Part shown: piece by piece, positions 1 through 25,631 of the stretch | Layout: each line of letters begins with the position of its first letter | Position numbering within the stretch: the stretch's first letter is position 1 | Notes under the pieces: generated by a model | The model's input: the letters and a program-made list of their open reading frames with translations, nothing else | Told to the model about the DNA's origin: nothing | Databases searched by the model: none | Position numbers and translations under genes: made by a program | Source of the DNA: a virus | Lineage: Duplodnaviria; Caudoviricetes | IMG/VR virus record: IMGVR_UViG_3300037461_000119 | Location: 1 to 25,631 of that record | Reading direction: 5' to 3' (one strand) | Length of the DNA stretch: 25,631 nt

Positions 1-376
1 CCATCAGCGTCGGGTTCGACGTGCTGGTCGTCACGTCGTAGATGCCCTGATCGGTGACCGCGAACAGCCGGTCGCGGGCCAGCGTCGCGTCGCGGTTCAC
101 GTCGTTGAATGGCATGACCGTGCGCACTTCGGTCGAGGTCGAGTTGCCGATGAGGATGCACTTGTTGATCGTGCCCGGGCGCGATTCGAGCCCGTAGCGG
201 GTCGGCATCATGTTGTTGAGCCGCACACAGTCGTTCGGCGGCATGAGCGAGAGCCCATCCACCGTGTTCAGGCCGCCGAGCGGCGCGGGCAAGTGAAAGC
301 CCTGCGTCGCCTGCGGCGGTGCCCGCATCATGCCCGCGATGGTCTCGCGGCGGCTGACTGTGAACTGCTTTGCCAC
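1..376 (-). CDS. Tail tubular B / packaged-DNA stabilisation (P22 gp10-like) protein, 5' part; runs off the window
   Basis: Hand translation from GTG at 376 (1 nt after the upstream stop): MAKQFTVSRRE...HLPAPLGGLNTVDGLSLMPPNDCVRLNNMMPTRYGLESRPG. PAPxGGLN...MPP is typical of podoviral head-closure/tail tube proteins. Open to base 1 and absent from the ORF track. Confidence 0.7.
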   Translation of the reverse strand, partial: MAKQFTVSRRETIAGMMRAPPQATQGFHLPAPLGGLNTVDGLSLMPPNDCVRLNNMMPTRYGLESRPGTINKCILIGNSTSTEVRTVMPFNDVNRDATLARDRLFAVTDQGIYDVTTSTSNPTLM

Positions 377-377
377 G

Positions 378-1124
378 TTACGATCCGTACCCCGTCTGCG
401 GGATGTTCGCCACGCTGATGAGCGGCGCACCGAGCGCCTGATTGGCGCCGACCATCGACAGCTTCGGCTTCGACGTGTCGGTGCTGCTGCGGTTGTCGAG
501 CAGGAGGTTGAAGTCGTCGGTCGCCTCGGTCGCGTCGAAGCCCGTCGACTTGAGCCAGCGCATCTTGAGGTAGCGCGAGATGAGCAGTGGGTCGAACAGC
601 ACGATGTCACTCGCCTGACTCACGTTGTCACGGTACACGCCCGTCTGCCCGGCGTCGGTCACCCAGCCGCGCGAGATGTACTCGAACGTGAACTGGAACG
701 GCTCGGTCGGCACCGGCAGCACGCCGATGCCGCCCAACTGCTCCCGGTAGATGATGTTGATGGTGCCGACGATGGGCACGTTGACGAGGTACTCGTACAC
801 CTGCGGCGAGATGCTGCCGTAGCCCGGGATGAAGTTCTGGTCCTTCCGCCACACGGTCGAGGGCAGCATCGCGGAGAAGTCCGCAGGCAGCGGGTAATAC
901 TCGCTGCCCGGCACGCAGGAAATCTGCGCCTTGTTCTGGAGACGCGCCCACGGGTAGAGCGTGAGCAGCGCATTGCCGCTGATGTTCAGTTGCGTGATGA
1001 GACGCTGGTACTGCGCGTCGGTCGTCTGGAAGGGGTCGAGAACGGACGGCAGCCCGCAATCGACGCCCACTTCGACGATGATGTCGCCAGCGTTCTTGTA
1101 CCGATTGAGGGCTGCCAGTGCCAT
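378..1124 (-). CDS. Putative head-tail adaptor / tail tubular protein A (248 aa)
   Basis: Clean ORF with RBS-like GGGGAAG; YPLPADF motif and F(T/E)YIS..W motif; lies directly upstream of the gp10-like gene. Confidence 0.65.
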   Translation of the reverse strand: MALAALNRYKNAGDIIVEVGVDCGLPSVLDPFQTTDAQYQRLITQLNISGNALLTLYPWARLQNKAQISCVPGSEYYPLPADFSAMLPSTVWRKDQNFIPGYGSISPQVYEYLVNVPIVGTINIIYREQLGGIGVLPVPTEPFQFTFEYISRGWVTDAGQTGVYRDNVSQASDIVLFDPLLISRYLKMRWLKSTGFDATEATDDFNLLLDNRSSTDTSKPKLSMVGANQALGAPLISVANIPQTGYGS

Positions 1125-1127
1125 CGC

Positions 1128-1706
1128 TTACTTCCCCTTCTTTTCCTGTTGCGCTTCCAGCGCATCGAGTCGCTTGGTGAGCGCCGTGATGGTCTGGTCC
1201 TTCACTTCGCCCTCGGCCTTGAGCTTGTCGAGTTGCGCGTGTACGGCGAGGATCGGCGCGTCGCGTTCGGCCTGCTCGATGAACGACTGCGCCTTGCGGC
1301 GAAGATCGTAGAAGCCAACCTGCTTCTGGCAGAGCGTGTCCGGCGCCGCGGCCAACTGCTCCAGTGTCTTGACGCCGAAGTAGGCAAGCTCCTCGGCCTG
1401 CGCACGACTGAGCCACGTCACTTCGCTGATGAAGGTGCCCGTCAGCCCCTCGGTCGAAGCGTTCTGCTTCCACTTCGCGTACTGCATCGGGTACTTCGCC
1501 TTGGTGATGTCGGTCACCGGCTGGTTGACGGTGTCGCGCGAGCCGGGCACCACGGTCTCGTAATACTCGCGCTCGTACCACGACTTCTTGCCGGTCAGCG
1601 GATCGGTGCGCTCGCAGGGCTTCATGTAGAAGCGCACCAGCGCCTTGTCGTCCTGCTGCACCTGCCCGGTGAAGTCATTCACGTCGAAATCTGCAACGGC
1701 TCTCAT
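1128..1706 (-). CDS. Phage hypothetical protein (192 aa) with C-terminal coiled coil
   Basis: Start moved to ATG 1706 (MRAVADF...) behind GAGGAG; FGVKTLEQLA motif; in structural operon. Confidence 0.75.
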   Translation of the reverse strand: MRAVADFDVNDFTGQVQQDDKALVRFYMKPCERTDPLTGKKSWYEREYYETVVPGSRDTVNQPVTDITKAKYPMQYAKWKQNASTEGLTGTFISEVTWLSRAQAEELAYFGVKTLEQLAAAPDTLCQKQVGFYDLRRKAQSFIEQAERDAPILAVHAQLDKLKAEGEVKDQTITALTKRLDALEAQQEKKGK

Positions 1707-1716
1707 TCGGTTCTCC

Positions 1717-1971
1717 TCAGACTTGGACAAAGTACCCGTAAGTGATTGCAACTTTGAAATCATTTGCCGGGTTTCCCTGCAAGGCGTCGATGCGCAGCAC
1801 GCTCGGGTCGTCGACCTGAGTAGGCAGCGCAGCGAGCCACGCATTCATCGCAGTTTCCAGTGCGGCAGCGGTGTTGGCGGTGAACACCTTCACGCGCGTC
1901 TCCCACTCCCACTGAGCGCCTGCGGGCGCGTAGGGCTTCTCAACCGTGGTCGGTATGGTGAAGCGGGTCAC
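1717..1971 (-). CDS. Hypothetical virion-module protein (84 aa, MTRFTIPTT...YGYFVQV)
   Basis: GTG 1971 overlaps the upstream TGA (GTGA), GGAG RBS, fills the gap between neighbours. Confidence 0.7.
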   Translation of the reverse strand: MTRFTIPTTVEKPYAPAGAQWEWETRVKVFTANTAAALETAMNAWLAALPTQVDDPSVLRIDALQGNPANDFKVAITYGYFVQV

Positions 1972-2828
1972 AGCGGCTCCAGAATCATCTGCACCGCCTG
2001 ACCGACCTTGGTAGACAGGAAGTAGGCGAGTTGATCCGTTGCCAGCCGGTAATAGGTACCGTTCCACGTCAGCGTGTACGGCGAGCCAGCCGCCCCGGCC
2101 ACGGTGAGCTTGATCTGCCCTGTGCCGACATCGGGGAACACGGTCGCCCCGGTGTTGGTGAGCAGAATCTCGTCGAGCCCGTTCCACCCGGCAATCAGCA
2201 CGACCACCGTGCCGCCGAAGATCGCGGTCGGGCTCATCGCGCCGTAGCCTGCAAGCGAGTTGAATCCGAAATAGTCAGGCGTCGCGTCCTGCCCGACGGT
2301 GACGCTTGCCGTGATCGACTGCGCTACGACCTGAATGTCCACGTTCACCGTGGTCGTGCCGTTGGCGTTGGTCGCGGAGAGCGTGAACCGCTGGTCGGCG
2401 GTGAGGTTGGTGATGACCGCCTGCCCGCTCTCGGGCTTCGCGCCGGTCCACTGCGCATTCGCGGGCGTGGCGCTTGCGGTGATCGTGACCGCGCCCTGCA
2501 CAACCCACGTCAGTCCCACCGAGCCGCCCGAGTCGATGGTCAACTGGTCGGCAGAGAAGTCGATGGCGGGCGGCGAGGCCGCGAGCCCGTTCCAGTACCA
2601 GAACTCGCGCTCGTTGAGCGTGGGCTGGTTGTAACCAAGACTCGCAAGGTACGCCATCCAACGGTCGTTGAGCGCCCCGCTGGAGAACCCCTTCGATGCG
2701 AGGAACTGCATCGCGAGGTCGTTCAGCGAACCGCTCGTTGCGCCGTTGGCAAGAAAGAAGGCCCGCAGTCCATCGTTGACTGTCGGGCCTCCCGTGGCCT
2801 TGAGGATCGCGCCATTCAGCGTGTACAC
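1968..2828 (-). CDS. Putative virion surface protein (286 aa) with N-terminal 18-aa repeats and an Ig-like domain
   Basis: GTG start with GGGGAAG RBS; beta-rich Ig/PKD-like segment (LTWVV...FTLSATNANGTTTVNVDIQV); position among structural genes. Confidence 0.65.
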   Translation of the reverse strand: MYTLNGAILKATGGPTVNDGLRAFFLANGATSGSLNDLAMQFLASKGFSSGALNDRWMAYLASLGYNQPTLNEREFWYWNGLAASPPAIDFSADQLTIDSGGSVGLTWVVQGAVTITASATPANAQWTGAKPESGQAVITNLTADQRFTLSATNANGTTTVNVDIQVVAQSITASVTVGQDATPDYFGFNSLAGYGAMSPTAIFGGTVVVLIAGWNGLDEILLTNTGATVFPDVGTGQIKLTVAGAAGSPYTLTWNGTYYRLATDQLAYFLSTKVGQAVQMILEPL

Positions 2829-2829
2829 G
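2820..2829. repeat. CGTGTACACG palindrome, site 1 (covers the GTG start of the 286-aa gene)
   Basis: Exact 10-mer; extends to 14-bp palindrome AGCGTGTACACGCT (2818-2831). Confidence 0.8.
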
Positions 2830-2838
2830 CTTCCCCCG

Positions 2839-3003
2839 TCAGAACGGGTGACTCATCGAGCCTTCGCCGGGTGCGTACTGCACCGGCTCGGGCGCCTTCT
2901 CCTCGTCGACCGGAGTTTCGAGGACGACTTCCTCGGCCGGGGTCTCCTCGACCTCGACCGGCGACTCGTCCTCGATCTGCGGCTTGCGCTTGATGATGCC
3001 CAT
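2839..3003 (-). CDS. Small acidic hypothetical protein (54 aa, MGIIKRKPQIEDESPVEVEE...SHPF)
   Basis: Hand translated; ATG 1 nt after the upstream stop, GC3-rich codons, fills the gap. Below the ORF-track length cutoff. Confidence 0.65.
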   Translation of the reverse strand: MGIIKRKPQIEDESPVEVEETPAEEVVLETPVDEEKAPEPVQYAPGEGSMSHPF

Positions 3004-3004
3004 G

Positions 3005-3628
3005 TCAGGTCACCGCAGGCGAGGCCGCCGTGGCAGAGCCGAAGGCGCTCTCCCCCGTGACCAGCGCCCGGCTCGTGCGGTTCACGAAGCCGGTCTCGAT
3101 GACCGCACCCGTGGCAACTGCACCCGCCGCCGTGACCATCTTCGAGCCGAAGCCCGTGAAGGCCGGACCCGCGCCCGCATCACGCGAGCCGCCGTTGCCG
3201 AAGCCGAGAAGCGGCTGCGCAACGTAAGGCACGGTCGGCGCGATGCCGTCCGCCGCTGCACCGGACTTGCCGCCGCCGATGGCGGTAAGCACCGCCGTAG
3301 TCGCGGCCACGCCCGAGGGCAGCGTGACGCCCGGGGTGTAGTCGTCGGTGAAGCCAGCATCCTTGATCGACTGCGGCGCCGTCGGGTTGACGACGTTCAG
3401 CGAACCGATGCCGAAGCCGATGCCGGTGTTGAGCGCACCCGTCGAAGTGTTCGTCGGGTCGTTCGCGTAGACCGGCACGTTGTCGTTGTCCACCGGCCAA
3501 CTCGAAATGACGCGAGCGTCGAAGGGCGAGTTGGTCGGGCCAGAGAAAGGCGACATCAGCACCGCCTTCGCGCCCGCGCTCAGGGCGTTGGCGTTACCGG
3601 CCGTCTGTGCCATTCCATTTGCAGGCAT
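3005..3628 (-). CDS. Putative capsid decoration / minor structural protein (207 aa, Gly/Ala/Thr-rich)
   Basis: ATG 3628 behind GAGGAG; directly downstream of the major capsid gene; composition typical of decoration proteins. Confidence 0.6.
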   Translation of the reverse strand: MPANGMAQTAGNANALSAGAKAVLMSPFSGPTNSPFDARVISSWPVDNDNVPVYANDPTNTSTGALNTGIGFGIGSLNVVNPTAPQSIKDAGFTDDYTPGVTLPSGVAATTAVLTAIGGGKSGAAADGIAPTVPYVAQPLLGFGNGGSRDAGAGPAFTGFGSKMVTAAGAVATGAVIETGFVNRTSRALVTGESAFGSATAASPAVT

Positions 3629-3647
3629 GAACTGTCTCCTCGTCAGG

Positions 3648-3673
3648 GGTGGCGGCCCCGAAGGGCCGCCACC
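3648..3673 (-). terminator. 11-bp GC hairpin with cUUCGg tetraloop after the major capsid gene (no U-tract; weak terminator or mRNA stabiliser)
   Basis: Minus strand GGTGGCGGCCC-TTCG-GGGCCGCCACC, a perfect stem. Confidence 0.55.
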
Positions 3674-3694
3674 GTGTTGCAACCGTGAACTCGC

Positions 3695-4657
3695 TTACGG
3701 GTTCACGTCGAGTCGGCCTTGGAACTGACGCCCGGAGGTCGTCAGGTTCCCGGCCCACGCGAGGATCTGCACTTCCGCGTCTTGGTTGATCGCGTACCGC
3801 TTGTTGGGGCTCAGGCTCGTGAAGTTACGAGCCGAGTGCGGCCGGTAGTGCAGGTACTTGGTGTTGAGGAAGAACGCCGTGCCCGCCGGGCAGAAGCCGC
3901 CGATGCCGCCGTCGAGAACGACATCCGCGTCCATGTACTTGATGGTCGGGAAGCCGAACTCGCCCACCTTCGCGTCGGTGAAACGCTGGTTGGCCTGCAA
4001 CGCCGCGACGTAGGCACCCCACACGGTCGAGTCGACCATGATGAGGTCCGGGCGGTCCATGCCGCGGATGAGCTTCGACCAGAGCAGGTTCATGTCGGCC
4101 AGCAACGTCGTGGTGTTGGCGCTGTTCTGGAACTGGTTGCGCCAGAAAAGCCACGTCTGCTGGTTGATGCCGCCGTAGGTGGCGTTGGTCGTCGGGTCGA
4201 GCGGCACCGCAGCGCCGAGGCCCGTGATTTCCTTGCCACCGCTGCCGGTGCCGTCGGAGTACAGGCCGCCCGCGATGAGGTTCGCCATCGTGGCCTCGGC
4301 CACGTTGATGCGAGCTTCGAGCAGGTCGATCATCTGCTCCTTGCTGGCGTTCTGGAGCAGTTCGAGGCCGCTGATCGTGACCGGGCAGGCCGCCTGCTTG
4401 ATGTCGTACTGCGCGGCGCTGATGACATCCTGCGCGGCGACCGGCAGGAGGTCGTAGCCCGAGTACCAACCGGCGTTCGCGTTCTGCGCGAAGCTCAGTT
4501 CCTCGTAGATGATGCGGCCGCCCGAGAACGGACGCGCATTGCCACGCTGCGAGAGCCGCGTGAGGATGGCGTTGTTCTTGGTGACGTTGTCCGCGATGCG
4601 ACGCGAACGGTTTTCGATGGTGGTCGCGACGATGTCGCTGACATTGGGGAAACTCAT
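3695..4657 (-). CDS. Major capsid protein (320 aa)
   Basis: SDIVATTIENRSRRIADNVTKNNAIL N-terminus, YSDGTG..GKEI.GL and NQDA..Q...WAGNLT motifs typical of podoviral coat proteins; follows scaffold. Confidence 0.9.
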   Translation of the reverse strand: MSFPNVSDIVATTIENRSRRIADNVTKNNAILTRLSQRGNARPFSGGRIIYEELSFAQNANAGWYSGYDLLPVAAQDVISAAQYDIKQAACPVTISGLELLQNASKEQMIDLLEARINVAEATMANLIAGGLYSDGTGSGGKEITGLGAAVPLDPTTNATYGGINQQTWLFWRNQFQNSANTTTLLADMNLLWSKLIRGMDRPDLIMVDSTVWGAYVAALQANQRFTDAKVGEFGFPTIKYMDADVVLDGGIGGFCPAGTAFFLNTKYLHYRPHSARNFTSLSPNKRYAINQDAEVQILAWAGNLTTSGRQFQGRLDVNP

Positions 4658-4660
4658 GGC

Positions 4661-4784
4661 TGAAAGCCCTCGTGGTTAATCATTGGACCGAAGTTCTAGC
4701 ACTGCTTGCTCGTGGGACCCGGAGGGTCTCGAACGCGCCCTGTGCCGAGGGCTTCGGTCCAGTGATGGGCCACGCTGGGCTTCA
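4661..4784 (-). promoter_or_regulatory. Structured RNA leader covering the whole scaffold-capsid intergenic region
   Basis: Nested inverted repeats 4661-4675/4770-4784 and 4679-4693/4752-4766 (14 of 15 pairs); the outer stem includes the capsid RBS GAGG and the scaffold stop codon. Confidence 0.65.
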
Positions 4785-5966
4785 CCGACCGCGAGTTTCG
4801 GTAGCGCCCCAAGCCGCCTCGATGTCACCGCGAAGGTTCCCCGGCTGGCTGGCTCCCTGCATGGGAGTGTTCGACGGGGTGGACCTGACCGACGAGGAAG
4901 CGAGCTTGGCACGCTCGATGGGCGACTGTCCGCTTCGAGCAGCACCGGCAGCTTCCCGCTGCGCGATGATCCGAGAAATCTCGGGGTTCATCCTACAGGC
5001 GCGTTCATACGCCTGCTCCATCGTCATGTCAAGACCGCGGCGGGCGGCGAGTTCGAGGATGTCGGCCATGTCCTCGCGCACGTCGGCAAAGAAATCCTTG
5101 CCCTTGCCGAAGTTCTGGACCTCGCGCACGGCGTCGTCGCGGATGCGCTGCACCTGCTGCGCTTCGCGCTGCTGGAGCGCCCCGAGAAGCTGGTCGACGC
5201 GCGGGTCCTGAAACTGCTGCTGCGGCACCTGCTGCGGCTGGCCGCCCTGCCCGCCCATGCTGTTCACGAGCGCCGCATCGAGCGCGGCCACGTCCACGCC
5301 GTAGGACTGGATCAGCCCGACGATGGTGCTGGCCCGCTCCTGCGGCGTGCCGAAGCGCAGGCGCCCGACCATGTTCATCAGGTTGCCGGTCGCGGTGACG
5401 ATGTCGACGCCCTCGGCCTGCAACGCCGGGGCGAACTGCTGCTGCATCTGGTGCAGCGTCTCGGCCACCTGCCTCGCGCCCGCGGTCTGCTGGGCGAAGC
5501 GGGCGACCTCGGACTCGCGCCGCATGACCTCCTGCTGCACGTCCGGCGGCAGGGCGCCCCAATGCTCGCGGGCGCCCGGGCGCCAGCTACGCGGGGCCTG
5601 CAACGGCGCACGGGCCTCGCCCTCGGGCTTCTGCGGCTCGGGGCTGCCGTCGGCTGGCTTCGGGGGCCGCGCCTCGCCACGGGCCTGTGCGTCGGCCTCG
5701 GCTGCCGTCTTGGCGACTTTGCCGCCCTCGGCAAAGCGCCCACGCTCGTCCCTGACACGCTCGGCGGTCTGGGCCGGGGTCTCGCCCGCCTTGGGCTCGC
5801 CGCTCGGCGCAGCGGGCGCCTCGTGCTGCTGGAAGGCGCTCTCCAGCGTCGAGCGAAGGTCCTCGCTCGGGGTCGGTGGCGGCTCGCCGCCTGCACCGCC
5901 GCTCAGGGCGCCGTCCTCGGGAGCCGCCTGCATCAGGCGGCGCGTGTACACGTTGAACAGGTTCAT
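4782..5966 (-). CDS. Capsid scaffolding protein (394 aa)
   Basis: Disordered P/E/A-rich N-terminus with RDERGRFA, APRSW...W..LP..VQ.E..RRE motif and helical C-terminus; immediately upstream of the capsid gene; GAGGAG RBS. Confidence 0.8.
   Translation of the reverse strand: MNLFNVYTRRLMQAAPEDGALSGGAGGEPPPTPSEDLRSTLESAFQQHEAPAAPSGEPKAGETPAQTAERVRDERGRFAEGGKVAKTAAEADAQARGEARPPKPADGSPEPQKPEGEARAPLQAPRSWRPGAREHWGALPPDVQQEVMRRESEVARFAQQTAGARQVAETLHQMQQQFAPALQAEGVDIVTATGNLMNMVGRLRFGTPQERASTIVGLIQSYGVDVAALDAALVNSMGGQGGQPQQVPQQQFQDPRVDQLLGALQQREAQQVQRIRDDAVREVQNFGKGKDFFADVREDMADILELAARRGLDMTMEQAYERACRMNPEISRIIAQREAAGAARSGQSPIERAKLASSSVRSTPSNTPMQGASQPGNLRGDIEAAWGATETRGR
5943..5952. repeat. CGTGTACACG palindrome, site 2 (codons 5-8 of scaffold)
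   Basis: Exact 10-mer. Confidence 0.8.
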
Positions 5967-5983
5967 CTGGTTCTCCTCGGTCG

Positions 5984-8900
5984 TCAGTACGGAAGCATGA
6001 AGCCGCGCTTGGCCGCCTGTGCCAGCGCGGGGTCAATCTCGATGGCCTTCTGCCGGGGCGGGATGTAGGTCACGCCCGAGCCTTCGGTGTTCGCTTCGGC
6101 CATCAGTCGGTCGAACTCGTCTTTGCTGGTCGCGACGGTGTAGTCCTTGGTGCCGTCGGGGTTCAGGGTCTCGAAGGTCGGGCGCCCGAACTGGCCGACG
6201 ATGTCGCGAATCTCGGCCTTGCTGCCCGCCGCACGCAGCACTTCGGCCAGCGCCTTCATCATGCGCCGGTCGTAGACATCCTTGAAGCCGAACTCGCGCG
6301 GGGTGTAGTCGCCCGAGCCCTCCTTGCCCATCTTCTGCAAGAGCATATTGGCCCGCTTCATCTTCTGCTCGTCGGGCTTGGCGTACTCGTGCATTCCGTA
6401 GGACAGTCGGCGGTCGACGACTTCCTTCATGCGCTGCGCCGCCTCGGGGTCCTCAAGGTTGATGCGGGCGATTTCATCGTCCTCGAAGCCGGTCGGGTTC
6501 GCCTGCAACTGGCGCACCCGCTCGTCGATGGGTCCGCGTCCCTCGTTGCCGTACTCCTTGGCGGTGAGGATGCGCACGACCGGGTTGTCGGGATCGGTGG
6601 CCCACTGCACGGACTCGCTGCCGTAGCGCCGCGCGTGCGTCTCGCCCGGGCTGAACGCGAGGTACTGCTGCCCTTGCTGCACGGCGCGTCGCACGGCGTC
6701 GATGAGCGCGAGCTTGGTGTACTGCTCGGTCTCCATGAACGGTCCCTCGGGGACCATCTTGTTGAACGGCGACTCGGTCTCGCGGCTCAGGTTGCCGAGC
6801 GCATCGCGAATCTCCACCGCGCGGGATTCGAGCGGCGATGCGCTCGGCGCTCGGTAGTACAACTCGTTGAACAGTTCGTAGGCGGCCTGCTGTCGCGCCT
6901 CGAAGTTCGTCGGGTCGGTCGCTTGGAACTGTTCGAGCAGGTTGATGACGTGCTGCTCGCCCGGGGCGCGGTCGCTCGGCGGCAGGTTGCGAATCTGCTG
7001 GATGTAGTCGTCGAACGCGGGCTCGGTGAGCGCCGTCGTGACGCCCGAGAGCGCCTCGTTCTGGAATGCGGCGTTGCGTGCCTCGGTGTCGAGGCGAAGT
7101 TGCTGCGCGTTCTCGGGATCGAGGAAGCCAATCTTGCGGCCGCGCTGGTACGGATCGCTCTGCGCCTCCTCGATCATGCGCATCGGGTTGGGGTTGCCGT
7201 AGGCATCGGTCTGCACGCTGCCCCACTCGGGCGCGGGTCGGTCGGTCTCGCGGACGTGCAGCATATTCTCGCCGTAGTGCGTCGTGCCGCGCTGCGTGAA
7301 CGGCTCGCGTGCCTGCCCGATGTCGGGCAGCGCCTCGCGCTGCTGGATGCGCTCACGCTCGCGTGCGGCGAGCTTCGGATCGAGCTTGCGGTTCGGGTCG
7401 ATGGCGCCTTCCGGCCCGGCGATGCCCTGCTGGCTCATCTCGTCGAGCGCGGCAAGCTCGGCCTGCGGATCGGTGCCGCGGCCGAAGCGCCCCTCGCGCA
7501 GCACGTTGGCGAGCGTCACGCCGTAGTTCTGGCCTGCACCGCCCAGCACGTCGCGGCCTTCGCTGCGCGTGCCGCCGATGGTGTAGTCGCCGTAGGCGGG
7601 CACCGGCTTCGAGGGGCGCTGCGAGAGCCATGAGAGCGTGTCGGGGTCGACGCCCTGCTGCTGATACCAGCGGCGCTCCTCGCGGCGCTGCTGCTCGGCG
7701 CTCGGGGCATAGTCCCCGAAGTCGCTGGCGTTCTCGTGCGCCTGCTCCTCCCAATAGTCGCGCAGGCTGTCGTAGTTGAGCGGCTCGGAGTCGTAGTCGG
7801 TGACACTCTCGACGCTGTACTCGTCGCCGTCGTTCACCGAGTCATGCGCCGCACGCTCGGCCCACGCCTGCCGTGCGTTGTCGTCCATCTCGGCAAGCGT
7901 TTCCTCGTCGAAGTGTTCCTCGATGTTTTCGAGGTAATACTCGGTCTCGCTCTCGACGGCATCGTCCTTCAACTGCTCGATGTAACGCTCGGCGTCGCGC
8001 TCGTTGTCGAAGGTTTCAATCTCGTCACGGTAGCGGCCGCTGCCACGGTAGACGGTGTAGGTCTCGGGGTATTCGAGGTCGCTGTCCTCGTACACACGAT
8101 TGCTGACCCACTCGTTCACCTGATCTTCGAGGCTGCCGTCCTCGTCCATCGCCTCGCGCAAGGTCTGCTTGCCCGCGTAGGGGTTCTGCCAGCGCGGCAC
8201 GTCCTTCGCCTCGGGCGGCATCACGACCGGCTCGGGGCGCCCGCCCTTGGTCTCGAACCCCATCTGCGGCGCGTTACGCTCCGCGAGCAGGCGCACGTCG
8301 GCCGCACTCAGGACCTCGTCGGTGTCGAGGATGCGGTCGAGGCCCATCCAGCGAAGCTCGTCGGGCTTGGCACCGCTGCGCACGAGCGCCTGCCGCATCT
8401 GCCTGCCCGGGACCCGTTGCTCCTGCTTCTTGAGCTTGCCGAACGCTTCGAGCGTGGGCGAGCGGAAGCCGAAGTCGCCCTCCACTGCGTTGAGGTCCTC
8501 CAACGTGTACGCGCCACGCTGCCCGATGGGCACGCCCGCGAGCGCCTCGCCCATCGGCACCGCGGTCTCGGCGCCGCGCCGTGCGACGCTCTGTGCGCCG
8601 CGCAGGGCGGCAATCTTGGCCGCGGCCGGGGCCAGCATCTCGGGATCGAGGACGTTCAGGCCCGTGTACACGGCCGCGCCCACCGCAGGCGAGCCGGTCA
8701 CGTCGGCGGCCTTCTGGCCGACCGCCTGCATCCCGCGGTCGATGGGCTCCATGACCGTGCCGAGCCCGCGTGCGAACTCCTGCCCGCCCTTGCTGCGCGG
8801 CATGAACGTGAACCGCTCGGCGTTCTCACCGATGGTGTCACTCGCGGCGTCGAAGTCGATCTTCTCGCCCTTGAGCTTCTGACGGGCCATGCCCGCGAGC

Positions 8901-9037
8901 GTGCCGAGGCCGGTGCCCGCCTGCGCCACGAGCCCGGTGCCGAGCGTGAGGGCGTTCTCGGGCAGCCCTGCGGCGTTGCGCAGGATGTCCGCGAACAACT
9001 GCTGGCGGTTCTCGCGTGCGTAGGGGTTGACGGCCAT
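5984..9037 (-). CDS. Large putative internal virion / ejected polyvalent-type protein (1017 aa)
   Basis: Motifs GAKPDELRWMGL, THY..NMLHVRETDR, IEEAQSD..Q.GR, PEGPF......LAL....RAV..G..YLAFSPG, GFKDVYD recall the EExQSD-domain large phage proteins; function inferred. Confidence 0.55.
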   Translation of the reverse strand: MAVNPYARENRQQLFADILRNAAGLPENALTLGTGLVAQAGTGLGTLAGMARQKLKGEKIDFDAASDTIGENAERFTFMPRSKGGQEFARGLGTVMEPIDRGMQAVGQKAADVTGSPAVGAAVYTGLNVLDPEMLAPAAAKIAALRGAQSVARRGAETAVPMGEALAGVPIGQRGAYTLEDLNAVEGDFGFRSPTLEAFGKLKKQEQRVPGRQMRQALVRSGAKPDELRWMGLDRILDTDEVLSAADVRLLAERNAPQMGFETKGGRPEPVVMPPEAKDVPRWQNPYAGKQTLREAMDEDGSLEDQVNEWVSNRVYEDSDLEYPETYTVYRGSGRYRDEIETFDNERDAERYIEQLKDDAVESETEYYLENIEEHFDEETLAEMDDNARQAWAERAAHDSVNDGDEYSVESVTDYDSEPLNYDSLRDYWEEQAHENASDFGDYAPSAEQQRREERRWYQQQGVDPDTLSWLSQRPSKPVPAYGDYTIGGTRSEGRDVLGGAGQNYGVTLANVLREGRFGRGTDPQAELAALDEMSQQGIAGPEGAIDPNRKLDPKLAARERERIQQREALPDIGQAREPFTQRGTTHYGENMLHVRETDRPAPEWGSVQTDAYGNPNPMRMIEEAQSDPYQRGRKIGFLDPENAQQLRLDTEARNAAFQNEALSGVTTALTEPAFDDYIQQIRNLPPSDRAPGEQHVINLLEQFQATDPTNFEARQQAAYELFNELYYRAPSASPLESRAVEIRDALGNLSRETESPFNKMVPEGPFMETEQYTKLALIDAVRRAVQQGQQYLAFSPGETHARRYGSESVQWATDPDNPVVRILTAKEYGNEGRGPIDERVRQLQANPTGFEDDEIARINLEDPEAAQRMKEVVDRRLSYGMHEYAKPDEQKMKRANMLLQKMGKEGSGDYTPREFGFKDVYDRRMMKALAEVLRAAGSKAEIRDIVGQFGRPTFETLNPDGTKDYTVATSKDEFDRLMAEANTEGSGVTYIPPRQKAIEIDPALAQAAKRGFMLPY
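8663..8672. repeat. CGTGTACACG palindrome, site 3 (in the 1017-aa gene)
   Basis: Exact 10-mer; 12-bp palindrome CCGTGTACACGG. Confidence 0.8.
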
Positions 9038-9041
9038 CTTG

Positions 9042-9383
9042 CTACCCTCGGCTCAGTCGGTTGACCACGTCGATGATCTGCTGCTTGCGCTCGCGCCGCT
9101 CCTCGCGGTCGTTGCCTGTGTAGAACGCCTCGCGCTTCTCGCGGGCCTTGGCCCACGTCTCCTTGAAGTCGTCCATCGTCGCAAGCCCGTGGCGCTTCAT
9201 GTACTCGCGGTGCTTCTTGCGCGAGTCGATGACCGTGCCATCCTTGCCCACGAAAGGCTTACCGCTGTAGTGCCGGTCGGAGAAGCGCCAGCCGTCACCG
9301 CTCGGGCCGTCGACACGTCGCGGCCCCGGGCCTTCGACCATGCGCCCGAGCTTCTCGTCGTAGTGCCACGTCGAACGAGTCAT
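9042..9383 (-). CDS. Phage protein (113 aa) with DGTVIDSRKKHREYMKRHG motif
   Basis: ORF track; I recognise this motif from small genes between portal and scaffold in similar phages. Confidence 0.75.
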   Translation of the reverse strand: MTRSTWHYDEKLGRMVEGPGPRRVDGPSGDGWRFSDRHYSGKPFVGKDGTVIDSRKKHREYMKRHGLATMDDFKETWAKAREKREAFYTGNDREERRERKQQIIDVVNRLSRG

Positions 9384-9384
9384 C

Positions 9385-9591
9385 TCAGTTCCCCTTCGGC
9401 ACTCGCTCGGTGAGCGCCTTGTTCATCGCGGTGGCCGCGATTTTGGCGCACTCCTCGCAGAGCGCACAGTTGTTCATCACGACGAACGTAGGCGGCAGCG
9501 GCAGCACGCCTCCGGTCGGCACTCCGATAGGCTCGCCGTGCGTCGTGGCACCGCAGTAGTCGCAGCGGAAGTCGTAGCGCACGAGAATCAC
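9385..9591 (-). CDS. Small zinc-finger protein (68 aa; CDYC...CALCEEC)
   Basis: GTG 9591 overlapping upstream TGA, AGGAG RBS, two CxxC pairs. Confidence 0.65.
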   Translation of the reverse strand: MILVRYDFRCDYCGATTHGEPIGVPTGGVLPLPPTFVVMNNCALCEECAKIAATAMNKALTERVPKGN

Positions 9592-9761
9592 TGATGCAAC
9601 TCCTGCAACCGCGACACGTCGCCGCGGGCAACCGCGAGCGTGATCGCCACCGCGAGGCGAAGCTGCCACGCGAAGCCGCGTCGTCGGTACTCGTGCCCGG
9701 CCACCATGCGGCGCGTCATGGCGAGCGTCTGCTCCCGGGTCTGCGGAAGATCGCTGCTCAC
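9588..9761 (-). CDS. Hypothetical protein (57 aa, MSSDLPQTRE...LQELHQ)
   Basis: GTGA overlaps with the portal stop and with the next gene's start. Confidence 0.55.
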   Translation of the reverse strand: MSSDLPQTREQTLAMTRRMVAGHEYRRRGFAWQLRLAVAITLAVARGDVSRLQELHQ

Positions 9762-11764
9762 TGCGGCTGCCCTCCGAACACAGGCGCACGCAGGCCCGCA
9801 GCGCCGAGCATCTGCTCCTCCTGCGCCGTGCGGGCCTCGACCAGCGACTTCTGCAAGTCGGTGCGTGCGGTGATGACGCTCGCCTGCGCCTTGGTCTGCT
9901 CGGCCTGCGCCTTGGTCTGCGTCGTCTGCGCTTCGAGTTGCTGCTCGGGCGTGGGCGGCGGCGGTTGCTGCGGCTGCGCGGCCTGCTGCTTCATGTCCTC
10001 GATCATCTTGTCGAGCGTGCCCTCGATGGTGGCGCTGCCCTTGAAGCCCGCGAAGGTCCACTTGAGCATCTCCATCAGGTACGGACCGAACGCGGGGTTG
10101 GTCTGCACGATGGGCTGCGCTGCGGTGAGGAACTGGCTGACGCTCGCGAGCGCCGCCGTGCGCTCCTGCTGCATCTGGCCGTAGTCGGTCGCGGCCAGCG
10201 CCTCGGGGCGCACGATGATGCGGTAGTTCGCCAGTTGCGACCGGAGCAGTTGCACCGCCTGCTGCGCATACGGCGCGTCGTCGGTGAACATGATGTTCGA
10301 GGCGTCGATGATCTTCTGGTCGTCGAACTGCGTGACGATGACGTGCGCCTTGAGCGCCTGCAAGTCGGTCGCGAAGGTGGCGAACTCGTCCTGCAACGCC
10401 TGCACGCGCACGCTGGCGAAGCGTGCCTTGATCGACTGCTCGGTCGCGGTCGCGCCCTTCTCGCTCTGCCCGCGCATGATGTCGCTCATGCCGGTGACCT
10501 GATAGAGCAGTTGAATCTTCTGGTCGCGCTGCTGCACCAGCACGCCCACGGTGTTCGCCACCTGCTCGATGGGCAGCCAGTCGATCTGGCCCTTGATGCC
10601 GCCCTTCTCCGCGAACATCGCCCAATTGTCGACCGGGATCAGTTCGGTCTCGTTGCCTTCGACGAACATCCGCGAGATGCCGGTGCTGCTCGCGTCGTAC
10701 ACGCCCACGAGCTTGCACGCCTTGACCAGCCAGTCGATGCGCGTTTCGAGGATGTCGATGCCGACGTAGAGGTCCTGCGCGAGGATGTAGTCGGGCGTCG
10801 GCATGAACTGCGTCGTGGTGACGTTGGCGATGAACGGGCGCGGCATCGGAAAGAAGCCGGGCAGCCCGAGCGGATCGGCCTTGATGTCGAGGATGGCGTC
10901 GAAGCCGATGACGTGCCAGTACACCTTGCCGCTCTCGCGGTCCCAGATTTCCCAGACCTCGGTGCGTGCCCACGGGTCCTTCGATTCGAGCGATGCGTCG
11001 CGTGCCTCGCCCTGCCGTGGCGCCTGCTGTTGCGGGATGCGCTTGAAGTCCTCCCCGAACCGCTTCACGCCCGCGTCCTCGGTCATCAGCGCACGGAACG
11101 CGAGCCAGCGCACTTCGGCCCACGTTCGCGCGGGCGACCAGAGGATGTCGCGCCAGTTGACGTAGTCGGTCGGCACCAACTCGTCGACCTTCACTTCGCG
11201 GATGTAGCCGGGCGCAATCTCGACCACGTTGCCGGTCTCGTCGAGGCGCGGGTTGCCGAACTCGTCCATCGCGATGAGCGGCGGCACCTGCTGCTGCTCG
11301 ATCTGCGCCTCGTAGCGGATGCGTGCCTGCCCGAGCCCGGTGATGAGGCGGTCGTCGAGCGACTGCTGCAACGCCTCGGCGTAGCCGTCGCCCGGGGTCT
11401 CGACATCGGAGTTGAGCAGCCGCTCCATGATGATGCCCGCGACCCGCGCCACGTCGTCGTTCTGGTCGCTCCACTTGCGGTCGACGCTCACCTGCGGCGT
11501 CTTGCCGTACAGGATCGCCCGCATGGTCTGCACGTTGGCGCTGAACAGGTTGATCTTGGAGACCGCGGCCGCGCTCGTGCCGTCGAAGCCGTCGCGGCGG
11601 TCGAGGAAGCTGCGCACGATGCGGTTGGCCGCCTTGTGGTACTTCTCGAATTCCTTCTGCGCGGCCTTGAGTTCGACATCCCACCGCGAGGCCCAGCCCT
11701 CGGGCGTGTCTGCGAAGTCGGCCGCCGACTTGATCGGGCCGACGTTGACGAGGTTGTTACTCAC
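9758..11764 (-). CDS. Portal protein (668 aa)
   Basis: GTG 11764 overlapping the terminase stop with GAGGA RBS; motifs NLFSANVQT, EVWEIWD, DPLGL.GFFP.PRP, YQVTGMSDIMRG, TATEQ.IK; Q/P-rich tail. Confidence 0.9.
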   Translation of the reverse strand: MSNNLVNVGPIKSAADFADTPEGWASRWDVELKAAQKEFEKYHKAANRIVRSFLDRRDGFDGTSAAAVSKINLFSANVQTMRAILYGKTPQVSVDRKWSDQNDDVARVAGIIMERLLNSDVETPGDGYAEALQQSLDDRLITGLGQARIRYEAQIEQQQVPPLIAMDEFGNPRLDETGNVVEIAPGYIREVKVDELVPTDYVNWRDILWSPARTWAEVRWLAFRALMTEDAGVKRFGEDFKRIPQQQAPRQGEARDASLESKDPWARTEVWEIWDRESGKVYWHVIGFDAILDIKADPLGLPGFFPMPRPFIANVTTTQFMPTPDYILAQDLYVGIDILETRIDWLVKACKLVGVYDASSTGISRMFVEGNETELIPVDNWAMFAEKGGIKGQIDWLPIEQVANTVGVLVQQRDQKIQLLYQVTGMSDIMRGQSEKGATATEQSIKARFASVRVQALQDEFATFATDLQALKAHVIVTQFDDQKIIDASNIMFTDDAPYAQQAVQLLRSQLANYRIIVRPEALAATDYGQMQQERTAALASVSQFLTAAQPIVQTNPAFGPYLMEMLKWTFAGFKGSATIEGTLDKMIEDMKQQAAQPQQPPPPTPEQQLEAQTTQTKAQAEQTKAQASVITARTDLQKSLVEARTAQEEQMLGAAGLRAPVFGGQPQ

Positions 11765-13158
11765 AGTTCGATCCTCACGTTGCCGCGGCGCATCCGGTCG
11801 CGCTCGGCCCAGAGTTGTTCGAGGTTGAACGAATAGGACATCGGCACAGCATACGTCGGCGCGGGCTTCGGCGCGACGTGTACACGCTCTCGCATGACCA
11901 TCGCGCCGTAGGTGAAGCCGTCGGCGCCGTGGCTGGCCCAATTGTGGTCGGGCTCGGCGCTGTAGCAGCGTCGCTCCTCGTCGTACTTGAACGACCACTC
12001 ACGCAGCGCAGCGAGGCCCTGAGCGCACGCAGCGGCGTCGAAGCGGCACGAGGGCAGCACCGAGCGTGCGGCGTTGATGCGGTCCTGTAGCGACGCCTGC
12101 GGCACGAGCTTGATGTTCTCGGCCTTGAGCCTGCCCGACTTCTTGGCGTCGATGAACTGCTGCACGACGCTGTGCTTGGTCTGGAACGTTTTGGCGCGTG
12201 CATCGTGCGGCAGCCAGAACGTGTCGATCTTGTAGGGCAGCACCGCGAGCCGCTCGATCCAGTCGCTTGCATCGAGCCCGGTGTCCTCGTAGTAGTCCAC
12301 CAGCGCGAAGCCGTCGGTGTACGCCTGCCAGAACCAGAACGCGGCCGCGTCGCGATAGCCGATGTCGCACGAGACGTAGAGCGGCCCGGCGTGCGGGTCG
12401 TAGCGCACGTCCATGCTGATGCGACCGGCCTTGTCGGCCTGCTCGATGTAGCGGCCGAGGATCGCGCCCACGTTGGCCGCGGAGAAGTCGCAGTAGAACT
12501 CCTGCCTGATGAGTTCCTCGGGCATCCCGAGCCGCCGCTCCTCCTCGATAACCGACAGCGGCACGATGTTGGTGTCGTCCACCGTGAGCAGTGACGTGTA
12601 GCAGCCCTCGGCCTGCTTCATCGCCTCGTGCAGCTTGTAGGCGTGGTTGTAGCCGCGCGGCGTGGTGATGAACGCGGCCCAGCCGTCGTTCTCCGCGAGG
12701 ATCGGGCGCATCAGGTCCCATGCGTGCGGGTGCGTGACCGCGAACTCGCTGAACGTGATGCCGACCGGGTTCGCGCCGATGTTCGAGTCGAAGGTGTCGG
12801 CGCCGACAAGCTGGATCATGGAGCCGTTCGCCAACTCGACCTTCATCTCGGTCTCGTTGGTGCGAGCCCGCATCGCCTGCGGGATCGTCACGTCCATGAG
12901 CTTCTTGCCGTCTTTGGTGATGTTGTCCCAGACGACCTTACGGGCTTGCTTGTGCGTCGGCAGGCAGTGCCAGTAGGTGCCGACGCGACGATGCGCCATG
13001 CGCACCGCGACGTTGAGCATCGTGCGGTCCTTGCCGCTGCGGCGATGCCACACGAGCGACGCACGCCTGCCGCCCTTGTCGAAGTAGCTGACGACCGGCT
13101 TCTGATAGTCCCTGTAGCGCATCCCCCCAACCACTACTTTCCGCACGGGCGCGTTCAT
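11761..13158 (-). CDS. terL: Terminase large subunit (465 aa)
   Basis: YQ adenine-binding motif, Walker A HRRSGKD, Walker B GITFSE, motif III ITTPRG, QEFYCDF, nuclease motifs DIGYRD, PHDA and SHGADG; ATGA overlap with the HNH gene. Confidence 0.93.
   Translation of the reverse strand: MNAPVRKVVVGGMRYRDYQKPVVSYFDKGGRRASLVWHRRSGKDRTMLNVAVRMAHRRVGTYWHCLPTHKQARKVVWDNITKDGKKLMDVTIPQAMRARTNETEMKVELANGSMIQLVGADTFDSNIGANPVGITFSEFAVTHPHAWDLMRPILAENDGWAAFITTPRGYNHAYKLHEAMKQAEGCYTSLLTVDDTNIVPLSVIEEERRLGMPEELIRQEFYCDFSAANVGAILGRYIEQADKAGRISMDVRYDPHAGPLYVSCDIGYRDAAAFWFWQAYTDGFALVDYYEDTGLDASDWIERLAVLPYKIDTFWLPHDARAKTFQTKHSVVQQFIDAKKSGRLKAENIKLVPQASLQDRINAARSVLPSCRFDAAACAQGLAALREWSFKYDEERRCYSAEPDHNWASHGADGFTYGAMVMRERVHVAPKPAPTYAVPMSYSFNLEQLWAERDRMRRGNVRIEL
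11877..11886. repeat. CGTGTACACG palindrome, site 4 (3' end of terL)
   Basis: Exact 10-mer. Confidence 0.8.
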
Positions 13159-13520
13159 GCTCGTTTGCGCCGTGCGTAGTCTGCGCCGCAGGCCCGGCAC
13201 CGCCGCTCGCCGTTAGGGCGCACTTGCGTGTTCGCCTCGGTGAACTCGTGCCCGTTGGTGCAGTGTGTCTTGAGCGCGTTGTAGCGACCGTGGCGACCCT
13301 TGCTCACCATGTCGAGCGAGTTGTCGCGGTGCGTGCCTAGAAACATGTGCGCCACGTTCACGCAGCTTCTGACATCGCACGCATGACACACGCACAGCCC
13401 GCGAGGGATTGGCCCGTGCTCGCGCTCCCATGCAGCCCGGTGTGCAGTGCCGTTGCGCCCGACCCTGCCGTAGCCATTCTTGCCGATGGCCCCTGCCCAG
13501 ATGATGCAGTCGCTAGTCAT
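13155..13520 (-). CDS. HNH endonuclease with C-terminal Zn-binding domain (121 aa)
   Basis: CIIW.G...NGYG, AHRAAWE..HGPIP.G..VCHACDVRSCVNVAHM..GT..DN..D, then KTHCTNGHEFTEANT...CRAC. Confidence 0.88.
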   Translation of the reverse strand: MTSDCIIWAGAIGKNGYGRVGRNGTAHRAAWEREHGPIPRGLCVCHACDVRSCVNVAHMFLGTHRDNSLDMVSKGRHGRYNALKTHCTNGHEFTEANTQVRPNGERRCRACGADYARRKRA

Positions 13521-13803
13521 CGACCTTCTCGAACACGAACTGCACCGGGCCGCCGCCGTCGCCCTTGTGTTCGACCGCCGCGAGCTTCGGCACGACGAAC
13601 TGCAAGAGCCCGAGCGCCGCAGTTGCACGCACGCCGTCGTGCTGGCCGCCGTTCTCGCACAGAGAGTGCAACGTATCAACGGCGAGCTTCGCGTTGATGC
13701 TGTTGCGAATGCGCTCGATGGTCGCTGCTGGCAACTTGCGCCCGCGCGGCGGGCCTTTGCCCGCTTTAACCGGGCCGCGCTTTGTCCTTGCCTTGGTTGG
13801 CAT
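13513..13803 (-). CDS. Probable terminase small subunit (96 aa)
   Basis: Basic N-terminus, helical core and C-terminal PKLAAVEHKGDGGGPV typical of TerS; upstream of terL. Confidence 0.65.
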   Translation of the reverse strand: MPTKARTKRGPVKAGKGPPRGRKLPAATIERIRNSINAKLAVDTLHSLCENGGQHDGVRATAALGLLQFVVPKLAAVEHKGDGGGPVQFVFEKVDD

Positions 13804-13810
13804 TTGGCAA

Positions 13811-14107
13811 TTAGCCCTGCTTCGCCATCGCACGCATGAGATTGCCCCTCACGCTTTCATCGGGCGGGGCGACGCGAGGCGTGATTCGCGGCTCAAGTCC
13901 TCGCCGTGGTGAGGCTGCACGGTTGTAACCCGTGGCGTTGTCATCGGGCTCGTCGTCATCCTCGCCACCTTTTGCGCCACCCTCCGGTTCGCCTTCCTCG
14001 CCTTCTTCCCCACGCTCGTCCTCCTCGTAAGGCTTCTCGCCCACGCAAATCTTGATGCTGCCGCCGCCTGCATCGCGCAGCGCCGCGATGATCGCCTCGA
14101 TGCTCAT
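13811..14107 (-). CDS. Acidic hypothetical protein (98 aa), first gene of the late operon
   Basis: ATG 14107 behind AGGAG; E/D/G-rich middle. Confidence 0.65.
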   Translation of the reverse strand: MSIEAIIAALRDAGGGSIKICVGEKPYEEDERGEEGEEGEPEGGAKGGEDDDEPDDNATGYNRAASPRRGLEPRITPRVAPPDESVRGNLMRAMAKQG

Positions 14108-14124
14108 GTCGTTCGCTCCTGTGC

Positions 14125-14134
14125 CGTGTACACG
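14125..14134. repeat. CGTGTACACG palindrome, site 5 (just upstream of the RBS of the first late gene)
   Basis: Exact 10-mer. Confidence 0.8.
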
Positions 14135-14221
14135 CTCTGCCTGCGGCCCATCGCACGGCATGGCGCCGCGTATATCACAACCGGAGCGCCCCGGGTAGAA
14201 GCGCCGCGGTGGGGGCGCCCT

Positions 14222-14530
14222 CCGCCACAGCCTAGTGGCGGGGCCATGGAGCGGCTAAAAAGTGAGTATATATACCGCATTATTGTTAAATTGCCTGTTT
14301 TTTGTGGAAATCTGTATTCATATGCAAGTCTAGTGGCGGCTGTGGCGGAAAATGCGTTTTAGCCTACAAAACAAGGCACCAAACCCCCGCCACAGTATCC
14401 GTTTCCAGCGGCGGAAACCGCGGCGGCTGTGGCGGGGGCTGCGACTACGCCCCCCAACGGTACCTCGCCACCGTCTCGGCCTTGGCCCGCTGAAGCTTGC
14501 CTCCGCGAAGCATTTCCGGGGCTGTGGCGG
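14222..14530. repeat. Putative replication origin: AT-rich core flanked by CTGTGGCGG/CCGCCACAG repeats
   Basis: AT-rich stretch ~14256-14330; 9-mer in both orientations at about 14222, 14340, 14387, 14427 and 14522, plus two CTAGTGGCGG; at the 3' end of the primase gene. Confidence 0.6.
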
Positions 14531-16760
14531 GGATTCTGAGCAGCCACACACGTCGCCTTCCGTCGACCTCATCCCGCCGTCGACCAAGCATCTTCTCGGC
14601 CACGGCACGCACGTCGCTCGCCGTCCTCCGGTCGGCCGCACGTTCCCCGACCATCTCGCACAGGTCGGCCACGGTCACGACGTAGACCTCGGCATCGGCG
14701 GGCGCGGCAAGGCAGCGCCCAAGGAAGTCTTTCAGCCCTTCGACGGCCGGGGCGTCGTCCTCGAACTGCTCGGCCTGTGAAGCCCGCAGCGCGTCCTCGG
14801 CGTGCGTCAGGTGCCACTGCTCCCCGGCCTGCCAGAGCGCGTAGACCTCACCCCAGAGCGCCTCAAGGTCGATCCCGTGGTCGGTCTCCAACCCCTCGAC
14901 CGAGAGCGGCCAGAAGCGCCGTGAGCCCGTGTGATCGCGCAGGAAGCTCGTGCTGTTCACGGTGCCGCAGAATGCGGTCATGCGCGGCCAGTCCTCCCAC
15001 GTCGCGCCGTAGGGCAGCCTGAGCTTGTCGTCGGGGCGTGAGAGGAAGTTCTTCAACGCCCCGGCCTCGCTCGCCCTGAACGTGGTCTCAAGCTCTCCAA
15101 GCTCGACGATGATGCCGCCCGAGAGCGCCTCGAACACGCTGTCGCGTGCGGTCGGCCCGCTCAGGTGCAGCGACGCGCCTTCCTTGTAGAACCCGGCCGG
15201 TACGATGGTGCGGAACCACGTCGTCTTGCGCGTGCCCTGCTTCCCGGCGAAGGTCAGCACGCCCGACAGTTGCCGCGACGGTTTGCGCCAGCCGCACGCG
15301 GCCTCGACGCACTGGATCAGCCAGCGGCGTACATACGCCCGCGCACGCTCTGCGTCGGCCTCGGGGTCCGAGAGCTTGATCGTGCGCACCAGCGCCTCGA
15401 TATGCGCCTCACCGCGGCGAGCGGGCAGCGAGCGCAGCCAGTCCTCGAACGGGTGATAGGCGTTGGTGAGCGCGAGCCGGTTAAGTTGCACCATGCGCTT
15501 CGAGTCCTCGCGGATGCCGAGCATGGTCAGGATGTCCCCAAGCGCGGCGTCGGTCGCTCGCCGCCGGTCGCCTTCTGTCGCGCACCGTCGGTAGTAGTCG
15601 TGCGTGGCGAGCGCCCCCGGTGCGATGCTGTACTCCTTGCGCATCAGGTCGTAGCGTGGGGTGAGCCCAAGCCGCGTGACGACGTGTTCCACGTTGGCGA
15701 ACGTGGCGGGCTGTATCTTCGCCAGCCCTCGCTGCGTGCAATCGAGGTCTGGCAGGCTCTCTTTGGCGATGCGTGGGAAAGCCCCACGGAACTGCGCGTA
15801 GTTGCTGCCGAGCGCCTGCTTCAACTCCCCCGGCGTCGCGACCGGAACTTCCTGCTCGCGCAAAAGCCCGGCCAGCTTGTCCATCGTCTGCTCGGCGTCC
15901 ACCGTGCCCGGGCCACCCTGCTCGCCCACCCAACGCATGAACTCCTGTGTGTGTCGGTCCTTGCAGGTTGTGTGCTGGCACTTGAAGCCGCGCGTGCCGT
16001 TCTCGTCGAGCGGTCGATAGCCCGCCTCGGGCCGCGGGTCCGCGACGTGTTCGCTGCGCCACGGGCACAGAATGTCGATCCACTCGCCCTTGTCATGCCG
16101 CACGTCGCCGCGCTTGATGAGCCACGCCAGCACCGGATCGTGTTCGGCTCTCTCTGCGCTCACGAAGCTCTCAGTGCGCTCCACTTCGAGCGTGAGCCCG
16201 TAGGCGTCGGCAAGTTCCTGCACGCTCCAGAAGCGGTCAGGGTGCCACTCGTGCAGCACCGCCGCGAACGGTTCGGCGCCCTTGTAGTTGAGCGAGCCCG
16301 GCACGCGCATGATGCGGACACGGTCGACGCACGACTTGTCGGTGAGCCCAGCCGCGGCCAGCGCACGCATGAGAGCCTCGAACAAGTCGCCGTCGGTGCA
16401 TGGCTCGATGAAGTAGCCCCACTGAAAATTGCCGGGGGAGGTTTCGAGCTTGTAGCTGGGCGGGACGTGTACACGCTCCGCGTCGATCTTGGTACCGATG
16501 TCGTCCAGCACCACGACATAGGCCGCGCGGAAGTCGACCTTGCGCTTTTTAAGCGGCGTGGCCTTGGCAACCGTCGAGACACAGAAGTAGAGCGCGTCCT
16601 TCGACCGAGTTACCTTCGAGTCTCCGGGTAGCGCCCACTTCGCAGTGCGTGCGCCCTTGGGCATCAATCCGAAAACAGGCGTCTCGCCCTCGGGCACGTC
16701 GACAAAGATGGCGTCGAGGAACTCTTGGGCGCTCGGTGCGCCGTCGTTGCCCTCGCTCAC
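14445..16760 (-). CDS. Primase-helicase: RepB-type primase, Zn finger and VirE/VapE-like ATPase (771 aa)
   Basis: VVLDDIG, PSYKLETSPGNFQWGY and RIMRVPGSLN (RepB/AEP primase); CPWRSEH...FKCQHTTC; GKQGTRKTT, IVELGEL, LRLPYG and FCGTVN...FLRDHTGSRRFWP (VirE). Confidence 0.9.
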   Translation of the reverse strand: MSEGNDGAPSAQEFLDAIFVDVPEGETPVFGLMPKGARTAKWALPGDSKVTRSKDALYFCVSTVAKATPLKKRKVDFRAAYVVVLDDIGTKIDAERVHVPPSYKLETSPGNFQWGYFIEPCTDGDLFEALMRALAAAGLTDKSCVDRVRIMRVPGSLNYKGAEPFAAVLHEWHPDRFWSVQELADAYGLTLEVERTESFVSAERAEHDPVLAWLIKRGDVRHDKGEWIDILCPWRSEHVADPRPEAGYRPLDENGTRGFKCQHTTCKDRHTQEFMRWVGEQGGPGTVDAEQTMDKLAGLLREQEVPVATPGELKQALGSNYAQFRGAFPRIAKESLPDLDCTQRGLAKIQPATFANVEHVVTRLGLTPRYDLMRKEYSIAPGALATHDYYRRCATEGDRRRATDAALGDILTMLGIREDSKRMVQLNRLALTNAYHPFEDWLRSLPARRGEAHIEALVRTIKLSDPEADAERARAYVRRWLIQCVEAACGWRKPSRQLSGVLTFAGKQGTRKTTWFRTIVPAGFYKEGASLHLSGPTARDSVFEALSGGIIVELGELETTFRASEAGALKNFLSRPDDKLRLPYGATWEDWPRMTAFCGTVNSTSFLRDHTGSRRFWPLSVEGLETDHGIDLEALWGEVYALWQAGEQWHLTHAEDALRASQAEQFEDDAPAVEGLKDFLGRCLAAPADAEVYVVTVADLCEMVGERAADRRTASDVRAVAEKMLGRRRDEVDGRRRVWLLRIPATAPEMLRGGKLQRAKAETVARYRWGA
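16466..16475. repeat. CGTGTACACG palindrome, site 6 (in primase)
   Basis: Exact 10-mer. Confidence 0.8.
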
Positions 16761-16948
16761 TTGTCGCTACTCGGCTTGAACGGGGCCAGAGGGACCCAAC
16801 CGGCGGGCACCGACTTGCCGGTGTTGGTCATGTACCCGTGTATGGCGGGCTGGTAGACGTAGACACGCCCAAGGTTCGTGAGCGCATGGATAACGACGTT
16901 ATCCTCGCTCTCTTGGCAAGTGCTGATTTGGATGATCTTCTCGGACAC
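16757..16948 (-). CDS. Hypothetical protein (63 aa, MSEKIIQIS...), coupled to primase
   Basis: GTG 16948 with AAGGAG RBS; GTGA overlap with the primase start. Confidence 0.7.
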   Translation of the reverse strand: MSEKIIQISTCQESEDNVVIHALTNLGRVYVYQPAIHGYMTNTGKSVPAGWVPLAPFKPSSDK

Positions 16949-16992
16949 AGGACTCTCCTTTTTGGGTTTCCAGACTCCAGTGGAAGGGAGCG

Positions 16993-17021
16993 ACTCTACT
17001 CCCGCAGTTGACCACGGGCAA
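16993..17021 (-). promoter_or_regulatory. Sigma70-type promoter for the 63-aa/primase operon
   Basis: TTGCCC-17 bp-TAGAGT on minus; overlaps the divergent sRNA promoter. Confidence 0.6.
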
Positions 17022-17036
17022 GTCGACGGGTACAGT
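17008..17036 (+). promoter_or_regulatory. Sigma70-type promoter of the putative sRNA
   Basis: TTGACC-17 bp-TACAGT. Confidence 0.7.
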
Positions 17037-17042
17037 TCGCGG

Positions 17043-17121
17043 ACTCCTAGTTGGTTTACTCCAGTGGATCGACACGGACAGGGCGAAGCCCCGGGTAGCA
17101 ATACCCGGGGCTTTTCTCTTT
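17043..17121 (+). ncRNA. Putative trans-acting antisense small RNA (~80 nt)
   Basis: Bounded by a plus-strand promoter and a plus-strand intrinsic terminator inside a minus-strand region, with no plausible ORF of its own. 5' half ACUCCUAGUUGGUUUACUCCAGUGGAUCGA is complementary to several phage RBS leaders. Confidence 0.65.
17086..17121 (+). terminator. Rho-independent terminator, plus-oriented
   Basis: AAGCCCCGGGTA-GCAA-TACCCGGGGCTT followed by TTCTCTTT; GNRA loop and T-tract occur only on the plus strand. Confidence 0.8.
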
Positions 17122-17282
17122 CAGCGCCCCGCCATGCGCTCGGCGTCGTCCTCGGCGCAGTTGGCGAACCACCAGAGCGCCATGCTGCCGAACGCCCAGC
17201 CATCTTCACCGATGATGAAGCAGGCCAGCGTGGCGAGCCCGGCGCAGAACGCGACGGCGTCCCAGAAGTTGCTCTCGCTCAT
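17121..17282 (-). CDS. Small hydrophobic / membrane protein (53 aa)
   Basis: TGATG overlap with the upstream gene, GGAGG RBS; FWDAVAFCAGLATLACFIIG hydrophobic stretch. Confidence 0.6.
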   Translation of the reverse strand: MSESNFWDAVAFCAGLATLACFIIGEDGWAFGSMALWWFANCAEDDAERMAGR

Positions 17283-17839
17283 CACAGGTCCTCCCCGCAG
17301 CACGGGCAGCGTGTCGCAAGCTGGAACCACTGGTTCGACATCCGCCACACCGCGCCGCACGCGGAGCATTCGAGCTTCATATGGCGGTTCTTCTGCTTGC
17401 CCGCGCCGTCGAGCGTGAGCGAGCCGTAGTCGAAGGCGGGCATCGCGGCCAGCGTCTCGTTGATCCACTTGGCAAGCTCGGCGCCCGCGTGCGTCGCGGT
17501 CATCTTGCCTTCGAGCCCGACCGACTTGGCGACGCGCCGGAAAAATCCCTTGTGGCCGCTCTTGCAGTCGTCGGCGGCGTGGATGGCCTCATGCACCAGC
17601 ACGTCGACCAGCGTGAACGGCGTGCGCATCACGGGGTTGAGGAAAATCTCGTTCACGCCCTGCGAGGAGCGCGAGCGCGGCCAGCACTCCCCGATGCGCT
17701 TGCGGGCCGAGCCGCCGCCCGGGAAGCCGACCGAGACCTTGCAGTCGGCCGGGACGGTGGCGCCGTGGGCGGCGAGCAGCGGGGCAACGTGCTTGTGCAG
17801 GACCGTGGTTAGCCACTGCTCGCGGGTCATCTTGGTCAT
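17282..17839 (-). CDS. SprT-like zinc metallopeptidase with C-terminal Zn ribbon (185 aa)
   Basis: VLVHEAIHA (HExxH), GHKGFF, then CSACG...CPCC; ATG 17839 lies 6 nt after GGAG. Confidence 0.8.
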   Translation of the reverse strand: MTKMTREQWLTTVLHKHVAPLLAAHGATVPADCKVSVGFPGGGSARKRIGECWPRSRSSQGVNEIFLNPVMRTPFTLVDVLVHEAIHAADDCKSGHKGFFRRVAKSVGLEGKMTATHAGAELAKWINETLAAMPAFDYGSLTLDGAGKQKNRHMKLECSACGAVWRMSNQWFQLATRCPCCGEDL

Positions 17840-17845
17840 GGTCAT

Positions 17846-17903
17846 CTCCAGTGAGGTTGATCGAACGACAGGCAGTGTACACGCCCTGTTAGGAGATTGC
17901 AAC
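17846..17903 (-). promoter_or_regulatory. Early promoter/leader repeat, copy 3
   Basis: TTGCAA(17902-17897)-17 bp-TACACT(17879-17874), then GTTCGATCAAcctCACTGGAG. Confidence 0.85.
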
Positions 17904-18376
17904 TACCCAACCATGTTCATGCTGCGGACCTCGTAGCCCGCCTTGCGGATGCGGCTTGCGGCCGACGTGCGGTTGTGGGCGCCCACGAGTACCGTGTGCA
18001 TCGCGTTGCCCTGCCCCTCGACCTCGGCCTCGTAAGCGTGCGCCCCCGTGAACGGCAGTTCATTCACTACCGCCACCACTTTGCAGGTACGGGCCAGTCC
18101 GTTGCCCTGCTGGTTCCAGTAGTTGTAGCGCCCCGGGTTGCCACGGTCCTCACTGCCGTCGCGCCAGTGCTTCGGAATCTGGCACTCGTAGCCCGGGTGT
18201 GCGTTGCCGAGGAACTCGCAGTAGTTGACGTGGCAGTCGCCGCCCGGCCCGCTGGCGTCGTGGCTCTGGCTCACCTTGACTTCCCTCACACGGAACAGGC
18301 CGCCGTGGGCGATTATCAGGTCATCGACCTTGAGCGTGTTGGTGGGGACGCTGGCGGTGCGGTAGCGGGTCGTCAT
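17903..18376 (-). CDS. Hypothetical early protein (157 aa)
   Basis: ATG 18376 behind CACTGGAG and repeat copy 2; WNQQGNGLA motif. Confidence 0.75.
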   Translation of the reverse strand: MTTRYRTASVPTNTLKVDDLIIAHGGLFRVREVKVSQSHDASGPGGDCHVNYCEFLGNAHPGYECQIPKHWRDGSEDRGNPGRYNYWNQQGNGLARTCKVVAVVNELPFTGAHAYEAEVEGQGNAMHTVLVGAHNRTSAASRIRKAGYEVRSMNMVG

Positions 18377-18384
18377 CTCGTGTA

Positions 18385-18441
18385 CTCCAGTGAATTGATC
18401 GAACGAGAGGCAGTGTACACGGGCTGTTAGGGGATTGCAAC
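18385..18441 (-). promoter_or_regulatory. Early promoter/leader repeat, copy 2
   Basis: TTGCAA(18440-18435)-17 bp-TACACT(18417-18412), then GTTCGATCAATTCACTGGAG. Confidence 0.85.
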
Positions 18442-18469
18442 CCTTCATCGGCTTAACAGCCCGGTCGCC

Positions 18470-19222
18470 TTACCAGCCGCCCTTAAGGGCGCACTCGGGG
18501 CCGATGCCCCGGGCCACGCTCACCGGGTCGGTCAGGAGCCGCCCGCAGCACCCGCAGCGCCCCGTGCGCTGCCCGTGGTCCTCCAGCGCCCGGGCCGGGT
18601 CAACCTCGATGGCCGCGACCGCGGTAAAGAGGTCGTCGCGGCGCAGGGAGCCCGACTTGACCGTGCGGAACACCCCCTCGGTGCGGTCGATGACCCCGAC
18701 GAGGTCCTGCCCGTCCTTGACCCAGACGAGGTCGGCCGGGTCGTTGCGCAGCGTGAAGCGCAGGGCGCCCACGGTGAGGCGTGCGAAGCGGTCGGGGGCG
18801 ATCAGGGCCGCCAGCCCGGGGACGGGCAAAGTCGGCGTGGCGGGCCTCGCAGGGGCCTTCTCGATGGTCGTCTCGACCACCGGCAGCGGCCCCGGGACCT
18901 CCGGGGGCGCCGTGACGCCCGCCCACTGGCAGAGCTTGGCCGCGTAGTCGGCCTGCTTCTGGCTGGCGTAGGAGCCGTAGCGGTCGAGCTTGGCGGCGAT
19001 GTCGAAACAGGTCTCGGAGTCGCGGGCGGCGAGGGTGTTCACCCGGGTCGCGCAGCGGGCAGCGTACACGCGCCCAGCCTGCATTAGCTCGTCACGGGTC
19101 GGGCCGACGGGGGCGCCCACGCCTTCCCCCTGCACCGGGTTCGGCAGGTTGTACCGCTGCGCGACTTCGCTCATGCGGGCGCGGTTCTCGCGGCGGGCGG
19201 CACGGTTGGCTTCGTAGGTCAT
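18470..19222 (-). CDS. DUF6011-like Zn-finger early protein (250 aa)
   Basis: C-terminal G.RTGRCGCCGRLLTDPVSVARGIGPEC; S.KQ motif; ATG 19222 lies 6 nt after GGAG. Confidence 0.8.
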   Translation of the reverse strand: MTYEANRAARRENRARMSEVAQRYNLPNPVQGEGVGAPVGPTRDELMQAGRVYAARCATRVNTLAARDSETCFDIAAKLDRYGSYASQKQADYAAKLCQWAGVTAPPEVPGPLPVVETTIEKAPARPATPTLPVPGLAALIAPDRFARLTVGALRFTLRNDPADLVWVKDGQDLVGVIDRTEGVFRTVKSGSLRRDDLFTAVAAIEVDPARALEDHGQRTGRCGCCGRLLTDPVSVARGIGPECALKGGW

Positions 19223-19228
19223 GGTCAT

Positions 19229-19285
19229 CTCCAGTGAATTGATCGAACGAGGAGCAGTGTACACGCCCTGTTAGGGGATTGCAAC
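19229..19285 (-). promoter_or_regulatory. Early promoter/leader repeat, copy 1
   Basis: TTGCAA(19284-19279)-17 bp-TACACT(19261-19256), then GTTCGATCAATTCACTGGAG. Confidence 0.85.
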
Positions 19286-19288
19286 TCC

Positions 19289-19474
19289 TCACCAGTCCCG
19301 GGTCGCCCGCCACGCATCGAACTCGGCCTCGGCCAGCAAAACGTCGGCCCACCACTTCGCCCGCGCCTTGCCCCGGCGCTTCTTGGCCGCCTTATGGTGC
19401 GCCACCAGCCGCCGCAGGCCCGCGACCTCGCGCGGCTCGGGCGGCGGGGGCGCGTAGCCCGCGAACAGTTTCAT
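19289..19474 (-). CDS. Small basic hypothetical protein (61 aa, MKLFAGY...ATRDW)
   Basis: ATGA overlap with the upstream gene; ends just before promoter copy 1. Confidence 0.6.
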   Translation of the reverse strand: MKLFAGYAPPPPEPREVAGLRRLVAHHKAAKKRRGKARAKWWADVLLAEAEFDAWRATRDW

Positions 19475-19911
19475 GCCGCCGCCCGCTTGGCCGCCTTGCG
19501 TGCCCGCTGATCGTCGCGGCGGCAGACGCGGCACGAGCGCCCCTTCTTGCCGTGGTAGGTGTTGGCCTCGTTGTACTCGTGCCCGCGCGGGCAGTGCGTC
19601 TTGGCACGCTGGAAGTCGCCCGCGTAACTGTGGCGGCTGCGCACCTGCACCGGGTCGGTGCTGGCCCACGTCTCGGGCAGCTTCGGCTTCGGCCCGGGCT
19701 TCGAGCGATTGTTGAACTTGAAAAAGTTGTTGCCCGAGAAGTCGCCGTGGCACGTCGGGCACCACGGCGAGAAGCCGGTGAGCGTGTAGCCGCTGCGCGG
19801 CCATATCGCTTCATCGAACTTCACGAGGCACTTCGAGCAGTGCGTCGGCGGCGGCTTCACCTGCTGCGACGGCTTGTAGGGCTTCTCTTTACGGTTGTTG
19901 TGTCCAGACAT
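19471..19911 (-). CDS. Basic Cys-rich putative DNA-binding protein (146 aa)
   Basis: ATG 19911 behind ACTGGAG; CSKC...CPTC and KTHCPRGHEYNEANT...CRVC. Confidence 0.7.
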   Translation of the reverse strand: MSGHNNRKEKPYKPSQQVKPPPTHCSKCLVKFDEAIWPRSGYTLTGFSPWCPTCHGDFSGNNFFKFNNRSKPGPKPKLPETWASTDPVQVRSRHSYAGDFQRAKTHCPRGHEYNEANTYHGKKGRSCRVCRRDDQRARKAAKRAAA

Positions 19912-19924
19912 TTTGGTTCTCCAG

Positions 19925-21355
19925 TTACAGACTCGCGCCGCGCTCGGAGAGTCCCGCGAGCAGCGCATCGGTGATGGCCTTCTTGTGATCGAGGGCGTAG
20001 GCAATCGTCATGTCGACGCTGTCGGGCACGAGGACGCGATGCACGAACACCCGCTCCTTTTGCCCCTGACGGTACAGCCGGGCGATGACCTGATCGTAAA
20101 GCTCGCGGCTCCACGTCAGCGAGGCGAAGATCATGTTGCTGCCGCCGCGCTGGAGGTTGAGCCCGTGGCCTGCGCTCGCCGCATGGACGAGCAGCACGCG
20201 AAGCTCGCGGGCGTTCCAGCGGTCGACCGCACGCTCGGCAGCGCCACGCGAGACGCCCGCGCCGAGGTACTCGACCTGACCCGGGTACGCCTTCTCGAAG
20301 CGGGCGAGAAGCTGGTGCAGTTCGGCCTGATACTCGTACACCACGACCGCGGGCTGCCCCTGCAACTCCTCGACGAGTTCCTCGACCGCATCGAGCTTGG
20401 CGCTGTGCAGCGGCGCGAAGCTCGTGCCGTCGGGCGAGTACAGGAAGCCCGCGGTGATCTGCCTGAGCTTGTTCACCACCACGCCACCGTTCGCAGCGTT
20501 GATGGTCACGTCCTCGATCTGGGCGCGGAAGCTGTCCTCCATCTCGCGGTACTTGCGGGCCGCCTCGATGGGCAGCGCCACGCGCACGTCGTTCACCACG
20601 AGCCCGGGCAACTCGACGTAGTCGCGCTCCTCCATGCGGAAGGCAATCTTGGCGATGGCGTCGTAGATGGCCTGCTCGGCGTTCGGCTTCGGCGCCCACT
20701 TCCAGCCGTTCGGATCGAGCGGCACGAAGAACGTGTTGCGGAAGGCGGTGAACGAGCGACCGAGGATGCCCGGGCGCACCAGCGATGCGGGCGCATAGAT
20801 GTCCATGAGGTTGTTCGCCGTCGGCGTGCCGGTGAGCCCGACCACGACCTTGAACAGCGGGCGCACCTTGGCAAGGGCCTTCGCACGCTTGGTCGTGCCG
20901 TCCTTGCACTTCGAGATTTCATCGAGGATGAGACCGTCGAAGCCGAGCGCGGCGAGGTCGAAGTTATCGACCAGCCACTTCACGTTCTCGTAGTTGATGA
21001 CCACGACCTGAGCGTCGGACTTGAGCGCCTTCTCGCGCTGCGCGGCGCTGCCGATGGCGAGCGCGACCTTGACGTGCGCCGTATGCTCCCACGCTGCGAA
21101 CTCCTGCGCCCAGACCATCTGCGCGACGCGCAGCGGGGCGATGACCAGCACGCGCCTAACGGTAGCGTCTCCAAGCAGTTCGGTCGCCGCCGTCGCGCTG
21201 GTGATCGTCTTGCCCGCGCCCATCGGCATGATGGCGAGCGTCTCGTTGTAGCCGTACAGCCGGTCGATGGCGCGATTCTGGTAGGCGTGCAGGATGTCCG
21301 GTGACAGCCGCGACGAGGTCGCGGAAGCCTTGGACGGTGTCGATGACGTAGACAT
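19925..21355 (-). CDS. SNF2-family (SF2) helicase (~476 aa; start uncertain)
   Basis: LHAYQ, MGAGKT, LVIAP, ILDEIS, GLTGTP, SAGHGLNLQ and QVIARLYRQGQ; nearest ATG with an RBS is 21355. Confidence 0.88.
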   Translation of the reverse strand: MSTSSTPSKASATSSRLSPDILHAYQNRAIDRLYGYNETLAIMPMGAGKTITSATAATELLGDATVRRVLVIAPLRVAQMVWAQEFAAWEHTAHVKVALAIGSAAQREKALKSDAQVVVINYENVKWLVDNFDLAALGFDGLILDEISKCKDGTTKRAKALAKVRPLFKVVVGLTGTPTANNLMDIYAPASLVRPGILGRSFTAFRNTFFVPLDPNGWKWAPKPNAEQAIYDAIAKIAFRMEERDYVELPGLVVNDVRVALPIEAARKYREMEDSFRAQIEDVTINAANGGVVVNKLRQITAGFLYSPDGTSFAPLHSAKLDAVEELVEELQGQPAVVVYEYQAELHQLLARFEKAYPGQVEYLGAGVSRGAAERAVDRWNARELRVLLVHAASAGHGLNLQRGGSNMIFASLTWSRELYDQVIARLYRQGQKERVFVHRVLVPDSVDMTIAYALDHKKAITDALLAGLSERGASL

Positions 21356-21587
21356 TGGTTCCAGTTCTCCTGATCGTGTCGTGTACCGTTTCCTGTTGCG
21401 GCGTGGCCTTGCCACCGGGCCGCTTGAACTCGACGACCAGCACGACCCCGCCGGGGAGAAAGAACAGGCGGTCGGGGACTCCCCGGTTCGCCGGGCTGGA
21501 CCACTTGTAGGTCGGCCAGCCGTTCTCTTTGGCGATGTCGCGGCACTTGCCCTCGACTTCGGACTCAAGCATAGCCGGTTTCGTCAT
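21156..21587 (-). CDS. VRR-NUC domain nuclease (putative Holliday-junction resolvase)
   Basis: LESEVE, GVPDRL, VEFKRPGG...QQ: PD-(D/E)xK motif typical of phage VRR-NUC. Confidence 0.88.
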   Translation of the reverse strand: MTKPAMLESEVEGKCRDIAKENGWPTYKWSSPANRGVPDRLFFLPGGVVLVVEFKRPGGKATPQQETVHDTIRRTGTNVYVIDTVQGFRDLVAAVTGHPARLPESRHRPAVRLQRDARHHADGRGQDDHQRDGGDRTAWRRYR

Positions 21588-21590
21588 AGG

Positions 21591-21619
21591 TTGCAACTCT
21601 CTACGCAGGGTGTTAGGGT
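21591..21619 (+). promoter_or_regulatory. Sigma70-type promoter for the rightward replication operon
   Basis: TTGCAA-17 bp-TAGGGT; same -35 as the early promoters. Confidence 0.55.
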
Positions 21620-21650
21620 GGCGGGGTCAATACACACAGGAGACCGGATC

Positions 21651-22805
21651 GTGACCAAACATTCCCATATCGGCGGCTCGGGGGCCAAGCGCATCATCGC
21701 CTGCCCGGGCAGCCTGCGGCTGTACCGTGAACTCGGGGACGAGATTGCCAAGCGCGACGAGGCCAGCGAGTACGCCCGCGAGGGCTCCATGCTGCACTAC
21801 GTCATGGAGCAGGGCTATAACGACGCCTACGCCCTCATCGGCAGCGAGGACCTCGGCGGCTTCGGCGTAGCCTACACCGAGGAACACTACCGGACCAAGG
21901 TTGCCCCGGCGTGGCAGGCGTTCAACGAATACGTCTCGATGCTCGGTGAGCCGCTCGCCTTCGAGCAGGAGGTCCGCGTCCACGGCACGAGCATCCACTC
22001 CGACGCCTTCGGCACCGCCGACCTGATCGGCCGCCACTCGAACGTGCTGACCGTCCTCGACTGGAAGTTCGGGGATGGCGTGATGGTCGACGTGAAGGAC
22101 AACGAGCAGGGCTTGTTCTACGCGGCCTGCGCCCTCGATACACCCGAAGTGCAGGACTTCACGCGCGGTGTGAAGTTCGTCGACATCGTTATAGTCCAGC
22201 CGATGCGCGACAGCGACGAAATCTGGGACTCGCACCGGCTCACCGTCGATGAGGTCCACGAGTTCGCAGACCGGATGCGCCACGCCATCAAGCAGTCGAC
22301 CGTGATCCCGACCCCCTACGCCCTCGGGGATCATTGCCGCTGGTGCAAGGCCAAGCTCGACTGCCCGGCGCAGCGCCGCGGCATCGAGGAGGTCTCGCGC
22401 CGCACCGGCAACGAGGACTTGGGCAAGCTCCTCGTGGCCTGCGAACGCGCCGAGGACTTCATCAAGGAAGTGCGCGAGGAAGCGTTCAGGCGCCTTACCG
22501 CGGGAGAGCGTGTACACGGTTGGAAGCTGGTGCCGAAACGTGCGCAGCGAAAATGGCTTGACGCGGAGGTTGCAATGGCTACACTGCGTCGTGTCTACAA
22601 GCTGAAACCTTCCGAACTTCTCGTCAGCGAATTGGTTAGTCCCGCTCAAGCCGAGAAGCTCGTCAAGGCCAAGCAGAAGGACCCGAAGGACATCGCCGCG
22701 CTCGTGACGGCCGTGTCCAGCGGCAACACGCTGGCCCCAGACAGCGACCCGCGACCCGCAGTGCCCAGCCTTGCGGGCCTCGGCAAGCTGATCGAAGGCC
22801 GGTAA
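21651..22805 (+). CDS. DUF2800 / Cas4-like PD-(D/E)xK exonuclease (384 aa)
   Basis: GTG 21651 after AGGAG; HS.IGGS...R...CPGS, EGSMLH, FGTAD, LDWKFG, N.Q..FYA, HCRWCKAKLDC and GWKLV. Confidence 0.88.
   Translation: MTKHSHIGGSGAKRIIACPGSLRLYRELGDEIAKRDEASEYAREGSMLHYVMEQGYNDAYALIGSEDLGGFGVAYTEEHYRTKVAPAWQAFNEYVSMLGEPLAFEQEVRVHGTSIHSDAFGTADLIGRHSNVLTVLDWKFGDGVMVDVKDNEQGLFYAACALDTPEVQDFTRGVKFVDIVIVQPMRDSDEIWDSHRLTVDEVHEFADRMRHAIKQSTVIPTPYALGDHCRWCKAKLDCPAQRRGIEEVSRRTGNEDLGKLLVACERAEDFIKEVREEAFRRLTAGERVHGWKLVPKRAQRKWLDAEVAMATLRRVYKLKPSELLVSELVSPAQAEKLVKAKQKDPKDIAALVTAVSSGNTLAPDSDPRPAVPSLAGLGKLIEGR
22509..22518. repeat. CGTGTACACG palindrome, site 7 (in the DUF2800 gene)
   Basis: Exact 10-mer. 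Confidence 0.8.
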
Positions 22806-22836
22806 CTCGAAACGCAACTCGATAGGAAAGACGACA

Positions 22837-23520
22837 ATGACCAAGGCTCTCACGCCCTTCAAGGGCATCAATCTCCCCGCCTCGACTGACCTCCTCGGTG
22901 GCCTGCGCACCGTGGTCAACGAGAAGCCCATGCAGAACACGATGCCGCTGCTGCGGCTCGTGGACGGCGAGTGGCTGTTCGGCGCGGAGAACATCGAGGT
23001 CGAGCAGGACAGTGTGTGGGCGGTCCACCCGGGCAGCTTCATGCACGGTTACTGCGCGTGGGATGACGGTTCGCTGGTCGGTGAAGTGATGGTCCCGGTG
23101 TCGCAGCCGCGCCCCTCGCACAACGATCTGCCGCCGGTCCCGGTGCAGTGGCAGGAGCAGATGAGCATTGTGCTGGCCTGCACCAATGGCGAGGACGCTG
23201 GCACGACGGTTCTGTACAAGAACTCGTCGCTCGGCGGCCGCAACGCCATCACGGAGCTTGCCCAGAAGATCATCGCGCAGGCCGAGAAGGACCCCGCGAA
23301 GCTCATGCCGCTCGTCTCGCTCGGCGTCGGCAGCTACAAGCACAAGAAGTACGGCAAGGTCTATACGCCGTCCTTCGACGTGCAGAAGTTCGAGGCGCTC
23401 TCGGCCTCGGAAGTGGCTGACGAGGAGGAACCCGCACAGAAGCCCACCCGCTCGCGCAAGGTTGCCGAGCCGGTGCAGGACGAGGCCCCTGTGCGCACCC
23501 GGCGCCGTCGCACGGCGTAA
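22837..23520 (+). CDS. Putative single-stranded DNA-binding protein (227 aa)
   Basis: Between exonuclease and polymerase; SYKHKKYGKVYTP.F motif and charged flexible tail. Confidence 0.65.
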   Translation: MTKALTPFKGINLPASTDLLGGLRTVVNEKPMQNTMPLLRLVDGEWLFGAENIEVEQDSVWAVHPGSFMHGYCAWDDGSLVGEVMVPVSQPRPSHNDLPPVPVQWQEQMSIVLACTNGEDAGTTVLYKNSSLGGRNAITELAQKIIAQAEKDPAKLMPLVSLGVGSYKHKKYGKVYTPSFDVQKFEALSASEVADEEEPAQKPTRSRKVAEPVQDEAPVRTRRRRTA

Positions 23521-23568
23521 CCCGACCGGAGGGTGAGGCCCCGTTGCAAGGATGCCTCATGCGTGTTT

Positions 23569-23594
23569 GCCGAGCGCACCCGCTTCGGCTTTTT
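23569..23594 (+). terminator. Rho-independent terminator after the SSB-like gene
   Basis: GCCGAGCG-CACC-CGCTTCGGC (one bulge) followed by TTTTT. Confidence 0.6.
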
Positions 23595-23612
23595 CACTCA
23601 CTGGAGAACACC

Positions 23613-24047
23613 ATGACCTTAGCTGTCCCCGAGAAGGCGCCGCGCAGGCACTACGTCTATATCTGGCACGTCGGTCGCAGTCGCTACGTCGGCAGCGGCA
23701 CACGTTTCAGGGCGTGGACGCATCTCAGGCTCAAGCGCGGCGCAGGCCCGTCGCAACATATCCGCAACGCGCATCTCAAAGGCCAGCCGCTCAAGGTCGA
23801 GATTGTGGCCGACAATCTCTCGGGCGAGGATGCTGCCCGCCTTGAGCGCAGCACCATCGCACGCCTGTACGGCGACGCCAGCGTGAAACTGCTCAACGTG
23901 TACAGCGTGCCGAAGGTCAAGCAGTCCACACGGATGATCCGCTGCCAGTGCCCCACCTGCGGCTACACGCTGCGCACGACGAGGCAGTGGCTCACCAAGT
24001 CGGTGCCGGTCTGCGGCACCTGCAACATCTCATTCGAGGTTCGCTGA
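23613..24047 (+). CDS. GIY-YIG-like nuclease domain fused to a Zn ribbon (144 aa)
   Basis: ATG 23613 behind CACTGGAG; YVY...YVGSG...R...H...E...I...LLN (GIY-YIG/LEM-3-like), then CPTCG...CGTC. Confidence 0.7.
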   Translation: MTLAVPEKAPRRHYVYIWHVGRSRYVGSGTRFRAWTHLRLKRGAGPSQHIRNAHLKGQPLKVEIVADNLSGEDAARLERSTIARLYGDASVKLLNVYSVPKVKQSTRMIRCQCPTCGYTLRTTRQWLTKSVPVCGTCNISFEVR

Positions 24048-24048
24048 C

Positions 24049-25631
24049 GTGCTGCACCTTGATTTCGAGACCCGCTCGCCGGTCGATCTGCGCCGCCTCG
24101 GCCACGACTGCTACTTTGCAGACGAGCGAACGCGCGTGCTGTGCATGGCTTACGCGATGGAGGAAGGCCCGGTCGCGCTGTGGCTGCCCGGGCAGCCGTT
24201 CCCCGAACTCGTCCTCAAGCATATCCGCAAGGGTTGGCCGCTCGCGGCGCACAATGCCGCCTTCGAGCGTGCGGTGTTCGAGTACGGGCTGCTGCCCGAT
24301 GGCGTGCCGCTGCCGAAGCTGGAGCAGTGGGTCTGCACCGCGACGCTGTGCCGCTCGCGCGGGCTGCCCGGCGAGCTTGAGATGGCCGCCTATGCGCTCG
24401 GCATGGGTGAGCAGAAGGACCACCGCGGCAAGGAACTCATCAAGGCGTGCTGCATCGAGCCCGGGTGCAGCGACGAGCGCCTGCCCGAGCTTTACGACTA
24501 CTGCAAGCAGGACGTGCGGGCCGAGCGCGACCTGTACCGGCTGCTGCCGCCGCCCACCGACGAGGAGCAGGCGCTCTACCGGGCCGCCGAGCGCATCAAC
24601 GACCGCGGCATCGCCGTCGACCGCAACTTCTGCATCGCCGCAGGGCACTATCGCGACGAGGAGATGGCCGAGATTCGGGAACAACTCGACATCACGACCG
24701 ACGGGGCGGTGAAGTCACCGCAGGCGAAGCAGGCCGCGCAGAAGTGGATCATCGCCCGCTACCCCAATGCCGAGGAGTTGCGCGACCCGAAGCGCAAGAG
24801 CGGCTACTCGCTCGACAAGCATCATCTCGGGCTCTTTGCCGCACGCGACGACCTCGACGATGACACTCGCTACGTCGTCGAGTTGCTACAGGACGGCGCG
24901 AACACGTCGGTCTCGAAGTACGACGCCATGCTGGCCCGCAGCGGCGCCACCGGGCGTGTACACGGCGCCTACATGACCAACGCCGCGCACACCGGCCGCT
25001 TCTCCTCGAAGGGTGCGCAACTGCACAACTTCAAGCGCGACGTGCCGAAGGATTGGGTCGAGCGGATGGTCGCGGTCTACCGCCATACCCTGCCCGCGGG
25101 CACGGTGATGTCGACGCTGGCCTCGTTGCTGCGCCCGACGCTGATCCCGGCCAAGGGTCGCGTCCTCGCGGGCGGCGACTGGAGCGGCATCGAGGCGCGG
25201 CTCACGGCATGGTTCGGCGGCGCCGAGGAGACGCTCGCCATCTTCCGCGACCCGGAGCGCGACCTGTACGTCGAGACCGCCGAGGGCATGGGCTTCAAGG
25301 ATCGACAGGTCGGCAAGGTGGCGACGCTCGCCTGCGGCTTCGGCGGCATGGGCAATGCGTTCGTCGCGATGGCCCGCAACTACGGGCTGATCGTCTCCAA
25401 GGCTCAGGGCGACATATACGGCCGCGCATGGCGCGATGCGAACCCGTGGGCGCCGGAACTGTGGGCCAGCATCGAGCAGGCCGCCATTGACGCCATGCGC
25501 CGTCCGGGCAGCGTGTTCACCTGCACCGCGCTCGGCAACGTCGCCTTCGCGCAGGCCGGTCGCTGGCTGTGCTGCGAACTGCCGAGCGGCCGCGTGCTGT
25601 ACTACCTCGACCCCAAGCTCGAAGTGTCGAA
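24049..25631 (+). CDS. Phage family A DNA polymerase (3'-5' exonuclease plus polymerase), truncated by window end
   Basis: Hand translation from GTG 24049: LDFETRS (ExoI), HNAAFER (ExoII), YCKQDV (ExoIII), INDRGI, TGRFSS...QLHN, DWSGIEAR (motif A), RQVGKVATLACGFGG (motif B). Absent from the ORF track because it has no stop in the window. Confidence 0.93.
   Translation, partial: MLHLDFETRSPVDLRRLGHDCYFADERTRVLCMAYAMEEGPVALWLPGQPFPELVLKHIRKGWPLAAHNAAFERAVFEYGLLPDGVPLPKLEQWVCTATLCRSRGLPGELEMAAYALGMGEQKDHRGKELIKACCIEPGCSDERLPELYDYCKQDVRAERDLYRLLPPPTDEEQALYRAAERINDRGIAVDRNFCIAAGHYRDEEMAEIREQLDITTDGAVKSPQAKQAAQKWIIARYPNAEELRDPKRKSGYSLDKHHLGLFAARDDLDDDTRYVVELLQDGANTSVSKYDAMLARSGATGRVHGAYMTNAAHTGRFSSKGAQLHNFKRDVPKDWVERMVAVYRHTLPAGTVMSTLASLLRPTLIPAKGRVLAGGDWSGIEARLTAWFGGAEETLAIFRDPERDLYVETAEGMGFKDRQVGKVATLACGFGGMGNAFVAMARNYGLIVSKAQGDIYGRAWRDANPWAPELWASIEQAAIDAMRRPGSVFTCTALGNVAFAQAGRWLCCELPSGRVLYYLDPKLEVS
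24955..24964. repeat. CGTGTACACG palindrome, site 8 (in DNA polymerase)
   Basis: Exact 10-mer. Confidence 0.8.

Follow-up and report, generated by a model that had tools for sequence, protein, structure and literature searches.

Genome-wide palindromes in a tailed-phage genome as candidate docking sites for a phage-encoded SprT-like zinc protease

Analysis of a 25,631-nt stretch of Caudoviricetes DNA (the window) suggests that a short palindrome dispersed over its length in eleven copies is very probably read by a SprT-like zinc metalloprotease encoded by the same DNA (17282–17845, minus strand). In many unrelated phages, such a palindromic word accompanies the SprT-like gene and shifts with a few residues in an arm of the protein, so the sites are likely to be docking points.

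Counting over the window reproduced the eight exact copies of the 10-mer CGTGTACACG and the three copies of the variant AGTGTACACG (starting at 17874, 18412 and 19256) of the original prediction. The exact copies overlap the probable GTG start of a 286-aa gene (site 2820–2829, gene 1968–2828), occupy codons 5–8 of the scaffold-position gene (5943–5952) and part of the 1017-aa gene (8663–8672), both in the V-Y-T frame, and are found in the R-V-H frame in the terminase large subunit (11877–11886), primase-helicase (16466–16475), DUF2800 exonuclease (22509–22518) and family A DNA polymerase (24955–24964) genes, in agreement with the frames first assigned. The remaining copy (14125–14134) is non-coding and lies immediately upstream of the ribosome-binding site of gene 13811–14107. 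Six of the eight are therefore within genes, with one more over a start codon. Eleven of the 13 TGTACA hexamers lie inside GTGTACACG, as counted before, and the extension to GAGCGTGTACACG on one strand holds for four of the eight exact sites (11877, 14125, 16466 and 22509); site 2820 is a perfect 14-bp palindrome, AGCGTGTACACGCT.

The eight copies of the 10-mer compare with 0.18 expected from an order-3 Markov model and 0.03 at order 2, such that the earlier estimate of well under 0.1 stands for low-order models and is exceeded at order 3; the 8-mer core GTGTACAC occurs 11 times with 0.77 expected (order 3). In 1000 synonymous-codon shuffles with the proteins fixed, the 10-mer averaged 1.48 copies, a mean that includes one non-coding copy that stays fixed, and never exceeded four. 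Among the codons of the R-V-H sites, GTA makes up 14 of 509 Val codons and CGT 70 of 576 Arg codons. Chance or codon bias could be invoked, as genes in GC-rich genomes often contain the codons GTG-TAC-ACG in succession, and several bacterial genomes show a moderate excess over a reversed control. Against this, the sites occupy all three reading frames plus non-coding DNA and the carrier G042 has 12 copies against 0.06 expected; the codon-shuffle and cross-phage tests rule the explanation out, leaving it a negligible probability. The Markov and shuffle tests also back the proposal that selection acts on the DNA and not the protein.

The sites are more evenly spaced than random, with a coefficient of variation (CV) of 0.44 for all 11 (p = 0.005), a largest gap of 3253 bp (p = 0.0004) and a CV of 0.42 for the eight exact sites (p = 0.014). 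The near-regular spacing originally described is thus significant overall, but its most regular series (CV 0.145), which takes 19256 and omits 17874 and 18412, was chosen post hoc. Of 11 genomes or contigs examined in this way, six had significantly even spacing and five (Zeta1847, Arya, G041, L340 and G046) did not.

The three variant sites sit in a 63-nt direct repeat, a feature absent from the original prediction, which reads TTGCAA-N17-TACACT on the minus strand and is followed by CACTGGAG and a start codon. Each repeat contains a putative σ70-type promoter, recognized by its consensus match. The one directly ahead of the SprT-like gene (17874–17902, minus strand; TTGCAA at 17897–17902, TACACT at 17874–17879) carries the site CGTGTACACT over its −10 box, and the others, each with an overlapping site, precede a 157-aa gene (promoter 18412–18440, gene 17903–18376) and a DUF6011 gene (promoter 19256–19284, gene 18470–19222), these two promoters also being on the minus strand. 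Even spacing had been taken to favor a whole-genome role over gene-specific control; this either/or is not supported, because three sites overlap −10 boxes, one of them in the promoter preceding the SprT-like gene.

The SprT-like protein matches the profile phrog_6361 (E = 7e-37), with a weak match to PF10263 (E = 0.001) under the family cut-off and a value of 0.98 to SprT-like clusters in the ESM Atlas. Numbered from the ATG at 17839, it has a protease domain starting at residue 6 with the motif His83-Glu84-His87 and His96 (HExxH and a third His ligand), and an additional C-terminal module composed of an arm, Q149-K-N-R152-H153, and a zinc ribbon (Cys158, Cys161, Cys178 and Cys181). The predicted structure (pLDDT 93) was found by fold search to have a zincin fold, with SPRTN (PDB code 6mdx; Z = 7.9, r.m.s. 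deviation 3.3, 97 aligned residues) tied with archaeal minigluzincins and Wss1 also matched; these matches span residues 2–137 only, and Z-scores up to 8 are common. A search with the ribbon alone matched 2,542 protein clusters; of the top 150 proteins, 113 are not fragments, and 100 of these have a SprT domain with HExxH. Part of the invariance of HExxH in alignment A4 stems from the pattern used for searching. At least 164 records of cultured phages include a member of the family. The window encodes a second protein with the same arm and ribbon, here joined to a GIY-YIG-like nuclease domain (23613–24047, plus strand), for which no homolog of similar length was found. Reuse of the ribbon on such a nuclease is as expected of a DNA-targeting module, and the Q-S-T-R-M arm of this fusion elsewhere accompanies GTTTAAAC-type words.

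A dispersed, Bonferroni-significant 8-bp palindrome was found in 44 of 77 SprT-like viral loci compared with one of 165 control loci (Fisher p = 5e-26), in 42 of 62 compared with one of 80 when loci of at least 10 kb were considered, and in 32 of 47 SprT clusters after de-replication at 70% identity. No significant word was detected in 21 of the 77 loci even with five words pooled, 12 of the 21 being shorter than 10 kb. Fifteen near-complete capsid relatives lack the SprT-like gene, and none of these words occurs in the fetched parts of them. Seven of the nine cultured carriers fetched have a word, the other two being Quenya, with a deviant arm, and CN2, with no ribbon match; Maureen, Zeta1847, Bogota and R5C are cultured carriers that grow on harmless hosts. 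The words differ between phages (GTTTAAAC, GTTTACAC, CTTTAAAG, ATTTAAAT and GTGTACAC). The 10-mer CGTGTACACG has no copies in 164 relative loci (1.75 Mb), and the window's sites are not kept at orthologous codons; the terL gene of an 82%-identical relative has other codons at site 11877 and ATTTAAAT elsewhere in the gene. A lack of conservation in relatives had been named in advance as grounds for rejection, and taken literally it is what was found; the feature nevertheless survives, as the SprT-bearing relatives use another word.

The link between arm and word was examined on 65 cluster-by-arm units, the residue code being derived from the same data that test it. Arg followed by His or Tyr is found in three of three GTGTACAC units and none of the 62 others (p = 2e-5), in a class of three members only, two of them found via a word search; these units fall on three separate branches. 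The arm Arg is missing from four of four CTTTAAAG units and three of the 61 others (p = 5e-5), and both ATTTAAAT units have a Q-P-T-R arm. In a tree of the protease domain only, a quick tree of 138 columns with many open forks, well-supported branches force three changes for GTGTACAC and four for CTTTAAAG. One of the window protein's two nearest SprT relatives has 18 GTTTAAAC, no CTTTAAAG and a Q-S-T-R-M arm, and the other has 15 CTTTAAAG, no GTTTAAAC and a Q-A-T-Y-L arm. No paper on this word or residue code was found in a literature search.

We propose that the eleven palindromes would serve as docking sites for the phage's own SprT-like protease, with the C-terminal arm and the zinc ribbon of the protein as the predicted reading module. 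Stationed every 2–3 kb along the phage DNA, the tethered protease could clip proteins that load on or track along it, most likely host defense enzymes. This guard function, and the nature of its substrate, is put forward at somewhat less than even confidence; that the copies over the three −10 boxes let the protein damp its own early expression is the more probable part of the scheme. Exact sites lie within 150 bp upstream of the SprT-like gene in 16 of 39 clusters compared with 2.8 expected. Of the dimeric protein acting genome-wide that was originally envisaged, the genome-wide action fits the comparative evidence, with the SprT-like protein as candidate, and the dimer is suggested by the palindromic form of the site only. 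No tyrosine or large serine integrase was found in the five carriers searched, two of them complete, which favors a role in lytic growth; the inclusion of a provirus in this set means that the negative is not airtight.

Short replicon-wide words kept by selection, also inside genes, include KorB operators (RK2), cyanobacterial HIP1, Chi and DNA uptake sequences. Their readers are ParB-type repressors, host methylases or host nucleases; none is known to be a protease that the replicon itself encodes and whose arm can switch. Compared with the known consensus sequences, the best parS-like match in the window has four mismatches, no SlmA site was matched with two or fewer mismatches and matS is absent. 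The nearest functional analog is ArdC of plasmid R388, a mobile-element protein that combines a DNA-binding domain with a Spartan-like metalloprotease and acts against a type I restriction system; its catalytic mutant still overcame restriction (PMC7213743), which tells against the guard reading. The DNA-binding domain of ArdC binds single-stranded DNA and is N-terminal, unlike the C-terminal module here, and the SprT-like protein has no sequence match to solved ArdC.

The main rival, less probable, is that the SprT-like protein reads the sites as a repressor, using those at early promoters as operators and those within genes as roadblocks. Its protease domain would then let it cleave itself when DNA is damaged, and changes of word would mark immunity groups. 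The operators and stoperators of Cluster A mycobacteriophages are asymmetric 13-mers that lie in short intergenic regions with the orientation of transcription, and the protein that binds them is the monomeric helix-turn-helix (HTH) repressor of temperate phages (PMC9283540). As with L5-type stoperators, the sites are both in promoters and dispersed genome-wide, and as with the L5 repressor a single phage protein, here the candidate, would vary in specificity between relatives; they differ in being 8–10-bp perfect palindromes, mostly inside genes, and in accompanying a protease-ribbon protein, including in carriers where no integrase was detected. The repressor is favored by the sites on −10 boxes in the window and in the −35/−10 spacer in G042, by those upstream of the SprT-like gene, by three of the eight exact sites being at or near gene starts, by the mutually exclusive words of close relatives, as expected of heteroimmune phages, and by G074 being classed as a provirus. 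Moreover, integrases but no identified repressor are reported for Zeta1847 and cluster EH phages (PMC7302621), and SPRTN autocleavage depends on its DNA-binding modules (PMC7534798). It is opposed by the integrase result, by the position of the SprT-like gene in the company of early genes and downstream of strong consensus promoters, by five of the eight exact sites lying at least 96 codons into genes and by the lack of a site at the divergent promoter that serves the replication genes (21591–21619). No repressor or integrase match was found in the window, which comes from a record 60% complete.

A housekeeping role, in which the SprT-like reader clears DNA-protein crosslinks or tightly bound host nucleoid proteins from phage DNA in the manner of SPRTN and Wss1 and the sites only raise its local concentration, is improbable. 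SPRTN/Spartan and Wss1 (PDB codes 6mdx and 5xbn) share the SprT-type fold, HExxH and third His, and a domain order in which zinc-binding and basic DNA-binding parts come after the protease; however, SPRTN recognizes single-strand/double-strand junctions and ends, and cleaves crosslinked proteins (PMC7534798), a reading of structure and not sequence. Neither enzyme is known to have a sequence code or genome-wide site array, whereas the word-arm covariation here points to base-specific reading. A housekeeping function would also leave unexplained why the word changed at least seven times on the tree, each a genome-wide rewrite of sites. Slightly less probable still is that another protein, from the host or from the missing part of the genome (about 40%), reads GTGTACAC, with the SprT-like gene a regulated target or bystander. 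Another reader of GTGTACAC does exist, given that the word occurs without a SprT or ribbon match in G046 (279 kb, complete; 12 copies, 1.4 expected), G043 and G044, with an HTH-like gene adjoining a site in G043. The word-arm covariation on independent branches argues against this rival, as do carriers infecting hosts of different phyla (judged from Lsr2 in G042 and from cultured hosts), the failure of all 40 bacterial or archaeal genomes in a small sample to approach the phage's word density (maximum 46 per 4.9 Mb), a 16-bp scan with about 190 matches scattered over taxa, and the lack of a repressor-family match to the seven small unannotated window ORFs scanned. A role of the sites in programmed nicking, DNA modification or a packaging register is very improbable, and no evidence for any of the three emerged. 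The spacing of about 3 kb resembles that of the nick arrays of T5 and phiKMV-like phages, and the window encodes HNH and GIY-YIG-like genes; the nick sites of those phages are strand-specific and asymmetric, however, whereas this palindrome is symmetric and tracks the protease gene rather than a nuclease or methylase. One-mismatch neighbors are not depleted under an order-3 model (eight observed, 9.5 expected; 15.8 expected at order 4), and no methylase match was found among the window proteins scanned.

The broadest reading, offered as a tentative and rather unlikely one, is of a widespread, undescribed system: a SPRTN-like protease would use a short residue code to dock on genome-wide palindromes and would destroy host defense motors arriving there. 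Phages would repeatedly re-code both arm and genome and so evade enemies that have come to recognize the common word, and this phage, having moved to GTGTACAC, would carry a nuclease on the old GTTTAAAC-type reader as a weapon against competitors still using the common word. Among the described phage strategies of regulation or counter-defense, none was found that relies on a protease tethered to DNA at specific sequences over the whole genome. If the reading is correct, a DNA target and a recognition code would be assigned to an unannotated protein family, and a module of ∼45 residues, in which one or two positions shift the 8-bp specificity, could be used as a compact programmable DNA-binding tag.

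The palindrome CGTGTACACG occurs eight times in the window and its variant AGTGTACACG three times, exactly at the coordinates of the original prediction, and 11 of 13 TGTACA hexamers lie within the shared 8-mer GTGTACACG, as had been counted. An order-3 Markov model expects 0.18 copies of CGTGTACACG and 0.77 of the 8-mer by chance, and in 1000 synonymous shuffles with the proteins held fixed the 10-mer averaged 1.48 copies with a maximum of 4, against 8 observed. Spacing beyond random evenness, as originally proposed, is upheld for all 11 sites (CV 0.44, p = 0.005), with a largest gap of 3253 bp (p = 0.0004), but not for the tightest series, which retains one of the three variants and is not to be quoted. 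Between-sample variants lie beside the sites at 5943 and 8663, with none inside them among the 40 of 266 rows covered, an observation from the contigs of four runs that is too weak to support a conclusion.

The window is an entire contig, representing about 60% of a phage genome, and encodes portal, terminase, primase-helicase, helicase, DUF2800 and polymerase A. Its capsid protein, also found on a 38,096-bp contig, is 74% identical to that of BUCT555 and 61% to that of Mx8. The contig is present in five runs from wetland or sediment, and three of these may be its source; no RNA run among the sequencing runs listed contains it. The three variant sites sit in a 63-nt repeat with TTGCAA-N17-TACACT on the minus strand, and the imperfection of AGTGTACACG stems from the final T of the −10 box. 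Downstream of the last of these repeat promoters is the SprT-like gene (17282–17845, minus strand; phrog_6361), encoding HExxH, a basic arm and four cysteines. A further promoter-like element, TTGCAA-N17-TAGGGT (21591–21619, plus strand), lies upstream of the DUF2800-ssb-polymerase genes and shares TGTTAGG with the early promoters; no palindrome was found at it. Five copies of CCGCCACAG (two plus, three minus), which may be origin iterons, cluster at 14222–14530, between the end of the primase gene and the late region, with one more at 19628. The 1017-aa gene (5984–9037, minus strand), inserted between a portal-adjacent gene and the scaffold, has no Pfam or PHROG match and is matched at 52% in the fetched locus L483 and weakly in L101; near its 3′ end (5922–6095) at least 11 positions differ in other samples. 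An HNH endonuclease gene (13155–13598, minus strand) separates the terminase subunits, and the C-terminal domain of another gene, at 19471–19911 (minus strand), is HNH-associated.

The AlphaFold model of the SprT-like protein (pLDDT 93) contains a zincin domain, with fold matches over residues 2–137 to abylysin, SPRTN (6mdx) and selecase tied at middling Z scores of 7.7–8.0; a sequence search of the PDB gave no significant match. A profile of the ribbon alone matched 2,542 clusters, the top 150 comprising 100 SprT-plus-ribbon proteins with HExxH, 37 fragments and 13 with other N termini. Among other ribbon contexts (P0128, P0179 and P0197 are examples), the ribbon is fused to another domain in P0128 (phrog_3754; Cys/His pattern cysteine-protease-like by eye) and is also carried by short proteins lacking a catalytic domain.

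None of 164 relative loci (1.75 Mb in all) contains the 10-mer; most of these loci were the 80 best of 552 and the 80 best of 461 capsid relatives in two scans, which covered 28 and 25 of 64 database parts. Two pattern scans, the second covering 36 of 64 parts, yielded 155 new viral loci, with one 10-mer in 142, two in nine and three to five in four. The GTGTACAC-type word is the top k-mer in the complete 82-kb genome G042 (20 8-mers, 1.05 expected) and in G041 (11; 0.39 expected) and L340 (6; 0.25 expected), the latter two counted as one phage because both derive from a single sample and each carries one half of the same portal gene; it is also enriched in G046 (12 versus 1.36 expected). In-gene sites of the carriers fall in all three reading frames. 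The SprT-like gene is the sole non-replication gene common to the window, G042 and G041/L340, with sites upstream of it in each. Promoter pattern scans returned 0 and 1 loci, the primase search four and the terminase search three. One G042 site (27391; 7391 in L445) precedes by 6 bp a TTGACA −35 box located ahead of the phage's Lsr2 gene.

A four-sequence alignment scan gave 80 of 118 confirmed SprT-like relatives, and exclusion of L001, L340 and L551, records already used, left 77 loci. A dispersed, significant 8-bp palindrome was present in 44 of these 77, compared with 1 of 165 control loci, that is, fetched DNA without a SprT match (Fisher 5e-26); the word was GTTTAAAC in 38, CTTTAAAG in four and ATTTAAAT in two, and after de-replication 32 of 47 SprT clusters retained a word. 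ATTTAAAT in L002/L085 is sub-threshold alone (three copies, corrected log10 p −1.6) and was retained only because it matches the word of L478/L480. When five words selected post hoc were pooled, the count was 56/77 SprT loci versus 2/165 controls, and 40/47 clusters. The SprT-like gene is absent throughout 15 control records of at least 90% completeness, and one control record has it elsewhere in the record, with GTTTAAAC close to the gene. The control loci L127 and L153 hold 3 CTTTAAAG and 4 hybrid words. With gene starts placed mechanically, 16 of 39 clusters have an exact site at most 150 bp upstream of the SprT-like gene, where 2.8 would be expected. Of nine cultured carriers fetched from 163 matches, seven have a word: GTTTAAAC in R5C (17 copies), Pan1 (16), Arya (7) and Persinger (4), and the hybrid GTTTACAC/GTGTAAAC in Zeta1847 (22), Maureen (17) and Bogota (39). 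No enriched word was found in CN2, which has no ribbon match, or in Quenya, whose arm is deviant. Quenya (L572–L574; arm R-S-G-R-S) has no TA-centred word, 12 copies of GCGATCGC (1.9 expected) and five of AAGCGCTT (0.19 expected), and may be a further code variant.

The five residues Q-x-x-R-x preceding the ribbon covary with the word across 65 cluster-by-arm units. His or Tyr follows the Arg in all three GTGTACAC units (QKNRH, QSNRH and QTTRY) and in 0 of 62 others, and the Arg is missing from all four CTTTAAAG units (Tyr instead in three) and from 3 of 61 others, namely one wordless, one ribbonless and a third that combines a shifted Arg with GTTTAAAC. QPTRL is found in both ATTTAAAT units, of which one falls below threshold. 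The p values of this code are descriptive, since it was derived from the data that test it. In a tree built quickly from the protease domain minus the arm (75 rows and 138 columns, after removal of near-identical same-word rows), starred branches force three changes for GTGTACAC and four for CTTTAAAG, and the window protein clusters with its counterparts in G073 (L477; QSTRM; 18 GTTTAAAC, 0 CTTTAAAG) and G072 (L483; QATYL; 15 CTTTAAAG, 0 GTTTAAAC). Sites at orthologous codons are not conserved between lineages, which place their own words at differing positions, often via rare codons, as in the L002 terminase (GCA TTT AAA TTG, against GCC TAC AAG CTG in the window). The rare cutters PmeI and SwaI recognize GTTTAAAC and ATTTAAAT, words of the SprT-carrier loci L477–L554, and word switching could in part be a response to host enzymes with 8-base sites.

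The window also encodes a GIY-YIG-like domain joined to a ribbon with a GTTTAAAC-type QSTRM arm (gene 23613–24047, region 23544–24047, plus strand; Atlas 0.95), the domain having a TM of 0.75 to a LEM-3-like model. This fusion is inserted between the ssb-like gene and the polymerase, after a decayed early promoter cassette (TTGCAA...CACTGGAG), and no homolog of similar length was present among 11 candidates. The window has no copy of GTTTAAAC, the hybrid word or TTTAAA, which does not demonstrate avoidance because few are expected at 66% GC.

A role as host nucleoid sites (parS, SlmA, matS), an idea prompted by palindromes in relatives, was rejected: no such consensus occurs in the window, and the palindromes of L140 and L104 are clustered within one intergenic stretch. 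In L140 there are three tandem copies of GTGAGTACTCAC, the SlmA-site word, at 1518–1579, and in L104 clustered GTTAG-N6-CTAAC and CTAACGTTAG operators at 1831–2886. The chromosomal parS consensus matched in 12 of 169 phage loci, including L004 (BUCT555; 473, 2371 and 37885, near the genome ends) and L085 (14906). A HIP1-like host word looks unlikely after a 16-bp scan of genome contigs, in which the 120 listed of about 190 matches were scattered over taxa; 119 of these 120 loci had a single 10-mer, and none of 40 genomes exceeded roughly one site per 100 kb (unpublished G034 and G039 are included, and no claim hangs on either alone).

Because of co-occurrence, promoter position and covariation, the SprT-like protein is very probably the reader of the sites. 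GTGTACAC also occurs without a SprT or ribbon match in G046, G043 (741, 3553), G044 (4147, 8629) and G049; the G043/G044 sites lie within the −35/−10 spacer in a register identical to that of G042 site 31598. G046, G043 and G044 therefore point to at least one other reader of GTGTACAC. An HTH-like gene adjoins one G043 site. A SprT match is likewise absent from five further word-bearing records (four fragments and one complete record, whose 123 kb contain 4 sites).

As to function, we tentatively favor a DNA-tethered protease that would cleave proteins arriving on phage DNA and, through sites at promoters, regulate its own expression. Three points favor this role: retention of the catalytic motif, the spread of sites over every module with bounded gap size, and the lack of integrases in complete carriers. 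ArdC offers a precedent for a DNA-bound Spartan-like antirestriction protein, and its protease is not needed for its effect, which counts against a guard function (PMC7213743); proteolysis of DNA-bound type I complexes also has precedent (PMC11109961). Even spacing in 6 of 11 cases is a further point against guarding. A stoperator-like repressor acting at the sites would explain the overlap with promoters and the switching of words just as well, and we consider it the less probable, rather unlikely explanation. Stoperator arrays resemble the window sites in layout, but the window sites lack defining features of such arrays.

In modeled fold the SprT-like protein resembles SPRTN and ArdC, although it lacks defining features of the latter. 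A literature search mostly outside subscription journals and supplements found no connection between SprT-like proteins of phages and a DNA word. The part of PMC12363180 consulted goes no further than noting that SprT-like proteins of mycobacteriophages resemble SPRTN in fold; the main text of PMC7302621 does not mention SprT, and the motifs given in the part consulted are others.

Follow-up and report, generated by a model that had tools for sequence, protein, structure and literature searches.

A predicted antisense RNA beside the primase operon of a podovirus-like phage and a candidate antisense unit at the primase start of related phages

Genomic context of the primase locus

The window analysed here is a stretch of 25,631 nucleotides (66% GC) that makes up an entire virus record (IMGVR_UViG_3300037461_000119) and represents an approximately 60% complete genome of a podovirus-like phage. 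In gene order, minus-strand genes for adaptor, major head protein, portal and terminase precede the primase block, which is followed by small early genes and a helicase and then, on the plus strand, by genes for an exonuclease, a likely single-stranded DNA-binding protein (called from its position and its homology to relatives) and DNA polymerase. The nearest cultured head proteins are those of Stenotrophomonas phage BUCT555 (74%) and Myxococcus phage Mx8 (61%), and the sequencing runs that contain window DNA are wetland and sediment metagenomes. A preliminary description of this DNA had placed the locus in an otherwise all-minus region, which is correct up to about 21.6 kb and not beyond, where the exonuclease, ssb-like and polymerase genes are encoded on the plus strand. 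As these genes and the VRR-NUC/helicase genes are co-directional with the primase in relatives, the genome in the window appears to be rearranged. A divergent promoter region with a TTGCAA box is found at 21560-21640, between the minus-strand VRR-NUC/helicase genes and the plus-strand block. Three small genes resemble free-standing endonucleases (23613-24047, plus; 19910-19471 and 13490-13155, minus); two of the three match HNH PHROGs, two have ACTGGAG starts, and the plus-strand gene shares only its C-terminal zinc-ribbon-like end with the SprT-like family.

The primase gene (14445-16760, minus) encodes a 771-aa RepB-type primase/VapE-like helicase that carries a plasmid RepB-like domain, as identified by Pfam (PF05272, E 5e-44; PF16793, E 4e-5, just below its cut-off) and by a PHROG match to primase/helicase. 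Genes called putative integrase in Vibrio phages VP16C/T match this primase, and a BUCT555 gene labelled 'integrase' directly 3' of DNA polymerase I (L421, 11687-13957) corresponds in size and position to a VapE-type primase; these labels are likely mis-annotations. The start of the primase gene overlaps (GTGA) a 63-aa gene (16757-16948, minus; GC3 0.80), the arrangement that had been described previously; a protein search with its product matched only itself, and no homologue was found. The protein is also present on a 38-kb contig. The leader of this operon (16949-16986, minus; predicted target 1 below) consists of a CACUGGAGU block, an A/C-rich spacer and the Shine-Dalgarno (SD) sequence AGGAG. 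A second promoter, absent from the preliminary description, is predicted at 16993-17021 (minus; TTGCCC-17-TAGAGT, 8/12, -35 box at 17021-17016) and would start the leader at approximately 16986. By eye, a similar TTGCCC-17-TAAGGT lies upstream of the primase in L034. The primase leader of this terminase-nearest relative (6841-6915, plus) can form two alternative stems, in which either GCCGUGG or the SD block CCGUGGAG pairs with CUCCACGG, a possible cis switch, and an antisense-oriented terminator lies upstream of it at 6806-6779.

Upstream of the operon, after a 53/54-aa gene (17121-17285, minus), there are three near-identical early cassettes on the minus strand, each made of a TTGCAA-17-TACACT promoter, a leader and a start codon, beginning at 17902, 18440 and 19284. 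Cassette 3 (17839-17902; predicted target 2), whose leader has the SD region CACUGGAG, precedes a SprT-like gene (17839-17282); cassette 2 (18376-18440; predicted target 3) precedes a function-unassigned gene (18376-17903); and cassette 1 (19222-19284; predicted target 4) precedes a DUF6011 gene (19222-18470). No clear minus-strand terminator was found between 19300 and 16760. The early promoters (17902-17868, 18440-18406 and 19284-19250) have inverted arms around the -10 box, such as ACAGG..CCTGT, with letters that change together between copies, and like arms are present at early promoters of the relative L036 (13116-13160, 15240-15275, 16030-16065 and 16899-16935), for example GGAGGAG..CTCCTCC and GGGGG..CCCCC. 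This suggests a hairpin or cruciform promoter, which we take to be comparable to the promoter early stem-loops of T4. One contig (run X5, joint 19108-19228) skips 119 bases just 3' of the first early cassette, possibly as a result of strain-to-strain gene exchange at the repeated cassettes.

Promoter, terminator and fold of the predicted RNA

The preliminary description had proposed a small RNA gene on the plus strand next to the primase operon, and the signals that it named are present in the sequence. The sigma-70-type promoter comprises TTGACC (17008-17013), a 17-nt spacer and TACAGT (17031-17036), and it is one of two sites that score at least 9/12 between 13000 and 20000, compared with 0.4 +/- 0.6 in shuffled sequence. 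Its -35 box is 2 nt from that of the primase-operon promoter, so the two promoters are likely to compete. The intrinsic terminator GAAGCCCCGGGUA-GCAA-UACCCGGGGCUUUUCUCUUU (17085-17121, plus), at which the 53/54-aa gene ends, has a GC stem (17088-17111) with a GCAA loop and is followed on the plus strand by UUUUCUCUUU; read on the minus strand it has just 2 U after the stem, in agreement with the earlier observation of a plus-only U-tract. It is the sole strict terminator found by our script in the 25.6-kb window, with the RNA promoter 54 nt upstream, a count to be read with the script's limited sensitivity, since it missed the known L142 hairpin in G002.

The predicted RNA (17041-17121, plus) would be approximately 79-81 nt long, with a probable +1 at 17041-17044. 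Its predicted layout is a single-stranded anti-SD 5' end, a 10-bp hairpin (four G-U pairs, CUCCAG at the tip) and the terminator. The predicted fold has an energy of -43.1 kcal/mol (z -6.5), due mostly to the terminator. The 5' hairpin folds at -9.7 on the plus strand vs -3.2 on the minus strand, and alone it is not significant, as 90 of 1000 shuffles fold equally well. Contigs from two further runs cover 16700-17585 without any difference, so the region is not an assembly artefact, and the differences listed between DNA runs and 16700-19400 include none within the RNA or the leader. The RNA is likely to be transcribed. No Rfam family matched it; one chance match (mir-343, E 0.44) lies elsewhere in the window. 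The C4 model RF01695 gave no match at E <= 10 in the genome and none in the all-family scan, and an Rfam 15 scan of nine relatives returned a single weak hairpin match (E 0.46).

A predicted antisense unit at the primase start of related phages

A search with the SprT-like protein recovered 80 loci, among them those of a group of approximately 66% GC phages with shared genes and with primases 32-36% identical to that of the window. In these relatives a hairpin and then a short leader lie between the polymerase and the primase gene, and both the sequence and the orientation of this hairpin are like those of the window terminator. When three collections were searched by primase alignment, 62 loci had a match at the N-terminus together with 200 nt of upstream sequence, 36 of which are distinct full-length RepB-VapE primase loci apart from the window's own copy; no close relative of the window primase was found in them.

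An antisense extended -10 box (TGnTAnnnT) is present within the first 54 nt of the primase gene at 27 of the 36 distinct loci, compared with 13 of 1332 windows taken further inside these genes and none of 149 other gene starts in nine relatives. Nine of the 27 were the loci of discovery, and the motif is also present at 18 of the 27 remaining loci. The loci are not independent: the motif occurs in 20 of 27 groups at 70% primase identity and in only 4 of 11 at 50%. In one register its codons are Asp/Asn/His/Tyr/Glu, Ser/Ala/Gly/Pro/Val/Ile and Ser/Ile/Thr/Asn, and a second register is used at four loci of 46-51% GC. The occurrence of the motif in two registers, over differing residues and with an invariant T at the third codon position in genomes of 66% GC, points to a constraint on the DNA. 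An A-run and hairpin precede the primase at 28 of the 36 loci, and both features are found together at 24; in 26 of 30 hairpins U is richer on the antisense than on the sense side. Covariation in the terminator is modest, with changes on both sides in 2 of 7 pairs. The predicted antisense RNAs of the relatives are 69-118 nt long and cover the start codon and SD, so that they fully overlap the primase leader in cis. From such sequence features, these relatives are predicted to make a cis-antisense RNA that spans the start of the primase gene, in the manner of ColE2 plasmids. The antisense -10 box hidden in the first primase codons would also explain the apparent conservation of those codons.

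A like unit precedes non-homologous replication genes, namely a PriCT_2/AAA_25 primase (L147, 42 bits), a Prim-Pol primase (L431, with an imperfect -10) and a DUF3987 protein (L441). One locus (L202) has the motif and no clear terminator, and four (L123, L181, L196, L282) have the hairpin and no strict motif at the called start. The motif was absent from all 8 primase-gene starts from an annotated phage collection, and no cultured model was therefore found. Among 141 distant VapE loci, whose start calls are rough, the motif was present in 9 (control 120 of 5280) and both features in 1, and model R1 (see below) detected no primase-linked unit in 78 GTDB loci. Several distant VapE-type primases have an upstream A-run hairpin (L213, L214, L218, L227, L253, L308), some with antisense TAAAAT or TACAAT near the start, and the unit may be more widespread than the strict test shows.

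Other elements recur in these genomes. The layout of hairpin, leader and antisense -10 is also seen before small genes (L433, 3084-3174; L438, 4968-5058; L436, 4960-5054); those in L433 and L436 have no Pfam match, and the U-tract is weak or absent in L433 and L438. In L158 (15743-15830), L187, L192, L261 and L281 (minus), the predicted antisense RNAs share a conserved GUGGUG loop closed by a GCCGC/GCGGC stem, and this loop complements a CACCAC loop in the primase leader, forming a candidate kissing-loop pair. Between early genes and also after the ssb-like gene, a small hairpin followed by TTTCGTTACG, and often by a GGAG start, recurs in L118, L129, L130, L136, L140, L142, L147, L154 and L156-L158, where GTTTAAAC is frequent near promoters; these motifs are possible processing sites, antiterminator boxes or operators.

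Probable origin of the window RNA

Model R1, which was built from 18 relatives with the window excluded, matches 17026-17119 on the plus strand with 28.3 bits, a score that does not discriminate, as the hairpin alone reaches 23-31 bits on the wrong strand in relatives. No homology to relatives was detected in the 5' part of the window RNA, for which 62 of 300 and 147 of 300 shuffles scored as well. The case for common origin is therefore made by the terminator, the spacing and the position upstream of a homologous primase: the RNA promoter is the positional counterpart of the relatives' antisense -10 box, and its -10 box is 57 nt from the terminator stem, within the relatives' range of 54-97 nt (8 of 18 at 54-61). 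On this evidence the window unit is likely descended from the cis unit of the relatives.

The window RNA differs from that unit in its relation to the primase leader. It starts approximately 55 nt upstream of the predicted leader in use and does not overlap it, because a second promoter, a leader copy and the 63-aa gene intervene. The minus strand of the RNA gene has a second, diverged copy 84 nt on, the primase-operon leader (local alignment score 39, reached by 1 of 500 shuffles), which retains the exact CACUGGAGU although its SD sits further down. The RNA gene's minus strand itself reads like an old leader, with a hairpin, a C-rich stretch and an SD, and it aligns to the early leaders with scores of 36-38, retaining blocks that match them from near +1 to the start codon; no AUG or GUG stands behind either of its two SD-like motifs. 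We infer that the simplest history is a leader duplication together with gain of a promoter and the 63-aa gene. The 11-nt perfect match reported earlier is present in the sequence as a repeat (16974-16984 and 17058-17068), and repeats of at least 11 nt arise in 11 of 2000 shuffles of 16900-17130. This match is not special to the primase-operon leader, as its core CACTGGAG is a genome-wide motif, found in 7 copies in the window vs 0.93 expected.

The same features could be read as those of a relic leader without a functional RNA, standing behind a terminator that guards the early genes from plus-strand transcription, with a promoter matched by chance. The 0.4 promoters of this kind that shuffles yield per 7 kb and the weak 5' hairpin would agree with that reading, as would a minus-strand frame that is open from 17209 to 16757 with both repeats in frame, 84 nt apart, and a CUG 8 nt behind AGGAG (17050-17046) that could give a minus-strand leader and a 91-aa form of the small protein. 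Against this, GC3 in the upstream part of the frame is 0.54-0.57 vs 0.80-0.93 in genes, and the distance from promoter to stem is that of relatives which carry the conserved antisense -10 box. We consider this explanation improbable.

Searches for the window arrangement elsewhere returned little. A search with a 15-nt core pattern gave 29 loci, with the own copy alone related; a promoter-cassette pattern matched the L036 contig only, among 65 stretches; and a seed-plus-hairpin pattern gave 18 loci, with the layout in the own copy only. No second genome with the non-overlapping layout was found. L036, the closest relative by terminase (82%), has ACTGGAG leaders, and an antisense-oriented hairpin lies upstream of a different primase; no RNA matching that of the window was found in the available 18.5 kb of L036, whose early block runs off the contig.

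Predicted targets of the window RNA

We scored pairing of the RNA with 25 of the 26 gene starts (the MCP start was omitted) by partition-function cofolding, which replaced duplex energy without folding costs, as the latter was too noisy. Duplex energy alone had ranked the primase-operon leader as the fourth non-cis site of 872 places and the early leaders outside the top 30. With folding costs included, the three early leaders rank best among the 25 gene starts: binding is -14.1, -13.8 and -13.0 kcal/mol for cassettes 3, 2 and 1, respectively, and none of 60 shuffles did as well in any of the three cases. The probability that the SD is unpaired falls with the RNA from 0.44 to 0.01, from 0.44 to 0.00 and from 0.23 to 0.01 in the same order. 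For the primase-operon leader, the same scan gave -7.3 kcal/mol, a value that 19 of 60 shuffles reached, and the SD is barely more covered (0.34 to 0.28). Depending on the choice of ends (37 C), values range from -7 to -16 kcal/mol for this leader and from -10.5 to -16 kcal/mol for the early leaders. The ordered pairing of three complementary blocks that had been described is reproduced in the predicted duplex; the primase-operon leader, proposed at that time as the main target, proves to be the least robust of the four predicted targets when folding costs are counted.

In a genome-wide scan of both strands (4652 windows, 609 places), the perfect cis complement is the best site (-66.8), followed by the primase-operon leader (-14.0, for a segment that takes in promoter bases), then cassette 2, a coding site (1629-1575, -13.7) and cassettes 3 and 1. 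Four of the five best non-cis sites among the 609 places are therefore the four cassette leaders, and the coding site scores as well as they do. Two further gene starts with ACTGGAG, complementary by eye, were rejected as targets, as 45 of 60 shuffles were as good for the HNH gene start (19910) and 8 of 60 for the plus-strand gene start (23613). The RNA is thus predicted by these models to bind the three early leaders, at CACUGGAG over the SD, more robustly than the primase-operon leader, and to block the ribosome-binding sites (RBS) of three early genes and, more weakly, of the primase operon.

It could also be that the RNA is aimed mainly at host mRNAs through its two CUCC motifs, 5' ACUCCU and CUCCAG, which resemble the 16S anti-SD. 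The extended matches GAUCGA and GACAGG fit phage leaders, which is at odds with such an aim and leaves it highly improbable, even though phage sRNAs that act on host mRNAs are known, such as PreS and VpdS, which are covered in a 2025 review of phage sRNAs (PMC12197685).

The pairing was also compared across relatives. Pairing with off-locus leaders beat or nearly beat 20 shuffles in 3 of 7 relatives (L129, 1/20; L130, 1/20; L136, 2/20) and showed no gain over shuffles in the other four. When RNAs and leaders were compared in 9 sets, the own RNA came first on the own leaders in just 2; targeting in trans throughout the family is unsupported by these results. Pairing of the window RNA is better with leaders from its own clade (window -13.5, L036 -14.4) than with those of the other clade (-4 to -9), a difference that co-adaptation and shared origin would explain equally well.

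The RNA could instead act in cis only. The early promoters read through the RNA gene and no clear minus-strand terminator is present, so the RNA is also a perfect complement of the read-through mRNA; pairing with that mRNA, together with competition between promoters whose -35 boxes are 2 nt apart, could be its whole function, and the leader matches would be left over from the duplication and from a shared SD motif. Three CACTGGAG copies are the SD regions of the early cassettes, 9 of 10 ACTGGAG copies in L036 are gene starts, and since CACTGGAG is the ordinary SD context of the clade, any leader copy read backwards complements other leaders. The RNA gene's minus strand moreover aligns to the early leaders as well as to the primase-operon leader, and the unit in relatives is purely overlapping, with off-locus pairing mostly at the level of shuffles. 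On the other hand, CACUGGAGU is kept exactly in the primase-operon leader despite an SD that sits further down, the RNA gene's minus strand keeps its early-leader-matching blocks with no start codon behind its SD-like motifs, and the hairpin that presents the seed at its tip forms only on the plus strand. We regard a purely cis role as rather unlikely.

Phage lifestyle and a possible immunity function

The preliminary description had suggested an RNA-based switch controlling replication or immunity. Genes for integrase, resolvase, ParA, ParB or S24 repressor are absent from all five near-complete relatives (91-100% complete), three of which have weak HTH_3 matches; primases of these relatives are only 32-36% identical to that of the window, and the missing 40% of the window genome lies outside this comparison. 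In the absence of lysogeny and partition genes from relatives, a role in timing or dosage during lytic growth is likelier than immunity, and the window phage is likely lytic.

A C4/CI-kind switch, in which the RNA would act as repressor of a temperate or plasmid-like state, would agree with the prediction that one RNA closes three early RBSs and the primase leader, with a window that has no HTH_3 gene in its approximately 60% of the genome, with the RepB-like plasmid domain of the primase, and with the classification of one relative (G003) as a provirus by IMG/VR. The lack of a C4 match and the gene content of the five relatives argue against it, and we judge an immunity function for the RNA to be very improbable.

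Proposed role of the antisense RNA

Our preferred reading, to which we give a probability of roughly 0.55, is that 17041-17121 encodes an approximately 80-nt antisense RNA that damps early and replication genes by covering their RBSs, and that it descends from the cis unit of the relatives. Of the preliminary description this keeps the antisense RNA tied to primase expression, which gains from the conserved antisense promoter and terminator at the relatives' primase start; kinship with C4, immunity and the primase leader as main target lack support.

In relatives, transcription from the putative promoter within the first primase codons would run back across the start codon and SD and end at a terminator located directly after the stop codon of the DNA polymerase gene; primase translation would be inhibited, as in ColE2-type plasmids. 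In the window, the RNA may act in three ways: by pairing perfectly with mRNA that reads through from the three early promoters; by pairing in trans, via CUCCAGUG-GAUCGA, with the three early leaders so as to cover their SD; and by weaker pairing in trans with the primase-operon leader, aided by competition between the back-to-back promoters. As genome copies rise, the RNA would accumulate and limit early and primase synthesis, in a phage that is likely lytic.

More tentatively, we suggest that an undescribed family of plasmid-style antisense RNAs caps the primase in integrase-free podoviruses, and that through leader duplication a cis RNA became a repressor that acts in trans, needs no protein and closes the RBS motif shared by the whole early regulon, together with the primase operon. 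If this is true, the conversion of a regulatory RNA from cis to trans has been caught in the act, and a dormant or slow-replicating state without a repressor protein would possibly be allowed. A window RNA that acts in trans would be an example of a one-target cis RNA becoming a multi-target regulator, and of a phage that turns down early genes without a repressor protein; should it not act in trans, the family-wide cis RNA would still be a new RNA family. No Rfam family covers the antisense unit at the primase start.

Comparison with known systems

The preliminary description had likened the RNA to P1 C4, P4 CI and N15 CA. The likeness lies in its length (C4, CI and CA, approximately 77-80 nt) and in partial complementarity to a nearby repeated sequence that includes the RBS. 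C4 lies on the same strand as its targets, and the operon regulated in P4 leads to a primase. RNAs of this group belong to temperate elements and have icd/kil/ant-type targets. The window RNA is instead a predicted primary, divergent transcript: its own promoter and terminator, on the strand opposite to the target, argue for a primary transcript, and its predicted fold, one hairpin and a terminator, is not the a'/b' three-stem fold closed by a P1 stem. Together with the lack of an Rfam match this sets it outside the C4/CI/CA group. C4 itself is described as three stem-loops cut by RNase P from a longer transcript (PMC5320573).

Resemblance is also found to short antisense RNAs that prevent the start of translation or make the mRNA opposite them unstable. 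IS10 RNA-OUT is a cis-encoded one-target RNA of this kind. AbcR1/2 and GcvB are chromosomal, Hfq-dependent sRNAs with anti-SD motifs and multiple targets; the window RNA shares with them a short seed that pairs with an initiation motif common to several mRNAs, and differs from them in being phage-encoded with predicted targets on the same genome. pMV158 RNAII, P22 sar and lambda OOP also belong here (PMC4485353 and PMC12197685); they are cis-encoded with one target each, and RNAII, with a 5' tail and a terminator hairpin directed against the rep gene, is the minimal case (PMC4485353). The RNAs sar and OOP control regulators of lysis and lysogeny, not primase (PMC12197685). There was no Rfam match to RNAII, sar, OOP or RNA-OUT.

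In phages, the 2025 review leaves primase unmentioned in its main text (PMC12197685), and for PAK_P3 a leader RNA on the sense strand ahead of the primase/helicase has been reported, along with 20 antisense RNAs (PMC10914365). In the open-access literature we found no report of an antisense unit on the primase of tailed phages without lysogeny genes.

The nearest counterparts, by description and with Rfam as the sequence comparison, are the RNAs of ColE2 and RepA-PFP plasmids. The ColE2 antisense RNA pairs with the rep mRNA's 5' untranslated region, and the Pseudomonas RepA-PFP control module, with an A-flanked terminator, has been swapped between non-homologous rep genes (PMC5304414). The phage RNAs likewise would be small and antisense, each transcribed from a promoter of its own and ending in a terminator stem flanked by A residues, and each would complement the 5' untranslated region of a primase-type gene; the module appears exchangeable here too, standing before RepB-VapE, Prim-Pol/AAA_25 and DUF3987 genes. 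They differ in belonging to approximately 40-kb tailed phages without lysogeny or partition genes, in the relatives' antisense promoter lying inside primase codons, and in a window RNA that has several predicted targets and no overlap with the leader in use. The antisense promoter and terminator flank the initiation region at 24 of 36 loci of relatives; in the window they are found upstream of the primase operon. In relatives the RNA is fully cis to the leader in use, and in the window it is cis only to the read-through mRNA. Antisense control of a replication initiator is a hallmark of plasmids. By analogy, the RNA likely belongs by function to plasmid-type antisense replication control, as a phage family not recorded so far, of which the window has a rearranged, possibly multi-target form.

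Follow-up and report, generated by a model that had tools for sequence, protein, structure and literature searches.

Control of a replication initiator by antisense RNA is classic in plasmids and in the satellite phage P4 (PMC5304414, PMC4825925). An antisense RNA together with a coupled leader peptide upstream of the rep gene has been described for the REx-C modules of Pseudomonas and for ColE2, and CopA of plasmid R1 is a replication-control antisense RNA with a leader peptide (PMC5304414). Among phages, a different kind of element is formed by the start-associated sequences: SAS and ESAS are known from cluster K mycobacteriophages and cluster EF Microbacterium phages, with a 13 bp consensus for SAS in cluster K and 17-bp inverted repeats for ESAS (PMC3203893, PMC7302621). 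Whether SAS is bound by an RNA or a protein was left open, and a single copy in opposite orientation was reported for four genomes (PMC3203893).

The window, which is the whole stretch of 25,631 nt that was analyzed, is from an uncultured phage from a wetland. As in ColE2, REx-C, and CopA, the strand opposite the 5′ region of a replication-initiator gene (a primase in ColE2) carries a predicted short RNA that has a promoter and a terminator of its own, and a short ORF appears to be coupled to the replication gene, such ORFs being present in some replicons and absent in others (PMC5304414). Unlike these systems, the unit is found in a tailed phage which has its own DNA polymerase, and it has no sequence match in Rfam. 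Also unlike these systems as described, the RNA matches the leaders of distant early genes (PMC5304414).

Size, own promoter, and antisense orientation to a phage transcript are shared with P22 sar (68/69 nt), which blocks translation initiation, and with lambda OOP (77 nt), which promotes RNase III decay, but those RNAs have been described as acting on single lysis-lysogeny regulators (ant, cII), neither on a primase nor on an early-gene class (PMC12197685). The short seed resembles those of P4 CI RNA, which pair with repeated sites and by which CI silences the P4 replication genes (PMC4825925), and that of P1/P7 c4 RNA, which pairs around the ribosome-binding site (RBS; PMC12197685). CI is processed from a transcript under its control and acts by premature termination (PMC4825925), whereas the unit described here has a promoter of its own on the opposite strand and no Rfam match at the gathering score. 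As for SAS, an over-conserved RBS motif is limited to non-structural genes and has bases beyond those pairing with 16S rRNA; it differs from SAS in its length (7–8 nt vs. 13), its host group, and its association with sigma-70-type promoters (PMC3203893, PMC7302621), and in that a candidate gene for a complementary RNA is present in the same genome. Because the motif is a different and shorter sequence, the likeness to SAS concerns the way of working only. A literature search, with most subscription papers outside its scope and hence weak as evidence, returned no paper on such an RNA family at a tailed-phage primase gene and none on a phage RNA directed against a shared early-gene RBS.

The predicted RNA gene and the primase unit

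The features of the predicted RNA gene and of the adjacent primase unit are as follows.

17008..17036, + strand: predicted sigma-70 promoter of the RNA (TTGACC, 17 nt, TACAGT)
17043..17120, + strand: predicted non-coding RNA of ~77 nt, its start placed from the −10 spacing
17050..17073, + strand: hairpin 1 of the RNA, 10 pairs, 4 of them G-U, loop UCCA at 17060-17063
17059-17066, + strand: seed CUCCAGUG, in hairpin 1 of the predicted RNA
17085..17121, + strand: intrinsic terminator, 13-pair stem and U-rich tail
16993..17021, − strand: predicted divergent promoter (TTGCCC, 17 nt, TAGAGT), read by eye
16974..16984, − strand: 11-nt perfect complement of the RNA, UCCACUGGAGU, 26–36 nt upstream of the 63-aa start
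16757..16948, − strand: 63-aa orphan ORF, a candidate leader ORF with a strong Shine–Dalgarno sequence (SD) and a GTGA overlap with the primase start
14445..16760, − strand: primase-helicase of 771 aa with a RepB-primase-like N-terminus, a VapE domain, and a weak SD of its own
16976-16984 and 17060-17068: TCCA-N-TGGA palindromes, both perfect 4-bp inverted repeats that follow the two predicted starts

The predicted RNA is on the strand opposite to every flanking gene. Its promoter matches 9 of 12 consensus positions and is one of three promoter-like sites found in 13000-25631, where 1.1 are expected; promoters were scored against the sigma-70 consensus. Hairpin 1 folds with −8.2 kcal/mol on the + strand vs. 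−1.6 on the − strand (equal folding in 18 of 1000 shuffles), and only 4 bases of the seed are unpaired in the predicted fold. The region is covered by DNA contigs of five wetland/sediment runs and, among the variants listed, none is inside the RNA gene. The sole match in an exact 18-mer search of IMG/VR was the contig of the source phage itself. Judged from its promoter, its terminator, and its recurrence at primase genes of relatives (see below), the RNA gene looks real, the RNA itself being predicted. On the minus strand, a CsrA/RsmZ-like sponge was considered from six GGA motifs seen by eye (GGA is the CsrA motif) and was rejected, with no fold (z +0.49) and no terminator found.

We consider it improbable that no regulatory RNA exists, the region being either a decayed leader beside a terminator or a pair of protein operators, formed by the TCCA-N-TGGA palindromes, at divergent promoters. 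The minus strand of the RNA gene does read like a leader which has lost its ATG, with no start codon left, and both palindromes are perfect and follow the two predicted starts. Also, Rfam gave no match in the window or in eight relative loci, and the best sub-threshold score among its families, which include C4 and phage antisense RNAs, was 20.7 bits vs. 80 required. However, the + strand terminator has no gene there to terminate, the palindrome is not conserved in the early leaders, and promoter–terminator units are specific to primase genes, with apparent selection on the −10 element.

The sole match of the 63-aa ORF is a 98% identical copy, and Pfam and PHROG searches with this ORF were without match. 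From the GTGA overlap and the weak SD of the primase gene, we infer that primase translation is coupled to that of the ORF. The divergent promoter, which faces the 63-aa/primase unit and overlaps the RNA promoter, has 8 of 12 matches and is under the threshold of the promoter scan. The 11-nt match in the 63-aa leader was equalled in 1 of 2000 shuffles; net binding of the RNA to this leader (−7.6 kcal/mol) is not above shuffles, 57 of 150 being as good. The RNA gene is 282 nt apart from the primase start and 95 nt from the 63-aa start, without overlap. RNA and mRNA would overlap only if an early transcript reads through 17085-17114; otherwise, the 11-nt match is one in trans.

Antisense units at primase genes of relatives

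A strict scan, which covered −450..+120 of the start and used genes of at least 250 aa for comparison, found an antisense promoter–terminator unit at 8 of 13 homologues of the source-phage primase vs. 2 of 802 other genes, and both exceptions are AAA_25 primase-helicases. With the primase types pooled, units occur at 10 of 29 primase genes (one of the 10 on L001, the source phage's own contig) vs. none of 786 other long genes. Relaxed criteria, which were loosened after misses had been seen, gave 13 of 29 primases vs. 7 of 786, and 16 of the 29 primases are without a unit even then. Gene calls in relatives were made with a custom script. The antisense −10 falls inside primase codons, and its −11 A corresponds to a codon-third T in 8 of 8 VapE-type genes; this T spans five amino acids, against a background of 4.9–5.7% for third-position T. 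Read from the codons, the retention of this T at the putative antisense −10 is selection on the −10 element. The comparative evidence ties the predicted RNA to the primase gene.

The primase start is covered by the unit in 7 of the 10 strict cases. In relatives, the primase ATG is located 41–44 nt past the same kind of hairpin, and the seed of the source phage is antisense to a leader-type sequence that occupies the place of the primase leader of relatives. Outside the terminator, nothing aligned between the source RNA and the RNAs of relatives. The homology of the units thus rests on position, size, and orientation.

Leaders of the same phage are matched beyond shuffles by the RNAs of 5 of 9 units, and this is absent in the other 4. 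The source-phage RNA matches 0.23 of its own leaders, 0.34 of those of a sister phage, and 0.00–0.17 in the other seven loci. For the units read by eye in G003 and G008, the leader match was not beyond shuffles (49–365 of 500). Seeds before a terminator in L283 and L293 were not counted as units, with no promoter found, and the seed-like CACTCC before a terminator in L004 was rejected, being, by reading, inside coding sequence on the other strand. A helicase-based scan for direct homologues gave no match, and leader-pattern scans returned the sister contig only, nine unrelated matches being dropped as chance. Early regions of closer relatives (TerL 71–82%, one on a 34.7-kb contig) were not returned by a metagenome scan.

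The seed and the leaders of early genes

The leaders with matches to the RNA are listed below.

17837..17902, − strand: early cassette 1 with a promoter-like site (TTGCAA-17-TACACT), GTTCGATC, and the RBS CACTGGAG; SprT-like gene (17282-17839)
18374..18440, − strand: early cassette 2, leader of the 157-aa gene (17903-18376)
19220..19284, − strand: early cassette 3, leader of the DUF6011 gene (18470-19222)
19913..19925, − strand: ACTGGAG-AACCAA leader of the 146-aa gene, a weak predicted target
21355..21365, − strand: ACTGG-AACCAA at the SNF2 helicase start, within the VRR-NUC reading frame, a weak predicted target
23599..23606, + strand: RBS CACTGGAG of the 144-aa gene, match of 8 nt only

The initial annotation had reported these motifs, and its coordinates hold: CACTGGAG is found at 17846-17853, 18385-18392, and 19229-19236 (−) and at 23599-23606 (+), with a 10-nt match at 18383-18392 in the leader of the 157-aa gene, with UCGAUC 4–5 nt upstream in all three repeat leaders, and with both AACCAA-containing sites in place. 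The 146-aa site begins with an A that is also the final base of the helicase TAA. Seven copies of CACTGGAG occur vs. 0.96 expected, a number reached in none of 100 shuffles. Three of the four 8-mer sites belong to copies of a single 63-nt promoter/leader cassette. The seed 8-mer matches 4 of 31 RBS windows, as do 13 of 5000 shuffles (p = 0.0026), and two windows when the cassette is collapsed (p = 0.007); among shuffles keeping CTCC, 9 of 784 reach the full count and 30 of 784 the collapsed count. The complementarity of the seed to several translation-initiation regions exceeds chance.

ACTGGAG is present in 5 of 14 non-structural vs. 0 of 17 structural-side RBS windows (Fisher p = 0.012), and ACTGGA in 6 of 14 vs. 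0 of 17 (p = 0.004). With the cassette counted once, the values are 3 of 12 vs. 0 of 17 (p = 0.06) and 4 of 12 vs. 0 of 17 (p = 0.02), respectively. The structural genes had been described as using GAGGAG/GGGGAAG-type RBSs instead, but one structural-side gene, at 1717-1971, has CTGGAG. As is characteristic of SAS, the motif is asymmetric and conserved, and it sits directly before the start codons of non-structural genes and no others. ACTGGAG is not equally common in relatives without the RNA: it is the RBS of 0–2 genes in 30 other relatives, the survey having taken in 18 of 48 loci of one set, and of 0–3 genes in 67 SprT-relative loci.

An earlier proposal casts the RNA mainly as a trans-acting master switch which turns off early genes and replication genes, whichever strand they are on, at the early-to-late transition or in a lysogen or carrier state. 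We consider this rather unlikely. The seed enrichment over shuffles and the restriction to a non-structural class fit such a switch, as does the ACU extension, which is at a fixed 6–8 nt from the ATG in non-homologous leaders while its spacing to the −10 varies. Predicted binding, however, is not uniform. The leaders of cassettes 1, 2, and 3 bind the RNA with net −11.3, −14.0, and −13.8 kcal/mol (17, 4, and 9 of 150 shuffles as good) and are the only ones among the proposed targets to bind better than most shuffles. The leaders of the 146-aa gene (−2.1 kcal/mol), the helicase (−1.2), and the 144-aa gene (−3.5) are at or below shuffles, with 148, 130, and 131 of 150 as good, and by this model, these three genes are unlikely to be targets. 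With −45 windows, the leader of the portal gene, a late gene, ranked third. The full motif occurs in no replication gene: primase, VRR-NUC, DUF2800 nuclease, SSB-like, and PolA genes are without it, and neither a repressor nor an integrase was seen in the window. Of the proposal that one trans-acting RNA serves a class of genes, the seed enrichment and the RNA gene are supported; the extension to both strands and to replication genes, and binding outside the cassettes, are not. The label "GIY-YIG-like" for the 144-aa gene was assigned by eye and finds no match in Pfam; PHROGs matched its C-terminal end only, to the family in which the SprT-like gene also falls.

The sister phage (TerL 82%) has a primase unrelated to that of the source phage and carries at the same place an 86-nt unit with UCCAGU in a loop and a poorer promoter match. 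It is rich in ACTGGAG RBS (8–9 sites, all non-structural), and its 6-mer UCCAGU matches 10 of 29 of its RBS windows (p = 0.018). ACTGGAG-rich RBS sets are found only in these two phages, whose units carry UCCAGU, and in another clade, leaders with CCACCAC are paired with RNAs with GUGGUGG. Both correlations would suit a master switch, but if the RNA is antisense to a primase leader that belongs to this leader family, seed and leaders would change together as a matter of course.

The RNA might also be real but confined to action in cis on the primase unit, with ACUGGAG as the RBS of a duplicated promoter/leader cassette, a start-associated sequence, and the matches in trans as a by-product without effect. 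This, too, we regard as doubtful. It would account for the units which simply cover the primase start in seven relatives, for the single cassette behind most 8-mer sites, and for the weak predicted binding of the sister RNA to its ACUGGAG leaders (−1.4 to −7.4 kcal/mol); moreover, L283 and L293 show the same seed-before-terminator signal without a promoter, the "seed" being antisense to the RBS of a mini-ORF. On the other hand, the seed is intact in the source phage even though its sense copy has no following start codon, it lies in a hairpin which folds on the RNA strand only, the SD of the cassette leaders lies within the predicted pairing (−11 to −14 kcal/mol), and the same 6-mer is present in the non-homologous unit of the sister phage.

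A possible route from primase control to the early programme

The RNA is best read as a replication-control antisense RNA like those of ColE2 and REx-C, which here probably reaches the cassette genes too. Since the unit recurs at primase genes of related phages, the predicted RNA likely limits primase production. In its full form, we give an even chance to the reading that the unit at 17008-17121 encodes a 77-nt antisense RNA which dampens primase synthesis and by its looped seed blocks the three cassette genes. The RNA would be transcribed by the host sigma-70 polymerase from the onset of infection. It would pair over its full length with early transcripts that continue past the weak hairpin on the minus strand and into the 63-aa/primase unit; we infer this read-through, needed for action in cis, only from the U-poor minus-strand tail of the hairpin at 17085..17121. 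The RNA may also pair via the 11 nt with the unit's own leader. The coupled primase would then be made in smaller amounts, either because the leader ORF is translated less or because the duplex is cleaved. The seed probably originated as the antisense of a leader-family sequence, and the RNA would therefore be complementary to other members of this family. When accumulating, it would mask the SD of the three cassette genes (SprT-like, 157-aa, and DUF6011) as well.

More tentatively, the primase antisense RNA may have turned into a one-RNA timer of the early programme. Freed from the primase start, it would silence all cassette genes through one looped anti-RBS seed, and genes would join the regulon by acquiring the cassette.

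The primase-linked family holds both states, one with the RNA over the primase start and one with the RNA displaced and still matching early leaders. Seen side by side, they suggest how an antisense RNA acting in cis could plausibly have become an sRNA with several targets. A primase-linked RNA also makes the question left open for SAS, whether the binder is RNA or protein (PMC3203893), a testable one. If true, the timer would supply a molecular partner for the start-associated sequences of phages, which are so far unexplained, and a purpose for them that can be tested.

The predicted RNA and the primase leader

The virus record (25.6 kb, G+C 66%) carries head genes, a portal, a terminase, a VapE-type primase-helicase, an SNF2 helicase, VRR-NUC, a DUF2800 nuclease, and a family A polymerase. 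Its closest named capsids are those of Stenotrophomonas phage BUCT555 (74%) and Myxococcus phage Mx8 (61%), and the phage sequence was found in DNA contigs from five wetland/sediment runs. A divergent allele of part of the DUF2800 gene (21816-21974) occurs in run X5. The same gene contains a promoter-like site (22558-22585, plus strand) upstream of the SSB-like gene; the 144-aa gene is preceded by a small hairpin resembling a terminator (23572-23585, plus strand). Amid the head genes, a 1017-aa gene (5984-9037, minus strand) is without a Pfam or PHROG match. The HNH gene near the terminase (13228-13272) and the 146-aa gene (19559-19603) have a 45-nt repeat (82% identical) in common, and both match the same HNH PHROGs.

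An antisense RNA is predicted at the primase gene from the following elements:

17008-17036, plus strand: promoter (TTGACC-17-TACAGT), opposite to all flanking genes
17085-17114, plus strand: 13-pair terminator

The first hairpin of this 77-nt RNA contains four G-U pairs, forms on the plus strand only (−8.2 vs. −1.6 kcal/mol), and has a fold matched by 18/1000 shuffles. Its loop, UCCA, holds the sole unpaired bases, in the model, of the seed (the bases complementary to the CACTGGAG-type RBS). The folding z-score of the whole RNA (−6.7) is owed mostly to the terminator, and the region has no match in Rfam.

On the minus strand, a 53-aa gene ends immediately ahead of the terminator hairpin, and the tail of this hairpin is U-poor in that orientation. 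The sequence past the hairpin is leader-like and includes CACTGGAG with no start codon. Next comes an orphan ORF of 63 aa; it has a strong SD and overlaps the primase start through GTGA. A weaker minus-strand promoter (by eye, 8/12) overlaps the RNA promoter, and the leader predicted from it opens with 11 nt that are perfectly complementary to the RNA (1/2000 shuffles), the longest RNA match near any start. The equivalent at L173, a relative's locus, is 8 nt (45/2000 shuffles); the sister, a related phage (record G016), has none. Upstream, the 63-aa frame remains open for a further 87 codons (16757-17209, minus strand), probably by chance at this G+C; it thereby runs through the RNA gene as well as the two copies of the seed.

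Predicted antisense units at primase genes of related phages

The initial annotation described the RNA and overlooked its link to the primase. In the SprT-relative phages (primase 33-36%, TerL 46-49% identical), a GC hairpin comes after the polymerase gene, and the primase ATG follows 41-44 nt later. The hairpin reads as a terminator on the opposite strand, which also has an extended −10 inside codons 1-10 of the primase. These units (antisense promoter plus terminator) predict RNAs of 74-91 nt across the primase RBS and mostly the start codon too. The extended −10 is conserved across eight loci, which represent a cleaner case of the primase antisense family than the window:

Antisense extended −10 in the first primase codons plus terminator, minus strand
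L278: 8915-9030
L279: 14914-15031
L285: 11190-11308
L291: 14742-14854
L303: 9878-10007
L307: 15741-15870
L268: 14622-14741
L297: 12368-12492

When all distinct genes of at least 250 aa were scanned with fixed criteria, units were found at 8/13 homologues of this primase vs. 2/802 other genes, both of the latter being AAA_25 primase-helicases. With all primase types pooled, the counts are 10/29 (including this phage itself) vs. 0/786, and with criteria loosened after misses were seen, 13/29 vs. 7/786. Upstream of the AAA_25 primase in two further genomes (L186 and L196), an antisense TTGCAA promoter-like site and a terminator frame about 85 nt (by eye); the scan missed these because of a weak −10, and their leader matches are no better than chance.

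In the antisense promoter, the A at −11 corresponds to a codon-third T in 8/8 VapE-type genes (Ala, Ser, Val, Gly, Pro), in which third-position T amounts to about 5%. This codon choice is the best evidence for selection on the RNA, from eight cases that are non-independent because the phages are related. A divergent unit that is off the primase start occurs in three cases (this phage, L173, and the sister). The RNAs align at the terminator only, so that they are assigned to one family by position, size, and orientation.

The ACTGGAG motif and predicted targets in trans

The initial annotation proposed that one sRNA shuts off early and replication genes on both strands. All of its listed matches between seed and leaders are present. 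CACTGGAG occurs seven times in the window (expected 0.96): four copies lie at an RBS, a fifth is the complement of the RNA itself, and the other two are at 16975-16982 and within coding sequence. ACTGGAG is found in 5/14 non-structural vs. 0/17 structural-side RBS windows (p=0.012). Three of these represent one repeated cassette, found before the SprT-like, 157-aa, and DUF6011 genes:

Cassette (minus strand): TTGCAA-17-TACACT promoter-like site, GTTCGATC, and RBS

With the cassette counted once, the contrast is 3/12 vs. 0/17 (p=0.06). A replication-gene regulon is not borne out, as the primase, nuclease, SSB-like, and polymerase genes are devoid of the motif and the helicase carries ACTGGA only. 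CCTAACA, a possible operator, is common to the spacers of three early promoters (17880-17896, 18418-18434, 19262-19278) and the VRR-NUC/DUF2800 divergent gap (21608-21614). The ACU extension of the RBS motif is not known to pair with the 16S tail. In its behaviour the motif resembles a start-associated sequence, for which the published descriptions allow either an RNA or a protein as the binder (PMC3203893; PMC7302621).

The best seed 8-mer matches 4/31 RBS windows (equalled in 13/5000 shuffles, and in 9/784 shuffles keeping CTCC), or two with the cassette collapsed (p=0.007; 30/784). For the net binding energies, leaders were trimmed at their predicted starts and the opening of structure was taken into account.

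Net binding of the RNA to leaders (kcal/mol; shuffles as good, of 150)
157-aa: −14.0; 4
DUF6011: −13.8; 9
SprT-like: −11.3; 17
63-aa: −7.6; 57
144-aa: −3.5; 131
146-aa: −2.1; 148
Helicase: −1.2; 130

Among the tested leaders, those of the cassette alone stand as predicted targets; the 146-aa, helicase, and 144-aa leaders drop out (130-148/150 shuffles as good). The interpretation given in the initial annotation is partly supported.

ACTGGAG is not an equally common RBS in relatives, being found at 0-2 called genes each in 30 others (10 near-complete IMG/VR genomes, BUCT555, Mx8, and 18 of 48 capsid loci) and at 0-3 genes in 67/68 SprT-relative loci. The exception is the sister contig (TerL 82%), which has the same cassettes, nine ACTGGAG starts, and a primase from a different family; its record is classed as a provirus in IMG/VR. 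The sister's sole strong terminator in the scan is an orphan with UCCAGU in a loop upstream, a 6-mer matching 10/29 of its RBS windows (p=0.018). When 34 terminators in 63 loci were ranked, the window came first by 7-mer and the sister by 6-mer matches. The sister's predicted RNA (L010:5519-5604, plus strand) binds its own ACUGGAG leaders weakly and has its best scores, −18.1 and −13.1 kcal/mol, on the leaders of two other early genes. The best pairing is with two adjoining early genes downstream of the SprT-like gene (leaders 17515 and 17802), the latter through two 9-bp blocks around a 2-nt bulge. A seed-before-terminator signal alone can mislead, since it is equally strong at L283 and L293, yet a promoter search found none there. 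At these loci (L283:3155-3246, L293:13034-13125) a two-way terminator adjoins a copy of the phage's common GGAGTCAG RBS, which lies with a 6-codon mini-ORF inside a hairpin.

Proposed role of the RNA

Plasmid replication control in ColE2 and REx-C, as described in PMC5304414, combines an antisense RNA with an initiator and its coupled leader ORF in the same layout. P4 CI RNA silences replication genes through termination (PMC4825925). The sar, OOP, and c4 RNAs are similar in size to the window RNA, and each has a single regulator as its target (PMC12197685). Literature searches at the level of result listings turned up no description of the primase antisense arrangement.

Units match other leaders of their own phage beyond shuffles in 5/9 cases, and this RNA has more matches to its own and the sister's leaders than to those of the other seven loci. 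The seed is antisense to a leader-family sequence, and the RNA is therefore also complementary to the early cassettes; we are inclined to doubt that pairing in trans with early leaders is a selected function. Judged from its sequence context, the RNA most likely limits primase synthesis: it would pair over its full length with the read-through transcript, and its seed would pair with the leader that precedes the coupled 63-aa ORF, each of which would result in less primase.
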